Source: a virus
Taxonomy: Duplodnaviria; Heunggongvirae; Uroviricota; Caudoviricetes
IMG/VR virus record: IMGVR_UViG_2907227753_000005
Strand: one strand, 5' to 3'
DNA length: 64,000 nucleotides
Each line of letters opens with the position of its first letter. Position 1 is the first letter of the stretch. The notes under the pieces are model-generated. The model worked only from the letters and a program-made list of their open reading frames with translations. It did not search any database and had not been told where the DNA came from. The position numbers and the translations under genes are program-made. Positions 1 to 64,000 of the stretch are shown here, piece after piece.

Positions 1-675
1 CGTTGCGATTTGCGTGATGTCGGGTTCTTCGATTACCGCGCCCGCCGTAAGCATCACGTTACCGTCCACATCGTTCAGGTTGTACTTGAACGGCTTCAGG
101 GCACCAACGTATAGGAAGGACTTCTTGTAGTCCAGGAAGTTAACCGCAGGGTCAGCTACGAGAACCATAGCCAGTCGGTTATTCATGACGTTAATGTACA
201 TGTACACTGGCTTCTCTTTGTTACGGTCAGTTGGTGTGTAGTCTTCCAGTGCCCATTGATACAGTACTGGGTGACCAGTCAACTTGAACGTAGGGCGAGT
301 GGTTACAGGTAGTGTCGTAGGATCAGTACCTTCCAGTCCTTCAAGCAACTGAACCGTAAGTGTGCTGTGCTCCTCATAACTAGGGGTTGGAGCCACTGTA
401 CGTGGAACCAGTGCGTGGTTGATGAAGCTCACGTAGAACTTCTTAGTAAGAGGAGTTGCTTGTGTACCAATCGTAATCGTGCCTTGGAGGATTAGCTCCT
501 GAACGCGACCGTTGGTGTCAAGCTCCTCGTAGAACACTTCCCACAGGCTTTGCTCTTGTACTTCACCCGCCGTAGTCTCGAACGGGTAGGTGTCGAACCC
601 AGTAACTTCTTCCTTGAGCTTTGTCAGCAAGTCCTGGGATGTGGTAATAGTCTCAACGTATCTGAAGTTTGCCAT
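1..675 (-). CDS. Distal tail/baseplate structural protein, N-terminal part; the gene runs past the left edge of the window
   Basis: ATG on the minus strand at 675-673 is preceded by AAGGAGGG. The frame stays open to position 1 (MANFRYVETITTSQDLL...). It is the last gene of the tail module downstream of the tape measure protein. Confidence 0.5.
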   Translation of the reverse strand, partial: MANFRYVETITTSQDLLTKLKEEVTGFDTYPFETTAGEVQEQSLWEVFYEELDTNGRVQELILQGTITIGTQATPLTKKFYVSFINHALVPRTVAPTPSYEEHSTLTVQLLEGLEGTDPTTLPVTTRPTFKLTGHPVLYQWALEDYTPTDRNKEKPVYMYINVMNNRLAMVLVADPAVNFLDYKKSFLYVGALKPFKYNLNDVDGNVMLTAGAVIEEPDITQIAT

Positions 676-691
676 TGAGTAGTAACCCTCC

Positions 692-2644
692 TTATTTGAT
701 CTCTTTCAAGAACGCGATTGTGATAACGTCAGGTGATGGTGAGTGCTTGAACAAGTTCAACGGACTCTTGATACTGAAGAACTTGTACACTTCAGTCCAG
801 GTACCCAACGATGGGTTTGCAGTGTCTTTCAGAATCTCCGTGTCAACAATAAGCTCATCTCGGTTCACGAGGTTATGGTCGTGGATTGCAACAACCCCAT
901 CCATGTAACCACGGTAACCTTCAGCTTGGTGGACAAGGTAGATCGGACTCGCATGGTACTTGCCCGTCCATAAGGATTTTTGGAATCCGTCTGCGTCAAC
1001 AATTAGTTTAGACAGACCTGGGGGAAGTGTACCTACTGATGGATAGTTCGGAAGATGTGTAATGAATGCAGGATAGTACCGTTGGAACAATACGTTACTG
1101 CGAGTCTTCAGCATCGACATCGAATCCATACCGTTGGATGTATACTCACCGTACTTAGCGTACAGATCAGGGTTAAGCTCAGTAATTACATCGTTCTTGG
1201 TGTATCCAGTCATATCGGTTCTCAGGTCTCCCATACCCACCGTCACGCCGAAGTTACCTGCATGGTCGTATTCGTTGAACGGAACGATCTTACCGATGTA
1301 TCCGAAGCTACGGTAGTAACCGTGGATGTTCGGTGAAGGGTCACCTTCAATAACCAGGACAATGCGGTCGTTGTTGACAGACATTGTGTAGGAGATCAAG
1401 TAGTCAGGTCTACGCTTCTTGTTAGGCAACCAAGCAGTTGTTGAATCTCTACCGTGGAAGAAGTGAGCCGCAGGGCTTACGATTTCGGTGACTCCATCGT
1501 AGTCCAGTTTCCACTTAACCACAGGAGGAACGAACTCTTTAACTGCATTTGGGTCGTTCCAGGAAAGGTAAACGTAGTGAGCCTTCAACTGGTCGATTAC
1601 GGTAGGCGCTACCCCGAGTTTAAGCGTATCAGGATCAACAATGCCCTCGTAAGTCAGCTTAGGATCACCCTGAGCCATGGAACCGTCAAACCCTTCCCCG
1701 TGATAGACGTTAATGTAATTCCAATCGTCCACGGGTTGCTCGAACATAACGTAGTAATCACGAGAAGGAATCCCTGAAGGGACTGTTGGAGTACCTTTAA
1801 TCACGACACGAGACGGTAAGCTGTTCAGTAAGTCTGCCTTATAGTTTAGCTCATTGAACTTGTACTGTTGCTTGTTAGGCTCATAGTAGGTTTCAGTGAT
1901 TGTTCCCCACGTAAATTTACCCCAAGCATCGCTACTAGCGCGACGAGAGTAGTTGTAGTAGAATCGACCATTCTTTATCCCCCGTACCGCGTAAGCCCAG
2001 TCAGAAGGCATCTCGACAACGATCTCAAACTGATTCCATTCACTGGATGGTTCAGTAGCACCGTCAAGGGTGTCGATAGTCTGCTGTACCAAGTAAGCCT
2101 TATACCCTACAGGAGTTGTATCGTCTACCACAACAGTAATCAGACAACCAGGGACATCTACATACTTAACCTCTTGGGTCTGTCCATCCGTATAGGAGAA
2201 CTGAACAACCTGGATTTTCCTACCTGTTCGGTAATTACCAAAGTCTTTACCGATGTCAGTATTCACAGGCTCAGGCTTACCTTCTGCATCTTCTTTGAAG
2301 TAGGACAGCTCTACTTCGTGCAGATAACCATCTGCATCTACAGCCTTATCGCCGCCGATGATCTTTGCATCTGTCCAGTTAGGTACCTTAAACACTTCGT
2401 ACTTGTTTCCGTCCGTGTGCTCGTACATACCTACCACATCAAGGTTGTATCCCTTTTGGTAGGTCACCCACTTATAGCCATCAGATTCGTAAACACTCTC
2501 CCACCGATTTGCGTCAATACCACCCTCAACCCTAGGGATGTCAGCGTTAACGACCTGATCGGCAAGTGTTTTAATAAGCTTCTGCGCTTCTGTTTCACCG
2601 TCAATGTAGGCGGCAAAGTTCGTCAGCGGTTTTTGTAGTGCCAT
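692..2644 (-). CDS. Large distal tail/baseplate protein (650 aa), a candidate receptor-binding or baseplate component
   Basis: Long ORF in the tail module downstream of the tail lysin. No motif was recognised; the call rests on position only. Confidence 0.5.
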   Translation of the reverse strand: MALQKPLTNFAAYIDGETEAQKLIKTLADQVVNADIPRVEGGIDANRWESVYESDGYKWVTYQKGYNLDVVGMYEHTDGNKYEVFKVPNWTDAKIIGGDKAVDADGYLHEVELSYFKEDAEGKPEPVNTDIGKDFGNYRTGRKIQVVQFSYTDGQTQEVKYVDVPGCLITVVVDDTTPVGYKAYLVQQTIDTLDGATEPSSEWNQFEIVVEMPSDWAYAVRGIKNGRFYYNYSRRASSDAWGKFTWGTITETYYEPNKQQYKFNELNYKADLLNSLPSRVVIKGTPTVPSGIPSRDYYVMFEQPVDDWNYINVYHGEGFDGSMAQGDPKLTYEGIVDPDTLKLGVAPTVIDQLKAHYVYLSWNDPNAVKEFVPPVVKWKLDYDGVTEIVSPAAHFFHGRDSTTAWLPNKKRRPDYLISYTMSVNNDRIVLVIEGDPSPNIHGYYRSFGYIGKIVPFNEYDHAGNFGVTVGMGDLRTDMTGYTKNDVITELNPDLYAKYGEYTSNGMDSMSMLKTRSNVLFQRYYPAFITHLPNYPSVGTLPPGLSKLIVDADGFQKSLWTGKYHASPIYLVHQAEGYRGYMDGVVAIHDHNLVNRDELIVDTEILKDTANPSLGTWTEVYKFFSIKSPLNLFKHSPSPDVITIAFLKEIK

Positions 2645-2656
2645 CGGTTACCCTCC

Positions 2657-3067
2657 TTATCTCAAGAATTTGATGTTGTACCACACCGACTTCGCTTCAG
2701 GAACTACGTTTACAAAGTCAAATTTGATCTGAGTTCCCGCCGCGATGGGGTACACAATGCCGAAGCTGTTACCCATGGAGACGGACTCAGGAAGCTCCTT
2801 CGTAAAGATCGTCTGGCACACCTTCTCGTTACCGATGGTCAACTCCCAGTAATCACCTACGCAGTACTGACTCGCCGCGAAAGCGATAGACAAGAACTCC
2901 GTATCGTATGGAAGTGTGAATGTGTCCGACTTCGTAGTCTGAGCGGCAGGTATATCCAACATCTGCCCCCTAATAAAAGGGATGGTCTTCTTGCTGAAGT
3001 GTGGGTATGGCAACTCGCGTACTTTGTCGATAACGCCGCCCGCGACATACACAATGTTAAATGCCAT
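2657..3067 (-). CDS. Hypothetical tail module protein (136 aa)
   Basis: Tightly packed ORF in the tail module with coding-like composition. Confidence 0.4.
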   Translation of the reverse strand: MAFNIVYVAGGVIDKVRELPYPHFSKKTIPFIRGQMLDIPAAQTTKSDTFTLPYDTEFLSIAFAASQYCVGDYWELTIGNEKVCQTIFTKELPESVSMGNSFGIVYPIAAGTQIKFDFVNVVPEAKSVWYNIKFLR

Positions 3068-3085
3068 CTTTCCACCCCCTAATTT

Positions 3086-3529
3086 CTATATACGATTCAC
3101 GCTCGTTCCAGTTAAGCGTCCTTCATCATCATAGTTTAGACCGATATGATAAGTGAGTACCGACTCGCCGCTTGCATCGAAAGTCCTTGAAGTCACTTGT
3201 GTCAAACGAAAGTACTTATAATAGGAATAATCAGGATGCGTGTATCCAACTCCCACAGGAAAACCCGTGTCATCTTCGGAGCCAAACTTCATCCAAATTG
3301 AAACCCTCCACGTTGATTCATAAATCATATCCGCGCCCGTTACCCTCTCGGTATCCATCGGATGTTCCCTAAAAAGAGTAACAGAAGGCTCCCCTTCAAG
3401 AGGGTTGCCTTCTATGTTGTGGATACTGGTATACTTACGAATCTCGCGGTGGATAAGGTCTAACACGGGAAAGACGATATTGTCGTTAACTATGCCCGCC
3501 ATTAAGCCATAACCCCCTTCTTCGACCAC
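3086..3529 (-). CDS. Hypothetical tail module protein (147 aa)
   Basis: Its start overlaps the end of the upstream gene, which is the usual translational coupling in a tail module. Confidence 0.4.
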   Translation of the reverse strand: MVEEGGYGLMAGIVNDNIVFPVLDLIHREIRKYTSIHNIEGNPLEGEPSVTLFREHPMDTERVTGADMIYESTWRVSIWMKFGSEDDTGFPVGVGYTHPDYSYYKYFRLTQVTSRTFDASGESVLTYHIGLNYDDEGRLTGTSVNRI

Positions 3530-6500
3530 ATAAGGTCAATTACTTGAAGCATTCCCGCGTCAACGGAGAAGCTAGTTCTGATTCCTTTAATAGTATAGAC
3601 GGAACGAGTCGTGGTGGTCTTATCTGTCACGAGCACACTGTCTAACACATCGAGCGCAGGATTTGCAGGGATCGAGACTTGGAGAGTTCGGCACATTCGC
3701 TTCATATCGAAGAACGCCTTTTCTGCTACCGTTCTCTTTGCTTGTTTTGTCTTTGCCCAAGGAACAGAGATAACCATTGTTCTGATCTCGCCCTTTAACT
3801 CAAGAAGGATTTCCTTATCAATGAACTGCCCAGGTTTTCCATCAGAGTCAATGACTACAATGTGACTTCTTCCCCGCGACCAGTCGATGGACTTGGTAAT
3901 CGAGATCAGGTTATCGTTCTCGGAGAACTCAGCTACAACTGGTTTGTCATAGTTAATTCTCTCAAGTCGATATGTCCCGTATCTGTCGCAGAAACTTCGG
4001 TATGGAAGTTCTCCAATTACTTCCGAGACAGCTTCAGATACTTTTATGGAATACTGCTCGAAGGTCTTTCCGTACTCCTCAACAAACGGATTGAGCCATC
4101 CATTAGGAGTCAGAATAGAATCTGCGTCCTTAACCTCGAACTCTCCTTCCTTATCGGCAATCGGAACAATGACCCTACCTGTTTTCTGATCGACCTCTAC
4201 AAGGTAGGTCTCGTCGATCACGTAGTCAGGGTATGACAAGTCTTCGCTTGTCGCCCGCCACCCGATCAGACCTGCGTGTTTAATGAGGTCAAGAGCTACC
4301 GTGGATTTAACCCAAGCGGGCTTTTCAAATTCCGTAGGCTGTTCTACCGTAGGTGCAGGAGTCGGTGTCGTAGCCGTACTCTCCCAAGCACTTGGATTTG
4401 CCAGTATGTCTTGGTAGTAAGACCATACCTTGTCCACCCAGTTGTCTCTATCCCCACTCCAAACCATGGGAGCAATATCGCCGCCATCGTGGAAGTACAG
4501 TACGTCAGCCTTAGACGAAACTTTCTTCCCTTTGGATGCTAGAGCCTTGGACATACGTTCAGCACCACGCTTCATCTGCTCCTGGATACCTTTGTATTTA
4601 GGGTCACAGTACCCTGCGCTGTAGCATCCATATCCTAGGATGAAGCTCCCGTTTTCTTCCTTACCCATGCCCGCTGTACCCATTACTGTCTCATGCCTAC
4701 AGATAGCAAGAAGGAACTTGTAATCGGGAATGCTATAAGCCGCCGCCTGTGTCTGTGCCGCTTGAATGATTTCGGTCTTCCTGTCGCCGCCCGTAGGCGC
4801 AGGTACAGGGTCGGGAACGTTGTCCACATGATCGACCTCAGGGTACGCCTTCTTCTCCGTGATGACCTTCTCGATTGCCCTCTTGTACATGTCCCTAGCT
4901 GTGATCTCTAGGGTGGACTCTCCATTCATGTCAACCTTATCAATCAGCCCCGTGAACACCCTAATCAGGTGTTGCCCGTACCCCATGTAAATGCGGATAG
5001 GTGTATTCTCACTAAGGACACCAATATGGAACCCATTGGCGAAGTACGACCATGGTGACACCATACCTGCTGTCTCAGGGAAATAAGCAGGGTTGTAATC
5101 AGGCGAGAAAAATCCTCTAGGGTTGGAGACTGAAAGCCTTGCTTCCCTTGCTTCTGCTTCGTACTGGTCATCAACCTCACAGCTAATGATGTTCGGAAGA
5201 ACCTGGGTATCCATATAGACGAAGGAGCCGACCTGCAAGTACTCCGAGTTAGTAACTGTGTTACTGATGAAGTCCTGGTACTCGATCTCCTCCCAGGTTC
5301 CCTTGGAAGGGTCAATCTCAGCTTCAGCTTCGTTCTCTTTAGGTGGTGTTGGTAGGAACTCCTGGATTCGGATGTAGTCGATTGCGAACTTCTTTACAGT
5401 AGGTGGTGCAGGAGGTCCGATCCCGCCAGGGACTGGTGGTGTAACCATCTCCCCACCGTATACGACCTGGACTTTGATCTTCTTGGTTCCCTCAGGGATG
5501 GCGATGTTCTTCAGCTCGGTTACCTTTGTCAGGTCGTACTTACCTTCAAACTTGCTGACGTAGCCATACGCCTTATCGTCCATGAGGATTGAGACCTCAT
5601 CACCAGTCATCATTCCAGTGAAGTTAGTCCCGAAACCAATACTGAACAGCCCTGCGGTCGGCATATTCAGTTTAGTTACGTCAATCTCAAACTCTACCGT
5701 GGCAGAGCTGACACCAAACGTGTAAACCAACTTACCTCCCGAGTCGTACATCGTCCAACCTGAATCAACAGCGGCAAAGCTTCTGAAATTCCAACCAAGG
5801 CTGTAGATGTCCTTCTCATACCAGTTGCGTTTATCGAAGTTCTCACTCAGCTTGACCTCTCCTGGGTAACCAGTCACGAACCCCTCGTCAACTGTTGATT
5901 TACCTAAGGTTTCCGCATCAGAGTAGAGCTTGCGCTCCCTCTTTAGGTACGCTCTAGGATCGACTGCCTTTCCTCCTTCACCCGTCCGAGTGTCTTGGTT
6001 AACTCCCTCCCAAACCTCAAAGTGTAGGTGACGACCTTTACCTGCGGCTCTCTCCGCTTCTGAAACTCGGTGACCATTCGTGTAGACCGCACCAGTATTC
6101 CCAAGCTTACCGATGACCTGTCCCTTAGAAACAATGTCATCCAAGGAGACGTTGATCTCACTCAGGTGGAAGTATTTGGTCATCACTCCACCCGCATGTT
6201 TGATGTTAACAGTGTTACCGCCACCTTCAGTTCTGCTTCGGGTAATGTTAACAACCTTCCCTGCCCACGCCGCCAGGATCGGAGTCCCCATGTCGTCCCA
6301 TAGGTCAATCCCCTTGTGCGTACGACCGCCCGAACGAGCCGCACCGAAGTTATCGGTGACCGTAATGGTTTCAAACGTCTTGCCTTGTACAGGGAAGGTA
6401 ATGTCGTCTCCATTAGCAGATGTCTCACCGTCATATACGCCATCCGTGGATTCCGCGACCCACACTTTCTTGACGGACGTGATCTCCTCAACCTCTGTGG

Positions 6501-6639
6501 TGATATAACGGAACTCCTCTGTCCGTCCAGGGATGAACGCAAGTCTATCAACCTCAACTCTTACATTGGGCAAAGCCCTCTCTCCGAGCTTCAGCCGTTG
6601 AGAGAGAACTTTTAGAACCTCATCTGAAATTGGAATCAT
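3502..6639 (-). CDS. Tail-associated lysin or tail tip protein (1045 aa) with a peptidase M23 (LytM-type) domain
   Basis: The translation carries the M23 signature GRTHKGIDL...HLHFE(V) flanked by Gly-rich beta segments. Its size and its position after TMP and the Dit-like genes fit a Tal or tail endopeptidase. Confidence 0.7.
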   Translation of the reverse strand: MIPISDEVLKVLSQRLKLGERALPNVRVEVDRLAFIPGRTEEFRYITTEVEEITSVKKVWVAESTDGVYDGETSANGDDITFPVQGKTFETITVTDNFGAARSGGRTHKGIDLWDDMGTPILAAWAGKVVNITRSRTEGGGNTVNIKHAGGVMTKYFHLSEINVSLDDIVSKGQVIGKLGNTGAVYTNGHRVSEAERAAGKGRHLHFEVWEGVNQDTRTGEGGKAVDPRAYLKRERKLYSDAETLGKSTVDEGFVTGYPGEVKLSENFDKRNWYEKDIYSLGWNFRSFAAVDSGWTMYDSGGKLVYTFGVSSATVEFEIDVTKLNMPTAGLFSIGFGTNFTGMMTGDEVSILMDDKAYGYVSKFEGKYDLTKVTELKNIAIPEGTKKIKVQVVYGGEMVTPPVPGGIGPPAPPTVKKFAIDYIRIQEFLPTPPKENEAEAEIDPSKGTWEEIEYQDFISNTVTNSEYLQVGSFVYMDTQVLPNIISCEVDDQYEAEAREARLSVSNPRGFFSPDYNPAYFPETAGMVSPWSYFANGFHIGVLSENTPIRIYMGYGQHLIRVFTGLIDKVDMNGESTLEITARDMYKRAIEKVITEKKAYPEVDHVDNVPDPVPAPTGGDRKTEIIQAAQTQAAAYSIPDYKFLLAICRHETVMGTAGMGKEENGSFILGYGCYSAGYCDPKYKGIQEQMKRGAERMSKALASKGKKVSSKADVLYFHDGGDIAPMVWSGDRDNWVDKVWSYYQDILANPSAWESTATTPTPAPTVEQPTEFEKPAWVKSTVALDLIKHAGLIGWRATSEDLSYPDYVIDETYLVEVDQKTGRVIVPIADKEGEFEVKDADSILTPNGWLNPFVEEYGKTFEQYSIKVSEAVSEVIGELPYRSFCDRYGTYRLERINYDKPVVAEFSENDNLISITKSIDWSRGRSHIVVIDSDGKPGQFIDKEILLELKGEIRTMVISVPWAKTKQAKRTVAEKAFFDMKRMCRTLQVSIPANPALDVLDSVLVTDKTTTTRSVYTIKGIRTSFSVDAGMLQVIDLMWSKKGVMA

Positions 6640-6651
6640 CGTGCATCCCCC

Positions 6652-8055
6652 TTATTTGAATCTCTCAAGTGTCCACTTTCTGAATCTGCTCAAGAAGGTT
6701 ACTGCTTCAGCACGGGTCATTGCGGTATCCCCCAAGAACCAGGTAGTAGGCTCTTGATTACCATTCACGGGTCTACCCATATTCGTCAGTACTGCGGCAC
6801 CGTCTAAGGTCTTGACAATGTTGAAACCTGCAATCAGGGGATCGCCGTTGGAGAAGGTCTCGTCTTCCATCTCCGAAACAGACTGCTTCCACCAGTTGGT
6901 CGCTGAGGATTCAACACGCTCATCCTTGTCTTGGTAGTAGTAAGCAGATGCTCTACCAACATCCTGGAAACGTTCGCTTTCCCCCTTCTTGTAGTAAACC
7001 TTCACCTCATCTCCCTCGTTTAGAGGGTAGTTAAACACTATGGTGTGGTTGTCGATCTCCGTAACAATAGGTGCATACTTAGCAACACCATTCACCTTAA
7101 CGGCAAGCTTGTTCTTTCCCGCAGGGAAGTTACCGTTGAGTCGGAATACCCTCTGCCCATTAAAGGCGATAATGGTTTGGTCAATACCTTTAGTAGGGGC
7201 TTCCATGTCGGTGAACCTAGCGTACAGAACCTTGCGGAGCTTGTTGATGAGGTGGAATGCTTCTCCCCTCGTAATGATTGAGTTAGGGAAGAAACGGTTG
7301 TTGTATGTTGGATTGTCCGTTGTCGCCTTAACGCTCTGACTCATCATCTTGTACACGCCGTTCTCGTAAATCCAGTAATTGAACTTACACGTCACGCCGT
7401 TGAGGTTGAACGGTAGGAACAACGAACCGCCTGGGCTGACACAGTAAACATCCGTTCGGTACCCGATAGCCTTTGTCGCAATTTCAGTAACAGCATCTAC
7501 GTTACCCGCCGACTGTTGCCAAACCTGTTTAGGGATACTAAGCCTACGTAGCGGCTGACCTCCTGCATACAGGTACTCCTGGTGCTTACGGCTGTAAGGG
7601 TCATAGAAGTAAACATCGTTCTTTGGAATGACTGTTCTAGGGAGATCACCCAACCAAGACACGGGAGGTCTTTTCCAGTCCTCGTCCAGGAGTGGTACTC
7701 CGTAGCTACAGAACGCAACGATCTGACCGTTCTTGCATCCTGTATAAAGCTCGACATCCGTACCGCCCGATAAGTTATCTGCGGCAGACTTGTATATGGT
7801 TTGAACTCCGTCAATGAACACGTACAAGGGGTTACCCTCGGACGGTGTAATTTTCTTGGAGAGTTTGAACTTAGACTGACTGGTAACTGCCTTAATCTCC
7901 TCGAAGATGAAAGGCTTACCGCTCTCAAATTGGTTGTATGTCATTCCGTCAACGAAGGCATTTCCGTCTTCGAGATACATATTCGTGGCTTCCATTACAT
8001 CGTTGTAGAACCAGTCACCCTCATTCACGTCAACCCATTTTCGCATTGAAAGCAC
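6652..8055 (-). CDS. Tail protein (467 aa) carrying SLH-like motifs
   Basis: The C-terminus ...TTWFLGDTAMTRAEAVTFLSRF matches the SLH TRAE core. An internal IITRGEAFHLINKL segment resembles a second copy. The gene lies between the Dit-like gene and the tail lysin. Confidence 0.55.
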   Translation of the reverse strand: MLSMRKWVDVNEGDWFYNDVMEATNMYLEDGNAFVDGMTYNQFESGKPFIFEEIKAVTSQSKFKLSKKITPSEGNPLYVFIDGVQTIYKSAADNLSGGTDVELYTGCKNGQIVAFCSYGVPLLDEDWKRPPVSWLGDLPRTVIPKNDVYFYDPYSRKHQEYLYAGGQPLRRLSIPKQVWQQSAGNVDAVTEIATKAIGYRTDVYCVSPGGSLFLPFNLNGVTCKFNYWIYENGVYKMMSQSVKATTDNPTYNNRFFPNSIITRGEAFHLINKLRKVLYARFTDMEAPTKGIDQTIIAFNGQRVFRLNGNFPAGKNKLAVKVNGVAKYAPIVTEIDNHTIVFNYPLNEGDEVKVYYKKGESERFQDVGRASAYYYQDKDERVESSATNWWKQSVSEMEDETFSNGDPLIAGFNIVKTLDGAAVLTNMGRPVNGNQEPTTWFLGDTAMTRAEAVTFLSRFRKWTLERFK

Positions 8056-8094
8056 CTCCTCACTTTAGATTAGACAGAAAAGGAGTAGGTCGCC

Positions 8095-8745
8095 CTACTC
8101 CCTGATGATTCGCTCTATTAACCTTTTGGTTCTCATGAGGAACGTCACGAACTCAGCTCTCGTGATGAAGTCCTCAGGTCTGAAGTACAAGACAGGGGTT
8201 CCGTCAAGTTCAGTAACTACGACAATACCGAGGTTAGCCATATCCTCAATCGCCGTTCTAGCCCAGTGGTCTTTACCTTCAGTGGTCTCAAGGTCTTGGA
8301 ACTGTACAACGCTAGTGGCATCGTACCCGTCCTTTTTGATTAGGGTCATGGTCAGCTCAACCTTGTACCCTTTCTGATCTATGTTTGGGTCTCCTTGATG
8401 GTAGAACACAGGATCAGCCTTGATTGACTCAACCACCCCGAAGTAGATGTTGCCGCGCTCATCATAGAACTTATGAGTCCAACCAACATACATAGAGTAG
8501 TCGCGGAACGCTTCCTTGTCCTTGAACAGCATGTTGAGGATTGCCTTATAGGACGACACCCCCATCTGATGGAAGTGTGATGGAGCATTGATGATCTTGA
8601 TTTCCTTGACCTGGGGTTGAGGAGACGGAGTGGAGTAAGGCTCGATGATCCGAGCCTTTACTTCCACGAACTCCATCCCAGTGTCAACGAACAGTTTGCG
8701 CTTGTACTTATCATTAGCTGAGCCGAACGGGTCACGTTGGGACAT
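8095..8745 (-). CDS. Tail protein (216 aa) with a complete C-terminal SLH domain, in the distal tail protein (Dit) position
   Basis: DHWARTAIEDMANLGIVVVTELDGTPVLYFRPEDFITRAEFVTFLMR fits the SLH consensus (HWA..AI...GI...DG.F.P..ITRAE..L.R). It is the gene immediately after TMP. Confidence 0.55.
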   Translation of the reverse strand: MSQRDPFGSANDKYKRKLFVDTGMEFVEVKARIIEPYSTPSPQPQVKEIKIINAPSHFHQMGVSSYKAILNMLFKDKEAFRDYSMYVGWTHKFYDERGNIYFGVVESIKADPVFYHQGDPNIDQKGYKVELTMTLIKKDGYDATSVVQFQDLETTEGKDHWARTAIEDMANLGIVVVTELDGTPVLYFRPEDFITRAEFVTFLMRTKRLIERIIRE

Positions 8746-8758
8746 TCAGTTTACCTCC

Positions 8759-11700
8759 TTACAGTCCTTTATAGTTACTGCCCATGTTCGCCTTAACATC
8801 ATTAGCGAACTGGTTGACGAGACCGCTGTTGTTCTTCTTGAGTGTTTTCTCAAGAGCAGAGGTCATTTTCTCAACGTCCTTGGTGTCGCCTGTCATGTTG
8901 TCGATGTTTACATGGACAGTGACGTTACCCGCCCCCACCATAACGCTCTTGTGGGTGTTGTTCTTAGTCATGTAGTCGAAGTAATCCATGACTTTGAGAC
9001 CACTTGGCAAGTTGAAGGTCGATTGAGATTGTGAGGTGTTCTTGTTGATCTCAGCAAGGTTCTTGGACTGCTCAACGCCGATGGACTGAAGCTGTTTGAA
9101 GATCGTCATGTACTCATCGGAGTTAGGGTTGAACCCACCAGTTTTCAGGAGAGTGTCCCACTCAGTCTTGAACCCTTCCAATTGTGCGTTCACGTCAGCT
9201 ACTCTTGCCTTCTCAAGTGCCTTGACTTCAGGAGCATCGTCCTTCCCGCCGTTAGCCGCCAGGAGATCGTACATCCTTTTGTCGTAGTCCATTTGAGTAA
9301 GGTCGAGCTGATCGGTCATCTTACGTTCGAGTTCGTCGATAGCAGAGTTCTTGACACCATCAATCTCAAGCTCTGTTTGAGCCTTCTGCGACTTCAGGTT
9401 ATCAAGCTCAGCTCCAACCTTGTCCTTCTCGTCACCGTCAGCCATCAGGTCGTATGTCTCCTGTAGCTTCTTGATCGCTTCATCGAAGAACTTCAGGTTT
9501 TCTCTGAGGTACTGCTCCATGAGATCACGCATTTGCTTAGAGTCCTCACGAACACCGCTAATGAGAAGTCGGGAACGGTTGATTTGATAGGTAGACTCGT
9601 TATGAGTCATGCCCTTGTTCATCTCACCACTGATCTTAGCCATCAACGTGTCTAGGCTCTCATAATCGAGAGTTTGGTTAGCACCGTCAGTTGCAGGATC
9701 AAGCAATCCGTCCTTGTTGGTGTCAAGAGGATGGTACTTGTTCTGCTCCTCCAACTTCTTGTTAAGCTCCATTTGGGCTTCGACCTTGGCTTCAGTGGCT
9801 TCCTGCTCGTAGTTGTACTTACTTGCAAGGGTTTCTTCGACGTACTTACCATCACCATCACGTACAGCCTGGAATCCTTCCCAATAGTCGCCCCAAGAAG
9901 GTGCATTACCTCCAAGCAGATTACTCACTCCGCTGAAGGCACCATCCCAAACGAGGTTAGCCCCTTTCCACCAAGCACCCAAGCCCGAGGATTCCTCCCA
10001 GTCTCGGAAGTTGTTAGCAAGTCCTTCCTTGTTCTCAGCTTGGATACCCTTCTTCTCAGAGTCGGTCATCCCCATTGCAGTCAGTGGGTCGATAGCCGCC
10101 ATCAGAAGGTCTGCCCCTGCCAACGCCGCTCCGATGTACGGGATTGCTTTCAGCGGTCTTGCAAGCTTCAGTCCTTTAGAGAGCGTATTACCAACGCCAC
10201 TAATCTTACCGAGGATTCCATTACCTCCCTTAGCCGCATCAGCCACGTTATCAGCCGCTCCTGCCGCCGCTCTACCTCTACGGACATCCCCTTCAGTAAG
10301 TGGGTTTCCGTCACGGTCGGTCAGAGGTCTGCCGTTAGCATCACGGGCAGGGATGCTGTCTCTAGCCATGTCGATCTCAGACTGACGGATAACATTTCCG
10401 TCAGGGTCACGGAGGATATCACCGTTGTTGTCCCGAGCAGGGGCTTTCTTGTTGAACAGAGAACCCAGACTCTTGGTTTGGAACACGTCCTTGATCTTAG
10501 TGAACACACCACGCTTGCCACCGCCACCGTTAGGAAGCAGATCTTTTGCCAGGAGACCCATCATTGCGTACTCAGCAAGACCCATACCAGTCTGACTTGC
10601 GGCACCTGCGGCACCTACACCCATTTCGTTGACCCCGAGGGCACCCGTGAGGTGGGCACGTTCAAGCTCCTTCATCTTGTTGACATACTTGGTAGCGTCC
10701 AGGGTTCCCTCTCTGAAAGAGTCGTTGAGCTTGTCAACTTCTCTTTTCAGCTTCGAGATGTCATCGTCCGACATTCCTGCTTCCTTACCGATCTTGTTGA
10801 TCTCCGCATCATATCGGGAAGCATCGACCGCCCCCGACTGGAACTCGCGGTTCAAGAAGTTCAGGTTGTTCTTCAGTTCCGTCGAATCCATACCCATGTC
10901 GTCCATTGCCAACGTCAGTGCCTTAGCACGGTTTTGGAGCTGAGTCATTGCCTGACCGTTTTCACCAAGCTCTGTGCTCAAGGCTTCAAGACTGCGTTTC
11001 GTCTTAGCGTCCTGCTCATCGAGGGAACCAAGCTCCTTACGAAGCTGTTCAACCTCTTTGCTCTTGGCTTTAGCAGTGTTGTCTGCTTGGTCACGCTCAG
11101 CGGCATGGAAAGAAGCGGCTGTGGTATCTCCATCAGCAACAGCCTTCTGATAGAGTTCTTGGTGCTGATCTCGTTTAGCTTGCAGTCCGAGAACTTCACC
11201 CTCCTTCTCCACTATCTTGGTGTTCACTTCAGCGCGGCGGGAATTACGGGCTTCCGCACGGCTTTGATGCTGTGCCATCTCCTCTTGAATACCAATACGT
11301 CTAAGGTTCTCCATCCGAGCGTTTTCGTTAAGAGCCATACCATAACTCTCAATCTTACTCGCCTGTTTCTTCTTATCTGCATTGTCAATCGCTTCATTCA
11401 GCTTGCCCCATGCGATTCTGACACCGACACCCGCCATGATTCGAGCGATAAGACCCATCGTGTCAGCAATACCTCCTGCGTTATCTCCGACGATGCGAAG
11501 GAATGCTGTAAGGTATGTCGCTAGGTTGGAGAACTCGCCTTTCAGTTCCTCCCAAGCTTCATAAGTAGCGACCTGCCAGGAGGTTTTAATTTGACTCTGA
11601 CGGAATTTCCAAGTGTCCATCATACCTGCACGGATGTACATGGCAGTGTTCTCGTCAGCCCCTTGGATTTGAGCAACATAAGCATCAATAGACTCCTTGA

Positions 11701-14700
11701 CACTCAGATTGCCATCTCCGTCCTTGTCACTACCTTCCGCATCTCCTGTTACGTGCATTACCTTCTCCATTGTGTGTTGAAGGTCGGCCGTGAACGCAGA
11801 TACCGCCGCCGCACTACCCATGTGCCATTGAGGGAATAGCTTCTGCCACATTTGGATGCGGGACTCATCGTTCATGGTGGCACTTGTCTCAAGGATACTA
11901 GCGAAGATGTCCGAGAAGTCTTTCTGTGAACCGTCTTCGTTGTACGGGTTGAGGTTTCCGTACACTTCAGGGTTAGTAGCCGCCATTGCCGCCAACTCAT
12001 CCCGACCCTTTTTGGTGTAAGGCTTGTCGAGAATCGCTTTCCAGAACGTACCTGATTCCGCACCTGAACGTGCAGTTGCCTGAACGAACATGGAGGAGTA
12101 TGCGATGGAGTGAGCAAGCGCAGTCTCTTTATCCTGATCACCCATGGCGTTACGGAACATAGAACCTGCCTTCTGTTGAGTTGCGATAAGGTCTTCGATC
12201 TTAGCCTGGGAGATGTTCGCCGCCATAATCATCATGTTAGTGACTTTATTGAGGGCGTAACCGCTGATACCCCATTGGGAGGAGATAGCTTCAAAACCCG
12301 TAGCAGTTTTCTCTACGTCTACTTCCTCAATCGAACGAACCTTAGCTACTTCCTTGGCGAAAGCAGTGGCTTCGTAAGGGTTGTCGTACCTACGGGAAGC
12401 GATGTGGTAAGCCAGTCCCACTTCCTCTTGGTCGATACCGTTAAGCAAGGCAATCATCTGAAGGTCTTTAACGGCACCAGTTTTCATGTACTCGTTAACC
12501 TGGGCGGTAGCTGTCTCCACCTCAGTAGCCTTTTGTTGCTCAGTGAGTGTGCCGCCGTACTTCTGCTCCAACATATCCATCGCACCTTCGACCAGTACCT
12601 CACCTAGTCGGGACATGTTCGGAAGCAACTCGGGAGCAGTCACTTCTTCACCATCGACGCTCGTAGTGTAGGTTCCACCCGTTTGCTCAAGGTACTTGAT
12701 TTGGAAGTTCTGATTTGCCTTAGCCAGTTGGTAATCCATCTCCTTAGCCGACTGGAAGGATTCATTCAGGAGCATTGTAGGGTAACCCATGACTGCACCC
12801 GCCGTGATGTAGCGCATCGTGTTGAGTACCGAAGTACCAAACCCTCCAAACGCACTGTTGGCTTGTTGGTTTCTCTTGTCTTGGACAGGGTTACTCATGT
12901 AGTTTCCAAGGATGTCACCCGATCTTCCGAGGTTAGAACCGATGGAACTGGAAGCTCTCAAGGCATTCTGTGTTACCATTTGCAACGCTTCGCTGTGTTT
13001 GAACAGCTCACCCGTAGCTTTGTCAATGGAACCAGTCAGTGTTCTGAGGTTACCTTCAGCATCCCGCATCTTAGCTGTCCAGGTGTTCGTAGCGTTGTTC
13101 ACGTTCAACTGTGTGATCTCGTAGCCTTTGAGAGCATCTACGGTCTTCAGCACAGCGTTCAGTTGCTCCGTGAATACTGCCTTGTCACCTTTCAAGATGT
13201 TGGACTCACCGATCTTCTCGCCCCGCTTCTGCTTCTGAGCTTGCAAAGCCTTCAGCTCTCTGTTGGTCTTCATTAGCTCGTCACGGTACAGACGCGCTTG
13301 TACGATGTCACCATCCGTGATTGCTTTGTCGATCATTTCACCGAGCTTAGCAATCGAGGACACATCTACAAGGTTGTCAAGCTTCAGAGCTTCCAGGTCT
13401 CTACGAAGCTTGATGAGCTTCGTTTGGAAGGACTCGTCTGCCGCCAGTGCGTTGTATCTACGAGCGATCTCTGCCAGTTGGATGTTCAGGGTCTTCATCA
13501 TAGCCTGTACATTAGCCGCATCCGTGTCGTTATTGATTGGAGCCGCTGTTACCGAACCGATACGGGCTTTGTGTGCATCCAGGTCGGATACCAACTTAGC
13601 GTAGTCATCGGAGGATAGCTTACGAAGGTACTTGTCCTTCATCTTATCCATAGCAACCGTTTGGTTGGCATCGTACATTCTGCGATTCAGGTCAACCCCC
13701 GCCAACCGATTAGCAACCTTCTCCTCTGCAATGCGTTGAGCTTGCAGTTCGAGAACACGGTTCAGGGCATCCTTAGCAGGGTTCATCCGAGTAGCATCAG
13801 TGGCTACCGCATTGATGGCGTTCTGTACTGCTTGAATCTCCGCTTGATCGACCTTACCGATCTGACGAATCTTTTCGAGCTTAGCGTTCAGGACATCCAT
13901 CTCACGGGACACTCTGTTATCCTTCAGCACGTTATCCCACGATGTAGCGATCTCCTTCACACGGTTCAGGATTGTCGCCATATCTTCCTTGATGACAGAC
14001 AGGCTTGAGAAGTCCGTGATTGGGCTTCTTACAAGATCGCCTACTCGACCAAGGTGATTGGATACTTGGGACTGAAGGGTAGCGTAGTCTTCATTGGACA
14101 ACTTGTTACGGTACTTGCCTAGGAGCCTGTCAGCCCCTACCCGTTGATTGTCCTCGAACACTCTCAGGCGTTCCTCCATAGCCATCTTGCTGTTAGCGAG
14201 AGACTGCTGACGAACCATTTCCCTCTTAGCTTCGGATTCTGCTTTCGCTTCAGCTCTACGCTGTTCCGCTTGAAGTGCGCGATTATCTCTCACTAGATCG
14301 GCGTAGTAGTCCTTGGCTTGGCTGAACTTCGTAGGGTCAGAGTACGATCCGTTGATGAGGTCTCCCAGGTGAGCGATCTTATTGATAGGTAGTTGGCTGT
14401 TCATGAGAAGTCGGTTCATCTTCTCACTCAGCTTGTCAATCTGCCCTTCCATTCCGCTGACCTTCGCCATTCTGTCGAACCCTTTGGAGATTACGTCAAG
14501 CTCACGGTTCAGCTCACGCATTTCCATCCGAGCGTTGGTGATGTCTTTCTCGTTGATGATGTCGGAGGATGCGAGTCTGTTGACCTTAGCCTGTACCTCG
14601 TTCAGGTAGTTCTCAAGCATAGTGAACTGTTCAGGGTTCAGCTTGTTAAGGAACTTGGTCTTCATACTCTCAACGTTTAATTGAGTGTCGTAGCCATATT

Positions 14701-17700
14701 CCCTCAGCTTACCTTTCATCTCAGTCGCATTCGCTTGAGTCGTGGAACCCATGTTCATCTTGCGGAACTGTTCCACTGTGTATCTCAGAGACAGAGAAGC
14801 ATCCAGGATTGCATCACGCAGGGTTTGGTACGGAGACTGATCTCCAACGCGATGACCTTGTTGGAATCTGCTGACCGCTTCCTGCACACGAGCCAAGTAT
14901 TCCTTGTCGAGGAAGTTATGGAGCTGACCTTTTTGCTCATTGGTCAGGTCACTGTTCTCGAAACGGTTCTTGGTGTTCAGCACCTTGATCTGCGCTTCTC
15001 TCTCCCAACGGTTCATCATGTCGAACTCGTTGTATCCCTTCGGCAACTTGTCTGCTGTTGGGTAACGAGGGTCTACCAAGGCGGTCGATCTCGGGTTACC
15101 TACTAAGGGGTTATTGGCTTCCCCGAATGGGAATGGACGTGGAGCCGCCGCATTCACCGCCGCGCCCGCAGGTGGACGGTACCCGATACTTTGGGTTACT
15201 GGAGGAAGGTTCTTAATTCCGTCAATGGCACCCTTGTAGAATGCGTCCAGGTTCTTGGTCAGCGCTTCAACCATTCTGAACTGAACAGTGTCCATCATCT
15301 CTCCCACACGCCTAACCATTACGTGAACGCTAGTCAGGTCAGGTTGAATATCTACCCTACCAAGAGCTTCACCGTATGCAGAGATCGCGGAAGTCGTGTT
15401 CTTAGCCACAGAGTTATGGAACATGTTCATTACCTGACGAACACCCTCTGTCATTACCTGTCCAGTAGCCTTCTCAAGGGACACTCCCGCCTTGAACGCC
15501 TTCTCCCAATCGGATACTCTGTCGAACCCTTCTGCTGTAGCCAAGGCACGTCTTACATCCTTATGGAGTTGTTTAGGGTTCATGAAGATCGCGTTCGCTC
15601 CATCAGCGATACCACCAACGCCTTCGACCACTTTGTTGGAAGCCATGTGCATCATAGACTGCATGGCTTTCCGCATGTGTGCCATAGGTGCGTCTGCCGC
15701 AACGTTGAGTGGGGTCGCTTCAGGCTTCCAAGCCGCAATGTTTGCCATGACCGCTTCCTCAAGTTTCTTTTGGACGTGAGTGACAGCACCCGTAAGAACC
15801 AGTGGCTCTTTAGCGTCCAGGAAGGTTACGTTACTTTGAGCGATCATACGGTTCAGTTCAGTACTCAGCTTTCCGTGCATTGCTTCGGTTGTTGCGGCAG
15901 TCATTGCGAATGCCCCGAACGCATTGTCTACGGCTTTAGAGAACTCAGTGACCGTCTTCTGAAGCGTGGACTCCATCTCTTGCTTGATACGAGCCTGATC
16001 GTCTTTCGTGAAGGAAGCGAAGCCCTTGGCGTTGATTCCCTCTGCAAGGGAACGGGCATTCTGTGCCGCTTGATTGACGATCAACTTGATAAGCTCCTTG
16101 GACTCTTGAGCCATTACAGCATCGAGCTGAGCAGTGTCTTCCGCAGAAGGTTTTGCACCCGCCCCCTGACGCAGTTGAGCAAGAAGATGTTCTGACTGAG
16201 TGCTAAGGATCGCTTTCAGTGCTGTATTGATCGCAGTAGTAGTGCCTTCGGGCAGAGTTACAGAACCTACGGTACCTGCTTCTCCGTGAGGTACTGCTTT
16301 GAATCCTTGAACCATCTCTTTAATCACATTCTCAATCTCAGCTAGAACGCGAGGACGAAGTTGGTCTACAGGAAGGTCTACTCTAACCTCTCCCAACTTA
16401 GAGGAGTCATATCGGAAAGAGGTTACGTTAGTGATAGCACGAGCGAAGGAGTTAAGGACATCCTTGTTGCTTGCTGTCAGTTGAGCTGTCATCTTATCCA
16501 AGGACTCCTGGGAATCCACGAGCATCTTAGCTCTCATCTGCTTAGACCACTCGTTGAAGTGGGCGATGATGAGGTTGAAGTCGATGCCCAGGTTTGCTTG
16601 GGACAGGTTCTTCACTGCACTCTCAGCAGATGCAATCAGAAGCTCCTGCACTCCCTTGATACTAGCAACCCATTTGTTTGTTTCTGCCGAGCCTTTAGTG
16701 GATGCGCCCGAGGATGGGTCGATACCAAGACGAGCCGCTAATCCAGTCACGATACCGTTGATCTCAGCCTGGATGTGGTTGTTAACGATGTGACCTACAT
16801 TGTCGAGGGTAGCCTTGTAGTTGGCGTACTCCTTAGTTCCCACAGGGATAGTCTTGATCTCCTCACCAACAGAAGTGATAAGAGAACCGACCTTATCGAC
16901 AACAGTAGTTCTAAGCTCTTGAATCTTACCCATTACAGCAGTAAGCTCTTTGCTTGTACCGTTCAATTTCAGACCTTTCAATTCAGCATCGAGCTGAGTG
17001 ATCTGAGCCACAGTAGTCTCCATAGCCGCACGGAAGTTCATCATCCCCTTGTCCAGGTTAGGTAGCTTCTTCAGCTCATCCAGGTTAACGTTCAGGAGAT
17101 GTTTGTCGATGTCTCCAATGGCTTCCTTGATGCGGGACACAGCCATGTTAAGTCGAGCAGAGTCGATCTGTACTGGTTGGATATTACCGATGGTGATGTT
17201 CTTAGGATCACTGATGTGTTTCATGAACTCCGTAGACACGGAAGTCATTAGCGTTTTCAGGTGCTCCTCGCCCACCTCGAACTTCATAGGCTTAGGAACC
17301 TTTGCAAGCGTACCGTCCTTCATCTCCTTCGTAGCAGTACCCCACGCAAAGGACATGCGGTTGGTGATTGCCGCTTGAAGTTCAGTATTGAATCTGTTTT
17401 GCAGTTCACGGAATCCGTACTCGGAGAACACGAAAGGCTTGACGTTCCCTACTTTGATGGAGGACTGGTCAATGGCTTCCTTGATCTTGGTACGTACTTC
17501 AGAAGTCATGCTACTCCACTTCTTCTGAGTCAGATTAATAGACAGTGGTGCTAGGTCTCCTTCGATGGTAACCTTACCGCTAGTCAACTTAGAAGCGATA
17601 GCAGACTCTACCGCAGATTGAATGTTCTTTGCATTGAGCTTCAGGTTAGAACCGTCTTTGATCTCTCCAACCGCTTTGGCGATCTTGTCACCAATAGCGA

Positions 17701-17911
17701 GGTTCATACGCTCTGTATCGTTAGCAACTTTGTGAACAGCGTCCGAGAGGGTATTAAAAGATGTCCCGAGCTTTGAAACCTCACCCGCGAACTCTCCCGT
17801 CTTAGTAACGGACTGTCCAAAGTCCATTAAAATCTCAGTTGTTAATGAGTGTTTTTGCCCTTGAGTTTCAGCCATTACGATCACCGTCCTCATAAATAAA
17901 TCCCGTTCCAC
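8759..17911 (-). CDS. Tail tape measure protein (3050 aa)
   Basis: Very large, low-complexity, alpha-helical and coiled-coil-rich ORF. It has Gly-rich central segments and sits after the two chaperone ORFs. Every plus-strand ORF over this interval is an antisense artefact. Confidence 0.85.
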   Translation of the reverse strand: MERDLFMRTVIVMAETQGQKHSLTTEILMDFGQSVTKTGEFAGEVSKLGTSFNTLSDAVHKVANDTERMNLAIGDKIAKAVGEIKDGSNLKLNAKNIQSAVESAIASKLTSGKVTIEGDLAPLSINLTQKKWSSMTSEVRTKIKEAIDQSSIKVGNVKPFVFSEYGFRELQNRFNTELQAAITNRMSFAWGTATKEMKDGTLAKVPKPMKFEVGEEHLKTLMTSVSTEFMKHISDPKNITIGNIQPVQIDSARLNMAVSRIKEAIGDIDKHLLNVNLDELKKLPNLDKGMMNFRAAMETTVAQITQLDAELKGLKLNGTSKELTAVMGKIQELRTTVVDKVGSLITSVGEEIKTIPVGTKEYANYKATLDNVGHIVNNHIQAEINGIVTGLAARLGIDPSSGASTKGSAETNKWVASIKGVQELLIASAESAVKNLSQANLGIDFNLIIAHFNEWSKQMRAKMLVDSQESLDKMTAQLTASNKDVLNSFARAITNVTSFRYDSSKLGEVRVDLPVDQLRPRVLAEIENVIKEMVQGFKAVPHGEAGTVGSVTLPEGTTTAINTALKAILSTQSEHLLAQLRQGAGAKPSAEDTAQLDAVMAQESKELIKLIVNQAAQNARSLAEGINAKGFASFTKDDQARIKQEMESTLQKTVTEFSKAVDNAFGAFAMTAATTEAMHGKLSTELNRMIAQSNVTFLDAKEPLVLTGAVTHVQKKLEEAVMANIAAWKPEATPLNVAADAPMAHMRKAMQSMMHMASNKVVEGVGGIADGANAIFMNPKQLHKDVRRALATAEGFDRVSDWEKAFKAGVSLEKATGQVMTEGVRQVMNMFHNSVAKNTTSAISAYGEALGRVDIQPDLTSVHVMVRRVGEMMDTVQFRMVEALTKNLDAFYKGAIDGIKNLPPVTQSIGYRPPAGAAVNAAAPRPFPFGEANNPLVGNPRSTALVDPRYPTADKLPKGYNEFDMMNRWEREAQIKVLNTKNRFENSDLTNEQKGQLHNFLDKEYLARVQEAVSRFQQGHRVGDQSPYQTLRDAILDASLSLRYTVEQFRKMNMGSTTQANATEMKGKLREYGYDTQLNVESMKTKFLNKLNPEQFTMLENYLNEVQAKVNRLASSDIINEKDITNARMEMRELNRELDVISKGFDRMAKVSGMEGQIDKLSEKMNRLLMNSQLPINKIAHLGDLINGSYSDPTKFSQAKDYYADLVRDNRALQAEQRRAEAKAESEAKREMVRQQSLANSKMAMEERLRVFEDNQRVGADRLLGKYRNKLSNEDYATLQSQVSNHLGRVGDLVRSPITDFSSLSVIKEDMATILNRVKEIATSWDNVLKDNRVSREMDVLNAKLEKIRQIGKVDQAEIQAVQNAINAVATDATRMNPAKDALNRVLELQAQRIAEEKVANRLAGVDLNRRMYDANQTVAMDKMKDKYLRKLSSDDYAKLVSDLDAHKARIGSVTAAPINNDTDAANVQAMMKTLNIQLAEIARRYNALAADESFQTKLIKLRRDLEALKLDNLVDVSSIAKLGEMIDKAITDGDIVQARLYRDELMKTNRELKALQAQKQKRGEKIGESNILKGDKAVFTEQLNAVLKTVDALKGYEITQLNVNNATNTWTAKMRDAEGNLRTLTGSIDKATGELFKHSEALQMVTQNALRASSSIGSNLGRSGDILGNYMSNPVQDKRNQQANSAFGGFGTSVLNTMRYITAGAVMGYPTMLLNESFQSAKEMDYQLAKANQNFQIKYLEQTGGTYTTSVDGEEVTAPELLPNMSRLGEVLVEGAMDMLEQKYGGTLTEQQKATEVETATAQVNEYMKTGAVKDLQMIALLNGIDQEEVGLAYHIASRRYDNPYEATAFAKEVAKVRSIEEVDVEKTATGFEAISSQWGISGYALNKVTNMMIMAANISQAKIEDLIATQQKAGSMFRNAMGDQDKETALAHSIAYSSMFVQATARSGAESGTFWKAILDKPYTKKGRDELAAMAATNPEVYGNLNPYNEDGSQKDFSDIFASILETSATMNDESRIQMWQKLFPQWHMGSAAAVSAFTADLQHTMEKVMHVTGDAEGSDKDGDGNLSVKESIDAYVAQIQGADENTAMYIRAGMMDTWKFRQSQIKTSWQVATYEAWEELKGEFSNLATYLTAFLRIVGDNAGGIADTMGLIARIMAGVGVRIAWGKLNEAIDNADKKKQASKIESYGMALNENARMENLRRIGIQEEMAQHQSRAEARNSRRAEVNTKIVEKEGEVLGLQAKRDQHQELYQKAVADGDTTAASFHAAERDQADNTAKAKSKEVEQLRKELGSLDEQDAKTKRSLEALSTELGENGQAMTQLQNRAKALTLAMDDMGMDSTELKNNLNFLNREFQSGAVDASRYDAEINKIGKEAGMSDDDISKLKREVDKLNDSFREGTLDATKYVNKMKELERAHLTGALGVNEMGVGAAGAASQTGMGLAEYAMMGLLAKDLLPNGGGGKRGVFTKIKDVFQTKSLGSLFNKKAPARDNNGDILRDPDGNVIRQSEIDMARDSIPARDANGRPLTDRDGNPLTEGDVRRGRAAAGAADNVADAAKGGNGILGKISGVGNTLSKGLKLARPLKAIPYIGAALAGADLLMAAIDPLTAMGMTDSEKKGIQAENKEGLANNFRDWEESSGLGAWWKGANLVWDGAFSGVSNLLGGNAPSWGDYWEGFQAVRDGDGKYVEETLASKYNYEQEATEAKVEAQMELNKKLEEQNKYHPLDTNKDGLLDPATDGANQTLDYESLDTLMAKISGEMNKGMTHNESTYQINRSRLLISGVREDSKQMRDLMEQYLRENLKFFDEAIKKLQETYDLMADGDEKDKVGAELDNLKSQKAQTELEIDGVKNSAIDELERKMTDQLDLTQMDYDKRMYDLLAANGGKDDAPEVKALEKARVADVNAQLEGFKTEWDTLLKTGGFNPNSDEYMTIFKQLQSIGVEQSKNLAEINKNTSQSQSTFNLPSGLKVMDYFDYMTKNNTHKSVMVGAGNVTVHVNIDNMTGDTKDVEKMTSALEKTLKKNNSGLVNQFANDVKANMGSNYKGL

Positions 17912-17942
17912 CTTAGTTTAGGCAGAACGGGACAGAACTCAC

Positions 17943-18281
17943 TTATCCTCCGAGAGCTTGTGCTAAGAGACCAATGTCGTCTTCTCCAATCTCGGTATAA
18001 TCTTCATCATCGTAGGTTCTCTTACGTCTAATAGTACCGTCAGCTCCGACTGACTCTCCTCCCCCACCGCCGCCACCGAACATGCGGAGAGGTGCTGTCA
18101 TAAGCTCTACCTCGAATTGAATGTACTTCTCGGCTGACTTACACAGCTCCGCGACCTGAGGGAGTGTGTACTCCCAAATCTCCCACTTGTTCAGTCCACA
18201 GTGCTTATGGAGGGTGAAGAAAATCTCTCCCCAGTGTAGTGGCTCCTGTGTCTCCACATCACGGATTTCGGTGCCCTCCAT
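17943..18281 (-). CDS. Tail assembly chaperone, second ORF, possibly the frameshift extension
   Basis: Small acidic ORF directly upstream of TMP with a Gly run (GGGGGG). This is the classic G/GT-like arrangement. Confidence 0.5.
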   Translation of the reverse strand: MEGTEIRDVETQEPLHWGEIFFTLHKHCGLNKWEIWEYTLPQVAELCKSAEKYIQFEVELMTAPLRMFGGGGGGGESVGADGTIRRKRTYDDEDYTEIGEDDIGLLAQALGG

Positions 18282-18301
18282 CGGCTCCCCCTCGTCGCGT
18301 T

Positions 18302-18781
18302 CTACTTTTTTAGACCGTTGAGACCGATAAGGATGTCGATGACCTTACGGGTAGAGTTCAGATCAAGGTACTCGTCCAGGTAATCCCGATTGACGATGTA
18401 CTCCCCGCCCTCACCTCTTGTGACGATATGTGGGTAGTTCTTAAATGCCATAGCGAGAATGTCGAACAGGTCTTGCTGGCGCTTCTCATCCTGCTCCTCG
18501 TCATCTGTAGGGATGAAGTTGAGGATGATCGCATCCACATTAACTGTCTTCAAGAGCTTCATAAGGCGACGAGCATCTTTCAAGTTACATGGTGGGATAC
18601 GATACTTCCGTCTATCTCGCAGTGTAATGACTTCATCATCCTCGAAGAAAGCCCGCTCAGCCGCGTCTGCTTCCTCCTGGGTAACCTGCTTATTGGCAGG
18701 GTCATTCTTAAAACGTTCTGCGGCTTCAGCATTAAGCTTCTCAGCCAGTTCTCGTTCTTCGCGCTCTTTATCTGTTTCCAT
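18302..18781 (-). CDS. Tail assembly chaperone (159 aa)
   Basis: Acidic small protein between the tail tube gene and TMP. Confidence 0.55.
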   Translation of the reverse strand: METDKEREERELAEKLNAEAAERFKNDPANKQVTQEEADAAERAFFEDDEVITLRDRRKYRIPPCNLKDARRLMKLLKTVNVDAIILNFIPTDDEEQDEKRQQDLFDILAMAFKNYPHIVTRGEGGEYIVNRDYLDEYLDLNSTRKVIDILIGLNGLKK

Positions 18782-18905
18782 GATGTGAACCTCCCCTGAG
18801 TTTATGTACTCCCCCGAATAATAAAAAACCCTGGCAAGGCAAGGGTCTGTGCAGGGGAGGACACAGATTCCGTTCGATACCTTGCCAGGATTATGTGGTT
18901 ACGTC

Positions 18906-19733
18906 TTAGACGCGGGATGTCGCGCTGAAGCGTTTGATGCTTCCCAGTTTACCGTCAGCCCGTTCAGGGTCGAGGATTTGCAGGGAGATCGCAGACGCGG
19001 AAGCCGAAGCACGTTGAGCGTTAATGCTGAACGTACCTTTAGCACGGCACATGTACAGCTCGGTTTCAACACCCGCATACGTGCCATCCTTTTGTTGGAA
19101 TGTACCGTGGTGGATCACAGAGATCGGGAACGGTACTTCGTCAACAAGCAGGTCAACCAGGTCAACGACTTCTTCACGCTTGTAGTTCATCACGGTGTCT
19201 TTACCAATGTGAGCGTTGTTCAGGACAACCACTCCGTTGGTGTCATCGTAGAAGAACTCATCAGCCGCGATAGTAGCAGGTAGAGTCCCGCCTGGAAGTT
19301 TCTTCAGCAACTTGTTCGCGTCTTTCAGTCGAACAGCAAGCTCTCCGTCTGCTCCGTAGATAGTACTTGCGAAGTTTGGAGCAACCTCAGCAAACCCCGA
19401 ATTGAAGGTTCCCGCAGTCGCTTGATCCTGCTCGTTCAGTACCCATACGAAGGAGTTGACTTGCTCTTGGACTGTGGAACCCATCATCAACTGAATGGCA
19501 TCCAGGTCGAACTTCGCGTCAGTCGCGGATACCTCAATCGACTTGGACTTAACCAATACGTCGATTGCGAATAGACCGTCACCGCCGAAGATGTCCTCAA
19601 GTTCTACGTTGAGGTCGATTTTCAGGTCTTGCAGAGTACCGAGAGTAATTACCTCTACAGCACCCAACGGGTCAGCAGGAAGGCGTTTAGCCATGAAGGT
19701 ACCTACGCCCTTGATAATCATTTTCTTTGCCAT
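18906..19733 (-). CDS. Major tail (tube) protein; probable start at MAKKMIIKG
   Basis: An internal ATG at 19733 is preceded by AAAAGGAG at about 10 nt. At roughly 275 aa the protein is the right size for a siphovirus tube protein, and it sits directly upstream of the chaperones. Confidence 0.6.
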   Translation of the reverse strand: MAKKMIIKGVGTFMAKRLPADPLGAVEVITLGTLQDLKIDLNVELEDIFGGDGLFAIDVLVKSKSIEVSATDAKFDLDAIQLMMGSTVQEQVNSFVWVLNEQDQATAGTFNSGFAEVAPNFASTIYGADGELAVRLKDANKLLKKLPGGTLPATIAADEFFYDDTNGVVVLNNAHIGKDTVMNYKREEVVDLVDLLVDEVPFPISVIHHGTFQQKDGTYAGVETELYMCRAKGTFSINAQRASASASAISLQILDPERADGKLGSIKRFSATSRV

Positions 19734-19764
19734 CGACTCGTTCACTCCTTTTGTTAGTAAAAGT

Positions 19765-20205
19765 CTACTCCTCAAGAGTCACTGAGAACTCAATGACTAC
19801 TGTGAAGCAATACGTGTTTGTCGCATCAACATCCGTCTCAAACCCTTGAACGAAGTAAGACTCGAAACTCTCGATGTCTTGCATGGGGTGAAGCTCTCCA
19901 TCAAACAACTTGATGATTCGGTTTGCAAGACGTTGTGCAGTGTCCACATCATCACTGGTGTAGATGTCAAACACGAACGGGCAAACGTACACATAGTGGT
20001 TATCAGGGTTGCGTCCTCCGTTAGGAGTGTAAAAGGTCACTAACGGCATGTTATCCTCGACCAAGTTAGTGGGCTTGTTTCGCTTTTGAATGCGTCTCGC
20101 CTTAACGAGGTTGTCGGCACTAGCCCCTACTCCTAAGTAGTTTAGAACGTCAAGGTCATTCGCTAACACCTTGTAGATACCGTTGTACAAATCCACGACA
20201 GCCAT
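19765..20205 (-). CDS. Head-tail joining or tail completion protein (146 aa)
   Basis: Position between the connector genes and the tail tube gene. Confidence 0.4.
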   Translation of the reverse strand: MAVVDLYNGIYKVLANDLDVLNYLGVGASADNLVKARRIQKRNKPTNLVEDNMPLVTFYTPNGGRNPDNHYVYVCPFVFDIYTSDDVDTAQRLANRIIKLFDGELHPMQDIESFESYFVQGFETDVDATNTYCFTVVIEFSVTLEE

Positions 20206-20217
20206 AAATACTCCCCC

Positions 20218-20958
20218 TTAGTCTTTTCCGAGAGTGAAGGTCTTCTTGGCTACAAGGTATCTTCTCGGGTCTACCTTGCTAATAGCCGATCTATATTGTT
20301 CCAACACGAACTTCTTGGTCGAGTACTTAGTAAAGGCTTTTCTAAACCAAAACTCTCCCTTGAAGTCTTGTCCTATTCTCTTGAGTACGGGTCTTCTCTC
20401 GCCACCTCTTGGTGAGTTTGTTACACGAGTGTTTCCCCCAAGGTCTCGCCAACGACCCTTCTTGTCCTTCGGCTGAAATACCGAACGGGTTACGGATGGT
20501 TGACCTGCGCTTCTCCATGGGTTAGGGTCTGCCATACCTTCGATCCAGTACCCTGAAGGATCTTGCTTTCCACCGATACCGTACTCGTAGTAGAGACCAA
20601 CATATGATCTCTTGAACGAGGAGTTCTGCTCCATAGCTCCGACACCCATCTTCAGGAGTGTTTGAGCCTTGCCGCCCACCGCGCTTGACATCCACTCGGT
20701 CTGTAGCGCGACAATCGAAGCGATCATATCGTTCCTACGATCACGGTCGCTCATTGGAGCTTGCCCTTCAATACGTACTGTCTTCTTCTCCCTCATATCG
20801 AGCTTCCTTGCATTGGCGAGTGCTTCAGCAAGAATGCTCTGTCTGATGGTCATGGTAGCCGCTTTGAGTTCTCTCTTGAGATCAGTTAGAAACTCCTGCT
20901 CCCTGAAGTAAATGATGTTGTTCTTCTCTGAGGGTCTTCCTCGTCCACCCCGTGCCAT
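20218..20958 (-). CDS. Head-tail connector or neck protein (246 aa)
   Basis: Position in the module. The N-terminus is basic. Confidence 0.4.
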   Translation of the reverse strand: MARGGRGRPSEKNNIIYFREQEFLTDLKRELKAATMTIRQSILAEALANARKLDMREKKTVRIEGQAPMSDRDRRNDMIASIVALQTEWMSSAVGGKAQTLLKMGVGAMEQNSSFKRSYVGLYYEYGIGGKQDPSGYWIEGMADPNPWRSAGQPSVTRSVFQPKDKKGRWRDLGGNTRVTNSPRGGERRPVLKRIGQDFKGEFWFRKAFTKYSTKKFVLEQYRSAISKVDPRRYLVAKKTFTLGKD

Positions 20959-20963
20959 CTACA

Positions 20964-21575
20964 TCACTTCCTTGTCTCGGTACAAACGTCGATCATGACG
21001 CACCCCTCGAAGCTGACAAAATCAAGAGCATCTACCTTGAACGGGGATTTCTTTCCGTTGATGGTGAGACTGATCTTGTCCAGGAGCTTCACGTCAATTA
21101 GCGGGGCGTAGATGCGAAACTCCACCTCAGGGAGTAGACCCATATTCTTCTGCTCAATTACAGCTCGTCCTGACTCCACGTAAACACTAAGCTCATCTGC
21201 CACCATGACGAGGGACTTCTTGATGTTCCCGTATTCGTCTGCTGTCTCCTCAATCCGCTCCAGTGTGATGGAACTGTTGCACTCAAGCATCCTGCAAATC
21301 GTGGCGATCTTGTCCGACTGCACGATCTCATCCATGGAAGCCAGTACAAGGTAGTGGGTATCCGTAATGGCATTGCGTACTAAGTTTCCGTTATGGATAG
21401 TGATCTCAGGTACGAACTGCCCCTGTCGGTGAGCTTCCAAAGAGATTTCAGCGTAAGATACCTTGTTAGCTCTACCTAAAAGGGCTTTGGTCGTTTCAAC
21501 AACGACTCCCGTGGAGTCAATTACCTCAACGGGAGAGCCTTCATCCAATATGATCTGTCTCTTAACGTCCTTCAC
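20964..21575 (-). CDS. Head-tail connector protein (203 aa)
   Basis: Position in the module. Confidence 0.4.
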   Translation of the reverse strand: MKDVKRQIILDEGSPVEVIDSTGVVVETTKALLGRANKVSYAEISLEAHRQGQFVPEITIHNGNLVRNAITDTHYLVLASMDEIVQSDKIATICRMLECNSSITLERIEETADEYGNIKKSLVMVADELSVYVESGRAVIEQKNMGLLPEVEFRIYAPLIDVKLLDKISLTINGKKSPFKVDALDFVSFEGCVMIDVCTETRK

Positions 21576-21581
21576 TTCTCA

Positions 21582-22016
21582 TCACGCCCCCGTATCCCAG
21601 TTTCGATTAGAGGTGATCTTACTAATGAGCGGAGCATCTACTCCGTCACCGTCAACCACTACCGTGCTGATCTGACTTAGGGATGTTTCGTAATCCGCAA
21701 GGAACTGCTGTGCCCTTTCATCCCAATCAACTCTCTCCTTCTTCCACTTCACGTCAATGGTCGATACCTCTTGGTTCACCCGCCGCCCCATGCTAGGGGC
21801 GATCAGGTAACAGATGTAAGAGACCACAGCATTCTGAATCAGTAGGAGATCGACTGCATCAGTGATCGAGGAGTACTCGGGCACCCGCTTGATGACGATT
21901 GCTTCAGCAAGGTCTACGAACAGCGGTTGGTTAATGTCCGTGTCAGGAACCTCTGATTCCTTCGCTCCCAACTTAGATCGAACGACTGTCTCGTACCCAG
22001 TTGTCAGAATAAGCAT
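21582..22016 (-). CDS. Head-tail adaptor or head completion protein (144 aa)
   Basis: Position in the module. Confidence 0.4.
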   Translation of the reverse strand: MLILTTGYETVVRSKLGAKESEVPDTDINQPLFVDLAEAIVIKRVPEYSSITDAVDLLLIQNAVVSYICYLIAPSMGRRVNQEVSTIDVKWKKERVDWDERAQQFLADYETSLSQISTVVVDGDGVDAPLISKITSNRNWDTGA

Positions 22017-22030
22017 GGTGCCCCCTCCTT

Positions 22031-22534
22031 TTAGTTAATGAACTGTTCGATGCGAACCGTAGGTCGGCTTGCAGATCGAACGAATACCTTCACCGCACCC
22101 TTGAACTCTTTCGACTCCCCAGGGGCAATACGGTCAGCAGGATCAAAGCTAACCATATCCACGTCCGAGTATAGGTCTCCCGCACCCAGGTTCGTGATAA
22201 CCACACGCTTAGCTTCAGGGTGTACGCCGATGATCTTGTTCTCGTACAGACGGAGCTGATAGTCGTAGGCTACTAGCGGCTCATCGTCGTTAGCCTGGAC
22301 TGCACCATCATTGCTTGGGGCTTCAGGCTGTTCTTGCCCGACAACTGCTTCGCCAGTTCCTCCTTCTTTCTCTTGAGTTCCTGTGTCTGCTTGTCCATCC
22401 TGACCTTCCTCCTTCTCTTTGAGCAGTGCTCTCAGCTCGTTATATTCCAGTTCCTCGATCTGCTCAGCAGGTACACCGAGGTCTTTAAGTGCTTTGATTA
22501 CGTCAGCCTTCTTCATGGGGATAGCCCTCCTCAA
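22031..22534 (-). CDS. Capsid-associated acidic protein (167 aa)
   Basis: Directly downstream of the major capsid protein. The middle of the protein is Gly/Gln/Glu-rich. Confidence 0.4.
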   Translation of the reverse strand: MRRAIPMKKADVIKALKDLGVPAEQIEELEYNELRALLKEKEEGQDGQADTGTQEKEGGTGEAVVGQEQPEAPSNDGAVQANDDEPLVAYDYQLRLYENKIIGVHPEAKRVVITNLGAGDLYSDVDMVSFDPADRIAPGESKEFKGAVKVFVRSASRPTVRIEQFIN

Positions 22535-22605
22535 TTGGTTTTGATATAAGAAAAGTCGCTACCGCTAGGCGATAGCCTTACAGTAGCGACCTATTGTGGC
22601 GTGGA

Positions 22606-23577
22606 TTAGGAGAACGGAGTTACCGCGTCTGCAAAGATGAAGCCCGCAACATCGGAGATCATCTTTTGGTTGTACCAACGCTCAGCTTCTACGATGGTAG
22701 CCTTACGACCAACCTCGTACCACTTACGTACTTGTACAGCACCTTGGTTGTCCTTATTCCACATGAAGCTGTATCCGAGGGATACTTGCTTCTTACCAGG
22801 GCGCGGTGCGATGTAAGCAAGAACTACAGAGGTTCCCCAAATGTAGTTCAAGTCTTCACGCTGACCTGGGAGGTAAGAACCTGCATTCGTGGCATCAGAT
22901 ACCAGTGCAGAACCTACCAAGAAGTTATCAACGCCGAACACCGCTTTCAGCAACTCTTGCGAGATGATGCCGCGCTCAACGTACTTGATAACGTCCTTGA
23001 TCTTAGGGTGAAGTTTCAGCACGTTCAGCACTTGCTCGGACATAATCATCGTGTTAGGACGAATACCCGATTTCTTGTGCAGTGCTTCCTTCGCCTTGTG
23101 TACATCAAGGATTGGGTCGGAGTTTTCGTAGTCACTCCACTTGTACGTACCCGCCGAACCGAGCGTCAGGCGCAGGTCGTTGTGGTAGTTGTTCGCGTTC
23201 ATGACTTGGTTAGCCGCGTCAACCTCTTTGTTCAAGAGGATACCTTCGGTAACAAGCTCCGTACCTTCACTTTCCAGGTCGAACTCCTCATCGGCGTTAG
23301 CCGTTTCTTCGTCAGCAATAGCGTGACGCAGGGCGTGTCCCTCAGTGAAGTACGTATCATTGGAAAGCGTCCAGTTGATCTCATTCGCTTCCGTACCAGG
23401 GGCACGAAGGTCGTTATGAGTACGGAACTTCTCCATACCGTACACGTAGTAGCGGTCAGACTGCTTCTTTACTTCCAACGGTTTGAAGATAGAGTCAGCG
23501 ATATACGCTTCATTCTTGTAGCCGATGGAGATGTTCGACAGGGTTTTGTCGATATGCACCTTCTGAACTGTTGGCAT
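22606..23577 (-). CDS. Major capsid protein (323 aa, HK97-fold type)
   Basis: Size, composition and position after the scaffold/decoration genes and before the connectors. The antisense 350-aa plus-strand ORF over it was rejected. Confidence 0.7.
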   Translation of the reverse strand: MPTVQKVHIDKTLSNISIGYKNEAYIADSIFKPLEVKKQSDRYYVYGMEKFRTHNDLRAPGTEANEINWTLSNDTYFTEGHALRHAIADEETANADEEFDLESEGTELVTEGILLNKEVDAANQVMNANNYHNDLRLTLGSAGTYKWSDYENSDPILDVHKAKEALHKKSGIRPNTMIMSEQVLNVLKLHPKIKDVIKYVERGIISQELLKAVFGVDNFLVGSALVSDATNAGSYLPGQREDLNYIWGTSVVLAYIAPRPGKKQVSLGYSFMWNKDNQGAVQVRKWYEVGRKATIVEAERWYNQKMISDVAGFIFADAVTPFS

Positions 23578-23638
23578 CTATGTCACTCCTTAATTAGTTG
23601 TGGGATGGGGGAAAGGCTCCGTTATCGAAGCCCCTTTA

Positions 23639-24073
23639 CTACTTAGTGAAGACGTGGTATTGCATCCGTACAGGGATTACATCACCTGCAACCCCGCCCT
23701 TTTCAGCGAAGCCCAGTACGTTGTAAATTCCCGCAGGAGCGTTGTCCACGGAATCACCCTTACCACCTGCAACCGCGTAGATGCGGTCAGTTACCGACAC
23801 GGTACCATCGAGGGTAACCAGTGCGATACCTTCCAGTTTGATTGCGATTTGGCGACCTGCTTGAGAACCACCATCACGCAACGGGTCATCTAGTCGCTCG
23901 TCGTTGTCGGCTACACCCAATGGGATAGCATTGGCACCTGAAATTTTCGTCAGGTCTTCGCCGCTGTGCTCAACGATGCGGTACAGAGGAATCTCGTTCT
24001 TCCCTGTGTCAGGGTTGACGTTGTTCGGGTCGATACGGTAAGACTTTTGAAGTCTTGTGAATTGACCTGCCAT
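23639..24073 (-). CDS. Capsid decoration or capsid-associated protein (144 aa)
   Basis: Small Gly/Asp-rich protein directly upstream of the MCP and coupled to it. Confidence 0.4.
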   Translation of the reverse strand: MAGQFTRLQKSYRIDPNNVNPDTGKNEIPLYRIVEHSGEDLTKISGANAIPLGVADNDERLDDPLRDGGSQAGRQIAIKLEGIALVTLDGTVSVTDRIYAVAGGKGDSVDNAPAGIYNVLGFAEKGGVAGDVIPVRMQYHVFTK

Positions 24074-25560
24074 TACTCAGCACTCCCATCTGCGTTGGAA
24101 TATTTCTTGAACATGAGCTTAGTTGCATCCGTAATGGAAACACCTTGCTCTTTTGCGTACTTGGTAGCTTCATCAGCTACGAAGTTACGGAACTCGGTCT
24201 CAGTCTCGAAGTCCTCTCGGGATTTCGGTTGACCGTTGTTCAGGCGTTGTTCTCCACCTACACTACCGTCAGTAATCCGTGCTCCTGCAAAGCGAGTGTT
24301 GACCTCAGCTTCAAAGCCTTGGATTACCTCTTTGATCTCAGCAACGGACAAGGTTCCAAGGAACTTCTCGTACATTGTCTTGTTGAAGGCATTACCTTGT
24401 GCTCGTACACCAAGGTCGAGAGCTTGTTCAGACAAGTCTTGACGATAGGTGTTAGCCAGTTCAGCCTTCTCCGTCAGCTCCTCGTTCGTGCGAGTCAGCT
24501 CCTCGATGGTCACGTCTTTAGTAGCAGAGAGTTGTTTCTCAGCTTCCAAGTTCGTAGCCGCAGTTGCTAGTTCTCCGCGAACAGATTCAAGATCAGCAGT
24601 CAAAGTACCGACCTGTGCGTCTTTAGCCGCGAATGCTTCTTTCACTTTGGCAGTCAGTTCGTCGGGAGTTTGTGTCTCGGTAATCTCAACACCTACTTGC
24701 GAGAACATTGCTTGAAGTTTTGCAAATTCCACTTCGGATTCACTCCTTTGCTTCAGATATTCAGCACCGTTGGTACGATCAGCACTATCCGTGAACAGTA
24801 CAGAACCATCTCTCGTGTAGTACTGGGTAATAGTCGCGTTCAACGGGATGTTTTTGAAGTTCTCTACTAGATGTAGTTTAGAACCTTTAGATTCTCCGCT
24901 AACGCTCTCACCACGAGAAAAGTTATTCTTGATCGTGGCTCTGTTACATGCACCCGCATATACAAGAGAGTTCTCAAGTAATTCACCGTCTCCGTCTTCT
25001 CCCGCGATAACATAACAAGTCTCGGTTCTGAATACTCCGTCATCACCTTTGATCTCGTACTGTTCTCCTGGGTAGTGCGAACAGTTCATGTAGTCACGAA
25101 TGTCGTGATTACAAAGAGAGCAGTTCCACGTTGCGGCATTGAAGCCGATAGACGTATCAAAGATAGTCCCTGCATCAATCCCCTTCACAAGGTCATCTGT
25201 ACTCATACCGCTCTCGGTCTGTCGCCCAAGGTCGATATAGAACTGTCCGTAAACTGATTGGGTGTACCCGTATTCCTCATCAAACTCCTCACGAATATCC
25301 GCACCGAAGGAACGACCTACGGGAAGACTTCTGCTGTTGTGGTTCATCAGAAGCCCTACCCCTCTGTTCGCGTCCTTGACGAATTTCCGAAGAAGGTTCG
25401 GGTGCAACTTGGAGGAGTATGAAGTCACTTGGTCGTCGATCATCATGTTGGGGAAGACGTAAACTTCCTCCTCAGTCAGCTCTCGGGCTGTGAACTTATT
25501 AATCCGCGCAAGTTGCTCGGGTGTTGGTCTTGGCATTTGAACACCTCCTGGATTCATCAA
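24073..25560 (-). CDS. Prohead protease/scaffolding-like protein (495 aa)
   Basis: A globular N-terminal half is followed by a long coiled-coil C-terminal half (EEL...TEKAEL...). The gene lies between the portal and the capsid gene. Confidence 0.5.
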   Translation of the reverse strand: MMNPGGVQMPRPTPEQLARINKFTARELTEEEVYVFPNMMIDDQVTSYSSKLHPNLLRKFVKDANRGVGLLMNHNSRSLPVGRSFGADIREEFDEEYGYTQSVYGQFYIDLGRQTESGMSTDDLVKGIDAGTIFDTSIGFNAATWNCSLCNHDIRDYMNCSHYPGEQYEIKGDDGVFRTETCYVIAGEDGDGELLENSLVYAGACNRATIKNNFSRGESVSGESKGSKLHLVENFKNIPLNATITQYYTRDGSVLFTDSADRTNGAEYLKQRSESEVEFAKLQAMFSQVGVEITETQTPDELTAKVKEAFAAKDAQVGTLTADLESVRGELATAATNLEAEKQLSATKDVTIEELTRTNEELTEKAELANTYRQDLSEQALDLGVRAQGNAFNKTMYEKFLGTLSVAEIKEVIQGFEAEVNTRFAGARITDGSVGGEQRLNNGQPKSREDFETETEFRNFVADEATKYAKEQGVSITDATKLMFKKYSNADGSAE

Positions 25561-25594
25561 CTCTTAACTTAGAGTAGACACTTCCCCTCAAACA

Positions 25595-27184
25595 TCACTT
25601 GGTGGTGTCTGAGGAGTCTGTAGGTGTCTTCTCGTCTGTACTTCCGCTTGTTGCCCCGCCATCCTTGTTCTGAACCGTGCTCTTACCAAGGTGCTCCCAA
25701 TCAGGTTCAGCAACGGCAGGAGTGCCCACAGCACCGATAGAAGCCGTGTCTTGGTCAACCCAACCTTGGTCACGCTTGTAAGCCCAGTTTTGAAGTGCGA
25801 TCTGCTCGAATTGTGCTTGCTCAAGCTCGGTACGAATTTCTACAGGCTCGAACTTAAATTCCACAACCCCTTGCTTCCCCATGACGTTGAGGTACAGCGT
25901 GAGTGCGCGACTCATGATTCGCTCGACAACCTCTTGCATGGCTTCTACACCTTTCAGGTAGAGCTTGATCTCCATCTTTGCAAAGCTCTCTGTGTTGCCC
26001 GTAGAGCGTCTTCCGAGGATGGTGGATAATGTTTTAAGTCCTGCTGTGATAAGCCCGTCAATGGCTCTCATAAGCTTCTCAGGGTCGATCAGGGAGCCCC
26101 CTCCACCACCGCCCTTGCCGCCGACCATTCCGATCTCAATGGAGTTGAAATGCACGAACGTGTCGTCCACTTCCAGGTCGTTGTACATGTCGATGATTTC
26201 TCTCAGCTTCTCATTGAGCCACTTCTGCTTCTCCTTCTCGTTGTTGCGAATGTTGATAGGCATACGTTGAAGGAGAACGTCCTCAAGGATGGTGATGTCA
26301 AAGCGTGGGTAGCCTTGGTTGTGGACTACCGCCTTGATGTCATTCAGAACTTGCATTTGGAACATCACCATGTTGATTGCACCTATTAGCGGAGAACGTC
26401 CGTACGGATCGTCGATGCGGGCATCTAGTGTCTCGTATAGGAATGTAGGGATGTCCAAGCTGATTCTGTCTGTATCCTGGTAAGGGATATATCTCTCGTT
26501 CTCGTACTTAAAGGTGATCGTCCCTGGGTCTACAGGGGCGAAGAATGCCACGTTCTTCAAATCCTGGGTAAGAACCAACTCAAGTGCGCCCGCCCCACGG
26601 GTCACCACGCTCAGCAAGAGTGAGTTCAGTACTTTATGGATTGAGTGAGATGGCTCGAACTGCATAATGTTTGGTGCTTCAAGGCGTTGGAACAACTCTC
26701 GAATCAACTTCTCTCCCGCCTTGTCCGTCTTGTCACTCCCGACCTTGTACACGTTGGTGGTGAACTTTCCTCGCCCGAGTCGCAAGAAGTTCCATAGGGC
26801 GAACGATACGTCAGGGTGAGCGTCGATCAGAATGTCCAAGAGGTCTTCAATGGAGGAAGACGATAATGAACGGTCATCCAGTCGTAAGTCCCGCTGAGCT
26901 ACACGGCTCAGGGAACCACCCGCACCGCCGCCGCCCGTTGCGAACTTAGGGATCGTCGTTCGGGTTCCACCAAACTCAGAAGTGCTTTCTCCCGACCATA
27001 GCGGGTCACTACTTGTGGTGATTTCCCCTGCTAAGTTCTGCCCGCGCTTTCTGCCGCCGCCGAGAAAACTCTTGAAGAAACCTTCTTTAGCTTCAGGTGA
27101 TCTCTGCGTAGACTGTTGCTGTCGCCCTGTATTGGCGGGCTTGTTCCTGCGAAACAGGCTTGTAAATCTATCGAGTAAACCCAC
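25595..27184 (-). CDS. Portal protein (529 aa)
   Basis: About 530 aa in the late module after TerL. The termini are acidic or Gly-rich. The call is largely positional. Confidence 0.6.
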   Translation of the reverse strand: MGLLDRFTSLFRRNKPANTGRQQQSTQRSPEAKEGFFKSFLGGGRKRGQNLAGEITTSSDPLWSGESTSEFGGTRTTIPKFATGGGGAGGSLSRVAQRDLRLDDRSLSSSSIEDLLDILIDAHPDVSFALWNFLRLGRGKFTTNVYKVGSDKTDKAGEKLIRELFQRLEAPNIMQFEPSHSIHKVLNSLLLSVVTRGAGALELVLTQDLKNVAFFAPVDPGTITFKYENERYIPYQDTDRISLDIPTFLYETLDARIDDPYGRSPLIGAINMVMFQMQVLNDIKAVVHNQGYPRFDITILEDVLLQRMPINIRNNEKEKQKWLNEKLREIIDMYNDLEVDDTFVHFNSIEIGMVGGKGGGGGGSLIDPEKLMRAIDGLITAGLKTLSTILGRRSTGNTESFAKMEIKLYLKGVEAMQEVVERIMSRALTLYLNVMGKQGVVEFKFEPVEIRTELEQAQFEQIALQNWAYKRDQGWVDQDTASIGAVGTPAVAEPDWEHLGKSTVQNKDGGATSGSTDEKTPTDSSDTTK

Positions 27185-27199
27185 TCGTTACACCTCCTC

Positions 27200-27973
27200 T
27201 TAGATCAAATCATCAATCTTGTGGAACACTTTGCGGTGCTCCTCCGCGAATAACTGAACGACTCCGTATCCTGGAAGACTTGCAGGGAATCCCTTCTGTT
27301 CTCCGTAGCCGCCGTGTACGAGGGATGCTCCCGTGTTCACGAACATTTGCTTCAAAGTAACTGGCTCGTCCTTTCCAGGTGCAGGCAAGAATACTTCTCT
27401 CTCGAACTTCAAGAGCTTGTGTGTATGCCCCATGAAGTACATATGAGCAACCGCTGTCTCGCGCATCTTCAACATAGCGTTGATTACAGACGCTTCCGTA
27501 GTACCGCCAGTGGCTCCGTGCCATGCGTATGCGGAATAGGTCTGTCCACTGCCTAGGTTGTAGTTCACGATTCCCGAGAACTTTCCGTATGCATCAGGTC
27601 TACCGATACGGTGGCAGAACTCTTGCATGATCTCGAAGGACGTGTCTCGGATAATACGTTCCTCGTGGTTACCTTCAATTACGATGTCGATCAGGTCTGC
27701 TACAGGCTTGAACGTCTCCACCGCCACCTCAAACTGTCTTTGAGTCGGGTACGTTTCTTCGTAAACAGATCGACCTACAGATGTTTTAGTCGCAACCTCC
27801 ATGAGGTCTCCCATCAGAACGATACGAGTTCTATTGCGATTCTTTACTGCAAACTGCAAGGCTTTATCCAGGTACTTGGGGTTGTATTGTTTACTACCGA
27901 AGTGAATGTCTCCAATAGGCAGGACATACATCGACTGGTGTGAACCGCTATAGCCTGATAAGAACTGCTTCAT
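27200..27973 (-). CDS. Calcineurin-like metallophosphoesterase (257 aa)
   Basis: Motifs GDIHFG, GDLME and GNHEER match the metallophosphoesterase GDxHG/GDxxD/GNHE signatures. Confidence 0.7.
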   Translation of the reverse strand: MKQFLSGYSGSHQSMYVLPIGDIHFGSKQYNPKYLDKALQFAVKNRNRTRIVLMGDLMEVATKTSVGRSVYEETYPTQRQFEVAVETFKPVADLIDIVIEGNHEERIIRDTSFEIMQEFCHRIGRPDAYGKFSGIVNYNLGSGQTYSAYAWHGATGGTTEASVINAMLKMRETAVAHMYFMGHTHKLLKFEREVFLPAPGKDEPVTLKQMFVNTGASLVHGGYGEQKGFPASLPGYGVVQLFAEEHRKVFHKIDDLI

Positions 27974-28195
27974 CTCTTACTCCTCCCCACATTTGGTCTT
28001 TACATAGATTAGACCGAAACGGGTAGGCGGCAACGCGGATCGCGGCGGCGGGTGGGGCGGCGAGGATATAAGAAAAAGAGCCTACCGAAGATAGGCAGAC
28101 TCTTTAAAAAAGGGTTCCGAGCACAGCGAGGATATTAGTACTGGTTATGCTCATAACGGTTGTTATTAACTTTATATTCTTTGTGCTCAAAATTT

Positions 28196-28278
28196 GGGAT
28201 TTCATGTCCCAAAAAATAGGATTTCATGTCCCAAAAAACAGGATTTCATGTCCCAAAAAATAGGATTTTATCCCACTA
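28196..28278. repeat. 3.5 tandem copies of a 22-bp unit (ggatttcatgtcccaaaaaaXag) directly downstream of the terL stop
   Basis: Visible direct repetition. Each unit holds a small palindrome ggga-N7-tccc followed by an A/T run. Confidence 0.7.
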
Positions 28279-28285
28279 AAGTCTC

Positions 28286-30001
28286 CTATGCTTTCCGTCT
28301 TGCTCCTTGGATCACAGGCATAGCAAAGTGCTCGATAGACTCTACTTCATCGGTTGAGCAAATCCACGAAGCACCTGCACGAGCATCAGAGAAGTCTTTC
28401 GTCTTGTCCTTGTCGTGGTCGATCTTGTTCCCGTTGATGAGCTTCATGTGGCGTAGCTCCTCGTTAGCATTCATGTGAGTCTCGTCGGGAATGATGTGGT
28501 CAAGAAGCTCGATCATACCTGTATAGATCAAACCCTTCAGGTTCGTGTAGATTTGCAACTGGAATGGGTTAGACCAGTTTTTATCCTCCGCTTCAACACC
28601 GTACTGCATGAGCCGCTGAACAACATCTGCCGAGTTAAACTTATCGAACAGTGCCTTCTTAACGTGAACCTGCTGACAGATCATCTCAAGGATTTCTGCT
28701 ACATTCAGGAGGTCTACTGGAAGACGTTCCTTCTTAGAAGGCTTCCATTCGAGAATCAAGTCTTCTACAGGTTTGTTCACCCACTTCTCCACGATCTCCC
28801 CATTCTCGTTCACTTGGATAACTGTAGGCTCCGCATGGAATAACGAGATACAGTAGGAGTCCGTTTCGACACCACCGTCACCGCCCAGGTAGTAAGTAAA
28901 GGATGGATCAAGGTTCAGGTTGTGTACCTCAAGTCCGAGGAAATGTCGCTCCACACCGTTCTGAAGGGTGCGTGTAGAGATTTTAGTCTGCACCACTAGG
29001 TTAGAGCACTGCGACTGCTTACCGACTTGGATAACCTCGTCAATGCGCTCAGGGAACTGGAATAGACCTTCCTTGTACTTTGGTGGAATACACTCATACT
29101 TCATCATTGAGCCTTCAGGGTCACGGTCATAGTCCTTCTTAAAGGATGCCTGACTCTTAGATGTGTTTACCTCCCACGTCTTTCCAATCATCCCGTAAAC
29201 CTCGGGGTCTCCTTGTAGAAACTCCTCGTACTTCTTGAACATGAAGTCATCCTGGGAACGAGGGAAGGAGATGAAGATCATGAAAGACTTGCTCTCGTAA
29301 CGAGACAACGCAGAGGAACGGAATGTAGCATAAGCGTCTTCAGCCTTATCATACTCAAAGCCCGCAATCTCATCGAAGATGATTACAAGAGGGTTGTATC
29401 CCTCGAAGGAGTCAGCTTCGGAGTGAGCGGAGTGAGCCGTGATATTCTTGTAGAAGCGGATTTGGTTCTTAGTTAACTGGAACTCGTTCGGAGATTTAGG
29501 TTCCTGAGAAACCCTCTTGAACCAAGGGCAGTTGTTCAGACGAGCCTTCAACTTCTTGAAGTATACGTTGTTCGCTTGGTACGCATTGATCGCCACGTTA
29601 ACCAAGTCAATGTTCTCGTCCTGACCGAACCCGAAGTAGTCCTGTGGGTCGTTCATACACGCCAGGAGATAGCCTACATAAGCCAGTATGCCGCTTGCTA
29701 GGAAGTCCTTGCCACTACCCTTCCCGAACATTACAACAAGCTCTGTGACCTGTCTGAGGTCTTCAGCGCACAACTTATCGTCGCCAGTCATCTTATACCA
29801 CAAGATGTCGTTACATTTCTCCAACAGCTCAGTCTGTTTCCCTGGGTATGGTCTCTCGTTACAGAAATCCTTGGACGAGAAGAATGTCACGAGATCGACA
29901 GGCTCCTCTCGCCAAATCCCCGTCTTCTGTACGTTACCCTCGGCTAGGTTGATGAAGTCATCCATCAGACTTCCCAAGAGATCATCTGCCATATATGTCA
30001 C
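28286..30001 (-). CDS. terL: Terminase large subunit (571 aa)
   Basis: The N-terminal ATPase region carries a Walker A-like FGKGSGKD and a Walker B-like VIIFDEIAGF. The C-terminal half is nuclease-like. Size and position fit. Confidence 0.85.
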   Translation of the reverse strand: MTYMADDLLGSLMDDFINLAEGNVQKTGIWREEPVDLVTFFSSKDFCNERPYPGKQTELLEKCNDILWYKMTGDDKLCAEDLRQVTELVVMFGKGSGKDFLASGILAYVGYLLACMNDPQDYFGFGQDENIDLVNVAINAYQANNVYFKKLKARLNNCPWFKRVSQEPKSPNEFQLTKNQIRFYKNITAHSAHSEADSFEGYNPLVIIFDEIAGFEYDKAEDAYATFRSSALSRYESKSFMIFISFPRSQDDFMFKKYEEFLQGDPEVYGMIGKTWEVNTSKSQASFKKDYDRDPEGSMMKYECIPPKYKEGLFQFPERIDEVIQVGKQSQCSNLVVQTKISTRTLQNGVERHFLGLEVHNLNLDPSFTYYLGGDGGVETDSYCISLFHAEPTVIQVNENGEIVEKWVNKPVEDLILEWKPSKKERLPVDLLNVAEILEMICQQVHVKKALFDKFNSADVVQRLMQYGVEAEDKNWSNPFQLQIYTNLKGLIYTGMIELLDHIIPDETHMNANEELRHMKLINGNKIDHDKDKTKDFSDARAGASWICSTDEVESIEHFAMPVIQGARRKA

Positions 30002-30006
30002 CCTCC

Positions 30007-30045
30007 TTAACTTTCAATAGGTTCTTTCGTATAGAGAAGGTATAA
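30007..30045 (+). promoter_or_regulatory. TTAACT-N17-TATAGAGAAGGT promoter-like element, plus-oriented, antisense to the TerS-tdk-TerL operon
   Basis: Identical architecture to the 33772 and 58372 copies. It is followed at about 30066-30090 by the hairpin gccatcc-tgttaaag-ggatggc. Confidence 0.4.
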
Positions 30046-30080
30046 GCAAGCCGATACCCCTCCTAAGCGAAGCCATCCTG

Positions 30081-30626
30081 TTAAAGGGATGGCTCCTGCT
30101 TTGCAAAGCAAGTTCTACAAAGAGGTTCATACATATCATCACGAGCCACGAAGGTCGTACCGTCTCCCTTGTAGTAGTTAAGGGAAGCGAATTCCCCGCA
30201 CGAGCACCGCGTTCTCAGTTTGAAGCAGTTGTCGGCAATAGCCGCGATCATAGGCATTTGGAAGAACGGAACACCGTGTCTGTCCATATCCAATCCAGTA
30301 ACGAATACACTAATGCCGATCTCCCTCAGATTTTGAAGGGTCGGGATGAGAGTCGGGTCATCGAAGAACAGGGATGCTTCTTCAATCCCTACCATAGTGA
30401 GTCCTGGCTTCACATGAAGAAGAATCTCGCTTGCCTTCTCTACCCGAGTAACAGGATAGATGAGACCATCATGCGTCTTGATGATATTAGGCTCGTCCCT
30501 GTCGTCGGAGTAGGGCTTGAAGCATACAGCACTCTCCCCTGCTTCCTTCAAGTTAGCAATCAGATTGGTTGACTTGCCAGTGAACATCGTTCCCCAAAAG
30601 ACCGTAATCTCCCCGTGCTTAGTCAT
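30081..30626 (-). CDS. tdk: Thymidine kinase (TK1 family, 181 aa)
   Basis: P-loop FWGTMFTGKST and a C-terminal Zn ribbon (CSCG...CRTC) are typical of the bacterial/phage TK1 family. The gene is inserted between the TerS-like gene and TerL. Confidence 0.85.
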   Translation of the reverse strand: MTKHGEITVFWGTMFTGKSTNLIANLKEAGESAVCFKPYSDDRDEPNIIKTHDGLIYPVTRVEKASEILLHVKPGLTMVGIEEASLFFDDPTLIPTLQNLREIGISVFVTGLDMDRHGVPFFQMPMIAAIADNCFKLRTRCSCGEFASLNYYKGDGTTFVARDDMYEPLCRTCFAKQEPSL

Positions 30627-31227
30627 TCGCTTTCCCCCTCATCATGTCTGCGAACCACGTAGTCCCTTTTGCCATCTTCAGCTTCTCAGCGATAACAGGA
30701 ATCTTCTCGGGACATTCTTCTTTCAATGTAGATAGCACAATGTCCATGAACTTCCTGATGTTGTTGTAATCGTTGATTTCCTTTTGAATCTCGGTCATCT
30801 GCTTCAGGAACTCACGCATTTCAGAGATAACAGCCTTGTACTGGTAAGGGTTAACGAACTTACCTTTCTCGTAGGCATCCTCCTCCATTGCTTCCAGGAG
30901 CATCTTCGTCTTGTTGTATAGTGAAGTCACCTCGTGGATAATGTCCAAGTGATTGTTGACTACCTGAACCAATCTACGCTTGTCCTCTTTTACAATCTGC
31001 TTGCTGATCTCAGGCAACTTCTCGAAGAAACGCATGACCACGTACTTGTCGAGGAGATCACCGTCAGGAACCTTACCACTCGCGTTCATCTCATCAGCGA
31101 TTTGCTGATAGGACAGACCGCTCATACGGAGGTTCACCACGTCCTCCTCAAGTTTGTACTTGACGATCTTGCTCTGCTTCGAGGTAAGCGAGAGTTCTTC
31201 ATTTCTTTCCTCTGCCACTAACCTCAC
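30619..31227 (-). CDS. Terminase small subunit-like DNA-binding protein (202 aa)
   Basis: N-terminal HTH (LRMSGLSYQQIADEMN) with a helical C-terminal domain. It is upstream of TerL and overlaps the tdk start. Confidence 0.5.
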   Translation of the reverse strand: MRLVAEERNEELSLTSKQSKIVKYKLEEDVVNLRMSGLSYQQIADEMNASGKVPDGDLLDKYVVMRFFEKLPEISKQIVKEDKRRLVQVVNNHLDIIHEVTSLYNKTKMLLEAMEEDAYEKGKFVNPYQYKAVISEMREFLKQMTEIQKEINDYNNIRKFMDIVLSTLKEECPEKIPVIAEKLKMAKGTTWFADMMRGKAND

Positions 31228-31291
31228 CTCTTTCGTTTTCTTATCTTTAGGTTAGGCTGAACGCACCAAAACGCACCAAAGAAAAACCCCT

Positions 31292-31945
31292 CTACATGAG
31301 AGGGGTCGGTCTGTTTGGAAGCTCGTCTATGATTTTCGCAACCTGTTCGGCGCGTTCCTTAATCTCGAACTCATCAGCGGTGATGATGTGGATATGAGAG
31401 CAGTAGTTTCCGTGTTCGTAGATACGTTCGGGGGTAATGAGCACGACATCAGCAACAGCTTCCATCTTATGCTTACCCTTCTCGAACTTCTCGGGGTCGG
31501 TTAAGGAGTCGAACACTACAAGGTTAGGGTAAGCGGTCTCTACTGAGCTTGCCATACGGCTGTCGTTTACCCAGTAGACCACCCTTCCACCCTGCATCAG
31601 TGATCGGACATTAGTACCCGCCCGCGCCACCACGAAGTTTGGAAGTTCGGGGAACGGGTACTCTAGCTCATCAACCTGATAGAACTCCTCACTCGAATTG
31701 ATGTAGACCACGTTGTACCCAAGTTCCGCTAATTCCTTCAGGAGCCGCTGTGGTCGTCGCCCGAAGCTTTCGCTGTGGAAGTCGATGGCGGGCAGGTAGA
31801 CGATGGTCGTATTAACCTTCGGTGAGTAACGAGAGAAGTTGAACTCCTCCATATCGAACTCCAATACCTCAACTGGATCAACCTGCGGTTCAACCGCGTG
31901 GCTACCGAAAAGCCGTTTGAACAGTTTTCTCATCGACCTCTCCAC
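31292..31945 (-). CDS. Short glycosyltransferase-like protein (217 aa), paralog of the N-terminal half of the next gene
   Basis: IVYLPAIDFHSESFGRRPQRLLKELAELGYNVVYIN aligns with IVYPPALDWNLLFQRPQQLMTAFSKIPGVRAIFIN in the 369-aa GT. Confidence 0.45.
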   Translation of the reverse strand: MERSMRKLFKRLFGSHAVEPQVDPVEVLEFDMEEFNFSRYSPKVNTTIVYLPAIDFHSESFGRRPQRLLKELAELGYNVVYINSSEEFYQVDELEYPFPELPNFVVARAGTNVRSLMQGGRVVYWVNDSRMASSVETAYPNLVVFDSLTDPEKFEKGKHKMEAVADVVLITPERIYEHGNYCSHIHIITADEFEIKERAEQVAKIIDELPNRPTPLM

Positions 31946-33011
31946 CTCCCATCACTTTGTTTATCATCTTAACCGCATCCATCGCTCTACTGTCCCAGGA
32001 GTTAGCTTGAGCAACCGCTGTTCGTGCCGCGATCTTGGCGGGACTGTTCTCTTTAAGTGCCTTGTCAACCATCTTGCCGCAGTTAACCCTATCCATGAAG
32101 TAGGTAACGTCACTGTATTTGTTGACGATCTCCTCCATGCGGGTCGTTACAACTGGCTTGCCCGCTGACAAGTACTCGTAGTACTTGATCGGATCACAGC
32201 CGCGAATCATCTCAGTTAACTTGAACGGAACCATACAGACATCGAACTGAGCGATATATGCAGGAAGAACTTTGTAGTCCTTGTGCGGAAGACAAGTCAC
32301 GTTCGGATGCACTACGTTCTTTTGATACAGGGCATTGTTCCCGATCAGTACGACACGATGACCTTTATTGGCAATGTCAGTAATCAACCAGTAATCCACC
32401 CAGGATGCCATCGCCCCGTGGAAGCCCACCACCTTCTGACCCTCGTTTACCGCAGGGAAGTCGGGAGGTTTCGGAAGGGAGACCTGCGCTTTCTTGAAGT
32501 GTTCGTAGTCAGCTCCGTTAGGGCACATGAAGATCGGCTTGCCATCGTCCTTATGAGCTTCGTACATAACTTTCGCCGTGGTAGCTACGAGATCGGCTCG
32601 GGCGAAGCATTTTGGGATGTAGTTCTTCCAAATAGCAAATTCGTCAGCGGAGTTGTCCAGGTAATCGAATACAGTGAAGTCGAATCTGCGTCCGTCACGG
32701 TAGTTGTACTGACCTGGGTTGGAGAACCATAGAACCTTCTTCCCTTTGACAAGGTGGTCGTAGCTCACACCCTTGCGTACAAGGAATAGGTCTTCGTTGA
32801 TCTTTTCGATTGGACGGGACATCTTTTGATACGATTCTTCATTAATGAAGATCGCCCGCACACCTGGAATCTTTGAGAACGCAGTCATCAATTGCTGAGG
32901 ACGTTGGAATAACAGATTCCAGTCCAAGGCAGGTGGGTAAACAATCGTCATTTCAATGCTATCGAACACCGCGCTCTCCTCCTTCCTTCTATTAAGTAGC
33001 CACTTTAGCAA
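31902..33011 (-). CDS. Glycosyltransferase, GT-B fold (GT1/GT4-like, 369 aa)
   Basis: C-terminal ...YYEYLSAGKPVVTT resembles the GT4 E-x7-E / G-x-P-V-V donor-binding region. It overlaps its neighbours. Confidence 0.55.
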   Translation of the reverse strand: MLKWLLNRRKEESAVFDSIEMTIVYPPALDWNLLFQRPQQLMTAFSKIPGVRAIFINEESYQKMSRPIEKINEDLFLVRKGVSYDHLVKGKKVLWFSNPGQYNYRDGRRFDFTVFDYLDNSADEFAIWKNYIPKCFARADLVATTAKVMYEAHKDDGKPIFMCPNGADYEHFKKAQVSLPKPPDFPAVNEGQKVVGFHGAMASWVDYWLITDIANKGHRVVLIGNNALYQKNVVHPNVTCLPHKDYKVLPAYIAQFDVCMVPFKLTEMIRGCDPIKYYEYLSAGKPVVTTRMEEIVNKYSDVTYFMDRVNCGKMVDKALKENSPAKIAARTAVAQANSWDSRAMDAVKMINKVMGGGEVDEKTVQTAFR

Positions 33012-33735
33012 TCAACTCAGCCCCTTCCGCATAAGCGTGGATCGGGCGAAGCCGCGTATCTACGAATAATTTGTAACCTAGTCGGCGGGCTTGTTCGCAG
33101 AATGGCGCATCTTCCCCAATGGGATGCAGTCCGTATCTTACTCCTGCTTCTACAACCTCCCTCTTTATCAAGTACACCGCCCCTGTGAGATCAACAGGAA
33201 TGACTCCCTCCTGGAACTCAGGGACATGCCGCCCACCGATCATGGCATTATGCGCTTTGATTTTCGGGTGGTTTTGGATAAGCATGGAGCAGACATCCAA
33301 GTCGTTGTCGATCAACTGCTGAAGGCTTCCTTCAGGAATGATAATATCCGTATCAATGGATAGTAGATAGTCGCAGTCGGACTGCAAAAACTCGTGAAGC
33401 AGGATGTTCCTAAGTAAAGCTAGATTGCCGTATGAGTATTGACCGCGAACATGACCGTACTTCTTCCCTAGATTATGAGTAGCATACGGGATGCCTTGGT
33501 CGATAAGGATTTGTTCAGTCTCGTCATCGCTGTCATTCAGGATGTACATGAACTCTTTGTCCACATCCTGAGACATCAGCGAATCCAGATGCCGCCCCAG
33601 TATCCACGCTCTGTTTCTTACAGGAGCACCTATAAATACTTTCGCCATTGCCATTTCCCCCTTTTCCTCTTTATCTAGTTTAGACCGATAGACATTAGCC
33701 TTTTGCCGCGCCCGCCAAAAAAACACCAATTCCAT
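32992..33735 (-). CDS. Glycosyltransferase family 2-like (GT-A fold, 247 aa)
   Basis: N-terminal Rossmann-like VFIGAPVRN, Asp-rich DSDDE and SIDTD motifs, and its size fit GT2. Confidence 0.55.
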   Translation of the reverse strand: MELVFFWRARQKANVYRSKLDKEEKGEMAMAKVFIGAPVRNRAWILGRHLDSLMSQDVDKEFMYILNDSDDETEQILIDQGIPYATHNLGKKYGHVRGQYSYGNLALLRNILLHEFLQSDCDYLLSIDTDIIIPEGSLQQLIDNDLDVCSMLIQNHPKIKAHNAMIGGRHVPEFQEGVIPVDLTGAVYLIKREVVEAGVRYGLHPIGEDAPFCEQARRLGYKLFVDTRLRPIHAYAEGAELIAKVAT

Positions 33736-33771
33736 TTTATATAGGTAACACCGGCTTTTTTTGAAACGCCC

Positions 33772-33810
33772 TTAACTCTACAGGAATGACCTCGTATAGA
33801 GAAAGTGTGA
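33772..33810 (+). promoter_or_regulatory. TTAACT-N17-TATAGAGAAAGTG promoter driving the 33824-35965 plus-strand block
   Basis: -35 TTAACT at 33772-77, a 17-nt spacer, and -10 TATAGA at 33795-800, with conserved GAGAAAGTG downstream. Confidence 0.5.
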
Positions 33811-33823
33811 GGGGGATGAAACG

Positions 33824-34024
33824 ATGGACAGATTCAAGGCTCCCGATCACAGGGACGAGCCTTCTCCTATCGGAAAGACCTGCCCTTACTGCAAAGAGGA
33901 CATCCTCGAAGGCGACGAGATTGACGAACTGCATGACGGTGAACGTGTTCACTCGGACTGCACGGATGAATATCTCCGCGATCAGCATGTCCTCACTCGA
34001 CGCACCGCAGTGAGAGGGGAGTGA
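33824..34024 (+). CDS. Small Zn-finger protein (66 aa)
   Basis: CPYC...HSDC motif with a good RBS (GAGGGGGA) directly downstream of the TTAACT-N17-TATAGA promoter. Confidence 0.5.
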   Translation: MDRFKAPDHRDEPSPIGKTCPYCKEDILEGDEIDELHDGERVHSDCTDEYLRDQHVLTRRTAVRGE

Positions 34025-34186
34025 TTCTGATAGGGACATTAATTGCACTACTCGCAACAATCGTGTTCGTAGCCATTTTGTTATGGTTCTTGGCGGCTGT
34101 CGTCTTCGTTAAGGTGGCGAAATTCGCTTTGAAACTCGCAAGACCGTTCATTGACAACTTAAAAAAGAACAAGGGGGAATAACGGT

Positions 34187-35035
34187 ATGAAGAACAACCG
34201 TGGATTATTCATTGGAGGAGCAACAGTAGTAGGATTGGCGGTCATCGGTACCTTGATCTATCTGTTGCTGTGCTTGACGACTATCGCACCAGGGTATGTA
34301 GGTGTGGTTTATGACCGCTCGGGCGGCTTGGAGAAGGAGACACTTCCTCCTGGTTGGCACTTGGTAAGTCCTACGAAGAAGGTAACTGAGTATCCGATCA
34401 GTACGGAGACTGTCCACTACGAAGGTGACAAAGCGTTCAGCATTGCTACTAAGGACGGTAAGGTTGTCAAAGCCGAGCTGATGTACTCCTACCATATGGA
34501 TGAGAAGCGTATCCCTGATGTGTTCGCTAAGTTCCGTGGGCGTACTGACAGTGAGATCGAATCGACTTATATGAAAGATCGCCTGTCAGCAATGATTCAA
34601 GAGATCACTTCCAACTACGGAGTGCTTGAGGTTTACGGTGACAAGCGTGGGGAGATCAACAACAAGGTGTTCGAGTCCTTCAGAAAAGACTTGGACGCTG
34701 TAGGTATTGAAATCGAGACTTTCAACTTCAGTAAGATCGAACCTGACGCTGAATCTCTGAAGGCTATCCAGTCTTTGGTTGACTCTCAGCTCAAGCTTGA
34801 ACAACTGAGAATTGAGAAAGACCAGGCTCAAGTCACTGCCGAGAAGCAGTTGGTAGTAGCTAACGGTAACGCAAACGCTAAGATTGCGGAAGCACAAGGT
34901 GAAGCGAAAGCTAACGCCGCACTCCAACAGTCGATCACTCCTGAACTTCTGAAGAAGATGGAGATGGAAGCCCGCTTGAAGTGGGGTTGGGTAACTATTC
35001 AAGGTGCCCAGGCTGTTGTGACCGAGAACAAGTAA
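34187..35035 (+). CDS. SPFH/band-7 (prohibitin/HflK-like) membrane protein (282 aa)
   Basis: N-terminal TM helix, then an SPFH-like core and a C-terminal coiled coil (AEKQLVVANGNANAKIAEAQGEAKANA). Confidence 0.7.
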   Translation: MKNNRGLFIGGATVVGLAVIGTLIYLLLCLTTIAPGYVGVVYDRSGGLEKETLPPGWHLVSPTKKVTEYPISTETVHYEGDKAFSIATKDGKVVKAELMYSYHMDEKRIPDVFAKFRGRTDSEIESTYMKDRLSAMIQEITSNYGVLEVYGDKRGEINNKVFESFRKDLDAVGIEIETFNFSKIEPDAESLKAIQSLVDSQLKLEQLRIEKDQAQVTAEKQLVVANGNANAKIAEAQGEAKANAALQQSITPELLKKMEMEARLKWGWVTIQGAQAVVTENK

Positions 35036-35224
35036 TGGACGAGGGAGGAGAAATCCTCCCTTTTTCCTATTCTATTAAAGAAAGGAGTTGTTAACGATGT
35101 ACGATTGCCCTGATTGTATGAGCTTCCTAGTGGTTTGTCCTTGCTGTCAGCACTCATTCTGCCCTGACTGCGGAGCTTCTGAGGATGAGATTGAGGAGAA
35201 GAAAGAACAGGAAGGTGATGAGGA

Positions 35225-35965
35225 ATGCTAGGAACCTGGGACTTGATTAAGAACTGGTTCCAAATGGCGGCTAACGGTGAACGCCATGCTTCAGTTCGGT
35301 TCGGGGATGCTTCCAATACCATCCTTGCTCATGATACCGTGCTTACCATGGACTTCATCAAGTCGCATTACGGTTGGATCAGCGACCCGACTTACTGTGG
35401 CATTACCCTTCCTAACGCGAATGCAAGGGACATCATCGTTCACTGCTTGCGGAACGCTGACTACGTAGGTCACCTGACACAGACTGATCACTGGTACTTC
35501 AAGCCACTGTTCGATATGTGCTTGCGATACTACCGAGTGGAGCCGAAGGAGACCTTCTATGCGTTCGAGAACAATTACATTGCTCGGTTCAAGCCGTTCT
35601 ATGACACCTTCAGGACTTTACCAATTTTGCTCTGTGGAGCCAAAGCTGTCCAGTACAAGGAAGTACTAGAACGCCGCTACGGTTTCACTGGAATCGTTGG
35701 TACCGTCGATTGTCCCAACTGGGAAGGGTTACAGAAGGCTACTAAGGACATGGAAGCCCTATATAAGACCAATCCATGGCGACTTGCCCTCGTTTGTGCA
35801 GGTGCTCCTGGCAAAGTACTGGCTGTGAAGGCGAAACTGCTCGGAACAGTGGGTGTAGACTTCGGATCGGGTGCAGATGTAGCCATTCAAGCTGATAAAG
35901 AGGGCTTAGATGCCTGGGATTACAAAGGATTCCCCGATTATTGGGCAGGAAGACCACGAAAATAG
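35225..35965 (+). CDS. Hypothetical protein (246 aa)
   Basis: Clean ORF followed by the GACCCCTTTTGGGGTC-T6 terminator. Confidence 0.5.
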   Translation: MLGTWDLIKNWFQMAANGERHASVRFGDASNTILAHDTVLTMDFIKSHYGWISDPTYCGITLPNANARDIIVHCLRNADYVGHLTQTDHWYFKPLFDMCLRYYRVEPKETFYAFENNYIARFKPFYDTFRTLPILLCGAKAVQYKEVLERRYGFTGIVGTVDCPNWEGLQKATKDMEALYKTNPWRLALVCAGAPGKVLAVKAKLLGTVGVDFGSGADVAIQADKEGLDAWDYKGFPDYWAGRPRK

Positions 35966-35971
35966 CCCATT

Positions 35972-35993
35972 TTGACCCCTTTTGGGGTCTTTT
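35972..35993 (+). terminator. Rho-independent terminator (gaccccttttggggtc + T-run) ending the 33.8-36.0 kb plus-strand block
   Basis: Perfect 6-bp GC stem with a tttt loop and then TTTTTT. Confidence 0.6.
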
Positions 35994-36116
35994 TTGTGTT
36001 CTATGTGCAAAAAATAGCCGTTTTTTGCACATAATTAAGCGTTTTTCGTCACTTTTTCATCGTTTTTGAGCTTTATTTTGCACTATTTTGACCCCCTTTT
36101 TAGCCCTAAATTATAA

Positions 36117-36145
36117 AAAGACCGCCCTATTTAGGACAGTCTTTG
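36117..36145 (-). terminator. Terminator of the minus-strand tRNA operon
   Basis: In minus orientation aagactgtcctaaatagggcggtctt is followed by ttttt. This is the convergent terminator zone between the two blocks. Confidence 0.5.
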
Positions 36146-36187
36146 GGAACCTGGGTGCTCGTAAGCAGTCCAGGAGGGTCACTTAAT

Positions 36188-36261
36188 TGGCAGGGGATGC
36201 AGGAATCGAACCTACGAATCGACATTCAAAGTGTCGTGTCTTGCCACTAAACGAATCCCCG
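36188..36261 (-). tRNA. tRNA-Gln (anticodon UUG)
   Basis: Folded by hand: anticodon arm CGACA-CUUUGAA-UGUCG, T-arm GUAGG-UUCGAUU-CCUGC, U8, encoded CCA. The acceptor has a C1/U72 mismatch. Confidence 0.6.
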
Positions 36262-36262
36262 A

Positions 36263-36336
36263 TGGAGCGAAATGAGGGAGTCGAACCCTCACCGTCTGCT
36301 TGGAAGGCAGAAGTTCTACCATTAAACTAATATCGC
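36263..36336 (-). tRNA. tRNA-Gly (UCC)
   Basis: Anticodon arm UCUGC-CUUCCAA-GCAGA, T-arm GAGGG-UUCGACU-CCCUC, encoded CCA. Confidence 0.65.
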
Positions 36337-36338
36337 AT

Positions 36339-36412
36339 TGGCACAGGCTGATGGAATCGAACCACCGTTAACGGGTTTGGAAGCCGTAGTTCTGCCACTG
36401 AACTAAACCTGC
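36339..36412 (-). tRNA. tRNA-Trp (CCA)
   Basis: Acceptor GCAGGUU/AGCCUGU. Anticodon loop UUCCAAA with a 31-39 mismatch. T-arm GGUGG-UUCGAUU-CCAUC. Confidence 0.5.
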
Positions 36413-36421
36413 ATATTAAGA

Positions 36422-36493
36422 TGGACTGAGATGGAATCGAACCACCGTCTGCGGGATTTCACTCCACCGCTAAGCCACTCAGCTACCAGTCCA
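36422..36493 (-). tRNA. tRNA-Phe (GAA)
   Basis: Perfect 7-bp acceptor UGGACUG/CAGUCCA. Anticodon loop GUGAAAU. T-arm GGUGG-UUCGAUU-CCAUC. CCA is not encoded. Confidence 0.5.
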
Positions 36494-36495
36494 TA

Positions 36496-36569
36496 TGGGG
36501 TGACGGACGGAATCGAACCGTGGACTCCTGATTCACAGTCAGGCATGTTACCACTACACTATCGTCACC
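36496..36569 (-). tRNA. tRNA-His (GUG)
   Basis: Acceptor GGUGACG/CGUCACC with discriminator C. Anticodon arm CCUGA-CUGUGAA-UCAGG. Confidence 0.55.
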
Positions 36570-36570
36570 A

Positions 36571-36647
36571 TGGTTGGAACAGATGGATTTGAACCATCAA
36601 CCTCCCGCTTATCAGACGGGTGCGCTAACCAGTTGCGCCATGTTCCA
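36571..36647 (-). tRNA. tRNA-Ile (GAU)
   Basis: Acceptor UGGAACA/UGUUCCA. D-arm GCGC-AACUGGUUA-GCGC. Anticodon arm CCCGU-CUGAUAA-GCGGG. T-arm GAUGG-UUCAAAU-CCAUC. ACCA end. Confidence 0.65.
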
Positions 36648-36648
36648 T

Positions 36649-36728
36649 TAGGCTCCTCCGTCAGGACTTGCACCTGAAACCGTCTTTGCGCGAGACAGCT
36701 CTACTAACTTGAGCATTACGTGAGGAAT
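36649..36728 (-). other. tRNA-like segment that does not fold into a canonical cloverleaf; possible pseudo-tRNA or other small RNA
   Basis: A T-arm-like UCAGG-UGCAAGU-CCUGA and a D-arm-like GCUC...GAGC are present, but no acceptor pairing could be found. Confidence 0.25.
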
Positions 36729-36730
36729 AT

Positions 36731-36805
36731 TGGCAGGGAAGCCAGGACTCGAACCTGGAACATCCGCATTAACAGTGCGGCGTTCTACCATTGAACTACA
36801 ACCCT
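36731..36805 (-). tRNA. tRNA-Asn (GUU) with two U-U mismatches in the acceptor stem
   Basis: U8, D-arm GUUC-AAUGGUA-GAAC, anticodon arm CCGCA-CUGUUAA-UGCGG, T-arm CCAGG-UUCGAGU-CCUGG, GCCA end. Acceptor AGGGUUG versus CUUCCCU. Confidence 0.45.
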
Positions 36806-36806
36806 A

Positions 36807-36905
36807 TAGGAAACCGTAGGTGGACTCGAACCACCGATAAAGCCACTCATTCTCGTCGTGAGCAGGAATCAAACCTGCGTAGCAGTACCCCGTAACGGTC
36901 ATATG
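36807..36905 (-). other. Degenerate tRNA-like region, possibly tRNA-Ser(UGA)-like with a truncated D-arm
   Basis: There are two T-arm-like hairpins (GCAGG-UUUGAUU-CCUGC and GGUGG-UUCGAGU-CCACC). A class-II-like fold with a 6/7 acceptor pairing is possible, but the D region is too short. Confidence 0.25.
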
Positions 36906-36907
36906 AA

Positions 36908-36981
36908 TAGGAGATGTTGGATTTGAACCAACGACCCTGTGCGTCCAAGGCACGTACTCTAACCATCTGAGCTAATCCCCT
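36908..36981 (-). tRNA. tRNA-Pro (UGG)
   Basis: Acceptor AGGGGAU/AUCUCCU with one G-U pair. D-arm GCUC-AGAUGGUUA-GAGU. Anticodon loop CUUGGAC. T-arm GUUGG-UUCAAAU-CCAAC. Confidence 0.6.
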
Positions 36982-36985
36982 GTAT

Positions 36986-37060
36986 TGGCGGCTCTAAGGG
37001 GAATCGAACCCCTCCCTCTCCGCTGACAACGGAATGTCCTAACCGATAAACGATAGAGCC
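36986..37060 (-). tRNA. tRNA-Asp (GUC)
   Basis: Acceptor GGCUCUA/UAGAGCC. Anticodon arm UUCCG-UUGUCAG-CGGAG. T-arm GGGG-UUCGAUU-CCCC. GCCA end. Confidence 0.65.
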
Positions 37061-37064
37061 AAGG

Positions 37065-37176
37065 CATCACCCTGTCGGACTCGAACCGACTCTGGCGGCT
37101 AGTTTCCCCTTAGGTACTCGTAGCCACAGTGCATCCCACACTGAGGGCTAATAGTGCTCCCAACCCGAAGGTCAGG
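37065..37176 (-). other. T-arm-containing tRNA-like remnant fused to a minus-oriented copy of the conserved GC-rich intergenic element
   Basis: GUCGG-UUCGAGU-CCGAC T-arm with no matching acceptor. It is followed, in minus sense, by ccttcgggttggg-agcactattagccctcagtgtggg, which matches the 42.8 kb element. Confidence 0.3.
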
Positions 37177-37186
37177 AGCGTATTTG

Positions 37187-37804
37187 TTACTTACCAGTCG
37201 CGGCTGTTTGAACAGTAACCTTGGAGTTACCTGCGGCAACGACAGCATTCGTAGCAATGGATTCAACACGGCTGTTAGCGGATTTTAGTTCTTCACGCAG
37301 TGTAGCGATCAGAGCTTCTTGGGATTCCACAGTTTCCTCAAGGGAAGTAATGCGGTTCTCAAGAACCCGTTTGTCAGCTTTATTCTCAGCATCCTGCAAG
37401 CGCAGTTCACCGTCGAACTCCTTCTTGGCTTCGGTTTTACCTTTGTTGAAGGCAACCGCTTCAGCTTTCGCCACAACCTCAGGAATCGCAGTAACCTTGG
37501 CTTGAAGTTCAGCAACCACGGACTCGGAATGATCGGCAGACTGCTCACGAGCTTCAACAGCTACTTCGCGGTCAGCGACTTCTTTAACACGATCTGCAAG
37601 TTCAGAATCCAGTGCGTCCTGACGATCACGCTTTTCCTTGTTGAACTGGTATGTATCTTCTTCCTTCTGACGAGCCAGTTCTTTCTTCCAAGCCGCCGCT
37701 TGTTCTGCTTTCTCCGCTTCAAACTCCTGACGAGCTTCCTCAATCACAAGTGCGTAAGCGTCCAGTACGTTCTGCTTCGTTTCAACCGTTGTTTTCTTCG
37801 CCAC
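37187..37804 (-). CDS. Coiled-coil protein (205 aa) embedded inside the tRNA array
   Basis: Highly charged, Ala/Glu/Lys-rich heptad-like sequence with tRNA genes on both sides. Confidence 0.5.
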   Translation of the reverse strand: MAKKTTVETKQNVLDAYALVIEEARQEFEAEKAEQAAAWKKELARQKEEDTYQFNKEKRDRQDALDSELADRVKEVADREVAVEAREQSADHSESVVAELQAKVTAIPEVVAKAEAVAFNKGKTEAKKEFDGELRLQDAENKADKRVLENRITSLEETVESQEALIATLREELKSANSRVESIATNAVVAAGNSKVTVQTAATGK

Positions 37805-37839
37805 GTTTTCGTTCCCCCTGGTAAGTGTTTTAGTTGTTT

Positions 37840-37913
37840 TGGTTTGGGTAGCGGGATTCGAACCCGCGTCTACTGGTTATGAGCCAGTCAAGGAACCGCT
37901 CCTCTATACCCAG
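37840..37913 (-). tRNA. tRNA-Met (CAU); the C1/A72 mismatch is initiator-like
   Basis: Anticodon arm ACUGG-CUCAUAA-CCAGU. T-arm GCGGG-UUCGAAU-CCCGC. ACCA end. Acceptor CUGGGUA/UACCCAA with 1-72 unpaired. Confidence 0.55.
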
Positions 37914-37916
37914 TCA

Positions 37917-38174
37917 TTAATAGACAATCGCTTCGATACCATCACTCGTAGTGACAAGCTTCAGGCGACCCTTGAACTGCAACGAACCCTGCGTATGAGG
38001 ATTGTCGGGAGTGTTCTTCGTCGTGAAAGGAACTTCAGAAGTGAGGTTCATCACGTAGTATGTCTCGCCTTTACACTTGATCGTCCATGGAGCAATGCCA
38101 GGATTACCGATGCTTTTCTTATTGAAATGAAAGACTACTCTCGTTGGTTTATCGCTGATAACTTCTTCGATCAT
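37917..38174 (-). CDS. Small hypothetical protein (about 85 aa from the internal Met; the ORF track extends it to 38249, where it would overlap tRNA-Cys)
   Basis: The ORF lies between tRNA-Met and tRNA-Cys. The start was moved to MIEEV to avoid the tRNA overlap. Confidence 0.3.
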   Translation of the reverse strand: MIEEVISDKPTRVVFHFNKKSIGNPGIAPWTIKCKGETYYVMNLTSEVPFTTKNTPDNPHTQGSLQFKGRLKLVTTSDGIEAIVY

Positions 38175-38202
38175 AGCTCTCACCTCTCTAAGGATTGTTT
38201 TA

Positions 38203-38276
38203 AGCGGAAGGATGGATTCGAACCACCGATCTTTGGGTTTGCGACCCAACGCCTTAAACCTCTTGGCTACTTCCGC
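38203..38276 (-). tRNA. tRNA-Cys (GCA)
   Basis: Perfect acceptor GCGGAAG/CUUCCGC with discriminator U. D-arm UAGCCAAG..GGC as in Bacillus tRNA-Cys. Anticodon loop UCGCAAA is atypical at position 33. Confidence 0.5.
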
Positions 38277-38277
38277 A

Positions 38278-38352
38278 TGGTAGCGTGTACGGGAATCGAA
38301 CCCGTGATCTCCGATAGAAAGTCGGATGTCTTAGCCGCTTGACCAACACGCC
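38278..38352 (-). tRNA. tRNA-Glu (UUC)
   Basis: Acceptor GGCGUGU/ACACGCU. Anticodon arm UCCGA-CUUUCUA-UCGGA. T-arm ACGGG-UUCGAUU-CCCGU. ACCA end. Confidence 0.6.
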
Positions 38353-38353
38353 A

Positions 38354-38437
38354 TGGTGGATGAGGTAGGAGTCGAACCTACACAGCAGTTAAGCCACGGG
38401 TTTACAGCCCGCTATTCTCGCCAGTGATTGGTGCCCA
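38354..38437 (-). tRNA. tRNA-Tyr (GUA), class II with a long variable arm
   Basis: Acceptor GGAUGGG/CUCAUCC. Anticodon arm GCGGG-CUGUAAA-CCCGU. T-arm GUAGG-UUCGACU-CCUAC. ACCA end. About 84 nt. The D-arm is atypical. Confidence 0.45.
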
Positions 38438-38566
38438 TCCAAGTGGTTGTTCCTCTATGAAACATAGATTAGTGCAGTTAACTTAGGAAATAACACTCCA
38501 ACACGAAAAACCTGAGAAAAACTTCCTCAAGTTGAGTTTCTTCTATATAAGGGAGCAAAAAATTAA

Positions 38567-38607
38567 GCTCTTACTTCCTCTATACGAAATGACTTACAAG
38601 ATGTTAA
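38567..38607 (-). promoter_or_regulatory. Promoter of the tRNA operon: TTAACA-N17-TATAGAGGAAGTAAG, minus orientation, same family as the 30.0, 33.8 and 58.4 kb elements
   Basis: The reverse complement of 38567-38607 gives TTAACA, a 17-nt spacer, TATAGA and GAGGAAGT. It points leftward into tRNA-Tyr, Glu, Cys and onward. Confidence 0.5.
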
Positions 38608-38640
38608 ACTGGAAGAATACAACAAAAGGGGGAACATACT

Positions 38641-38849
38641 TGATCTATGTCGTAGCCGTAATTGCATTCTTAATCCTGGGAGCGTTGACTCGTGGTGCTC
38701 CTGTCTTGGGACTCTTTCTTATATTAGGGGGATTCGTACTTGCCTTCTTCTTAGGAGTTACTACAGAGCAGATCGAGACATTTTCACCTGTGATCGGAGG
38801 AGCAGTCCTCGGGTTCCTATTGGGACTCATAAGCAGGTTCATAGATTAA
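38641..38849 (+). CDS. Small two-TM membrane protein, about 69 aa from the TTG start (ORF track 38532..38849)
   Basis: AAAGGGGGAAC RBS then TTG. Two hydrophobic helices with GxxxG-like packing. The upstream part of the tracked ORF overlaps the tRNA promoter. Confidence 0.35.
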
Positions 38850-38963
38850 AATTTCCCACCTCACCTATAGGTGGGATTTTACATTTCTTGGCGTTTACGA
38901 GAGTCCAAGCGTATGCTAATATATGGGAACTGCCACCATTAAACAAAAAAGGAAGGTATCATC

Positions 38964-39752
38964 ATGAAGAAAATTGCACTGGTCATCACACTGGCATCAA
39001 CCCTTGTTTTCGGTTCCACTGCCGCGAACGTACAGGCATCGTCATTTAATGACGTAAGCGAGACAAAACACTCTTGGGCTGTTAAAGCCATCGACTTTAT
39101 GAGTGAGCAAGGAGTGATCAAGGGATACTCAGACGGAACGTTCAAACCCGACAATGGAGTGACTAAGGCAGAGTTCGTAAGTATGTTCTCCCGCCTTTTT
39201 GATAAGTACACTACCAACGACTCCACCACCCGCGAGTTCAAAGACGTTCCATCTACTAATTGGGCATATGAACCAGTATCTAAGATAATGTCGAACTATA
39301 CATACTTTACATACAGCAAAGACGGTAGCGGGATGAACTTCCATCCAAACACTAAATTGACTCGCCTGGGTGCCGCGAACTTGTTACCCGCACTATACGA
39401 AGAAATTGACGACGAAAAGGAAGTCTACAACATCCTACGAAGCATGAAAGACATCAAGGTTTATGAGAACGTTAACGGCTATGATCAAGATGGTAGGTTT
39501 GATGAATCAGTAGATCGCACTAACTCACAATTTCCAATCATCTTCAAAAACGGAGCACTAGATGACGACTATTCAGCTATCGTAGGAATAAAGATTGCAA
39601 GCCTTCAAAACGAAGGACTAATGACCGCTTATGAGGGTAATTTCAGCCCTAACAAGACACTCACTAGAGCTGAAGCCGCTACTACCCTATACCGCCTTTA
39701 TACTCAATTAAAGGGTGATGGCGATCTCTCGAATTACTCAAGTATTAAGTAG
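38964..39752 (+). CDS. Secreted protein with a signal peptide and three SLH domains, no catalytic domain (262 aa)
   Basis: MKKIALVITLASTLVFGSTAANVQA signal peptide. SLH1 FNDVSETKHSWAVKAIDFMSEQGVIKGYSDGTFKPDNGVTKAEFVSMFSRL. SLH2 FKDVPSTNWAYEPVSKIM.... SLH3 ...FSPNKTLTRAEAATTLYRLY. Confidence 0.7.
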   Translation: MKKIALVITLASTLVFGSTAANVQASSFNDVSETKHSWAVKAIDFMSEQGVIKGYSDGTFKPDNGVTKAEFVSMFSRLFDKYTTNDSTTREFKDVPSTNWAYEPVSKIMSNYTYFTYSKDGSGMNFHPNTKLTRLGAANLLPALYEEIDDEKEVYNILRSMKDIKVYENVNGYDQDGRFDESVDRTNSQFPIIFKNGALDDDYSAIVGIKIASLQNEGLMTAYEGNFSPNKTLTRAEAATTLYRLYTQLKGDGDLSNYSSIK

Positions 39753-39762
39753 AACGAAAATA

Positions 39763-39796
39763 AGAGCGCGGGGCTTAACTCCCTTCGCTCTTTTTC
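39763..39796 (+). terminator. Rho-independent terminator after the SLH gene
   Basis: gagcgcgggg...ccttcgctc hairpin followed by TTTTT. Confidence 0.55.
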
Positions 39797-40652
39797 TATT
39801 ATATAAGACACACCGCACCAACCTTACGAGAAAAATTTCCCCGCGCCCGTAGGAGTCCCATTAACTCGCGGAGCGAAAAATGTATTACCCCTAGATTTAC
39901 CCCGATTATGCAGGAAAAACCATACCTCCTTGACTTAGACAACAGCCGCCCCACTCCCATGCCCAATGCCCTTTACCCGCGCCCAACACCCATGCCCCCT
40001 TACCCTTTGCCCAAGACACGAGACCCCGCCGCCCGTGCCCCGAGACATTGCCCCAAGACCCTAACTCTCGCGCATCAAGGTTCACCAAAAATTTCCCGTA
40101 GGAGTCATGACGCTCCTGCGCCGTGTGAAGGATGATAGAAAAACCCGCGACACTGGGGGGGTTAATCTCTTGACCCTTGTTTGTTTTTATTTTTTATAAA
40201 AAAACATTGCTCAAAGGGGTTGCAATCCAATCCTATTGCGTTCTTAGATATGGTCATCGAGTTGGTCGCCGCCACCGACTCGATAGGGAAACATCCCGAA
40301 TGTACGACAGGCGGCAAAGACGCGAAATGCGCCTAGATCATTGACAAACACATACACGAAACATGCACGGCTTGTGCATGGGACGAAGCTTCTCTTGTGA
40401 AGGGTGAAGTCTGCCCACATGAAGGATTGTACTATGGCAACAGCCTACGCTTTACGGTTCATGCCCAACATGTAACGAGATGTCACGAATTGCCCACGTT
40501 ACGGGACGGTGTAGTACAAGGTGCGGTATCCGTAAGTTAATCGGAGGTTCAGATGCCTTGCTATGCTAGAGGTCTGTTCACTCATGGGCTAATCAGGGCT
40601 ACCAAAGGTAGTCACTATTAGTGCCCATCAAGGGCAAAGGAGACTAAAAACC

Positions 40653-41069
40653 ATGATGAACAAAGCCATTACTATGCCTAAATTTGAGAAAGAAGCAAAG
40701 AAACGCGCTGATTCCAAGAAGGTACCCGAGAACATTAAGATGAGCGTAAACGATAAGAACAAGCTTGTAATAGAAATCGACTTGAATGTAATCGACAAAG
40801 AACCGCTTGTACTTGGGGAGAAGTCTGCCCGTGTAGCGTCCACTCTTGGCGGTATTCGCTTGAAAAAGGACGGTTTTCAGAACGTTGTACTTAACCTGAA
40901 CGCCTATATACCAGTGGATGAGTATGTATCCCCTGTACAGGCACCTGCCGCACCTGCGACACCTGCTATCAAGGCACCTACAGGACAGCAGATTGATATG
41001 GATACCTGGGAACAGTTTCAGCAATTCCTCAAGTTTCAAGAGATGATGGTACAAGCCGCTAAAGCTTAA
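40653..41069 (+). CDS. Hypothetical protein (138 aa), paralog of the repeat domain of the 43596..44053 product
   Basis: Shares the L.IEIDL....G.S...A.T.GG....F..V.LNLN.Y.P pattern. Confidence 0.55.
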   Translation: MMNKAITMPKFEKEAKKRADSKKVPENIKMSVNDKNKLVIEIDLNVIDKEPLVLGEKSARVASTLGGIRLKKDGFQNVVLNLNAYIPVDEYVSPVQAPAAPATPAIKAPTGQQIDMDTWEQFQQFLKFQEMMVQAAKA

Positions 41070-41217
41070 GACAAGGATACCCGAGCTATGCTTGGGTAGT
41101 CCTGACTAGCCCATGAGCGAACAGACCAAGAGCCGATTGCACATAATCCGTATTATGTGATGTGATGGGCAGACCCGAGTGCCCAAGGCACTACTTTGTC
41201 CAAAAACAGGTGATTAT

Positions 41218-41407
41218 TATGTTATTCGCAAGATTCGTGCTAGTGTGTGACCGCATAGAACGTACAAGAGAGAAGATGCAGGTATACCGTGACAAGGGGT
41301 TTGAGAACCTTACAGTCGATGAACTACTAGAGTATGAGCATCTAATGGATGTAATGGACGGTCTTGATTCACAACTAGCAACACATATAAGAGAGACATA
41401 CGCTTGA
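41218..41407 (+). CDS. Small hypothetical protein (63 aa from MLFARF; the ORF track starts at 41162 inside the regulatory hairpin)
   Basis: RBS caggtga then ATG at 41218, downstream of the cccgagtgcccaaggcact hairpin element. Confidence 0.4.
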
Positions 41408-41892
41408 TCCGTAACCTAGCCCTTAGTCTTGGGTGCTAGGGTATGCCCATCACAACGCACCACGCACCACTTCCGAGCATGACGAGAGATAGCGAAGCCT
41501 AGCACTACACGTAATCTAAGGGTACTCCTAAGGACTACGAGAGTGTATCTAGTAGGCTCATGTAGAGCGGGTATGAGTGTATACCAAGGCATTGTTCAAT
41601 GTGTCCGAGGGATATACTCTCTAGTCTTCCTCTCTCTATAGTCATGCTCTCTTATATGGTGGGAGTCTTATATAGGATTGTAGACAGCCAACAGGTTGCT
41701 CTGCCCCGCCCCACCTGGGGTAGGTGTGCCCTAGCCATCCAACAGGATACCGAAGGCTTATATGGACTACCTTTACCTAGCGAAGTCACATAATACGGTC
41801 ACCTATATTCTCATGCTTTCCCTAGCTGTGGTGGAGGTATCCTGAGGTACCCACTCCCTACCCTTTCGGTATACCCGAGTGCCCAAGAAGGA

Positions 41893-41975
41893 TACCCATA
41901 CCCATGGCTAGGTATGCTCAGTCACTTAACTCTTATATATCTGTGTCGTATAGCTAAATTGAGTGACTGACCATG
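41893..41975. repeat. Long imperfect inverted repeat with about 23-bp arms (gctaggtatgctcagtcactt ... aattgagtgactgaccatgcctagc) around an AT-rich 30-bp centre
   Basis: Reverse-complementing the right arm gives gctaggcatggtcagtcactcaa, against the left arm gctaggtatgctcagtcacttaa. Confidence 0.55.
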
Positions 41976-42317
41976 CCTAGCCCACCCCGCCCACACCCCG
42001 ATTTGGGGTACGTTGGTGCAGTATAGAGCGTCCTATCGAGTGCTGATAGCACCTAAGCGGAACAGCTCTGTATCACGGGTTCTAGCTTGGCATAGATGTG
42101 TCAAATTCAAGGAGGAATACCCATGCGTAACAAGATGATGGTTGCATACGTTGGCAAGGTCGGTGGACTCAAGGAATACCTCAAAAAGCTCATAGCAGAA
42201 TACGAGAAAGTAGGTGCCTAAACATGACAAGATCACAGGCTGTAGTAGCCGCAAGCAAGCTTAAACGTAGATGGGCACTAAGAGATATGTATATATACGG
42301 TCAGCTCACTATCAAGT

Positions 42318-42368
42318 AATAGCTTGGACACTGCTCCCCGCCCATCTCCCCGAGGTGGTCGGCATGGA
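42318..42368 (+). promoter_or_regulatory. Conserved composite intergenic element (gacactgctccccgcccatc / variable GC hairpin / ggtcggcatggagtgcctaagagcact), copy 1
   Basis: Near-identical copies occur at 43491-43556 and 45460-45525. Diverged copies occur at 42811-42870, 51686-51745, 53133-53200 and, in minus orientation, 37131-37176. Hairpin-only variants (agtgc-N6-gcact or agcac-N6-gtgct) occur at 41175, 44093, 48907 and 42040. Each copy lies 40-80 nt upstream of a plus-strand start codon. Confidence 0.6.
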
Positions 42369-42411
42369 GTGCCTAAGAGCACTACTACATACCAACTAGG
42401 AGGATTCACAA

Positions 42412-42801
42412 ATGAAAGACGTACAAGTGCAAGTAAAGGTTATCGAGGGTATCGAGGTAAGAGCGCATGAGAAAGGCGAGTTCATGATTGGTGCCTTGAT
42501 TACGAATAACGGTAAAGAAGTCGGAGCAAGCGGTATCGTAGCTGGTGTACCTGAGGACATCACAAACTTCTATGCGGCTATTGAAGCTATGGCAGGATCG
42601 GTAACGAAAACACTGCTTGATGCTGAAGTACCACCACAGGTCATCGAAGGCATGATGATCGAAGCGATTCGGGACGGTATCAAAGAAGGAGTGACCCGTC
42701 ACGTAGCTGAAGAAATGCCGCATGTACATGCCATGGCTGAACGGGCTATGCAAGGTGACATCGGTGCCTTGCTTGGTATGCTCTCCAAAGTATTGGCTTA
42801 G
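42412..42801 (+). CDS. Hypothetical early protein (129 aa)
   Basis: Strong RBS AGGAGG and a conserved upstream element. Confidence 0.55.
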   Translation: MKDVQVQVKVIEGIEVRAHEKGEFMIGALITNNGKEVGASGIVAGVPEDITNFYAAIEAMAGSVTKTLLDAEVPPQVIEGMMIEAIRDGIKEGVTRHVAEEMPHVHAMAERAMQGDIGALLGMLSKVLA

Positions 42802-42874
42802 AAACTGCTAAGGCACCAAACCTTCGGGTTGGGTGTTCTGATGGAGTGCCTAAGAGCACTATCTAAACTAGGAG

Positions 42875-43258
42875 TTGGTTATCATCGAACACGAAGTGAT
42901 TCTATCCAAAATCAGATCCAAACGTGAGAACAGTCAGACCACCATGGCAGACATTAAGCGCATTGTTGCGGCTTATGAGTCAGGTGACTGGTCGGAAGTA
43001 ATTGACAGCAAGCTTTACAGAGAGCATAGCGGTGAATATTGTGAACTGCTTGAGTACATTAACATGCCTGAATGGTTGGTGGGTGTTGTAATGCCTACCT
43101 TTGTTGACCAACGGTACATACGAGATCGGGATTTGGAGATCGCCGCCCCCACCGCCGAGGATGCCAAGAGAAAGTGGTTCGAGCATATGAAAAACTGGAT
43201 ACGTGAAGACGAGAAACATCTCGTTAAGGTAGTTCGGAAGGGAGAGGAACTGAAATGA
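42875..43258 (+). CDS. Hypothetical early protein (127 aa, TTG start)
   Basis: RBS ctaggag then TTG, with a conserved upstream element. Confidence 0.5.
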   Translation: MVIIEHEVILSKIRSKRENSQTTMADIKRIVAAYESGDWSEVIDSKLYREHSGEYCELLEYINMPEWLVGVVMPTFVDQRYIRDRDLEIAAPTAEDAKRKWFEHMKNWIREDEKHLVKVVRKGEELK

Positions 43259-43497
43259 ACGACCTTCTCTCCCTTTTGATTGCTGAAGGGTTGAAGGCAA
43301 CCATCAACCATACCTTCGGTAACCTGATCGAGGTTGACCTTGAGGATGAGGTTATCCAAGTATGGCAGACCAACGCTCCACATGAGAAGCCTAAATATGA
43401 AATCACCGACACGAGGGACACAATCAAGATGGTGTGCCGCTCTGTTGATTCAGTACTGACCCATATGGTTCTATGGCTCGAAGCGGTTGTTAGTTAG
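43255..43497 (+). CDS. Hypothetical protein (80 aa)
   Basis: Coupled ATGA overlap with the previous gene. Confidence 0.45.
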   Translation: MNDLLSLLIAEGLKATINHTFGNLIEVDLEDEVIQVWQTNAPHEKPKYEITDTRDTIKMVCRSVDSVLTHMVLWLEAVVS

Positions 43498-43556
43498 ACA
43501 CTGCTCCCCGCCCATCGCTTTGGCGGTGGTCGGCATGGAGTGCCTAAGAGCACCCA
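43491..43556 (+). promoter_or_regulatory. Conserved composite intergenic element, copy 2
   Basis: gacactgctccccgcccatc-gctttggcggtg-gtcggcatggagtgcctaagagcac, upstream of 43596. Confidence 0.6.
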
Positions 43557-43595
43557 AAATAATAGCCCCTAGAGGGCAAGAGGAGAATATAAACA

Positions 43596-44053
43596 TGGAA
43601 AACGTAAACGTGAAATCGGTAGCAAACAACAAGGCGGTACTGGAAGTTGACCTGACTCAAGACCTGGGTGCAAGTGGTAGCGGTAAGAACCTGCTGATCG
43701 CCAAGACTGGTAGCAACATGCCAATCGCATCAGGTGTGAAGATCAACCTGAACGTATATAGAGCACTCCCTAAAGAGAATGAACCTGAAATCGACTTCAA
43801 GGGTGCCAAGGCTGAGATCGGATTCGCAGGTGGTGTTGCTAAGGTAGCAGGTAGCAAGCTTACCATCGAAGTTGACCTCACCTCTGACCTTGGTGAATCG
43901 GGTAGCGGCAAGAACATCCTGATCGCTAAAACAGGAAGCAACCTGCCACTGTTCAAGACGATAAAGATGAACCTGAACGTGTACAAACCAGTACCTAAGA
44001 CACCTACTAAGGTACCTGTAACTGGGGAGCCTGAGCAATTGACATTGGTCTAA
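43596..44053 (+). CDS. Hypothetical protein with two tandem copies of a roughly 60-aa repeat (start at MENVNVKS; the ORF track starts at 43487)
   Basis: Repeats ...VDLTQDLGASGSGKNLLIAKTGSNMP...NLNVY and ...VDLTSDLGESGSGKNILIAKTGSNLP...NLNVY. RBS gaggag upstream of the ATG at 43596. Confidence 0.55.
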
Positions 44054-44138
44054 TAGATGCTGATCGGGTACCTCAACCATGGTTGGGGTATCCCATTGAG
44101 CACCTATGAGTGCTACTAATTCTTTGAGGTGACAGCAC

Positions 44139-45002
44139 ATGACAACGTACAAACGTGCATCAAACGACAAGGCTACTCTGAAGATTGAACACGACAATCA
44201 CCCTTCTGACCCACGCCAAGAGATGGATGGTTGGGTAGGCGAGATGATTTGTTGGCACAACCGATACAACCTAGGTGATACACATGACTACTCGGAGCCG
44301 CGTGACTTCCTTGAGCACCTTGCCAAGGACTACTACAAGGGTGACGAGGACATGGATGACCTGACGATGGCTGAGCTGATGGGTATCATCGCTCCTCATG
44401 TTATCATCCTCCCCCTCTACTTGTACGATCACGGTGGTATCACAATGAGGACTAAATCATTTGGGGATCGTTGGGATAGTGGTCAGGTCGGTTGGATATA
44501 CGCTACCAAAGACAAGTTCCGTGAGGAGACTGGTTACAACGAAGATGAGCTGTTCAGCACTGATACCAAACGAGCTGTAAAGGTAGGCGACCAAGTGAAG
44601 GTCAAGGGTTACGAGAATGATGGTCTTGACGGTTGGGTGGAGGTAGTTTCCTTCTCCCGAGGTATGGTTCAGGTAGACCGCGACCACCACATGATCGAAG
44701 GGTTCAAGCGTCCTGACAGTTGGGTGATCGTGAATGAGAAAAGCATCACTGAGGTCATGAGCAACAAGGCGGTGCAGATGCTTGAAGCTGAGGTTGAGAT
44801 GTACGACCAGTACCTAACTGGGAGTGTGTATGGGTTCATCCTTGAAATCAAAAATCCGTGCCACTGTGGTAACCCTGAGTGTACTCGACATGAGGTTGAG
44901 GTAGATAGCTGTTGGGGTTTCTACGGGGACGACTTTATCAAGAATGGTATAGCTGAGCACATCGCCCCTGAGTATAGAGAATTACTAGAAGCATTGAGCT
45001 GA
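44139..45002 (+). CDS. Hypothetical early protein (287 aa)
   Basis: Clean ORF with RBS gaggtg and an upstream hairpin element. Confidence 0.55.
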   Translation: MTTYKRASNDKATLKIEHDNHPSDPRQEMDGWVGEMICWHNRYNLGDTHDYSEPRDFLEHLAKDYYKGDEDMDDLTMAELMGIIAPHVIILPLYLYDHGGITMRTKSFGDRWDSGQVGWIYATKDKFREETGYNEDELFSTDTKRAVKVGDQVKVKGYENDGLDGWVEVVSFSRGMVQVDRDHHMIEGFKRPDSWVIVNEKSITEVMSNKAVQMLEAEVEMYDQYLTGSVYGFILEIKNPCHCGNPECTRHEVEVDSCWGFYGDDFIKNGIAEHIAPEYRELLEALS

Positions 45003-45076
45003 GACAGAGCCTAGGTAAGCCAAGTTGAGACGAGCTGAGGAGACTAGATAAACAGATGAGCTGAGGAGAGATAGAG

Positions 45077-45274
45077 ATGAGAAAGTTAGGGATGCGAGTG
45101 AGATTTAACCTGGGTGAGCGTGTACGTATAGAACTGGGTGACCACACAGGCATGACTGGTGAGGTCGCCACCGCCCCCGAGGGTACTACATACAACTGGA
45201 AGAAGGAAGTATTCGTTCAGTTGGATGACGGTGACATCATACGAAAATACAAAAACGAGGTGTGCAAACTATGA
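45077..45274 (+). CDS. Small hypothetical protein (65 aa)
   Basis: RBS gaggag. Confidence 0.4.
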   Translation: MRKLGMRVRFNLGERVRIELGDHTGMTGEVATAPEGTTYNWKKEVFVQLDDGDIIRKYKNEVCKL

Positions 45275-45456
45275 ATCTTGAGAACTGTCCCGATTGCAAA
45301 GGAACTGGTGAGTATGTAGCCAAGAACGGTGACTCGTGGACATGTGAGTTTTGCTATGGTGAAAAGTTAGTCCCTGCTGAAGTAGCAGAGGAACAAAAGC
45401 AGAAGTGGCAAGGGTACAAGTCCATGATGGAAGGTTACGTTGACGTAGAGGATTGA
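45262..45456 (+). CDS. Small Zn-ribbon protein (64 aa)
   Basis: CPDC...CEFC motif. Confidence 0.45.
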   Translation: MQTMNLENCPDCKGTGEYVAKNGDSWTCEFCYGEKLVPAEVAEEQKQKWQGYKSMMEGYVDVED

Positions 45457-45459
45457 ACA

Positions 45460-45525
45460 ATAGACACTGCTCCCCACCCATCACCCATGTGGTGGTGGTT
45501 GGTATGGAGTGCCTATGAGTGCCAC
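45460..45525 (+). promoter_or_regulatory. Conserved composite intergenic element, copy 3
   Basis: gacactgctccccacccatc-acccatgtggtggtg-gttggtatggagtgcctatgagtgccact, upstream of 45566. Confidence 0.6.
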
Positions 45526-45565
45526 TGAGCACATGCACTAACCGACAATATGAGGAGTTGTTCAC

Positions 45566-46441
45566 ATGAACACAAAGAAAACAGCTAACTTTGAACCTGC
45601 AATCACCTTGTCGAAAGATACCTTCACCCATGAGGGTGTCCAGTACCATACTGAAAGCCGTAGAGCTAAGCGCGGCGAGATGATCCTCACGACTAAGACC
45701 ATCGGACACTATAAGAAAGGTCAGGTGTACGAAGTATCCGACTACACTGGCAAGGAAGCGTGGTGCAAGAACGATGAAGGATTCCCTATCCCAATCCGTC
45801 ACGCTGAGTATGTGGTGCTTGTGCCTATGGTTGAAGCACAACCCCTCCCCACCACCGTGTACTCCCCTTCCATGCTGAATCAGCTTGAAGCAAGTGGGAC
45901 ACCGATCTTCAACGAGTACCACCATACGGTGCTTGACTTCAGTGAGGTGGATCGTGGGCACACACTGGTCATGAAGCTTCCCGCAGGTGACCACATCACG
46001 GTATGCGGCATGATCATGAGCGATAAGGTCAACGCCATCGTTGACATTGAGTACCACGGTGACAACGGTCAGCAGATGATCGGGTTCACTGGTAATGAGA
46101 CACCTCAGGTACGGGACAGCCGAAGCAAGCACAAGCTATACAGCTTGGACATCCGACCTGACCATAAGGATAAGCCATACGGCGATACCCTGACATTAGC
46201 GTTCCGCAGGGTTGATGAGGTCATCATCGACATCTCCATGAACGTAGGTTCTTGGATGTCTAAGAACACTGACAGCCTACCTGATGGATACGACTCCCGT
46301 GTTCTCAACCGAGCCATCCATGAATGGGCGGTAGAGTTTGAGAAAGAGTTTGGTAGAGAAGCACGGGACGACTACTACGACAGGGTTGACATCTTCTCTG
46401 AGAAGAAGATCAGCCAATGGGCACAGGAATACACCGAATAA
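45566..46441 (+). CDS. Hypothetical early protein (291 aa)
   Basis: RBS gaggag and a conserved upstream element. Confidence 0.55.
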   Translation: MNTKKTANFEPAITLSKDTFTHEGVQYHTESRRAKRGEMILTTKTIGHYKKGQVYEVSDYTGKEAWCKNDEGFPIPIRHAEYVVLVPMVEAQPLPTTVYSPSMLNQLEASGTPIFNEYHHTVLDFSEVDRGHTLVMKLPAGDHITVCGMIMSDKVNAIVDIEYHGDNGQQMIGFTGNETPQVRDSRSKHKLYSLDIRPDHKDKPYGDTLTLAFRRVDEVIIDISMNVGSWMSKNTDSLPDGYDSRVLNRAIHEWAVEFEKEFGREARDDYYDRVDIFSEKKISQWAQEYTE

Positions 46442-46537
46442 TCGGACACCGTTACCATACCTCACCCCGCCGTGGGGTATGGGATAGGGTGCCTGATTGC
46501 CTTTGAGCAACGCACCACTAAATTACGAGGTGATAGC

Positions 46538-47467
46538 ATGAGTGAAAGAGTAGTGTTACAGAGCAGAATCAACGTGGGTACATACGAAGGCAAGCGGTTA
46601 TCGGTGGAAGCAGTCATCAAGCTGAAGACTTCCTCCCGTGAGACCACGACTCATAAGCACATCAAAGAGTACTACACGCTGTCCATCACGGGTAGCTACA
46701 ACGGCGGTGGCGGTCAGTGCATTGATGCCCTGAAGAAGTTGGATTCGGTAGAAATACCTGAACAGGACTTGAAAGACCTAATCGAGATTTGGGAACGGTA
46801 CCACCTGAACGATCTGACAGCCCGATGTGAACATCATACACCAATCCCCGTCAGACATGACGACCCTGAGTACGATCACTACGTATGGTTGAGTGGTAAG
46901 CAGTGCCCTAACGGGTACAGGTACGGATCATCTTGGTTGATCACTGAGCTTCCACAAGAGGTTATCGACCGAGTGGAAGAAATCTTCACATCCCAACCAA
47001 AAGCCCCGTCGATCACCGAGGAATGGGAGTTGACCATGAACGGTAACCGTGGTGAGCTGACTGTTGGCGACATCCAAGTGACCGTGGATTATGTAGGTAA
47101 GACCAACCCTATCAAGGTATGGGGCGCATCTCACAAGGACATTGACTACAAGACGATTTACCAGTACCTCGTGACCTGCATCCACAAAGGGACGCACAAG
47201 ACTATGAGCTTTGACTTCTTCGACAGCATCGACAACTCCAAGAAGCCGCCGTTCGCTCCTAGCCTGGGCTATTCGGTTATGTGCTGTATCCGCAGTGATT
47301 CATTCACAACGTCAGCCAACTATCCTACCCTTGAGAGCTTCTGCTCCGAATTTGGGTACGATGCTGATAGCCGCAAAGCCGAGAAAACTTACACGGCTTG
47401 CATTGAGCAAGGTGACAAAATAAGCAAGGTATTCGATGCAGAACTGATCGAAACCCTCCCGCAGTAA
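46538..47467 (+). CDS. Hypothetical protein (about 310 aa from MSERVVLQ; the ORF track starts at 46472)
   Basis: The internal ATG has a better context. GGGGQC motif. Confidence 0.5.
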   Translation: MSERVVLQSRINVGTYEGKRLSVEAVIKLKTSSRETTTHKHIKEYYTLSITGSYNGGGGQCIDALKKLDSVEIPEQDLKDLIEIWERYHLNDLTARCEHHTPIPVRHDDPEYDHYVWLSGKQCPNGYRYGSSWLITELPQEVIDRVEEIFTSQPKAPSITEEWELTMNGNRGELTVGDIQVTVDYVGKTNPIKVWGASHKDIDYKTIYQYLVTCIHKGTHKTMSFDFFDSIDNSKKPPFAPSLGYSVMCCIRSDSFTTSANYPTLESFCSEFGYDADSRKAEKTYTACIEQGDKISKVFDAELIETLPQ

Positions 47468-47475
47468 AGGGAGGA

Positions 47476-48210
47476 TTGACCGATATGGATTCAGCAGCCT
47501 ATGATAAAGTTGTGATCGAAGGTCGGTACGCTGACGAGTTATGTCAGCGTTTCGACATGATGGATAATGCCACTGGAAGCATGTTAGCACTGATGGGGTT
47601 TGTAAGTGACTTCAGGTTCCCCTTGATGAGGGGCATCCTACTTCTTGAGTACGGCGGTACAGGTGATGTGGTCATCACATTCAACCTTGACGATGACCGA
47701 ACAGGTAGCGGTCATTACAAGATGAATAGCGGGATTGAATGGAGAGTTCAGGGTACCAAGATAACCCTCCTCTCCGATCCCCCTAACCCCGCTGATCGGA
47801 AGAAGGTTACTGAGATCGCTCAGTACTTCACCAACGTGTTCAAGGCAGTCATGCAACGTATGACAAGACGTAAGGATGAAGTTGTGAAGGAGGAACGCCG
47901 CATACCCAAGGTCAAGAAGGGTAAGGTCAAGCACGGTAAGAAACAGAAGAACCGAACGGTATACGTTAGGCAGACCGTCTACAAGGTATCCTCCCCTACC
48001 CCATCCCCTACTATAGAAGAAGGAGAACGTGAGAAGCGTGACTATGAGCGGCAAACGTTCAGATGGACAAGGGCAGGACATCACCGCCGACTACGCAACG
48101 GCGAGGTTAGATGGTTCCCTGAGAAGGAGATTGTTCTTGATCCTAACGCAGTGAAGGAAAGTAAGACCTACAAAATACAGAAAGGTGAAGGTGAACAGAA
48201 TGACGGTTAA
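47476..48210 (+). CDS. Hypothetical protein with a Lys-rich basic segment (244 aa)
   Basis: KVKKGKVKHGKKQKNR stretch. It overlaps the next gene. Confidence 0.5.
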   Translation: MTDMDSAAYDKVVIEGRYADELCQRFDMMDNATGSMLALMGFVSDFRFPLMRGILLLEYGGTGDVVITFNLDDDRTGSGHYKMNSGIEWRVQGTKITLLSDPPNPADRKKVTEIAQYFTNVFKAVMQRMTRRKDEVVKEERRIPKVKKGKVKHGKKQKNRTVYVRQTVYKVSSPTPSPTIEEGEREKRDYERQTFRWTRAGHHRRLRNGEVRWFPEKEIVLDPNAVKESKTYKIQKGEGEQNDG

Positions 48211-48655
48211 ACGTAACGAACTGGCAGAAAAGTATGAGAAGGTTGAGGGTACCATCATGGTACCTATCAAGTACACCCTGGATGACTTGGAAGGTCTCCT
48301 TATTAGTGCATGGGAAGGTGGAAGTACATATTGGGTCGGCAAGGTTGAGGTGAATCACCCTAAAGTAGCTAAGCAGGTTGCTTATGACGCTGACTGGGCT
48401 ACCTCTGAGTGGGCTTTCAACGCACTTGTTGAGGGTGGTAGCATCTATGTCGAAGACAACGAGGGTGGAGAATACAAGGGCACCATCACCTTGGAAAGCT
48501 TTAAGAAAGGCTTTGAGAAGTTCGTCGCTCACCGTGCTAACCAAAGCGCACTGAACTTTATCTACAACGGCAGTATTGACGGTGGTCAACTCGATGCAGG
48601 TGATGCTGATGGAGTATTCCAGTACGCGGCATTCGGAGAGTGGGTGTTCGGATGA
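48185..48655 (+). CDS. Hypothetical protein (156 aa)
   Basis: Coupled to its neighbours. Confidence 0.5.
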   Translation: MKVNRMTVKRNELAEKYEKVEGTIMVPIKYTLDDLEGLLISAWEGGSTYWVGKVEVNHPKVAKQVAYDADWATSEWAFNALVEGGSIYVEDNEGGEYKGTITLESFKKGFEKFVAHRANQSALNFIYNGSIDGGQLDAGDADGVFQYAAFGEWVFG

Positions 48656-48861
48656 TTAAAGGTATTCACCTGGGTAAGAATGTTGGGCTAGAGGGTATTA
48701 AAGAGGTCTACCATGTAGAGGTCGCTGTCACTGATAACGGGACGGTTAACTTCTTCCTGTTCAAGGACGGTCATCCCCTCTCCCCCGCCGAGATGTCCCC
48801 TGAGGAAAAAGAGTTCTTGAAGGGTGAACTGAAGTCTGTCGTAGACGATATGCTTAACTAA
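48640..48861 (+). CDS. Small hypothetical protein (73 aa)
   Basis: Overlaps the previous stop. Confidence 0.4.
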   Translation: MGVRMIKGIHLGKNVGLEGIKEVYHVEVAVTDNGTVNFFLFKDGHPLSPAEMSPEEKEFLKGELKSVVDDMLN

Positions 48862-48985
48862 ATAGATGCTGATAGAGAGACCCATCCTAGCATACCTGGA
48901 TGGGTCTTTCGCTTGAGCACCTATAGAGTGCTACTTAACATACCCTCCCCTATACCGTATAGAGAGGGTAAAGGAGATGACTTTA

Positions 48986-50010
48986 TGCAACACACAAAAG
49001 AAAGCATCAAGGAAATGATTATTGGAACTGGTATTCTTCAGGTTACCACCCGTGACGGTGAGGATTTTGCCATCGTGGACGGTTACCCTGATATTGACCG
49101 CTGTTTGTATATGATCGCTGAAGCACTGGCACCTGAATCCATTCAGGAATACCGTGACTTCCACGACCCAATCAACAATCACCAACTGATCCAAGGTGAC
49201 CGACTGGTGACATACGGTAGCCTAGCCTATGCAGGGTGCGCTGTACCTGAGGTTCTTGAGGTAGCCCTTGAGAAGGCAGGGATTGAGGACATATGGTTCG
49301 AGAATATCGTTATGGAATACGGGTTCTCAGATCAGTATTGCCTATGTGGGGGTTGTAGTAAACCCATCTGCCACTTCCCTTCTTCAGGCTCCCCCGACAC
49401 CCACTACCACAACAACGGCGAGGTGGTGTGCGTCGATTGCTTCAAGAGTAACGGTCTGAAGGATGAGTACCTAGAAACCTGCATCAACAACCCTCGGAAC
49501 GCAGTACAGTTCGGTCTTGTATCCTTTGATGAGCTGTACGCCGAGGGCTTTGAGAAGCATCACCAATCGCCCTACCACAATGGTCTCCATAAGGGTATGA
49601 ATGACGTACCTGAGGAGGTACTGAAGAAACTGAACGAAGAAGGTTTCGATGAGGTGCTGTTCACCTTGGACGAGAACACCTCATTCCACATGACCTTTAG
49701 TGCCTGGGTACGCCGAAAGGAAAGCATCGAAGGAAAGGCAGTGATCAGTCCAGAGCTTAGGGATGAGATTATAGAAACAGCAAGTAGAGAACTAATCCTC
49801 TACGATGTTTATGAGGGCGTTTTAAACGACAGCTTTATTCTGTATGGTGCTAAAAAGATTGCAATCGAAGGTATAAACCCCACTGAGTATATTGTACTGC
49901 ACAATAAGTACGTCAATGTATGGACAAGCGAAACAGAATTAATTGCAACGAACGATATTCAAATCGTTAACAGCTATAAAGAGCTGTTCGGAGAGGGTGA
50001 GGAACAATGA
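48986..50010 (+). CDS. Hypothetical Cys-rich protein (about 341 aa from MQHTKE; the ORF track starts at 48913)
   Basis: RBS aaaggaga. CxxC pairs (CLCGGC...CHF, CVDC). Confidence 0.5.
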
Positions 50011-50333
50011 TCGGACGGTTTGAACGGGTCGTAGTTATCTTTGGTGGTAGGGACGAGAACTTCAGAACCTTTGAAGGTGGTAAGTTTGAAGCACGTACCT
50101 ATGAGGAGATGGAGGAGATCGAGCGTAAGTTTGATGCACTCGACCACCGCTCCACCTACTGGCAGATGTTTAAGGACAAGTACGTTAAGTGCTCATGCGG
50201 TGAGGAAGTACCTTGTGGTCGCTTCACCAACACATGCGAATGTGGTAGAGACTACGGCTTCGACGGTAGCCTGTTGGCTGATCGCTCCCAATGGGGCGAG
50301 GAAACTGGCGAACACTGGACGGAGGGTTACTGA
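50007..50333 (+). CDS. Small Zn-binding protein (108 aa)
   Basis: CSCG...PCGRF...CECG motifs. Confidence 0.45.
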   Translation: MIGRFERVVVIFGGRDENFRTFEGGKFEARTYEEMEEIERKFDALDHRSTYWQMFKDKYVKCSCGEEVPCGRFTNTCECGRDYGFDGSLLADRSQWGEETGEHWTEGY

Positions 50334-50554
50334 TGCAACGTCAAAGCCTTAATACGTGGAAGACCATATTCAAGAACCTTGCTGAAGACGATCAGGAAGT
50401 CGAAGTAACATGGCTAGACCCTGGGGATGCAAGTGCGGGTGAGTGGTGCTTACACTGGGAGAACGAGCTGTTCGAGGATGGCTTCGCTACCGAGAAGGAA
50501 GCAAATGAGCGGTTGAAACACCTACAAAAACAATTACTGGTGATGGAGGGGTAA
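50333..50554 (+). CDS. Small hypothetical protein (about 73 aa from MQRQSL)
   Basis: RBS ggaggg then an ATGA-coupled start. Confidence 0.4.
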   Translation: MQRQSLNTWKTIFKNLAEDDQEVEVTWLDPGDASAGEWCLHWENELFEDGFATEKEANERLKHLQKQLLVMEG

Positions 50555-50556
50555 AC

Positions 50557-50712
50557 ATGTTCAACGTAGTTATCAAAGCATGGAAGAACGACGAGGTGAT
50601 CGAGACGATTACCAAAGAGCCTGTATCGGAGCGTTCCGCTGAACGTATCGAGAGAGGGGTTAACATCAATCTGAACCACGATGAGTATTACACAGAAGTG
50701 GTACCTGCATAG
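50557..50712 (+). CDS. Small hypothetical protein (51 aa; below the ORF-track cutoff)
   Basis: ggaggggtaaacATG with a 51-codon open frame. Confidence 0.3.
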   Translation: MFNVVIKAWKNDEVIETITKEPVSERSAERIERGVNINLNHDEYYTEVVPA

Positions 50713-50832
50713 ACCCTGCTAGGACAGCTCACCTTCGGGTGGGCTTTTCAATGGAGCGGTCTATAAGGGCTGTAGAAGGGACACCCCACCTTCGGGGTGG
50801 ACACCCTCCCTTCAAAGGGGGTGACCTGGAAA

Positions 50833-51020
50833 TGGACATCTTCTTCGCTACAGCCTTAGCGGTGTTGGGATTCGTTCTTGCTAGTTTAGGAATTATCAAT
50901 CGCATTCTTAAAAAGCTTAACGAGTCCGTTCGCCTGTTGAGTAAGCTGAGGACTTCCCTTCGCTTGTTCAACAAAAAGAAAAAGGACAAAGCCGATTCCC
51001 TCCCCCGCCAAGGTTCGTGA
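50833..51020 (+). CDS. Small membrane protein (62 aa: one TM helix plus a basic tail); toxin- or holin-like moron candidate
   Basis: MDIFFATALAVLGFVLASLGII then a Lys/Arg-rich tail. It is bracketed by clusters of GC-rich hairpins. Confidence 0.4.
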
Positions 51021-51143
51021 GTCGATTAAGTCCCTTTCAGGGAGGAACAAGTTCGCCGCTTGTTCCTTCCCTTCTACGGTCTATTATAGCCGCTCTGCTT
51101 TACAACATCAAGTGCCGACGAGCACTAATCAGGAGGAACTAAC

Positions 51144-51677
51144 ATGGAAGAGAATATCAACTTTGAACTGAAAGTAATTAACCCTATCGAGGAGATCATT
51201 ACCGTATCCGCATCCGTTGACTCAGGGTGGTCGGGTGGTCGCTATCAGGTATCACTGTCTTACAACCCTGCACGTAAGGTTTTCATTGTATCCGCTCCAA
51301 ACTACTGGGTGTCCATGGAAACTACCAAACCACATAAATGTGCCAACAAGATCAGTGAGCATGGTATCAGTAGAAATGACGCATTGACGATTGAAGCTAT
51401 CGTCAATCAGCTCCTCCTCCCTGCCCTTCGCAAGAAGATGGATGCGGCTGAGGAGTTTGAGAACCATGTGTACTCCCATTCGGTCATGGGGTACGTCCGT
51501 CAGAACCTTGACCTTGAAGCTAATGATGACTCTAAGGACATGGAGATCGCTCAGATGTCCCGTAACGAGGTGTTCGACCGTGTGCTTGAATGGAATGGAT
51601 TCATAGGGTACGGAAGCACGGTTCGTGACTGGGTTGAAGGTGTATACGGTGTGAAGCTCAGCAAGATTCGTATGTAA
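51144..51677 (+). CDS. Hypothetical protein (177 aa)
   Basis: RBS aggagg. Confidence 0.55.
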   Translation: MEENINFELKVINPIEEIITVSASVDSGWSGGRYQVSLSYNPARKVFIVSAPNYWVSMETTKPHKCANKISEHGISRNDALTIEAIVNQLLLPALRKKMDAAEEFENHVYSHSVMGYVRQNLDLEANDDSKDMEIAQMSRNEVFDRVLEWNGFIGYGSTVRDWVEGVYGVKLSKIRM

Positions 51678-51685
51678 TTTGTCCC

Positions 51686-51745
51686 CTGCTCCCGCCTATC
51701 ACCTTCGGGTGGTGGACGGCATGGAGGGTACAACGCCCTACCCTA
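51686..51745 (+). promoter_or_regulatory. Conserved composite intergenic element, diverged copy with a UUCG-tetraloop hairpin
   Basis: cctgctcccgcctatc-accttcgggtg-gtggacggcatggagggtac...gtgccatcgagcac, upstream of 51778. Confidence 0.5.
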
Positions 51746-51777
51746 TAGTGCCATCGAGCACAGAAAGAGGTTACATC

Positions 51778-52716
51778 ATGAGTTTTTCCAAAATTGATAC
51801 TGCACAAAACGAACTTATCAACCTGATCCCTAAGGAAGCTAAGGAGACCCGAGAGAACCTGCTTGCAGTGATTAGCAACATTCGGGTCATTCAAAAGGAC
51901 AACATCCTTGCCTGGATTCCCATAAGTCACATCAACGAGGAATCCGTTGACCTGAGTGAGTTTCGTTACATTGATGACTATGAGATCGTTACGGGTTCGC
52001 ATACTGCACTCGACAATACCATGTGGCGTTCTGAGGAAGCGTACCGTGAACACCTTGAGAAGATTTCTGAAAGGAAATTTGTTGTAGGTTCCTACTGGAA
52101 AGTAGCTGACGTGAATAACGAGTATGACTCATTAGAGTTCGGTTCTATGGGTGACGCTGAAGACCACCTCGAAACCCTTGTAAACGGTGGGGTGGATCGG
52201 GAGCTTCTATTCGTAGAGGAGAAGTGGTGTATACTTACAATGTCAGGTGACAATTACGACCAGGAAGAAGATCGTAACGGCGAGTATACCTACGAGTCGG
52301 AAGCTGAGAGTGACATCGAAGACTGCCGCGTCGAGTGGATTGACGAACAGGTTAGAGACCTTGGAGATTTCGAGTACGATGAGGTCATGGAGAATACAGT
52401 CTTCCGTTACGGTCACAAGAGATCGGTTAACCACGATCTAGCTCAAGACCTGGGAATGGCTGTCGTAAGGTTCGATAGAGGTGAGCACGAAGGTTATGAG
52501 TACATCGTAGTTAAAGGAACGGGAACGGATTCGACCCCTGCCTACGTATGCTACCAAGCCATTGAGTTCGGTCACGTCAGTGAGAACGATGCTCGTTGGT
52601 TCACAGAACATAAAAAGGAGTTCTTCATCGACGTTGTAGGACAGGAATTGTATGAGATGGCTATGAAAGCACTGAACCTTGAGCGATTCATAGAGGGGGC
52701 TACCGATACGCCATGA
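51778..52716 (+). CDS. Highly acidic hypothetical protein (about 312 aa from MSFSKI; the ORF track starts at 51679); DNA-mimic candidate
   Basis: Asp/Glu-rich throughout (EEDRNGEYTYESEAESDIED...). RBS gaaagagg. Confidence 0.5.
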   Translation: MSFSKIDTAQNELINLIPKEAKETRENLLAVISNIRVIQKDNILAWIPISHINEESVDLSEFRYIDDYEIVTGSHTALDNTMWRSEEAYREHLEKISERKFVVGSYWKVADVNNEYDSLEFGSMGDAEDHLETLVNGGVDRELLFVEEKWCILTMSGDNYDQEEDRNGEYTYESEAESDIEDCRVEWIDEQVRDLGDFEYDEVMENTVFRYGHKRSVNHDLAQDLGMAVVRFDRGEHEGYEYIVVKGTGTDSTPAYVCYQAIEFGHVSENDARWFTEHKKEFFIDVVGQELYEMAMKALNLERFIEGATDTP

Positions 52717-52904
52717 ACATGAAGAAGTGTGATGGTTGTTTCAAGGAATCCTTTAGCTCCTGCGGCAATGGACAACAATGGACTTGCCCACACTGCAACA
52801 AGGACATTACACACGTAAAGGTGCAACTCCCACCACAGGTTAAATCCTCTGAGAGGATGCGGTTAGATGCAAAATACAAGTACGAGCCTTATACAGACAA
52901 ATGA
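52713..52904 (+). CDS. Small Zn-ribbon protein (63 aa)
   Basis: CDGC...CPHC. Confidence 0.4.
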   Translation: MNMKKCDGCFKESFSSCGNGQQWTCPHCNKDITHVKVQLPPQVKSSERMRLDAKYKYEPYTDK

Positions 52905-52948
52905 CAAAGAAATTAACAAGCGGCTTAACTATCAGGAGGTTGTTTCGT

Positions 52949-53128
52949 ATGAATAAAGTAGGCGTTATGGATGCGATCATGGAGCAGTTCGGGGTTGAAT
53001 ACGGAGACATCTTTATGGATGATGACGGTACGTTCGAGCTGAACGACGATGAACAGCGTTATCGGTACATAGAGTTACCTGGGGAGACACAGAACGAGTT
53101 CCAATACGCGTTCCATAAGGTAGATTAG
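52949..53128 (+). CDS. Small acidic protein (about 60 aa from MNKVGV; the ORF track starts at 52901)
   Basis: RBS caggagg upstream of the internal ATG. Confidence 0.4.
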   Translation: MNKVGVMDAIMEQFGVEYGDIFMDDDGTFELNDDEQRYRYIELPGETQNEFQYAFHKVD

Positions 53129-53132
53129 GACA

Positions 53133-53200
53133 CTCCCACCCTGCCACTGGACATCAGACGGTGGCAGTAGGGAGTGCCCTAGTGTACCCTGGTGGCACAA
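53133..53200 (+). promoter_or_regulatory. Conserved composite intergenic element, diverged copy
   Basis: gacactcccaccctgcc-actggacatcagacggtggcag-tagggagtgccctagtg, upstream of the DnaD-like gene. Confidence 0.45.
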
Positions 53201-53240
53201 CCCATCCACGCCACAAAAACAATGGAGAGGAGTTTTAATC

Positions 53241-53780
53241 GTGATTGAGAATGTGGCAGTGTCACTAAAAGAGTATTATGAGGAAAGATATGGAAAACCT
53301 AACGGGGATAGGGAAACATTAGACGTGCTTTATGACATATTCAAAGACCTAATGCACTATAATTTCGTCACTGCTGAAGTTAAGGAGGGAATCAGCGAGT
53401 ACTACAGACTGATTCAAAACAGGGGATTACCTGCTTACGAGTGGATTCTTGAAGCCTTCCACGTAGTATCCAAGAAAAGTGTCGAAAAGAGAAACTTTCC
53501 ATATGTCATCGGAATGTTAAGAGGTTGGTTAAAATTCGGGTTTGGTCACATCCCCTCCCAAGAGGAGGAGGAAATCGTAGACTACTTCCAAGAGGTTACT
53601 TGCACAGAAGTCTCTAGCGATACGAGACAGTTGTTGCAGAACTTGATGGGCAGGTACGGAGTCCTTAGAATGACTAGAATGATCTCCTCCCTCCCGAAAG
53701 AAAAAGACAACCTAGACCTTTCCAAGGTCATGGCTGTAAAGTTGTCAGAACTTCTTGAGAGCAAGTATTTAGATAAGTGA
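53241..53780 (+). CDS. DnaD-domain-like replication or primosome organiser protein (179 aa, GTG start)
   Basis: FPYVIGMLRGWLKFG matches the conserved YxxxIxxxW C-terminal DnaD-domain motif. RBS ggagaggag. Confidence 0.5.
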   Translation: MIENVAVSLKEYYEERYGKPNGDRETLDVLYDIFKDLMHYNFVTAEVKEGISEYYRLIQNRGLPAYEWILEAFHVVSKKSVEKRNFPYVIGMLRGWLKFGFGHIPSQEEEEIVDYFQEVTCTEVSSDTRQLLQNLMGRYGVLRMTRMISSLPKEKDNLDLSKVMAVKLSELLESKYLDK

Positions 53781-53851
53781 ATCAGTAACCACCAACCCCT
53801 CTCCTATCCGAGGGGTTTCTTGTGGTGTGAGATCAAGGGGGAGTTTTACGA

Positions 53852-54034
53852 ATGAAAAGCTCACGAAGACCTTCTAATGAACTAACCGACTTCGAGTTGT
53901 TGCAAGAGGTCGATCAGTTTATACTAGACGCTAAGGCATTAATTGGGAAGGGGGTGAGCGCGAGTGCGGATATTAAAGGCACTCAAGCGACTCGTAAGGT
54001 CGAACTCAAAAGAAAAGATTTGGAATCAGCATAG
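53852..54034 (+). CDS. Small hypothetical protein (60 aa)
   Basis: RBS agggggag. Confidence 0.35.
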   Translation: MKSSRRPSNELTDFELLQEVDQFILDAKALIGKGVSASADIKGTQATRKVELKRKDLESA

Positions 54035-54311
54035 GTGTCCTCATTGTAATCATCTGCTGTTCGAGAAAACAAATGATTTTGTGATTGGCTCAGTGAGGGT
54101 CAAGTGTCGGAAGTGTAAGAACATTGTGCATGAGTAGTTTTGACTCTTAGACTTTTGGGGGGAAGAAATAACGGAAATACTTAGAGAAGTCTTCTTGATA
54201 ATTTCCCCCACTTGTCTTATTATTGTGAGATAACTCCTCAGCTTACACATTCAGACCGCCGTTGGAGAGGAGCCAAATTTAGAGATCATTTAACAGTCGG
54301 AGGTTATTTTT

Positions 54312-54578
54312 ATGACGTATTCAAAAAGCCAAATGGACGCTATTGCTCAACACCTTAGAGATAGGTTTGTGGCAGGTGAAGTCGAGGGTCATGAGATCGT
54401 GGTAGCTCTAATAAGTATGGTTAAAGCTGATCGAATTTTATTAGATGATGTTGCACCTATTTTGTATACAGTATATTTTGGTAACCCACAAGGCGTTATG
54501 GTTGCTCTTGAAAAAGCTCACACTTTAATTGATGAAGAAATGATTGATTCAATAATAAAGGAAGTTAATGATAAATAA
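54312..54578 (+). CDS. Hypothetical protein (88 aa) inside a low-GC island
   Basis: RBS ggaggt. Markedly AT-rich codon usage. Confidence 0.45.
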   Translation: MTYSKSQMDAIAQHLRDRFVAGEVEGHEIVVALISMVKADRILLDDVAPILYTVYFGNPQGVMVALEKAHTLIDEEMIDSIIKEVNDK

Positions 54579-54665
54579 AAACCTACTAATATAACAATTA
54601 AAATAACATATTAATACTACTGTCTCTTTATTGAATTGAATTTCTACATAGAGAGAGGAGACAAA

Positions 54666-54866
54666 ATGAGAGAGTTTTACAGTAAGTTCTTCTTAGTCAG
54701 TCTAGCTTGTTTCCTTATTTTAGGTATCATAATTTTCTTTGATAATTCATTTATGCAAATGCTCCGCGTTATTTTCCACCTCTCCCTGGTTATCCTAGTA
54801 ATAGGAATTATCGGTTGGCACGAGAATAGGAGAAAGCGGAAGGAGCAAAATATATGGAAAACGTAA
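54666..54866 (+). CDS. Small two-TM membrane protein (about 66 aa from MREFYS)
   Basis: RBS gagaggag. Two hydrophobic helices. Confidence 0.4.
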   Translation: MREFYSKFFLVSLACFLILGIIIFFDNSFMQMLRVIFHLSLVILVIGIIGWHENRRKRKEQNIWKT

Positions 54867-55090
54867 ATAAGGCAGTTATGTTCTTGGCTGTAATTGAAAC
54901 AATGCTTGAAGCTTTGAAAGGTTTGCCTGTTGACCAAACTGAATTGGTCGATTCTTTAGCTATGTTAGGCTTTAACCCTACTGAAATCATGTATGAAACA
55001 CAGACGCTCGTGGCTTTTCAGAAAGTTTGTAGAGGTTTCGCTGAGATTGAACTTACTGAGGATGACTTATCAGCACTAGAGCAGGGGTAA
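54854..55090 (+). CDS. Small hypothetical protein (78 aa)
   Basis: Overlapping start. Confidence 0.4.
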   Translation: MENVNKAVMFLAVIETMLEALKGLPVDQTELVDSLAMLGFNPTEIMYETQTLVAFQKVCRGFAEIELTEDDLSALEQG

Positions 55091-55094
55091 CGTC

Positions 55095-55583
55095 ATGCAG
55101 TCATTGAAGCTTCTATCCACTTATGCACGAAACGGGGTAGTCATCCTTAGTAAGCTCAAATCGCGGAATTATCCACTCTACTTGTATCTGAAGTCCAATC
55201 TCGGGCAACTTACTCCCGCCCTAACCGCTCAAGGTGTGGGGGTACTCGATGACTTAAAAACACTTAAGGAGCCTGAAAAGATCAGGCTGTTTTTGCAATA
55301 TCACTATGGCGAGACCGTTGACCTTTCAGAAGTTAGGCAGATTCACAGGACGGTCTATAACTACCTCTTAGGATATGGAAAGCCCCGAGAGGTAGTCGAG
55401 GGTTTGGGCTTTAATGTAGAGTACCAATCCCATACCCCCAACTTAGAAAAAGACCTGGGTAATTTAAGAGATTCTGATGGGAACTTCCCTCCTCTCCCCC
55501 AGTCCACATACAATAAAGTCTATTACCGAGCTAAGAAGCAAGGTATTGACGTAAAACACTACCTCAAGTCTTTAGGGACTTGA
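55095..55583 (+). CDS. Hypothetical protein (162 aa)
   Basis: Clean ORF. Confidence 0.5.
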   Translation: MQSLKLLSTYARNGVVILSKLKSRNYPLYLYLKSNLGQLTPALTAQGVGVLDDLKTLKEPEKIRLFLQYHYGETVDLSEVRQIHRTVYNYLLGYGKPREVVEGLGFNVEYQSHTPNLEKDLGNLRDSDGNFPPLPQSTYNKVYYRAKKQGIDVKHYLKSLGT

Positions 55584-55648
55584 GGTTATTTTTTTAGGAG
55601 GTGGTTACTTAACAGCCTTACTCTCAAATCGTATAGATCAACTAGGAG

Positions 55649-57517
55649 GTGTTTGACGTGATTAACGCAGAAAAGATCAAAGGCAATGACGGGAAATGGT
55701 GGATTAAGGCTTCTTTTCGCAACGTCAAGACGCTTAGTGACGCGATGAGCGAGGTCAAAGGCGCGATCTATAGTCCTATTCAAAAGGTTTGGGCAGTTCC
55801 GCTGATCTACCGCGAAGATTTTGAGCAAAAGATGGGAAGCTTCCTGATCAACTGGACAGACGAGGAGAAAGGAAGCAACGGTGGTATCAGTGAGGACGAC
55901 ATTCCAAGTGAACCAGTTGTCCCTGGATACTCGGTTACCTACAATGCAGACGGTGACATTATCGACCACCGTGGATTCAAAACCCGCCCATGGGGAGAGT
56001 TCCAGGTCAAAGGATTTAACCTACTGGTCAGCAAAGACTTTCTGATCTTGGCTGATGACGCGGGTCTTGGTAAGTCTTGGCAGGTTGCTAACGCCATTGA
56101 AGCTAAGAAGAAGCTCGGGCATCTGAAACGGGGTATTGTCCTGGCGAAAGCGAGTCTGCTGTTTAACTGGCGTGACGAGATTCACATGCACACCAACCTA
56201 AAGTCGGTAGTAATGGCAGGTACCGTTAACCAACGTGCCAAGCTGTACAGCCAACTAACAAATGAGGAAGATTGGGATGTCCTCATTATGTCCTACGAGA
56301 CTTTCAGATGTGACATCCACAACCTTGAGCTTTTGGATAATTACAAAGAGCTTCAGTTCTGTGTTATGGATGAAGCCCACAAGATCAAGAACCCTTTAAG
56401 TAAGATCGGTTCCCTTGTGCATAGGTTGAACTTCCGTAGCCGTTATGTTCTGACAGCTACCCCACTCCCCAACTCACCGCTTGAAGCGTACAACTACCTT
56501 CACTTTGGTAAACGTGTACTGAAGAACTGGTATGAGTTCCGTGGCCACCATGCGATCATGGGAGGGTTCGGCGGCAAAGAGATCGTCGGCTACAAGAACA
56601 TTCCCGAGCTGAAGAACCTGATTCAGGTGAACATGCTCAGAAGACGCAAGAAGGACAAGCTGAAGGAGCTTCCTGAGGTTGCATTCAAGACAGTCAACCT
56701 CTCCATGACCCCTACTCAGTCCAAGATGTATCAGGCTGTTAAGATGGGGATTTTGGAGGAGCTGAAGGATACTTCCTTAGATAGGATTCCATCGGCACTT
56801 ACTAAGCTCCTTCGACTCCAACAGGTTACAGACTCCATCGAACTGATCGGAGCTTCCCCAGGGAAGAATACAAGCTCTAAGCTCCTAGCCCTTGACGAGA
56901 TGATCGAGGAACTGGTGGAAAGCGGTAATGAAAAAGTAATCATATTCTCCCGTTTCCGCACCGTGGTGGAGCTGATTGAGAAGCGATATGCAAAACATAA
57001 ACCTGCGGTCATCCATGGTGACGTTGATGCCAACGGTAAGACTGAAAACTCTGCTGTCCGACTGCTGAAGAAGAAGTACGGTCAGAAATGGTATGACATG
57101 CCTGAGGAGGAAAGACGTAAGCTCCTAGATGAAACTATGACTTCGGAACGTCAACGTGAAGTGTATAGATTCCAAAACGACGAAGATTGCAGAATCTTCA
57201 TTGGCTGTACACCTGCTTGCCGTGAAGGTCTTACACTCACTCAAGCAACTCACGTTATCTTCCTTGATTGTGAATGGTCACCTGCTTATGTTGAGCAAGC
57301 CTTCTCCCGCGCCCACCGTATCGGTCAGCGAAACGCCGTTACCGTCTATTACCTTGTATGTGAAGGTACTATTGATGAGCACGTACAGGAAACTCTGCAA
57401 CGTAAGGAAGCCATGGCACAGACCATGCTCGATGAGGGCATAGACAACCTCGATCTTGGAGTAGCGAAGCAACTGATTGCTTCCCTCGCAGGTATTGATG
57501 AAAGGATGGTGGCATGA
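55649..57517 (+). CDS. SNF2/Rad54-family DNA helicase/ATPase (622 aa)
   Basis: Motif I LADDAGLGKS, DEAH box VMDEAHKIKN, and C-terminal helicase motifs (GCTPACREGLTLTQATHVIFLD, QAFSRAHRIGQ). Confidence 0.8.
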   Translation: MFDVINAEKIKGNDGKWWIKASFRNVKTLSDAMSEVKGAIYSPIQKVWAVPLIYREDFEQKMGSFLINWTDEEKGSNGGISEDDIPSEPVVPGYSVTYNADGDIIDHRGFKTRPWGEFQVKGFNLLVSKDFLILADDAGLGKSWQVANAIEAKKKLGHLKRGIVLAKASLLFNWRDEIHMHTNLKSVVMAGTVNQRAKLYSQLTNEEDWDVLIMSYETFRCDIHNLELLDNYKELQFCVMDEAHKIKNPLSKIGSLVHRLNFRSRYVLTATPLPNSPLEAYNYLHFGKRVLKNWYEFRGHHAIMGGFGGKEIVGYKNIPELKNLIQVNMLRRRKKDKLKELPEVAFKTVNLSMTPTQSKMYQAVKMGILEELKDTSLDRIPSALTKLLRLQQVTDSIELIGASPGKNTSSKLLALDEMIEELVESGNEKVIIFSRFRTVVELIEKRYAKHKPAVIHGDVDANGKTENSAVRLLKKKYGQKWYDMPEEERRKLLDETMTSERQREVYRFQNDEDCRIFIGCTPACREGLTLTQATHVIFLDCEWSPAYVEQAFSRAHRIGQRNAVTVYYLVCEGTIDEHVQETLQRKEAMAQTMLDEGIDNLDLGVAKQLIASLAGIDERMVA

Positions 57518-57759
57518 AAGAACTAGAGATATTGCTTCTAAAGATGTGGGAAGATTTCGGTATTGAGTATATCTATAAATACAAGAACCGAATAAAAGTA
57601 TACAGAAGGGAAGGCTTAGTTAGCTATGAGCTGTTCTGTGACCTAACCTGCGGTACTATGTTTACTGACGTGGAGGATACAGCAAACGGCGATGATCTGT
57701 ACGCCGAGGACTGCAAGGTAAGCGTCAAAGTATTAATAGAAAGAAGATATGTATCATAA
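57514..57759 (+). CDS. Small hypothetical protein (81 aa)
   Basis: Coupled ATGA overlap. Confidence 0.45.
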   Translation: MKELEILLLKMWEDFGIEYIYKYKNRIKVYRREGLVSYELFCDLTCGTMFTDVEDTANGDDLYAEDCKVSVKVLIERRYVS

Positions 57760-58105
57760 TGTACAGTTCGACGCTAAAGTGAGCCACAATATCTGGCTAA
57801 AGAACCGTCCTCAAAAGGGCGGTTTCTTTATTTGGAGGACGCTAATGAAGAAGCATATCGAGGTGGTAAAGATTACACAGCAATTAGGTATAACAATATA
57901 CATGCAGGAGGGTGATCTAATGCCTAAGGCAGGGGAATTAGGATTCTGTCAGCGTTATGGATTTGGGGTGGTATCTGAAATTAGTGAATGTGGTTGGTGG
58001 TACTACTTCGAGGGTGGAGATGTAGCAGTAAATAAACCCTCAGTCAGAAAAGCCACTGAGTCTGAGATAAATACATGGAGGGATAAACAATGCCAAGACC
58101 TATAA
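57749..58105 (+). CDS. Hypothetical protein (118 aa)
   Basis: Overlaps its neighbours. Confidence 0.45.
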   Translation: MYHNVQFDAKVSHNIWLKNRPQKGGFFIWRTLMKKHIEVVKITQQLGITIYMQEGDLMPKAGELGFCQRYGFGVVSEISECGWWYYFEGGDVAVNKPSVRKATESEINTWRDKQCQDL

Positions 58106-58353
58106 GCAAAGTAATTCTACCTGACGTTCCTCCTATCCCTGAAGGGTATAAACGGAACTGGCTATGGTGCCGCAAGTGTGACGAGATTTCCTATTACGAT
58201 TATGTTCCATACGATACAGAAATGCCAAGCTTCCATACTACATGTGGTCACGACTTCTTCAGCGACCTAGAGTATCTGAAGGATTCTGAAGTGGAAGGCG
58301 GTCTTCCCGTCTCCCCTCCACCTGTAAAGAAGCGTTCTAAAAAGACTGCTTGA
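58090..58353 (+). CDS. Small Zn-finger-like protein (87 aa)
   Basis: CRKC...TCGH motif. Confidence 0.45.
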   Translation: MPRPISKVILPDVPPIPEGYKRNWLWCRKCDEISYYDYVPYDTEMPSFHTTCGHDFFSDLEYLKDSEVEGGLPVSPPPVKKRSKKTA

Positions 58354-58371
58354 ATTATTTTGATTCAGGTC

Positions 58372-58410
58372 TTAACTGCTCTCAATCGACTTCGTATAGA
58401 GAAAGTGAAG
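58372..58410 (+). promoter_or_regulatory. TTAACT-N17-TATAGAGAAAGTG promoter upstream of the 58425 gene
   Basis: Same spacing and the same downstream GAGAAAGTG as the 33772 copy. Confidence 0.5.
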
Positions 58411-58424
58411 GGAGATGAGAGCAA

Positions 58425-58883
58425 ATGAATAAACTAGCTCAGCAAGTTTTAGGGATTGAGCCTTCCGAGAAGAAGGACGTATTCGCTCAAGAAACATCGG
58501 TTGGGGAGGACACACTCCGAGAGTACCACTTCCGTAATGAACGTAAGAAGCAGGACGAGAAGTGGCTCAAGGAGAACAAGGGTGCCATCCTTAAAGGCTT
58601 ATCCGAGTTGGGCAAGCGCAAGGCAGACTGGGGCGGCTTCCGAGCTTCGTACTCCACGCCTGATAAGTCACACTTCGACAAAGAAAAGGTGATCGAGTTC
58701 CTTGAAAGTAAATACAGTCACCGAATCTACGAGGATATCATCCAAGCGGTCAAAGTCGTGGATGAAGATGTTCTTGCAGAGTACGTTGAGAGTGGAGAGA
58801 TCGACCTGGAAGCTCTCAAAGCTTACGCATGGGTTGAGAAGTACGATGCACCCCGTCTGACTGTATCGGTGGTCAAGGAATGA
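58425..58883 (+). CDS. Hypothetical protein (152 aa) downstream of the TTAACT-N17-TATAGAGAAAGTG element
   Basis: RBS gggagatga with a promoter-like element 20 nt upstream. Confidence 0.5.
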   Translation: MNKLAQQVLGIEPSEKKDVFAQETSVGEDTLREYHFRNERKKQDEKWLKENKGAILKGLSELGKRKADWGGFRASYSTPDKSHFDKEKVIEFLESKYSHRIYEDIIQAVKVVDEDVLAEYVESGEIDLEALKAYAWVEKYDAPRLTVSVVKE

Positions 58884-59305
58884 TTAAGGTCGGTGACCCT
58901 GTATTCATCCTCCCCGCCCACTCCCTGCGCTTTGCAGGTCGGTGGGGAGAAGTTATGGAGATCACCGAGGAGGAGTTGATGCCCTTGTTGTTACGCTTCA
59001 AGGGCATGGACATCCAGTACCGATTCGACTCCCACAGTGTCCTATCGACTGAGGATTACTACTCCTGGTTCTCGATCAGCCGTCCCTGCCTTAACAAGCT
59101 AACGGGTGAGATCATTGAGATTCAGGTGAAACAATACCCTAAGATCAGAGACATTGACGGTGAGATACATCACTTCGGTAACCTTCTCCCTGTCACCTAC
59201 TGCGAACGCTGTGGAACCAACACCACAGGCGAGTTCGCCGCGCTGTGCCAAGACTGCGCCTACCCATTACCGATTGAGCGAGGAGATGAAAGTAACCGTG
59301 ACTAG
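58880..59305 (+). CDS. Hypothetical protein (141 aa), Cys-rich C-terminus
   Basis: CERCG...CQDC. Confidence 0.5.
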   Translation: MIKVGDPVFILPAHSLRFAGRWGEVMEITEEELMPLLLRFKGMDIQYRFDSHSVLSTEDYYSWFSISRPCLNKLTGEIIEIQVKQYPKIRDIDGEIHHFGNLLPVTYCERCGTNTTGEFAALCQDCAYPLPIERGDESNRD

Positions 59306-59723
59306 AACAACAGCTAACCTATACCACAAAGGAATCCAGTACCAAGCGGAGGATGTATACCGTAGCACCACTACGTTCGTACACTACGAGGTCATCTCGT
59401 TTATGAAGATCAGCGGAGCCGACTTCGTTGTACTGAAGATCAGTAACCATGATCAACCTTCTATGCACCCTATTGAGGAGTTCCACCGCTTGGTTGATCT
59501 TCACGATCTCGTTAAGGTTTCCCGCCCACGATATGAAATTGGTGATCGCTTTGAACACCCGATGTCCAACCGCACTATGAAGGTACTGAGCGTATCCCCT
59601 GACAAGTGCAATGCTAACGGCAGTTATGCCTACTTCATGGAGGTCATCAAGGCGAACGGTAAGCCCTTCTACAACGTAATGAGTGAGACATTCCTTGATA
59701 AGTGTGTTCGGGACAAGTTCTGA
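59286..59723 (+). CDS. Hypothetical protein (about 146 aa from MKVTVT; the ORF track starts at 59154)
   Basis: RBS gaggag then ATG at 59286. This avoids a long overlap. Confidence 0.45.
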   Translation: MKVTVTRTTANLYHKGIQYQAEDVYRSTTTFVHYEVISFMKISGADFVVLKISNHDQPSMHPIEEFHRLVDLHDLVKVSRPRYEIGDRFEHPMSNRTMKVLSVSPDKCNANGSYAYFMEVIKANGKPFYNVMSETFLDKCVRDKF

Positions 59724-60019
59724 TGGGAGATATAGCTGATTACTACGCCGACCAAGCAATGTTCGACGAGCCGCGTTTCAGAGTCACAGAAGATGACCCG
59801 TTAGACGAGCTGACAGCCCTTGTAGACGACGAACTCATCCGTAGGGTACGAATACTCTACCGAGCGGCTAAAGAGCTGTCAGGGGCTATGAACGAGCAGG
59901 ACAGTCGGGTACAGAGTATCTGCAATCACCACCAACTGGTCGGGTATATGACCGAAAAGCAAAAGCGTTCGCTTTGTCTGTACATTCTGAACTTCGGTAA
60001 GAGGGTTGTCAGTATCTAA
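59702..60019 (+). CDS. Hypothetical protein (105 aa)
   Basis: Overlapping start. Confidence 0.45.
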   Translation: MCSGQVLMGDIADYYADQAMFDEPRFRVTEDDPLDELTALVDDELIRRVRILYRAAKELSGAMNEQDSRVQSICNHHQLVGYMTEKQKRSLCLYILNFGKRVVSI

Positions 60020-60150
60020 TGTAAGGAGCAACACCGTTTCAATGAACTATGACTGTGAGAAGTGTGGTAAGCACAACAAGGATATCTTAGAGCAGGTCAA
60101 CCACATCATAAATGGGTGTGAGACCGCTAAAACCAAGGAGGATACTACCA

Positions 60151-60378
60151 ATGCCAAAAGTAACTGAAGTATACGTTGAAGCTACGTTCACCAAGTCCCT
60201 GCCGAACTACCAAAACTACAAACCAACAGCAGGAGTTCGTATGACACCCAGTAAAGATGAATCCACTGATGAAGTGTTCGCCTACGGTTGGGGAGTTGTC
60301 CACGATCAGATCGCTGAGCAACTGAAAGCGTTCGATGATAAGCCGCAGTCGGGTACCACTAAAGGTCTCGGTAAGTAA
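60151..60378 (+). CDS. Small hypothetical protein (about 76 aa from MPKVTE)
   Basis: RBS aaggagg then ATG at 60151. Confidence 0.4.
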   Translation: MPKVTEVYVEATFTKSLPNYQNYKPTAGVRMTPSKDESTDEVFAYGWGVVHDQIAEQLKAFDDKPQSGTTKGLGK

Positions 60379-60405
60379 CCAACAAGAAAGAAAGGGTGAC
60401 CCAAC

Positions 60406-61233
60406 ATGATTAAACTTAATGGCGCAACCCTCAACTTCAAGGTCTTCCCTAATGGGGAGACTTTGGTTGACGGGGATCAAATTTTAGACCTCTTAGCAGA
60501 CAGAAACTATGACGCTGAAGTCATCTTCAAATATGAAAACGACAGTGACCTCGTGAAGCTCCTGTTCGTCAAGTCCCACCTGGATAGGTACTTCTGTAAG
60601 AGAAGCATTCTGAAGATCGCATACATGCCATACAGCCGCATGGACAGGTCTGAAGGGTCATCGGTCTTTACACTGAAGTACGTCGCCAAGATGATTAACG
60701 ACATGAACTTCGACTACGTTAATGTGATCGAGCCGCACTCTGATGTCACGTTGGCACTACTTGATCGTTGTGAAGCTACTTACCCAACCACCGCCCTCCT
60801 GCATGAGGTCATGATGGAAGTAGACTTCGACATCGAAAAGGATTATCTGTTCTTCCCCGACCAAGGTGCTCAAAAGCGTTACGGAAAGAACTTCACTAAG
60901 TTCAAGCAACTGGTTGGGTTTAAGGAACGCAACTTTGCTACTGGGGAGATCGACAAGCTTCAACTGGTCGGCTCTGTCGAGAGTAAAGGGTTCAAAGCGG
61001 TCATTGTGGATGACCTCTGCTCTTACGGAAACACATTCATCAGAAGCTCCAATGCTCTGCGTGAAGTAGGCGCGGCTGAGGTTCATCTCGTAGTGACTCA
61101 TGCTGAGGACTCTATCTTCAAAGGAAATGTGTTCACCTCTGAGCTGATTGACCATGTATACACCACGAACACTCTGCTCACCGAAGTACTTGAAGCATGG
61201 GAGAGCAAGATTAGCGTGAAGGAGCTGATCTAA
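60406..61233 (+). CDS. Ribose-phosphate pyrophosphokinase (Prs)-like enzyme (275 aa); a candidate ADP-ribose pyrophosphokinase (Adps-type) rather than a canonical PRPP synthetase
   Basis: N-domain ...KIAYMPYSRMDRSE matches the Prs (V)IPYFGYARQDRK loop. C-domain PRTase-type binding loop AVIVDDLCSYGNT. It is shorter than the roughly 315-aa housekeeping Prs. RBS aaagggtga. Confidence 0.65.
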   Translation: MIKLNGATLNFKVFPNGETLVDGDQILDLLADRNYDAEVIFKYENDSDLVKLLFVKSHLDRYFCKRSILKIAYMPYSRMDRSEGSSVFTLKYVAKMINDMNFDYVNVIEPHSDVTLALLDRCEATYPTTALLHEVMMEVDFDIEKDYLFFPDQGAQKRYGKNFTKFKQLVGFKERNFATGEIDKLQLVGSVESKGFKAVIVDDLCSYGNTFIRSSNALREVGAAEVHLVVTHAEDSIFKGNVFTSELIDHVYTTNTLLTEVLEAWESKISVKELI

Positions 61234-61676
61234 TGGAGAAGCTACCCCTGATTGACACAAACGGAACTGACCCCTTCCTCCACCCCACCAACGCCATAAA
61301 CAGGCTTGTGAATGAGTGGAGAGAGCACGGGAAGATCATCATTGCCTACGACTTCGATGACACCGTGTACGACTACCACAAGCGGGGCAGTAGCTACGAC
61401 CAAGTAATCAGTCTTCTGCAACGCTGTGAAGCCTACGGTGCATATTTCATCGTCTCCACTTGTTGTAGTGAGGACAAGTACGACTTCATTAAGGACTACT
61501 TGGAGAGTAACGGCATCCCTTATGACGCGATCAACGAGAACGCACCGTTTGTACCCTTCACTGGTCGGAAGATTTACTGCAACATACTACTTGATGACCG
61601 CGCAGGACTTCTTACTTCTTACGTAACTCTTGACAGTGCCTTAAAAATACTTGAATCGGAGCGTGTAATCCTATGA
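61233..61676 (+). CDS. HAD-superfamily phosphatase-like protein (147 aa), translationally coupled between the Prs-like and NAMPT-like genes
   Basis: Motif I IIIAYDFDDTV (hhhhDxDxT/V), an S/T motif FIVST, and a motif IV-like LLDDRAG. TAATG overlap upstream and ATGA overlap downstream. Confidence 0.5.
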   Translation: MEKLPLIDTNGTDPFLHPTNAINRLVNEWREHGKIIIAYDFDDTVYDYHKRGSSYDQVISLLQRCEAYGAYFIVSTCCSEDKYDFIKDYLESNGIPYDAINENAPFVPFTGRKIYCNILLDDRAGLLTSYVTLDSALKILESERVIL

Positions 61677-63169
61677 CAACTACTATTACTACTAACTTTC
61701 CTCCTGAACTTATGTGTGATTTCTATAAACTGTCCCACCCTGAGCAGTATCCTGAAGGTACAGAGTACGTATCCTCCACATGGACTCCTCGCGGTAGCCG
61801 CCTGGAAGGTGTGAATGAGGTAATGGTGTTCGGTGTGCAAGGCTTCGTGAAGGATTTCTTGATCGACTACTTCAACACATACTTCTTCAATCTTCCTAAG
61901 GACGTAGTGATCGCTCAATACAAACGATTCATCCGTCACACGATGGGAATTGCTGAACCTAACGCATCCCGTATTGCGGCTCTACATGACCTGGGCTACC
62001 TACCACTGAAGATCAAGGCTCTGAAAGAAGGTACTCTTGCCCCTACCCGCGTCCCAGTAGTTACTGTGGAGAACACACTTCCTGCATTCTATTGGCTGAC
62101 CAACTCCATTGAGACGGTTATGTCCTGTGAGGTATGGATGCCTTCCACAAGCGCAACAATCGCGTTCCAGTACCTTGAGATTCTGACTCGGTATGCCGAG
62201 ATGACAGGCAGTGACGAGGGAGCTATCCAGTTCCAGGGACACGACTTCTCCATGAGAGGTATGGCAGGTCGTCACGCGGCGGCTTCGAGTGGTGCAGGTC
62301 ACCTGCTCTCCTTCAGCGGAACGGACACATGCCCTGCTATTGGATACCTTGAGAAGTATTACAATGCAGACATCGAGAATGAACTGGTTGGTACCTCCAT
62401 CCCCGCCACTGAACACGCTGTAATGTGTGCCAACGGTCAGGACGAGAGAGAAGTACTATTGCGACTGATGACTGAAGTCTACCCTACTGGATTCTTCTCG
62501 GCTGTAATGGACACATGGGACTTCTGGCACGTAATCGAAAAAGTGCTCCCTTCCTTGAAGAAAGAGATTATGGGACGAGACGGTAGAGTAGTTTGTCGTC
62601 CTGACTCGGGAGACCCTGTTCTGATTCTCTGCGGTGATCCTAATGCTGAGGAGGAGATCGTTCGCAAGGGATTGATCGAAGCACTGTGGGATACCTTCGG
62701 TGGTACTGTAACTGATCGTGGTTACAAGCAACTCGATACACACATCGGTGCTATCTATGGCGACTCCATCACTCTTGATCGTTGCGAGGAGATTTGCAAG
62801 CGACTGATGGACAAGGGATTCGCTTCGACAAATGTGGTGTTCGGTATCGGATCGTTCACGTACCAATACAACACCCGAGACACATTCATGTTCGCGATGA
62901 AAGCGACTCATGCAGTAATCAACGGTGAGGAAAGACTTCTCTACAAAGACCCTAAGACAGACAGTGGTATGAAGAAGTCGCAGAGAGGGTTGGTTGCTGT
63001 TGTCGAAGACATTAATGGTCGTCTGACTTATAAGGACGGTATGTACAGAGCTGACTACGAGGAGATCGCTCACCTCGACCAGTTAGAAGTACTGTTCCTT
63101 GACGGAAAGTTGGTTCGTGACGAGACCCTAGGCGAGATTCGCGCAAGAGTTCGTAAACAACTGAAGTAG
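61673..63169 (+). CDS. nadV: Nicotinamide phosphoribosyltransferase family enzyme (NAMPT/NadV-like, 498 aa)
   Basis: Multiple NAMPT signature blocks align with the human and bacterial enzymes: CDFYKLSHPEQYP (DSYKVTHYKQYP), VTVENTLPAFYWLTNSIET (FTVENTDPECYWLTNWIET), HDFSMRG (HDFGYRG), FSGTDT (FKGTDT), PATEHAV (PAAEHST), RPDSGDP (RPDSGNP). Confidence 0.85.
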   Translation: MTTTITTNFPPELMCDFYKLSHPEQYPEGTEYVSSTWTPRGSRLEGVNEVMVFGVQGFVKDFLIDYFNTYFFNLPKDVVIAQYKRFIRHTMGIAEPNASRIAALHDLGYLPLKIKALKEGTLAPTRVPVVTVENTLPAFYWLTNSIETVMSCEVWMPSTSATIAFQYLEILTRYAEMTGSDEGAIQFQGHDFSMRGMAGRHAAASSGAGHLLSFSGTDTCPAIGYLEKYYNADIENELVGTSIPATEHAVMCANGQDEREVLLRLMTEVYPTGFFSAVMDTWDFWHVIEKVLPSLKKEIMGRDGRVVCRPDSGDPVLILCGDPNAEEEIVRKGLIEALWDTFGGTVTDRGYKQLDTHIGAIYGDSITLDRCEEICKRLMDKGFASTNVVFGIGSFTYQYNTRDTFMFAMKATHAVINGEERLLYKDPKTDSGMKKSQRGLVAVVEDINGRLTYKDGMYRADYEEIAHLDQLEVLFLDGKLVRDETLGEIRARVRKQLK

Positions 63170-63379
63170 GTAAATCCTGTAGGAAGTGGGACACCCCACT
63201 TCCTTTTTCTATTGGACAAGTGTATACTGTCTTTGAATAAACTCCCTAAGGGGGTAAGAGCAGTGTTATCTGAGGAGCCAATAGATAAGATTTTTTAAGA
63301 TGATGTCTACGAGAAAAGACTCGCGGGGAGAACAGCAAATGTCTCACGCGGGGCACGGGCAAAAAGGTACCCTCATGAA

Positions 63380-64000
63380 ATGATGACAGGCAAGGAAAAG
63401 CGAGACTATACTAAATCAGGAAAGGTTCAGGTGACTAACATGTACGAAAACATTCTGCCTTACGAGGAGTTTAAGAAGATCGAACCTGCGGAGAAGCGTG
63501 CAGAAGTTCTTCAGAGTTGGAGAGACAAATTTAACAACGCTCAGATCGAACGTACTTGGGGGATGAAAACTCATCAGTACTATAAGGTTGTCAAAGAACA
63601 CGGACTGAAGACAGCTACCCCAGGCAACGCAAAAGCTAAACAACAATCCATAGGTGCAGGAAGCAATGCTAACCAACGCACCAATAAAAATAATGCAGTC
63701 GTACTTAACAGTGAAGGTTTGGGGATTAGTTATGCGGGAGTCTTCAACATTGCTGATCTCGAAACCAAGTTCACTAAGATCGTGGGCTTCCTGAAGGATG
63801 AGGGCGGTGCGTTCTCGGTAAGCATCTCAGTCTTTGAGGACATTGCCCCTGAGCAAGCGAATGAAGGAATCAAGATCAACTACAACGGAACGTTTAGCGG
63901 TGAGGAGCTGTTAGCTCGTTTCGACAAGATCAGCGGCTTCCTGAAGGACGAGACAGGCAAGTTCAATGTCCGCATCCTGGTTCAAGAAGAAGCGGCTTAA
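63380..64000 (+). CDS. Hypothetical protein (206 aa) with an internal C-terminal repeat; the TAA stop at 63998-64000 coincides with the window end
   Basis: Repeats FTKIVGFLKDEGGAFSVSISVFEDIAPEQ and FDKISGFLKDETGKFNVRILVQEEAA. Confidence 0.45.
   Translation: MMTGKEKRDYTKSGKVQVTNMYENILPYEEFKKIEPAEKRAEVLQSWRDKFNNAQIERTWGMKTHQYYKVVKEHGLKTATPGNAKAKQQSIGAGSNANQRTNKNNAVVLNSEGLGISYAGVFNIADLETKFTKIVGFLKDEGGAFSVSISVFEDIAPEQANEGIKINYNGTFSGEELLARFDKISGFLKDETGKFNVRILVQEEAA

Follow-up and report, generated by a model that had tools for sequence, protein, structure and literature searches.

Introduction

S-layer homology (SLH) modules act as trimers of units, with the three core helices bundled together and residues of every unit contributing to each ligand groove. 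In S-layer-bearing hosts the sites on the secondary cell-wall polymer (SCWP) lie under the S-layer and are largely occupied. The adhesion modules known from the tails of phages of Gram-positive bacteria are mostly beta-sandwich carbohydrate-binding modules, and evoDits carry beta-sandwich modules inserted in their galectin domain.

The SLH proteins of known structure closest to the locus described here are Sap of Bacillus anthracis (PDB 3PYW, 6BT4) and SpaA of Paenibacillus alvei (PDB 6CWC), which likewise have three units in total, each a helix-loop-helix with Trp13, Gly29 within a GIIxG motif and Arg43 within a TRAE motif; the roles of the triad Trp13/Gly29/Arg43 were defined in PMC6081394. 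A three-pronged SLH module can also be built from separate chains, the precedents being OmpM/SlpA of diderm Terrabacteria (PMC10628300) and LysBT1 (PMC12285257), the endolysin of a Brevibacillus thermoruber prophage, which is phage-encoded and belongs to the same bacterial order as the system studied here. On the side of the tail there are the evoDits and other tail proteins of Gram-positive siphophages decorated with carbohydrate-binding modules, among them those of lactococcal skunaviruses, P335 phages and Bacillus phage Deep-Purple (PMC10688798, PMC7291167, PMC9128512). In these, the Dit ring, encoded next to the tape measure gene on its downstream side, bears an extra module that targets a glycopolymer of the cell wall and adds adhesion beside the tail lysin. 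Direct homologues of the two proteins studied here are encoded by Brevibacillus phage Jenst (gp155 and gp154), a siphovirus by electron microscopy (Jenst paper), by SecTim467 and by Bacillus phage EZ-2018a.

Results

The locus

We analysed a window of 64,000 nucleotides from a tailed virus (Caudoviricetes; IMG/VR record IMGVR_UViG_2907227753_000005), which comes from a siphovirus or prophage of Paenibacillus that resembles Jenst and measures ~120 kb; a nucleotide search against phage records matched nothing. The minus strand carries, in this order, a 3050-aa ORF (8759-17911), a 216-aa ORF (8095-8745; product p216) and a 467-aa ORF (6652-8055; product p467), and these lie in the structural operon of a sheath-less siphovirus (Table 1). 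As PF10145 (PhageMin_Tail) is carried by the products of the same gene in identical loci, the 3050-aa ORF is the tape measure protein gene, its length being 3050 aa in the ORF list and 3038-3044 aa in public gene calls. The protein encoded after p467, p1045, contains an M23 peptidase recognized by Pfam PF01551 (E 3e-23) and by lysostaphin/M23 structures in the PDB, and its C-terminus matches PHROG tail proteins. The coordinates, gene context and quoted motifs of the first-pass annotation of this DNA were all recovered from the ORF list.

Table 1. Features of the locus, with their positions in the window.
Feature	Position	Strand	Evidence or remark
p1045, tail-associated cell-wall hydrolase	3502..6639	-	residues ~95-215: M23 (lysostaphin-type) peptidase; C-terminus: tail-protein region
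p467 residues 381-464 + stop, SLH unit B	6652..6906	-	hhalign, conservation
p467 residues 283-380, second beta domain (cargo domain 2)	6907..7200	-	
p467 residues 248-282, SLH unit A, second half	7201..7305	-	hhalign, conservation
p467 residues 41-247, beta-rich domain inside SLH unit A (cargo domain 1)	7306..7926	-	
p467 residues 3-40, SLH unit A, first half	7927..8040	-	hhalign, conservation, model helix
Terminator-like hairpin (10-bp stem, GCGA loop, T-rich tail)	8080..8103	-	overlaps p216 stop codon
p216 residues 146-216 + stop, SLH unit 1	8095..8310	-	Pfam SLH, profile vs Sap
p216 residues 1-145, Dit (distal tail protein) ring domain	8311..8745	-	
Tape measure protein gene, 3050 aa as listed	8759..17911	-	ORF list; PF10145 in identical loci
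Secreted 262-aa protein, possibly related: Sec signal peptide + three canonical SLH units	38964..39752	+	outside structural module

Past the hairpin between the p216 and p467 genes comes the p467 ribosome-binding site, GAGGAGG. Long-form relatives also have a hairpin, with the stem sequence changed and the pairing kept, and in this one clade it could make the expression levels of p216 and p467 unequal. The idea that p467 is reached by programmed read-through of the p216 gene was considered and rejected: the two genes share a frame, yet two in-frame stops intervene, a strong ribosome-binding site precedes the p467 ATG, and the corresponding Jenst genes are in different frames.

p216 is a Dit that ends in an SLH unit

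The N-terminal domain of p216 has the Dit fold, a tube-like beta-sandwich ring domain, and its gene occupies the position of a Dit gene: in this tail module, which lacks a sheath, it comes first after the tape measure gene. The order tape measure, Dit-SLH, partner, M23 peptidase is the same in Jenst, SecTim467 and EZ-2018a. Residues 146-216 hold no beta domain, so the C-terminus is neither galectin-like as in a classical Dit nor of the evolved-Dit kind; its two helices form an SLH unit. In p216, then, the place of the galectin-type domain in which a Dit usually ends is taken by one SLH unit. A flexible linker precedes this unit, with a model pLDDT below 50 at residues 140-143.

The SLH unit of p216 (residues 159-199) is matched by Pfam SLH PF00395 with 26.2 bits (E 8e-6), above the curated gathering cutoff of 20.8 bits, and PF00395 is precomputed on most p216 homologues. 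A single-sequence search of solved structures gave no match for p216; its family profile found the Sap SLH structures 6bt4/3pyw of B. anthracis (E 2e-5) and 8bz2, the three-chain entry of a single-SLH protein (E 3e-3). In the reverse direction, an HMM of the p216 C-terminus picked the canonical three-SLH protein encoded elsewhere in the window (E 6e-17). The key residues are W161, an extended GIIxG motif from G173 to G182, T195-R196-A-E and a core helix at 196-215. These profile matches confirm that the 216-aa protein ends in a genuine SLH unit, as the first-pass annotation had it.

p467 carries two SLH units, one of them split

The true start of p467 is the ATG at 8046, with the GAGGAGG ribosome-binding site 8 nt upstream, which gives a protein of 464 aa, in agreement with public gene calls. 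Its SLH units escaped the simplest searches: the single sequence scored 10.4 bits (E 0.66) against Pfam SLH, below threshold, the weak match being to the internal motif with none at the C-terminus; a single-sequence search of solved structures returned a chance match only, and the whole-protein family profile missed the SLH structures. Weak Pfam SLH matches are present in 17 of 25 family members (best E 8e-5), and only sub-profiles and fold comparison brought out the units. With hhalign, the N-terminal piece (WVDVNEGDWFY...) aligned with the first half of the p216 SLH unit (81% probability, E 1.3e-5) and an internal piece with its second half (96%, E 1.5e-9). Spliced together, these two segments matched the whole p216 unit with E 3e-12 and the C-terminal unit of p467 itself with E 2.4e-15. 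That C-terminal unit, unit B, aligned with the p216 unit at 95% probability and E 3.8e-8 with whole-protein profiles, and at E 2.8e-11 with a C-terminal sub-alignment.

The first half of unit A contains V-D, W12, a helix at 14-21 in the model and the stretch G28...G34; the second half contains F252-F253-P254, T259-R260-G-E262 and a core helix at 260-278. The halves stand ~205 residues apart and do not make up a contiguous unit of ~55 residues, and unit A is a permuted or interrupted SLH variant, no canonical member. Unit B has W385-W386, G401 to G407, an insertion of ~25 residues, T444-R445-A-E and a core helix at 445-463. The confident AF2 model of p467 (pLDDT 89, pTM 0.76) places its helices exactly on the SLH elements, and it superposes 114 residues on the SLH trimer of Sap and 108 on that of SpaA, which covers two of three units.

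The inserted domains themselves have no match to SLH by hhalign (probability below 1%), and a third cryptic SLH half (W176, helix 183-194, I-G-Y) was discarded, hhalign giving 0.3% probability for the inserted domain. One inserted domain has the fold of a T7 gp17-type fibre/tailspike anchor or adaptor, although the fold-comparison tools give no aligned ranges, and the likeness is at fold level only, since no more than 2 of the 25 sequences of the family match the PF03906 profile, at E 0.076 for the better one. Short forms of the Jenst type are without the second beta domain, which recurs elsewhere, in further large proteins, as a mobile repeat; Pfam found nothing in it or in the longer family variants besides DUF6273 in one 1122-aa variant.

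The first-pass annotation had described a 467-aa protein with an SLH end and an internal ITRGEAFHLINKL motif (ITRGEAF). The C-terminal homology stands by profile-profile comparison, while the length is corrected and the Pfam search fails; the internal motif turns out to be part of the second half of the split unit. Likewise, its two independent C-terminal SLH domains give way to a different count: p467 carries two genuine units, only one of them C-terminal, so that the two proteins hold 1 + 2 units, the number needed for one trimer.

The triad is kept in all three units

The Trp13, GIIxG/Gly29 and TRAE/Arg43 residues, which serve in ligand binding and packing, are conserved in each of the units. 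The equivalent of Arg43 is invariant (R196 in 30/30 p216 sequences, R260 in 25/25 for unit A, R445 in 25/25 for unit B), that of Gly29 is present in 30/30 (G182), 22/25 and 25/25 (G407), and that of Trp13 in 24/30 for p216 (W161), in 25/25 for unit A (W12) and in 22/25 for unit B, the remaining three being aromatic. Unit A further conserves D6 and E262, each in 25/25. The GIIxG spacing in the phage units is longer by 1-5 residues, the core helices span 19-20 residues each in the models, and, by reading of the alignments, all three share a [ND]-R-x-[RK]-[RK] extension.

This pattern suggests that the tail units may bind pyruvylated SCWP. More than one ligand class is known for SLH units (PMC10628300), cell binding by the SLH of LysBT1 did not fit SCWP alone (PMC12285257) and the phage units are very diverged, with extra insertions; one could thus think of another wall ligand, such as polyamine-modified peptidoglycan (as for OmpM of Negativicutes) or S-layer glycan (as proposed for LysBT1). 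We consider this very unlikely, as the TRAE arginine, the salt bridge partner of the pyruvate group, never varies in any of the units, the motif reads TRAE (TRGE in some unit A sequences, including that of the window) and not the polyamine-linked TRYE (PMC10628300), and the hosts are monoderm Bacillales, in which the documented ligand is pyruvylated SCWP (PMC6081394).

Gene pairing, spread and the secreted SLH protein

The p216 and p467 genes are adjacent in 47/47 testable related loci, down to 32% identity, and every locus has the pair in the same place, flanked by the tape measure gene on one side and the M23 tail lysin on the other. Over >60 clusters of the p467-type partner family the two-unit layout is invariant, and the inserted cargo varies from none to several domains. 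The hosts of the lineage are Paenibacillus, Brevibacillus, Bacillus, Cohnella, Aneurinibacillus and Peribacillus. In phage records, homologues of p216 or p467 were found in Jenst, SecTim467 and EZ-2018a only, besides a short match in Moorella phage MTATph1 that is confined to the second beta domain of p467. The same search detected none in the tyroviruses, which have tape measure proteins of similar length and are csaB-dependent (PMC9703825). The borrowing of the module from the host is no recent event: the tail units are highly diverged, with 26 bits or less on Pfam, and fixed across the phage lineage.

Neither p216 nor p467 has a signal peptide, which fits delivery on the virion. That the two are cell-surface or lysogenic-conversion proteins encoded within the tail operon, and not virion components, is barely credible given the Dit fold of p216 and the conserved place between tape measure gene and tail lysin; the real secreted SLH protein of this phage, moreover, looks quite different and is encoded elsewhere. 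This 262-aa protein matches Pfam SLH with 81.5 bits (E 4e-23), and that the phage encodes a secreted three-SLH protein indicates that the host wall presents an SLH ligand.

Discussion

As SLH works as a trimer, and p216 and p467 supply one and two units, we propose that the two chains together build a single, complete SLH module with three prongs, seated on the Dit ring. The core helix is the last element of p216, and p467 opens the next unit at residue 3, as if a three-SLH module had been cut after its first unit. The p467 chain starts with the first SLH helix, exits into the beta domain of ~205 residues, returns to finish unit A, passes through the second beta domain and ends in the second SLH unit, and the module so formed would fasten p467 and its variable inserted domains to the Dit ring. 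We infer completion by the p216 unit from the unit count, the chain termini and the gene adjacency. The ratio of p216 to p467 is likely 1:1, which would give up to six modules per tail tip if the Dit is hexameric. By way of the Trp13/Gly29/Arg43 triad the module would bind the pyruvylated ManNAc epitope of the host SCWP, and the tail tip would thereby be held on the wall beside the M23 peptidase of the following protein. That the 1 + 2 units form a cross-chain module that both mounts p467 and binds pyruvylated SCWP is a tentative reading, to which we give a little less than an even chance; it supposes that both proteins are virion components, which is probable. Against cross-chain assembly counts the lack of Dit-partner fusions: there is none among 150 matches listed, in which the partner-family members all begin at residue 1, and none among the ~95 of the matches listed that were scanned for SLH units. 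The possible unequal expression caused by the hairpin, and the occupied SCWP sites under the S-layer of S-layer-bearing hosts, also speak against this reading.

Alternatively, the SLH units of the Dit could homotrimerise as in OmpM and LysBT1 and bind the wall alone, the units of p467 acting separately, either by pairing between copies or as an incomplete module. Single-SLH proteins do homotrimerise (PMC10628300; PMC12285257), the p216 family profile matches the single-SLH protein 8bz2 with its three chains, a Dit hexamer could give two homotrimers, and the linker before the p216 unit is flexible. However, a two-unit module leaves one face of the three-helix core exposed, and the 1 + 2 arithmetic, the adjacency in all testable loci and the invariant two-unit layout would all be coincidence. 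In addition, the end of p216 and the start of p467 fall exactly on unit boundaries, and the three core helices are alike in their unusual length and basic extension, so that independent modules appear quite unlikely.

A second question is whether a cross-chain module binds anything. The bundle could be a structural joint only, a plug-and-socket for p467 on the Dit ring with grooves that bind nothing, host recognition being left to the fibre proteins encoded downstream and to the inserted beta domains with their variability. In the partner family the SLH units are the invariant ends whereas the inserted domains number none to several, and constant units with variable insertions are the usual signature of a virion anchor, not of a receptor-binding site; the T7 gp17-type fold of one inserted domain points the same way. 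Arg43, Gly29 and Trp13 also pack between units, Arg43 threading beneath the loop of the neighbouring unit (PMC6081394), so that their conservation is no proof of ligand binding, and the large insertions occupy groove-lining loops and could leave the grooves occluded. Yet the triad, including the stacking platform Trp13, is kept in all three units across sequences 32-45% identical, as is Gly29, which is needed for the ligand-induced backbone flip, whereas the non-functional grooves of SpaA and SlhA have lost triad residues (PMC6081394). As the host wall evidently presents the SLH ligand, an exposed intact module would be expected to bind. On balance, a joint without binding is rather unlikely.

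A wider version of the cross-chain proposal brings in the secreted protein. The split SLH anchor would reassemble on the virion and serve both as the joint of the receptor platform and as a multivalent binder of pyruvylated polymer beneath the S-layer, while the three-SLH protein secreted by a lysogen would compete for wall sites and so exclude superinfecting relatives. We regard this combination as doubtful.

Should the cross-chain module bind as proposed, the SLH unit would join the adhesion modules known on Gram-positive phage tails, and pyruvylated SCWP, the CsaB-dependent epitope by which S-layers are anchored, would become a direct phage receptor candidate. The phage resistance of csaB mutants is usually put down to loss of S-layer protein; as an alternative, it would come directly from the missing polymer epitope. 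We know of no earlier description of an SLH trimer that is made of unequal chains and holds a whole domain within one of its units, and such a trimer would show the tolerance of the SLH fold and its use as a protein-protein socket. The modules might further be usable as probes for pyruvylated wall polymers and as handles to retarget phages of Paenibacillus and Brevibacillus, genera that include bee-associated species.

The expectation that SLH units are rarely, if ever, documented in phage structural proteins agrees with our literature search, which found no paper reporting them in a phage tail or baseplate; in the phage adhesion-device literature searched the term SLH is absent, and the one review with both terms means host proteins only. 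The SLH label is already present in NCBI annotation for p216 and for Jenst gp155, the latter being an SLH protein in RefSeq and 'glycoside hydrolase family 18' in GenBank, with gp154 hypothetical. The Jenst-type homologues are only 29-35% identical to the proteins of the window; gp154 retains both the split unit A and unit B and is without the second beta domain and the unit B insertion.

Compared with the evoDits, in p216 the galectin domain is not extended but absent, and in its stead there is an SLH unit, which is alpha-helical and by itself incomplete. The T7 gp17-type N-terminal anchors and adaptors (T7 gp17, LME-1 orf22, CBA120 TSP4, K1E-type adaptors) have no significant sequence match to p467, in which the domain of this fold belongs to a siphovirus protein and lies within or beside SLH units. 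OmpM and LysBT1 are homotrimers with one unit each, whereas a 1 + 2 hetero-assembly is proposed here, and LysBT1 is an enzyme that acts in lysis and no structural component of the virion. The p216 unit has a profile match to Sap, yet unlike in Sap and SpaA the phage units are split over two polypeptides without signal peptides, one unit being interrupted by a domain of ~205 residues and another by ~25 residues, and the core helices are longer and basic. Finally, the full triad is kept in all three phage units, whereas Sap and SpaA have degenerate grooves (PMC6081394), and the carrier is probably not a cell-surface protein but the tip of a phage tail.

Genes of the tail module and their relatives

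Every sequence motif quoted in the first-pass annotation was found in the open reading frames (ORFs) of the tail module. The counterpart of the 3050-aa ORF in identical public loci carries PF10145 (PhageMin_Tail), and its product is therefore a tape measure protein. Genes for terminase, portal, major head protein and a 289-aa virion protein lie upstream of it, and as a sheath gene is absent among the genes of the structural module, the module is of the siphovirus type. With ~0.15 nm of tail per tape measure residue as a rule (PMC9703825), this very long protein would give a tail of ~450 nm; the tape measure protein of the Brevibacillus phage Jenst, a siphovirus with a 286-nm tail (PMC4909266), has only 1738 aa. 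The second ORF downstream, that of p467, is present as annotated but yields 464 aa, since translation starts at the ATG at 8046, which has a GAGGAGG ribosome-binding site 8 nt upstream; the GTG at 8055 sits within that site, and public gene callers also give 464 aa.

At the nucleotide level, none of 50,697 phage records matches the window. At the protein level, phage relatives of both p216, the product encoded directly after the tape measure protein, and p467 were found only in Jenst, SecTim467 (Brevibacillus) and EZ-2018a (Bacillus), at 26-35% identity; beyond these the only match is a short one, to the second beta domain of p467, in Moorella phage MTATph1. Jenst keeps the same gene order: tape measure, gp155, gp154 (hypothetical) and M23 peptidase. 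Its gp155 is labelled "SLH domain-containing protein" in RefSeq and "GH18" in GenBank; in p216, its homologue, Pfam gives SLH only and no GH18. The element resides mostly on contigs of ~110-126 kb and at times inside contigs of 0.57-1.1 Mb, and one relative, from Paenibacillus sp. S-38, is labelled a plasmid; the element may exist as a phage-plasmid, as an integrated prophage or in both states.

Features of the window and of the related phage Jenst
Feature	Position	Strand	Remarks
Tape measure ORF	8759-17911	-	3050 aa as listed; ORF listing
p216 ORF	8095-8745	-	216 aa; ORF listing
Terminator-like hairpin	8080-8103	-	10-bp stem, GCGA loop, T-rich tail; overlaps p216 stop codon
p467 ORF	6652-8055	-	467 aa as listed; ORF listing
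p467 second beta domain	6907-7200	-	residues 283-380; without Pfam family
p467 N-terminal element			WVDV..GDWFY..V.EA...LEDG..FV.G; family alignment
p467 internal element			FFPNA.ITRAEAF.LI.RLRK; family alignment
p467 C-terminal element			WW...V..ME....G..LI.G ... F.P...LTRAEAVTFLNRFRKW; family alignment
p1045 ORF	3502-6639	-	1045 aa; smaller ORFs follow; ORF listing
SPFH/Band-7 protein	34187-35035	+	PF01145, E 8e-26; adjoins tRNA cluster
GT-D fold-like glycosyltransferase	35225-35965	+	PF22882, E 3e-50; adjoins tRNA cluster
12 tRNA genes	36188-38352	-	Gln, Gly, Trp, Phe, His, Ile, Asn, Pro, Asp, Met, Cys, Glu
Secreted 262-aa protein	38964-39752	+	classic Sec signal peptide (MKKIALVITLASTLVFGSTAANVQA/SS), three canonical SLH units, nothing else
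Jenst gp155	L001 14001-14621		annotation inconsistent

SLH units of p216 and p467

The proposal that p216 ends in an SLH domain was borne out, as Pfam SLH scores 26.2 bits (E 8e-6, residues 159-199) against a gathering cutoff of 20.8 bits. The profile of its family (30 sequences) matches the Sap SLH crystal structures 6bt4 and 3pyw (E 2e-5) and the single-SLH protein 8bz2 (E 3e-3), and an HMM built from its C-terminus picks the canonical three-SLH protein elsewhere in the window (E 6e-17). In the AF2 model (pLDDT 74.7) residues 18-137 form a beta domain and residues 163-171 and 196-215 two helices; the linker at 140-143 is modelled with low confidence. The C-terminal domain of a classical Dit (distal tail protein) is usually of the galectin type; p216 is accordingly a Dit with a single SLH unit in its place.

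The single sequence of p467 stays below the Pfam threshold, with 10.4 bits at the internal motif only, yet its family alignment holds three conserved SLH-like elements, and Pfam SLH matches, though weak, are seen in 17 of 25 family members. Profile-profile comparison aligns its C-terminus with the SLH unit of p216 at 95% probability (E 3.8e-8), ~25 residues being inserted. When sub-alignments are compared, the N-terminal piece corresponds to the first half of that unit (E 1.3e-5) and the internal piece to its second half (E 1.5e-9), the two inserted regions giving no SLH signal (probability <1%); a splice of the two pieces matches both the complete unit of p216 (E 3e-12) and the C-terminal unit of p467 itself (E 2.4e-15). 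In the confident AF2 model (pLDDT 89, pTM 0.76) helices 14-21, 260-278, 387-393 and 445-463 coincide exactly with the SLH-like elements, and beta domains 46-240 and 287-380 lie between them. As judged from sequence and model, p467 thus carries a pair of SLH units, of which one is split: the C-terminal SLH of the first-pass annotation is recovered by profile, whereas the internal motif becomes half of a second unit.

As a mobile module, the second beta domain of p467 recurs in many unrelated large proteins, often in several copies; the maximum is 14 matching stretches, in P0181 (3311 aa). In MTATph1 it lies ~2 kb from an endolysin-annotated gene that matches an SLH query, and it is absent from the short partners of the Jenst type.

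The hairpin between the two genes (centroid -16.4 kcal/mol, z-score -1.7) immediately precedes the p467 ribosome-binding site. A hairpin and T-run with another stem sequence, pairing kept, occupy the same place in the long-form clade (L003, L012-L015, L018, L020, L021) and are missing from Jenst-type loci, where the Dit and partner genes abut. Transcription may be attenuated here between the two genes.

A proposed module assembled across chains

SLH modules act as trimers of units whose three core helices bundle, and all three units contribute to each ligand groove: one supplies Arg43, the next its Gly29 loop and the remaining one Trp13 (PMC6081394). Trimers are also built from separate chains, as in OmpM (PMC10628300) and the prophage endolysin LysBT1 (PMC12285257). 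We propose that the one unit of p216 and the two of its neighbour p467 would likewise join across chains into one module on the Dit ring, because unit count, chain ends, core helices, ligand residues, gene adjacency and layout all fit such an arrangement. The p216 chain terminates in its core helix and the next unit begins at residue 3 of p467, as if a three-SLH module had been divided after its first unit. In the AF2 models each of the three core helices spans 19-20 residues, and in our reading of the family alignments they share a [ND]-R-x-[RK]-[RK] extension. For p216, p467 unit A (the split one) and unit B (the C-terminal one), respectively, equivalents of Arg43 are kept in 30/30, 25/25 and 25/25 sequences, of Gly29 in 30/30, 22/25 and 25/25, and of Trp13 in 24/30, 25/25 and 22/25. 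The two gene types are adjacent on the same strand in 47 of 47 related loci having downstream sequence (Jenst, three very divergent loci and 43 IMG/VR loci), another gene lying between the pair in one of them. That the Dit units form independent homotrimers is unlikely, as this would not account for the 1 + 2 pattern, for the strict gene adjacency or for the way in which the chain termini match.

Among ~95 retrieved family proteins scanned for SLH units (including the 64 clusters with E <1e-30), full-length partners always show one layout: unit A starts within residues 1-45 with its first half and is completed mid-protein, and unit B closes the chain at its very C-terminal end. The inserted cargo alone differs, in proteins of 345 to 1122 aa. 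Constant SLH units with variable inserts are what is usually seen in a virion anchor. This constancy, together with a packing role of Arg43 besides its ligand role, makes a purely structural joint a serious rival, though a rather unlikely one. The assembled module that we favor would mount p467 on the tail tip and would bind pyruvylated secondary cell-wall polymer (SCWP), beside the M23 peptidase of p1045, the next gene product; assembly, stoichiometry and SCWP binding are all inferences. Binding of a different wall ligand is less likely still.

SLH proteins and the host surface

The secreted 262-aa protein (Pfam SLH 81.5 bits, E 4e-23) implies that the host wall presents an SLH ligand. A role of p216 and p467 outside the virion is highly improbable, as both are without a signal peptide, whereas the secreted protein has a classic one. 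Its gene is not part of the structural module but sits where accessory prophage genes are typically found, and a 72%-identical copy with the same neighbour gene occurs in a related element on a Paenibacillus thiaminolyticus contig (L010). The protein could compete for wall sites or serve superinfection exclusion; for an early SLH protein of cyanophage S-PM2 a protective role has been suggested (PMC2984593). The glycosyltransferase near it hints that the prophage alters the host surface. The tRNA cluster separates the structural and late region from the plus-strand genes.

Comparison with known systems

Full-text searches of the literature yielded no paper that describes SLH units in the tail or baseplate of a phage, in agreement with the rarity previously suggested; as recently as 2025, an endolysin with SLH was put forward as the first such enzyme (PMC12285257). 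SLH units are rare in sequenced phages, a canonical three-SLH query matching 5 of 50,697 phage records. As the tail units are highly diverged and fixed in a lineage infecting several Bacillales genera, the idea of a module borrowed from the host holds only if the capture is ancient. In function the pair resembles "evolved Dit" and siphophage tail proteins with carbohydrate-binding modules (PMC10688798, PMC7291167, PMC9128512), although p216 is without the galectin domain of classical Dits. Strict SLH membership fails for p467, which does not reach the Pfam threshold and has one non-contiguous unit; in structure, the proposed arrangement would vary two known themes, the SLH trimer of Sap and SpaA and the multi-chain SLH trimers of OmpM and LysBT1.

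Follow-up and report, generated by a model that had tools for sequence, protein, structure and literature searches.

Several phages and phage-like elements encode sigma factors that redirect host polymerase to the element's own promoters, as do SPO1 gp28 and gp33/34, PBSX Xpf and UviA, and in PBSX and UviA (UV-inducible, Clostridium perfringens) this switch is tied to DNA damage. Promoters of ECF sigma factors follow a pattern with AAC in the -35 element, a -10 element that begins with CG and a spacing of ~16 nt. Temperate phages also make small cis-antisense RNAs, such as P22 sar and lambda oop. A repeated bipartite motif with 19-20 copies has been described in the Brevibacillus phages Jenst and SecTim467 (Berg et al. 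2016, PMC4909266). Berg et al. attributed the Jenst motif, which is found ahead of genes for replication and nucleotide metabolism and has no copy in the Jenst host genome, to a phage sigma factor (PMC4909266).

We analyzed a 64,000-nt stretch of DNA, hereafter the window, that sequence analysis identifies as a portion of a ~120-kb prophage of Paenibacillus sp. FSL H7-0326 (GCA_001955535.1). It is one of a group of temperate phages from Paenibacillus and Brevibacillus that have large genomes (110-125 kb) and many tRNA genes. Megablast of 12 kb of the window against phage records gave no match, and a TerL search of species-representative genomes gave no relative. In the window, tdk (30081-30626, minus strand) and terL (28286-29992, minus strand) are separated by an 88-nt gap. 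We find it probable that a motif repeated through this prophage is the promoter consensus of a prophage-encoded sigma factor, and that the copy at 30007, in the tdk-terL gap, belongs to a conserved antisense module.

A repeated promoter-like motif

The earlier note had described four copies of a TTAACT-N17-TATAGAGAAAGT element, a pattern for which 0.01 matches are expected by chance (dinucleotide shuffles). All four are where it placed them, two of them exact, the 30007 copy with one mismatch and the copy at 38573-38607 with two. Its total was too low: the window holds eight strong copies of the motif cTTAACt-N14-TCGTATAGAGaAagT-R, and with at least eight further copies elsewhere in the same prophage the whole element has at least 16. 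The strong sites of the window, followed by two weaker ones, are:

3081-3115, minus strand: CGTATATAG-variant copy in the tail-gene region, 21 nt before a 136-aa gene (2657-3067)
30007-30041, plus strand: antisense copy in the tdk-terL gap, one mismatch (GAGAAGGT) to TTAACT-N17-TATAGAGAAAGT
33772-33806, plus strand: exact copy, 25 nt before a 66-aa gene (33824-34024)
38573-38607, minus strand: copy ~130 nt before the tRNA array, two mismatches (TTAACA, GAGGAAGT)
41926-41960, plus strand: copy between perfect 9-bp inverted repeats (41918-26 and 41962-70)
48935-48969, plus strand: copy 23 nt before a 341-aa gene (48985-50010)
55609-55643, plus strand: copy 22 nt before a SNF2-family helicase gene (55658-57517), ortholog at L047:6143
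58372-58406, plus strand: exact copy, 26 nt before a 152-aa gene (58425-58883), ortholog at L047:2920
45105-45138, plus strand: N15 variant within a coding region, probably non-functional
52925-52959, plus strand: degenerate copy (CGTATG), doubtful, 29 bits

The conserved core, TTAAC-N16-CGTATAG, is exact in seven of the strong copies (30007+, 33772+, 38607-, 41926+, 48935+, 55609+ and 58372+), and the eighth, 3115(-), has CGTATAT in place of CGTATAG. When all 5-mer/gap/5-mer dyads of the window were counted without bias, TTAAC-16-CGTAT ranked first, and nine matches were found against 0.17 expected. A PWM scan returned no intermediate scores; the 30007 copy, at 38.3 bits, is third among the eight strong sites. 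At the doubtful 52925 site, the -10 block overlaps the ribosome-binding site and ATG of a gene. The motif also recurs in relatives, where the antisense copy is conserved in diverged lineages. Across 2.9 million viral contigs, a scan for TTAAC-N15-TCGTATAGAG found 12 matches in one 113-kb relative and, elsewhere, almost always single matches per contig. The ~14 kb of host DNA flanking the prophage holds zero motif copies.

Copies are positioned as promoters would be. In the element and its relatives, 40 of 44 sites are followed within 250 nt by a ribosome-binding site with an ORF of 40 or more codons on the same strand; these copies lie 10-190 nt ahead, mostly 20-60 nt, and one copy precedes a tRNA array in the same orientation. 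Together with the fixed bipartite geometry, this bears out the promoter-like character that the earlier note had proposed. The orientations it gave are also right: the 33772 and 58372 copies stand 25-26 nt ahead of plus-strand genes, and the minus-oriented copy, 38607(-), faces an array of 13 tRNA genes (36188-38440, minus strand) whose first member is a Tyr-like tRNA (38357-38440). The 33772 copy, with orthologs at L013:8505 and L087:3763, heads a short plus-strand unit with SPFH and GT-D genes. The 55609 copy directly follows a terminator at 55561-86, and the 41926 copy is followed by a ~165-nt leader and then a small ORF. No sense-oriented copy was found for the main head and tail operon, at either 33.7 kb or 31.25 kb, and late transcription is therefore not accounted for by the motif. 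A CTAAC-N15-CGAAAGAG sequence at ~31.25 kb was considered as a head/tail promoter and was not accepted, being too poor a match.

Among 34 non-redundant N16 sites, TTAAC, CGTATA and T14 are invariant and the spacer is variable; N15 and N17 spacing variants are rare. In promoter terms, the layout is a -35 element TTAACT, a 17-nt spacer and a -10 element TATAGA that follows an invariant CG, with an invariant T downstream of the -10 just before a purine 7 nt on. The assignment of the repeated element as a promoter consensus is well supported by sequence, and from this geometry and the invariant T14 we infer a transcription start at R15, which in the strong copies of the window would be position 3080, 30042, 33807, 38572, 41961, 48970, 55644 or 58407. 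These same positions bear on whether host sigma-A reads the motif. Weak sigma-A promoters (TTAACT-17-TATAGA), perhaps helped by an activator from the phage or by modification of the host polymerase, would account for the canonical sigma-70-type geometry and for four of six matches in each hexamer. This explanation is very unlikely, because the T that sigma-A requires at -7 is A in 34 of 34 sites, and the invariant CG at -14/-13, the G at -8 and -6 and the T at -1 are not sigma-A features. The motif is also conserved far above what is usual for sigma-A promoters, and a dedicated sigma factor co-occurs with it. Sigma-A consensus sites, counted over 29-64 kb, are at or below shuffle expectation and show no enrichment. 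The poor fit to sigma-A recorded in the earlier note is borne out by the A at -7, the invariant CG and this lack of enrichment.

A prophage-encoded sigma factor and its LexA box

Pfam scans of 30 window proteins detected no sigma factor; the candidate gene is outside the window, directly after a primase gene and ~29.6 kb left of window position 1. The link between the two consists of overlaps at 100% identity that join contigs of different samples: 3364 nt between the window and L092, and 1691 nt between L092 and L071. Joined in this way, L092 and L071 give the true left flank of the prophage, from the integrase to the replication initiator and onward. The dacB-adjacent L073-type loci, another candidate for the left flank, are ruled out by these overlaps. 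They are related elements that encode a 188-aa sigma and a SigF/G-like 267-aa sigma and are without the prophage's replication block.

The sigma factor at L070:1286-1858 matches only Sigma70_r2 and r4 in Pfam, with r3 absent, and has a 187-aa homologue in L071; the protein is 187-191 aa long. The protein passes only the superfamily model TIGR02937 (62.9-66.6 bits, cutoff 42.9), with all specific NCBIfam ECF models far below their cutoffs, and so falls into no defined ECF group. Its best PDB sequence matches are SigH and FliA, at E values of 3e-4 or worse. A search of 50,697 sequenced phage records (E < 1e-3) brought up one weak fragment and otherwise no homologue.

The two-domain sigma is present in every motif-bearing lineage, and its divergence follows that of the motif. 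Relatives at 76-100% identity go with the same motif, the 46%-identical sigma of L085 goes with TTAACT-N16-CGTATAAGTaCTaTG, and Jenst gp051, 25% identical and syntenic, goes with GCAACT-N16-CGACCATAAAGAGT in 13-15 copies. The text of Berg et al. prints no motif sequence, and we therefore infer that GCAACT-N16-CGACCATAAAGAGT is the published motif. The 25% relationship between the Jenst and prophage proteins is visible only in direct pairwise BLASTP; tblastn with all three sigmas of Jenst as queries against the DNA collected for this analysis gave no match at E <= 0.01. Because relatives encode several sigmas, the reader of the motif is assigned from co-variation and ECF-like features only, and these point to the 187-aa, two-domain (domains 2 and 4) ECF-like sigma. 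The phage factor suggested in the earlier note can accordingly be narrowed to a sigma of the phage, with its gene beyond the window, that co-occurs and co-diverges with the motif.

That several sigmas are encoded, three of them in Jenst, also leaves room for a different phage sigma to read the motif, for example the SigF/G-like 267-aa protein of the L073-type elements or homologues of Jenst gp111 or gp117; further sigma genes may lie in the replication-side arm of the prophage, of which this analysis covered the smaller part. We consider such a reader unlikely, since the motif fits the ECF pattern and it is the two-domain sigma that occurs in all motif lineages and diverges with the motif. One motif copy, moreover, precedes the primase-sigma operon (L071:8672, L083:8676), which implies autoregulation of the kind expected of an ECF sigma. 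With regard to a possible anti-sigma factor, a 202-aa gene downstream in L071 has no precomputed Pfam match, nor does the equivalent 200-aa gene of L070.

The ECF character of the motif raises the alternative that a host ECF sigma of the SigW type (envelope stress) reads it and that the phage taps a host stress response. The SigW-type consensus is TGAAAC-N16-CGTATA, which the motif resembles in AAC-N16-CGTATA. This alternative has very little probability in our view: the same motif and phage sigma occur together in prophages from both Paenibacillus and Brevibacillus, and the invariant extension GAGnAnnT is phage-specific. Host DNA points the same way, with no copy in the ~14 kb flanking this prophage and none of the Jenst motif in its host (PMC4909266).

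In addition to the motif copy, the primase-sigma operon has a sigma-A-type promoter, TTGCGA-N17-TGgTATTCT, with a LexA box, CGAAC-N4-GTTCG, in its spacer (L071:8766-8781). Across lineages the box sits within TTGCGA-N17/18-TGnTATTCT. There is exactly one full LexA box per 20-kb locus; in several lineages it precedes the sigma gene or the primase-sigma operon without exception. The sigma factor is apparently under LexA control. A likely cascade is one in which DNA damage would lead to loss of LexA, the sigma would be made and all motif promoters would then fire, with replication, nucleotide metabolism, tRNAs and some tail genes as the targets.

The antisense module between tdk and terL

The earlier note had read the 30007 copy as a plus-strand element between tdk and terL, antisense to the late operon. 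The orientation stands, and the position can be refined to the junction at which the nucleotide-metabolism cassette runs into the terminase gene. The parts of the module in the window are:

30007-30011, plus strand: -35 element TTAAC of the 30007 copy
30028-30041, plus strand: -10 block CGTATAGAGAAGGT of the 30007 copy
30042, plus strand: predicted transcription start, an A
30042-30101, plus strand: predicted cis-antisense RNA of ~60 nt, with a putative 3' end
30014-30064, minus strand: sense-strand leader, with a Shine-Dalgarno sequence AGGAGGGG (30057-64) and a mini-ORF

The -35 element overlaps the ribosome-binding-site region of terL (CCCTCCTT, 30001-08, as read on the plus strand). The predicted RNA contains an anti-Shine-Dalgarno sequence, CCCCUCCU (30057-64), and a hairpin with an inner stem at 30071-94 and an outer stem at 30065-30101, in the loop of which lies the tdk stop codon (30081-83). 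The minimum free energy of 30038-30110 is -22.8 kcal/mol. A hairpin after this copy had been noticed earlier and is real, although it starts ~30 nt after the motif and not within 25 nt. It received no terminator call in the window. A search of Rfam with 30042-30101 found no family, and no conserved plus-strand ORF lies downstream of the copy. We rejected a plus-strand protein as the product, as neither a ribosome-binding site nor a start codon is near the predicted start; a 31-codon ORF at 30090 is only 11 codons long in L013.

Intact orthologous antisense copies, T14 and R15 included, are present in L013, L087, L089 and L090, which represent three other lineages. TerL identity to the window is 94-95% for L013 and L087 and 77% for L089 and L090; in the latter two (39-40% GC) the tdk-terL spacer has otherwise diverged from that of the window. 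The chance expectation of the motif is ~3e-4 per such spacer. All lineages with the module have the hairpin, each with a different sequence. A U-tract is weak in the window, convincing on the antisense strand in L089 only, and on the sense strand in L090; because the strand differs between L089 and L090, it is uncertain how long the RNA would be and even what part the hairpin plays. Where tdk abuts terL the module is wholly absent. A metagenome scan for tdk-terL spacers added one partial case, L104, and the spacer is absent in most relatives.

On the sense strand, a conserved mini-ORF overlaps the 30007 copy, a feature that the earlier note had missed. In the window it runs TTG..TGA from 30049 to 30014, encodes the peptide LIPSLYERTY and stops 5 nt short of the terL ribosome-binding site. 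A strong sense Shine-Dalgarno sequence and mini-ORF of 11-20 codons precede terL in the window, L087, L089 (ATG, 20 codons) and L090, and L104 has an equivalent pair, judged by eye. The corresponding region of L013 has no canonical start codon, and the mini-ORF peptides are not conserved among lineages.

The conservation of the 30007 copy suggests a small antisense RNA that would control the start of packaging. Such an RNA would pair with the Shine-Dalgarno sequence and start codon of the mini-ORF, and base-pairing, convergent transcription or both could limit terL expression from tdk read-through while the sigma is active. The short antisense RNA or roadblock envisaged in the earlier note is strengthened, at the level of sequence, by the conservation of both copy and hairpin. 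A contrary view is that the copy is a functionless relic, for example of the insertion of the tdk cassette, or only an obstacle at the DNA level, with an RNA that has no role. The confinement of the tdk-terL spacer to one sub-lineage, the poor quality of the window hairpin as a terminator and the overlapping sense RNA as the sole evident target are all compatible with this view, and we hold it to be possible but on balance unlikely. Against a relic, four lineages with otherwise diverged spacers, and with TerL identity down to 77%, retain all 11 core positions as well as T14 and R15. An obstacle, in which bound polymerase or convergent transcription blocks read-through into terL, would involve the same active promoter with a different effector.

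Taking the antisense RNA as the effector, we tentatively propose a specific scheme, as a whole less likely than not, in which packaging is timed by the sigma: the SOS-induced sigma, the ~60-nt antisense RNA and the Tyr-rich leader mini-ORF would together hold back terL. The RNA would mask the Shine-Dalgarno sequence and start codon of the mini-ORF, and if ribosome loading onto terL needs translation of the mini-ORF, terminase synthesis would be deferred to the close of the middle phase. Sensing of the phage tRNA-Tyr, whose gene opens the sigma-driven tRNA array, might be a further role of the Tyr-rich leader.

Implications and comparison with known systems

Three components make up the proposed regulatory map: a phage sigma gated by LexA, a promoter with a sharply defined sequence and a conserved antisense module. 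With this promoter definition, the transcription units of any relative can be predicted, and the promoter and sigma could serve as an orthogonal expression pair for Bacillales. An antisense module that acted in the proposed way would be a rare example of packaging onset controlled at the RNA level; if the LexA-gated sigma and the packaging switch both hold, they would form a previously undescribed circuit in large Paenibacillaceae prophages.

Jenst resembles the prophage in its TerL (52% identical), in the synteny of its tRNA, tdk and terL genes, and in the motif GCAACT-N16-CGACCATAAAGAGT from our own dyad count, which shares AACT-N16-CG and a downstream A-A-AGT with the motif of the window. 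It differs in having GCAAC and CGACCATAA where the window has TTAAC and CGTATAGAG, in a sigma that is only 25% identical, and in having neither the tdk-terL spacer nor the antisense copy.

As in ECF (group 4) sigmas such as Bacillus subtilis SigW, the prophage sigma has domains 2 and 4 only and a promoter copy before its own operon, and the motif assigned to it has AAC in the -35 element, CGT at the -10 element and a spacing of ~16 nt. Unlike them, it matches the superfamily model only, no anti-sigma gene was identified, and it is phage-borne and apparently controlled by LexA, not by release from an anti-sigma in the membrane. Unusual, too, is the long invariant extension of the motif (TATAGAGnAnnT).

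The module shares with P22 sar and lambda oop a reverse promoter in an intercistronic gap and a predicted short structured transcript opposite a translation-initiation region. It differs in that it covers a mini-ORF before terL, not a regulator gene, and in a promoter that would depend on a phage sigma. Finally, the sigma and promoter are other than those of SPO1, PBSX and UviA, and in this prophage the LexA box lies directly in the sigma-A promoter of the sigma gene.

A repeated bipartite promoter-like motif

All four promoter-like elements listed in the earlier note lie where it placed them, against a dinucleotide-shuffle-type expectation of 0.01 matches. The single sequence proposed for them, TTAACT-N17-TATAGAGAAAGT, is exact at 33772 and 58372 and departs by one mismatch at 30007 and by two at 38607 (-). 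From the flanks we read a conserved core, TTAAC-N16-CGTATAG, with seven exact copies in the window and an eighth, at 3115 (-), in a CGTATAT variant (0.17 expected for core matches). A position-weight scan of the window scored these eight copies at 33-40 bits and a degenerate site, 52925, at 29 bits, with no site between 12 and 29 bits, and an unbiased count of all 5-mer/gap/5-mer dyads in the window ranked TTAAC-16-CGTAT first.

When sites from this element and its close relatives were pooled, 34 remained without redundancy; their consensus is c-TTAAC-t-N14-T-CGTATAGAG-a-A-a-g-T-R. None of them deviates in TTAAC, in CGTATA or at the T in position 14 of the -10 block. The layout is that of a canonical sigma-70-family promoter: a -35 of TTAACT, then 17 nt, a -10 of TATAGA and, 7 nt further downstream, a purine. 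The poor fit to sigma A remarked on earlier holds, as sigma-A promoters do not feature the invariant A at -7, the CG at -14/-13 or the block downstream; sigma-A consensus sites are not enriched across 29-64 kb of the window. Downstream of 40 of the 44 sites, within 250 nt and on the same strand, there is a ribosome-binding site with an ORF of 40 codons or more, typically 20-60 nt away. The exceptions are 30007, its ortholog, the degenerate 52925, and 38607, which sits upstream of the tRNA array at which it had been said to aim. The head of that array is:

38357-38440, minus strand: thirteenth tRNA (Rfam tRNA model, 31 bits; gathering score 29)

ARAGORN made no call for this tRNA; by eye it is Tyr-like: its anticodon is GUA, its variable arm is long and its CCA is encoded.

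Some copies have structured surroundings. The copy at 41926 is bracketed by a perfect 9-bp inverted repeat, TCAGTCACT / AGTGACTGA (41918-41926 and 41962-41970), whose arms lie just 5' of the -35 and just 3' of the predicted start and might serve as an operator or as a 5' stem; downstream is a leader of about 165 nt. In compact terminator-promoter units (L092:9941-9980, left of the window and 5' of a 1559-aa tail-fibre gene; L071:12440-12480; L073:10630-10670; L084:10650-10690), the -35 TTAACT is the loop of a GC-rich hairpin, as in GCACCC-TTAACT-GGGTGC, and the adjoining T-run is the promoter spacer, so that a single hairpin both terminates the preceding unit and is part of the next promoter.

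The motif was not found upstream of the minus-strand structural and metabolic operons, at 33650-33760 (-) or 31228-31290 (-); these two regions have a loose CTAA(A/C)C..AGATAA(A/G) stretch in common. Three genes at 31292-33735 (-), two of them glycosyltransferase-like, are missing from the relatives at 94-95% TerL identity (L013, L087) and are closed by a bidirectional terminator (31285-31307); they look like an inserted cassette that separates the divergent promoter region from the 202-aa/tdk/terL genes.

The antisense copy between tdk and terL

As the earlier note had it, one copy is plus-oriented between tdk and terL; it is aimed against both genes within an 88-nt gap, its -35 coincides in part with the terL ribosome-binding-site region, and it is one of the window's best-scoring copies.

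30007-30041, plus strand: antisense motif copy
30057-64, minus strand: Shine-Dalgarno of the mini-ORF
30049 (TTG) to 30014 (TGA), minus strand: mini-ORF

The note had also raised the prospect that relatives lack the motif; it is present in diverged relatives, antisense copy included. Four more contigs, representing three further lineages, carry this copy in the equivalent position and orientation, unchanged at every invariant position:

L013, L087: TerL 94-95% identical
L089, L090: TerL 77% identical, GC 39-40%, spacers otherwise hardly alignable

About 3e-4 such copies per spacer are expected by chance. With this conservation, it is unlikely that the 30007 copy is a functionless relic. A further contig, L104 (TerL 73%), keeps the -10 block, hairpin and leader ORF with a degenerate -35. 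The copy is absent from phage Jenst and most TerL relatives at or below 75% identity, where the upstream gene abuts terL.

Each lineage has a stable hairpin 25-50 nt 3' of the predicted start, different in sequence, and just past it on the sense strand a strong Shine-Dalgarno and a mini-ORF of 11-20 codons ending 3-12 nt before the terL ribosome-binding site (the L013 mini-ORF has no canonical start codon). A conserved, full-consensus promoter in reverse orientation is linked to a hairpin and a sense-strand leader ORF. A terminator would need a U-tract after the hairpin: L089 alone has a strong one on the antisense strand, the window has a weak one, and that of L090 is on the sense strand, so the hairpin is no more than a possible terminator and possible end of the predicted antisense RNA. 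The mini-ORFs of the window, L087, L089 and L090 are tyrosine-rich (12 of about 55 codons), encoding LIPSLYERTY (window, 30014-30049), TCSLLSLYERTY, MLFSWGKYWASYTLYVLYPR and GSYYIYTSHKY; TATAC in the antisense promoter dictates part of these codons, and the phage array itself begins with the Tyr-like tRNA.

The prophage and its sigma factor

The window is part of an integrated prophage, not a free phage genome, and lies within a 1.1-Mb chromosomal contig of Paenibacillus sp. FSL H7-0326 (GCA_001955535.1, MPVN01000002.1). Rightward are endolysin, holin and then the host genes DUF2953, scpB, scpA and the rib operon; leftward, tail genes run for 22 kb up to an integrase and replication initiator (L092). 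L092 is 100% identical to window 1-3364 and, over 1691 nt, to L071, which continues with DnaB, ligase, RtcB, ThyX, primase, a 187-aa sigma factor about 29.6 kb left of the window, DNA polymerase and RecA. The replication-side arm is read mostly through L071 alone, which comes from a different sample; the identical overlaps are our ground for inferring that it is continuous with the window. Among sequenced phages, Brevibacillus phages Jenst and SecTim467 come closest (TerL 52% identical), and a 113-kb IMG/VR prophage of Brevibacillus laterosporus has a 94% identical TerL. The window also holds a very long tape-measure ORF (8759-17911 (-), about 3050 codons, PhageMin_Tail) and S-layer-homology domains in two proteins, 8095-8745 (-), adjoining the tape measure, and 38964-39752 (+), consistent with a host bearing an S-layer or secondary cell-wall polymer. 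At 60406-63169 (+), a 147-aa ORF has a PRPP-synthetase-like gene (60406-61233) on one side and a NAMPT/NAPRTase-like gene (61673-63169) on the other, a pair that resembles the NAD+ reconstitution pathway by which phages counter NAD-depleting defence.

No sigma factor gene was found among the window proteins examined. In the 94%-TerL relative, a gene overlapping the end of the primase gene encodes a protein of 191 aa whose domains are Sigma70_r2 and r4 only; it passed the sigma70-ECF superfamily model alone, and the 187-aa sigma of L071 is another version of it. Homologues 75-83% identical are widespread in the Paenibacillus amylolyticus/xylanexedens/pabuli group; among 50,697 phage records the sole counterpart was one weak fragment. 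Across 2.9 million viral contigs, a 15-base version of the motif matched 12 times in the 113-kb relative and elsewhere almost always singly. In a contig whose sigma is 46% identical, the dyad that ranks first is TTAACT-N16-CGTATAAGTaCTaTG. Jenst gp051, the syntenic sigma after the primase gene, shares 25% identity, and there the first-ranked dyad is GCAACT-N16-CGACCATAAAGAGT (13-15 copies, 5' of replication genes), like the window motif in its AACT-N16-CG frame and downstream A-A-AGT. A -35 with AAC and a -10 with CG(T), spaced in this way, are a hallmark of ECF-type sigma factors. From this pattern and the co-occurrence of motif and sigma, we assign the two-domain phage sigma as the probable reader. 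The earlier choice between a modified host RNAP and a phage factor thus tips towards the phage factor, since motif and sigma occur and diverge together; the main rival to our assignment is that another phage sigma reads the motif.

Each sigma-carrying locus has exactly one full LexA (Cheo) box, CGAAC-N4-GTTCG, always 5' of the sigma gene or primase-sigma operon:

L071:8766-8800, about 31 kb left of the window: LexA box in its promoter
L073:9745-9775: LexA box in its promoter
L084:9771: LexA box
L086:108: LexA box
L083:8773: LexA box

In L071 the box is inside the spacer of a sigma-A-type promoter, TTGCGA-N17-TGgTATTCT, with a motif copy about 70 nt 5' of it; L073 has the same promoter and box layout, and the form across lineages is TTGCGA-N17/18-TGnTATTCT with the box embedded. 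The putative box within a promoter and the nearby motif copy suggest that the sigma is made SOS-dependently and then activates its own expression, and conservation of the box across lineages suggests an SOS-triggered master switch. Just 5' of this regulatory region, both element types have a conserved structured stretch of about 90 nt (L071:8520-8615 and L073:9570-9660; GACCAAGACCGACACA ... TGTGTTGGTCTTTTTTG), a long hairpin with a T-run. In the related element (L073-L082, Paenibacillus amylolyticus-group chromosomes), the tail genes run straight into MpsC; next come the LexA box, a sigma of 188 aa, an SLT domain protein and a SigF/G-like sigma of 267 aa, beyond which lies host dacB. No integrase/replication block was seen within the 20-kb loci read. 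The exact sigma sequence is on more than 40 contigs, so the element may be a reduced or domesticated derivative.

Proposed regulation and known systems

In the mechanism we propose, the 30007 promoter would fire while the phage sigma is active and then lower terL expression from read-through transcripts. The antisense RNA predicted from A30042 would be complementary to the hairpin and to the Shine-Dalgarno and first codons of the mini-ORF. By base-pairing it might stop translation of the leader ORF or give rise to a double-stranded site for cleavage, convergent transcription might hinder read-through, or both routes might operate. The module before terL, with its antisense promoter, hairpin and leader ORF, and the putatively LexA-gated sigma merit experiment.

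A motif like the Jenst one, in 19-20 copies, was described by Berg et al. 2016 (PMC4909266), who proposed a phage sigma without experiments. Further systems set beside this one are SigW, P22 sar, lambda oop, PBSX Xpf and UviA. That phages encode sigma factors serving private promoters is well established, as in SPO1 and in the Jenst proposal; the proposed sigma/promoter pair of this prophage belongs to that kind, with a new specificity.

Follow-up and report, generated by a model that had tools for sequence, protein, structure and literature searches.

The window, i.e. the complete stretch of 64,000 nucleotides that we analysed, contains an open reading frame at 38964..39752 on the plus strand that begins with ATG and encodes 262 amino acids, hereafter the SLH-only protein. 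Its gene lies 612 nt from the last of twelve minus-strand tRNA genes (36188-38352), after a membrane ORF of 105 aa, and marks the point at which a leftward and a rightward gene block diverge. In the leftward block (692-33735) there are genes for a Phage_cap_E capsid protein and virion structural proteins, for a tape-measure protein of 3050 aa (PhageMin_Tail according to the precomputed annotation that identical contigs carry), for an M23-peptidase tail protein of 1045 aa and for glycosyltransferases; the rightward block contains an SNF2 helicase and a NAMPT / PRPP-synthetase pair. An Rfam scan of 35.9-42.5 kb returned only tRNAs, plus one sub-threshold tRNA-like match. The features of the gene and its immediate surroundings are as follows:

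38848..38857 (+): direct repeat AAAATTTCCC, left copy (ATG-116), at the start of the block common with chromosomal loci
38854..38876 (+): stem-loop with T-run, an insulating terminator-like hairpin from the terminator scan (dG -13.5 kcal/mol, z -4.2)
38894..38922 (+): putative sigma-A-like promoter, with -35 TTTACG (38894-38899), a 17-nt spacer and an extended -10 TGc-TAATAT (38914-38922)
38950..38956 (+): ribosome-binding site AGGAAGG, 7 nt 5' of the ATG
38964..39752 (+): coding sequence of the SLH-only protein (mature protein of 237 aa, 26.8 kDa, pI 4.9)
38964-39038 (+): signal peptide (aa 1-25), predicted from sequence features
39042-39209 (+): SLH1 (aa 27-82), with W38, G54 and TKAE 67-70
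39234-39401 (+): SLH2 (aa 91-146), with W100 and TRLG 133-136
39384..39575 (+): family-specific acidic insert (aa 141-204), between SLH2 and the helices of SLH3
39438-39731 (+): SLH3 (aa about 159-256), with Y203, A222 and TRAE 234-237, interrupted by the insert
39763..39796 (+): intrinsic terminator, a GC-rich hairpin (39763-39791) followed by TTTTT (39792-39796), beginning 11 nt past the stop
39832..39841 (+): direct repeat AAAATTTCCC, right copy (stop+80), near the end of the block common with chromosomal locus L007

The N-terminus of the SLH-only protein consists of an MKK n-region and a 17-residue hydrophobic core (residues 4-20, mean Kyte-Doolittle 1.94), which together with a VQA/SS cleavage motif are the features expected of a Sec/SPase-I type signal peptide. 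In the AF2 model, pLDDT values below 50 are confined to residues 1-25. The protein contains no Cys anywhere and therefore lacks a lipobox. It matches the Pfam SLH profile (PF00395; PROSITE PS51272) significantly, with 81.5 bits against a cutoff of 20.8, and two repeats pass singly. Among solved structures, the SLH modules of Bacillus anthracis Sap come closest in sequence (phmmer, E 3.5e-11). Judging from the model, the protein is one complete triple-SLH pseudo-trimer, its three repeats forming the three-pronged spindle known for such modules. Pfam returned no domain besides SLH at E<=10, neither Pfam nor structure search gave a catalytic domain, and both searches left the mature protein with no passenger or crystallisation domain beyond the SLH module and the 64-aa insert. 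An earlier note on this DNA had described the product as a signal peptide followed by three SLH repeats and no enzyme, a description that holds by ORF, Pfam, AF2 and structure searches; the hidden catalytic domain that it had named as a refutation was absent in the structure search.

SLH trimers bind the secondary cell-wall polysaccharide (SCWP) in grooves that are built from SLH-Arg43, SLH-Gly29 and SLH-Trp13 of three different repeats (PMC6081394). We mapped these positions on 15 family sequences, with the assignment made by sequence register, not by coordinates. At the Trp13/Gly29/Arg43 positions, SLH1 carries W38, G54 and K68 (TKAE), SLH2 carries W100, no conserved Gly29 and R134 (TRLG), and SLH3 carries Y203, A222 and R235 (TRAE). 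W38, G54, R134 and R235 are invariant in the family, and W100 is found in 13/15 sequences. One groove, composed of R235 (SLH3), G54 (SLH1) and W100 (SLH2), is thus complete, with its residues conserved in 13-15 of the 15 sequences; the second (R134/A222/W38) is merely partial, and the third (K68/-/Y203) has degenerated. No groove but the first is fully canonical, since Lys replaces Arg43 in SLH1, Gly29 is not conserved in SLH2 and Ala occupies position 29 in SLH3. Unequal grooves are normal among SLH trimers, and SpaA binds 1:1 in solution (PMC6081394). Since the canonical groove is conserved and such inequality is usual, binding of pyruvylated SCWP by the SLH-only protein is a well-founded inference from its residues.

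The insert comprises 16 D/E and 7 K/R and is predicted to be structured, with a helix at residues 151-160 and strands at 166-168 and 192-195 modelled at pLDDT above 90. It is kept across the family, in phage and chromosomal members alike. A phmmer search of residues 141-204 against 1.84 billion representative proteins yielded only 6 matches at E<=1e-3. Four of these belong to the protein's own family, which rules out a known or portable domain, and the other two are repetitive proteins of 2062 aa and 836 aa without evident relevance. A structural match to residues 141-204 was not found either. The conservation of a structured, family-specific insert suggests a role of the protein beyond passive site-blocking.

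We next turn to the DNA around the coding sequence. The upstream hairpin is located directly 3' of the stop codon of the 105-aa ORF and is kept in chromosomal L007. The putative promoter matches the consensus at 8/12 positions, a score at which the consensus scanner did not report it, and we assign it from its conservation: it is present in 8/8 copies of the mobile clade, phage and chromosomal, and absent from the copies at the ytfJ site described below. A sigma-B or sporulation-sigma reading of this region was rejected by eye on the basis of spacing, and an extended -10 sigma-A-like promoter fits best. The AAAAGGAAG core of the ribosome-binding site is invariant in the alignment of copies. 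The downstream terminator (dG -17.1, z -4.2) has counterparts in chromosomal L002/L007 at -21.2. Homology to L002/L007 begins at 38848, and that to L007 ends at 39852. Beyond the two listed copies of AAAATTTCCC, a third lies at 40088-40097, and three exact copies in 64 kb compare with 0.14 expected (P about 4e-4); with one mismatch allowed no enrichment was seen, so that only the exact or pyrimidine-degenerate form is enriched. The motif is found at ATG-116/-119/-147 in L001, chromosomal L007/L002 and L035, and the AAAATTTYYC repeat flanks the block at near-identical offsets in phages and chromosomal L007. The GC content of the cassette is 43.4%, compared to 48.4% for the window. As far as the sequence allows us to judge, the ~1-kb unit of hairpin, promoter, ribosome-binding site, coding sequence and terminator is a self-contained transcription unit, with its own putative promoter and terminator and separable from the phage operons, as for a moron.

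This unit is part of a large Jenst-like siphophage that has inserted into a Paenibacillus chromosome, within the sporulation gene ytfJ. Four large contigs encode the exact NAPRTase of the window, one of them a 1.1-Mb NCBI contig (GCA_001955535.1), and contigs of 1.1 Mb, 301 kb, 145 kb and 117 kb show a junction with truncated ytfJ and scpAB-rib. About 3-4 kb past the right end of the window, phage lysis genes (Amidase_2, holin) abut a 38-codon ytfJ fragment that is 84% identical to the N-terminus of P. glacialis YtfJ; DUF2953, scpB, scpA and the rib operon come next. The exact allele of the SLH-only gene is present on 12 contigs, each time in prophage context, and contigs of relatives measure 113-118 kb. 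No integrase or repressor was recognised within the 64-kb window. Its tRNAs, NAD salvage, TK and SNF2 helicase and the lack of an integrase in the window could have indicated a large virulent phage, which is excluded by the chromosomal junctions. Among known phages we found no DNA relative (a megablast search with 8 kb of sequence, covering 50,697 phage records), and tblastn of the SLH-only protein against phage records gave two weak gut contigs only, the family being present in no GenBank phage.

The tail module of the leftward block encodes a further SLH protein:

8095..8745 (-): tail-module SLH protein of 216 aa, a full-length member of phrog_32188 (unrelated to phrog_32768)

Its gene lies between those of the tape-measure protein (3050 aa) and the M23 tail peptidase, and the protein carries a single C-terminal SLH repeat (aa about 148-205) with W161 at the Trp13 position and TRAE at 195-198, but without Gly29. 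The assignment is supported by Pfam SLH (26.2 bits) and by the family HMM (E 1.4e-8). Scanning all ORFs of the window with the family HMM revealed SLH-like segments in three proteins only, namely the SLH-only protein, the 8095..8745 protein and, marginally, the adjacent 467-aa protein at 6652..8055. By analogy with the single-SLH protein SlpA, for which PMC12285257 cites a homotrimeric SLH spindle, the 8095..8745 protein could form a standard SLH spindle as a homotrimer. Brevibacillus phage Jenst shows the same gene order, matching at 126 kb, and its gp155 is annotated as 'S-layer homology domain-containing protein'. Jenst, SecTim467 and Bacillus phage EZ-2018a share the succession of tape measure, SLH protein, hypothetical protein and M23 peptidase as well as a genome size of 118-130 kb. 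These phages lack a homologue of the secreted SLH-only protein; the lifestyle of Jenst-type phages is undetermined in PMC4909266, whereas the relative studied here is integrated. The earlier note had considered expression in a lysogen, a typical moron position and tail proteins that appeared to carry SLH domains. The chromosomal junctions bear out the temperate lifestyle, and a lysogen therefore exists; the conserved promoter and the flanking hairpins (z about -4.2) agree with a moron-like self-contained unit; and of the tail proteins, 8095..8745 clearly carries an SLH repeat, while a second one, 6652..8055, does so marginally at best.

To place the SLH-only protein within its family, we turned to its relatives. 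A homology search recovered full-length relatives of similar size that are 45-93% identical. Those in phage context (L001, 93%; L035/L036, 59-61%; the IMG/VR contig L009, 48%) all occupy one slot directly 5' of a conserved 138-aa gene, and four phage lineages keep an intact ORF there, with alleles 48-93% identical. Chromosomal alleles outside phages were found in P. vulneris and Paenibacillus sp. 32352 (79%), in P1XP2 and on a Logan contig, and in P. glacialis, Cohnella mopanensis and a metagenomic contig the gene resides at a core-genome site, DUF2953-SLH-ytfJ. Among species-representative genomes, proteins of the full-length architecture occur widely across Paenibacillus, Brevibacillus, Cohnella and Saccharibacillus, and the best 80 loci divide into one phage-like locus, two at the core site and 77 elsewhere. 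The family is thus mostly non-phage, which speaks for a host function that need not be anti-phage; our search points to a widespread, uncharacterised Paenibacillaceae family of SLH-only proteins with a conserved insert. A scan of IMG/VR for close relatives of the protein returned nothing. The L009 allele, which was found via its neighbouring gene, shows that this blank reflects a limit of sensitivity and not true absence.

In a neighbour-joining (NJ) tree the phage alleles are polyphyletic, with three phage lineages each pairing with a different chromosomal allele at 100% bootstrap: the window and L001 with P. vulneris and 32352, L035/36 with P1XP2, and L009 with L033. Between phages, the SLH-only protein is 48-61% identical, whereas the immediately flanking phage proteins are 74-94% identical, and at the nucleotide level the gene is more similar between phage and chromosome (75-82%) than between phages (68-70%). 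Homology between phage and chromosome extends ~70-120 nt 5' of the gene and, in two pairs, ~60-100 nt 3' of it. Mosaic breakpoints fall inside the coding sequence. The window and L001 are 94.6% identical over the first 259 nt of the coding sequence, 87.7% over its remainder and ~95% in both flanks; phage L035 and chromosomal P1XP2 are 95.7% identical in the promoter, 90.5% in the 5' and 75.5% in the 3' part of the coding sequence. Compared with its 96%-identical relative L001, the gene shows a dN/dS of 0.07 over 79 substitutions, and its dS of 0.47 (0.02-0.24 in the neighbouring genes) is anomalously high because of this mosaic divergence. That a P. vulneris/32352-like sequence converted the allele of the window or that of L001, and thereby raised dS, is not supported (23 vs 30 informative sites); a donor, if any, is unsampled. 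The polyphyly, the contrast in identity and the GC content give the gene a history unlike that of the phage backbone and a foreign origin. Judging from these comparisons, the SLH-only gene is a host-derived moron that has been renewed by recombination at least three times, although the tree carries no direction for single transfers. Capture by aberrant excision from a copy at the ytfJ site, an appealing idea for a prophage that sits in ytfJ, is not supported: identity between phage and core-site alleles is only 52-54%, their promoters differ, and the phage alleles lie ~28 kb from the prophage end. The locus offers a clean case of repeated promoter-to-terminator cassette swaps between phage and host with intragenic mosaicism, which bears on how morons are gained and renewed. 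The repeated replacement of alleles at a fixed slot under strong purifying selection implies that the phage needs the gene; the decayed copy in L061 (a prophage remnant of P. thiaminolyticus BO5), which is deleted and frameshifted, implies that it is dispensable in some settings.

With classical morons such as those for lambda Lom and Bor, which resemble host envelope proteins, the SLH-only gene shares the autonomous promoter-gene-terminator unit between backbone genes, the host ancestry and an envelope product; it differs in that its cassette has been re-exchanged at least three times at one slot, is bounded by 10-bp direct repeats and would target a Gram-positive SCWP instead of the outer membrane. 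The lipoproteins T5 Llp, phi80 Cor and TP-J34 Ltp act by binding either a protein receptor or the tail of the incoming phage. As in these systems, a small exported phage-encoded protein could deny a receptor to incoming phages, but the SLH-only protein has no homology to them and would compete for a polysaccharide ligand (for the general concepts, see the review PMC11436027 on superinfection exclusion, and PMC7067206 and PMC6469090 on morons and lysogenic conversion). The lipobox of these proteins is missing here; without any Cys, the SLH-only protein is not an exclusion lipoprotein of the Llp/Ltp type. In Sap (PDB 3PYW/6BT4) and P. alvei SpaA (PDB 6CWC and others), an SLH trimer anchors a large crystallisation domain, whereas the SLH-only protein is the module alone, at ~23% identity, prophage-encoded and with an insert of ~60 residues in SLH3. 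The lack of a passenger domain excludes it from the S-layer and Bsl-type proteins. The endolysin LysBT1 represents the sole characterised function of a phage SLH domain that we found in the literature searched. It likewise uses a phage-encoded SLH with a retained TRAE for wall binding on a Paenibacillaceae-related host, but fuses one SLH to an amidase for lysis, whereas the SLH-only protein combines three SLH repeats with a signal peptide and no enzyme. The prophage's own endolysin (Amidase_2, L041 12600-13367) has no SLH in the precomputed Pfam list.

Many Firmicutes attach their S-layers and surface enzymes mainly through SLH-SCWP anchoring. We favour, with moderate confidence, a host-derived moron whose product is exported, anchored to the wall and occupies SCWP as the overall best explanation of the locus. 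The ~1-kb unit would shuttle between Paenibacillus chromosomes and large Jenst-like temperate siphophages. Its product would be exported by Sec, shed the 25-residue signal peptide and fold into a single SLH pseudo-trimer, which would hold pyruvylated SCWP non-covalently via at least one canonical groove (Arg235 of SLH3, Gly54 of SLH1, Trp100 of SLH2). In this way it would occupy SCWP sites, possibly presenting the small acidic insert, and alter docking at the wall of the lysogen, i.e. which SLH proteins or SLH-bearing particles can attach. Having neither an enzymatic nor a display domain, the protein should act only by occupying SCWP and perhaps by displaying its insert. Secretion and wall binding are probable, and transcription from the gene's own promoter in the lysogen is reasonably likely. 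An SLH-only prophage gene would offer a simple genetic handle for probing whether SCWP occupancy is open to manipulation, which would bear on S-layer attachment, surface display and phage susceptibility.

What the lysogen gains from wall occupancy can be read in several ways, of which a host-type wall function and a reduced adsorption of SLH-tailed phages are the two leading consequences. A host-type conversion, in which the prophage copy does the envelope job of the chromosomal family, e.g. as an SCWP-anchored adaptor or organiser acting through the insert, is a possibility that we put forward tentatively. It would serve the lysogen irrespective of competition among phages, comparably to lambda Lom and Bor. 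This reading agrees with the strong purifying selection, with a promoter, ribosome-binding site and terminator that are the same in phage and chromosomal copies, and with the family-specific insert that both keep. The ytfI-ytfJ core locus adds a possible link to sporulation. DUF2953 and ytfJ are direct neighbours in the lysogen and enclose no family member, so that the prophage may supply a paralogue missing at the host ytfJ site. However, the copies at the core site differ in their promoters and are only 52-54% identical, and this reading leaves unexplained why three phage lineages keep one fixed slot. That slot, retained while its alleles turn over as for a host-specificity or arms-race gene, speaks for receptor masking or superinfection exclusion, in which the SLH-only protein, secreted from the lysogen, would saturate the pyruvylated SCWP that SLH-bearing tails of this phage and its relatives use for adsorption, and so block them. 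We consider this reading plausible but of low probability. In its favour, an SLH protein that retains Trp13 and TRAE is encoded in the tail module and is conserved in Jenst-like phages, and the SLH-only protein has no predicted function other than SCWP binding; it is borne by an integrated, temperate phage, with its own predicted promoter and a predicted envelope location (signal peptide, wall module). According to PMC3545897, adsorption of AP50c to B. anthracis requires CsaB-dependent SLH anchoring, and the SLH-SCWP interface therefore matters to phages. Against this stands that the great majority of the family resides on chromosomes outside phages, with a conserved core-genome site among its locations, and that a conserved structured insert would be superfluous for simple masking. 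SCWP sites are presumably abundant and already filled by S-layer and other SLH proteins, which makes an effect of one moderate promoter quantitatively doubtful, and a role of the tail SLH protein as receptor-binding protein is an assumption. The literature searched contained no precedent for SLH-based exclusion, an SLH moron or a phage SLH-only protein; competition for SCWP, if true, would be a new class of superinfection exclusion. More doubtful still is a decoy that saturates pyruvylated SCWP ends and whose AAAATTTYYC-bounded unit is re-sampled from hosts, thereby matching local SCWP chemistry. If true, it would represent a Gram-positive, polysaccharide-level analogue of receptor-masking exclusion combined with a modular shuttling of alleles between phage and host.

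Two further readings place the gene in the lytic cycle or deny it a phage function. A lytic helper could displace S-layer or SLH proteins to give the endolysin access and allow egress, or coat debris against re-adsorption of progeny. In favour of this, the gene opens the non-structural block on the rightward strand, and Paenibacillus S-layers can occlude wall-binding probes, as stated in bioRxiv 10.64898/2026.09.23.753664. Such a helper is nevertheless improbable: the host-type promoter and the terminators on both sides insulate the gene, which is therefore not embedded in a phage operon, the holin and Amidase_2 genes are >25 kb away at the prophage end, and the chromosomal homologues have no lysis context. 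A neutral passenger that hitch-hikes through recombination with chromosomal paralogues, as the decayed L061 copy and the readily recombining cassette might suggest, we regard as very improbable, given the dN/dS of 0.07, the intact ORF at the same slot in four phage lineages and the conserved binding residues.

The prophage splits ytfJ, a sporulation gene, behind its codon 38, with DUF2953-scpBA-rib adjoining, an arrangement reminiscent of the SPbeta/skin-type intervening elements known from sporulation genes. A chromosomal member of the SLH family lies exactly between DUF2953 and ytfJ in P. glacialis, in Cohnella and on one metagenomic contig. A literature search for ytfJ together with prophage integration found no paper connecting both. 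The relevant features are located on L041, the contig carrying the right prophage end and its chromosomal junction:

L041 14745-14903 and 15007-15705, minus strand: ytfJ/DUF2953 junction region, ~3-4 kb past the right end of the window
L041 13957-14712, minus strand: 251-aa protein, the final prophage gene at the right end

In the 251-aa protein, CxxC zinc-ribbon motifs recur and Pfam identifies two CapR-homology domains (43.9 bits); the protein is not recognisable as a recombinase.

Around the cassette, i.e., the ~1-kb promoter-to-terminator unit of the SLH gene, we observed a direct repeat and a non-coding stretch:

Window 38848-38857, 39832-39841 and 40088-40097, plus strand: copies of AAAATTTCCC
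Window 39853-40652: 800-nt stretch separating the cassette from the gene that follows

The three copies of AAAATTTCCC are exact and fall inside 1.25 kb, compared to 0.14 copies expected in the window. Two of them flank the block common to phage and chromosomes, while the third (AAAATTTCCCGTAGGAGTC) is kept in all related phages, including the IMG/VR phage contig L009. The repeat may mark boundaries or serve as a recombination element when cassettes are exchanged. The 800-nt stretch shows no convincing ORF; it contains a Pro/Ala-rich pseudo-ORF (39908-40135), several hairpins and an indel at ~39943-39982 relative to the related phage L001.

Upstream of the SLH gene, L009 and the P. thiaminolyticus BO5 contig L061 carry a different accessory island:

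L009 12593-18285 and L061 9194-11874: accessory island

This island encodes HTH regulators of the Cro/CI type that match TPR weakly, one of 428-432 aa that is a full-length member of phrog_32768 and a second of 520 aa. It also holds a matrixin-like metalloprotease (HEMGHALSLAHN), along with secreted proteins. These genes may serve as regulators of lysogeny or of RRNPP-like communication. Furthermore, L061 harbors a decayed, frameshifted SLH gene (7959-8493), in which residues 1-111 are joined to 207-260. This copy appears to sit in a prophage remnant, and chromosomal ABC-transporter genes adjoin the region.

Several further features within the window deserve mention:

38358-38440, minus strand: tRNA-like sequence whose variable arm is long, directly upstream of tRNA-Glu
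37187-37804, minus strand: 205-aa charged ORF within the tRNA cluster
31902-33735 (minus strand) and 34187-35965 (plus strand): glycosyltransferase-like cluster with an SPFH/Band-7 protein
60406-63169, plus strand: NAD-salvage pair (PRPP-synthetase-like and NAMPT/NAPRTase)
30081-30626, minus strand: thymidine kinase, by homology to L001

The tRNA-like sequence, which may be a 13th tRNA, scores 39.5 bits (E 2.4e-5) against the Rfam tRNA-Sec model, under the gathering score of 47, and ARAGORN made no tRNA call there. The 205-aa ORF has no Pfam match, is probably a coiled-coil and is kept in L001 (dN/dS 0.07) and L009 (77% aa identity). The glycosyltransferase-like cluster and its SPFH/Band-7 gene are located between the tRNAs and the structural block and kept in related phages. 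The glycosyltransferase-like genes match Glyco_trans_1_4, Anp1-like (weakly) and GT-D-like families; the cluster could modify virion proteins or host surface glycans.

The NAD-salvage pair and thymidine kinase are auxiliary metabolic genes that are unusual in an integrated prophage. Moreover, the highest dN/dS values relative to L001 in the compared region belong to the plus-strand early genes 42412-42801 (0.44) and 48185-48655 (0.40), which suggests relaxed or diversifying selection on both.
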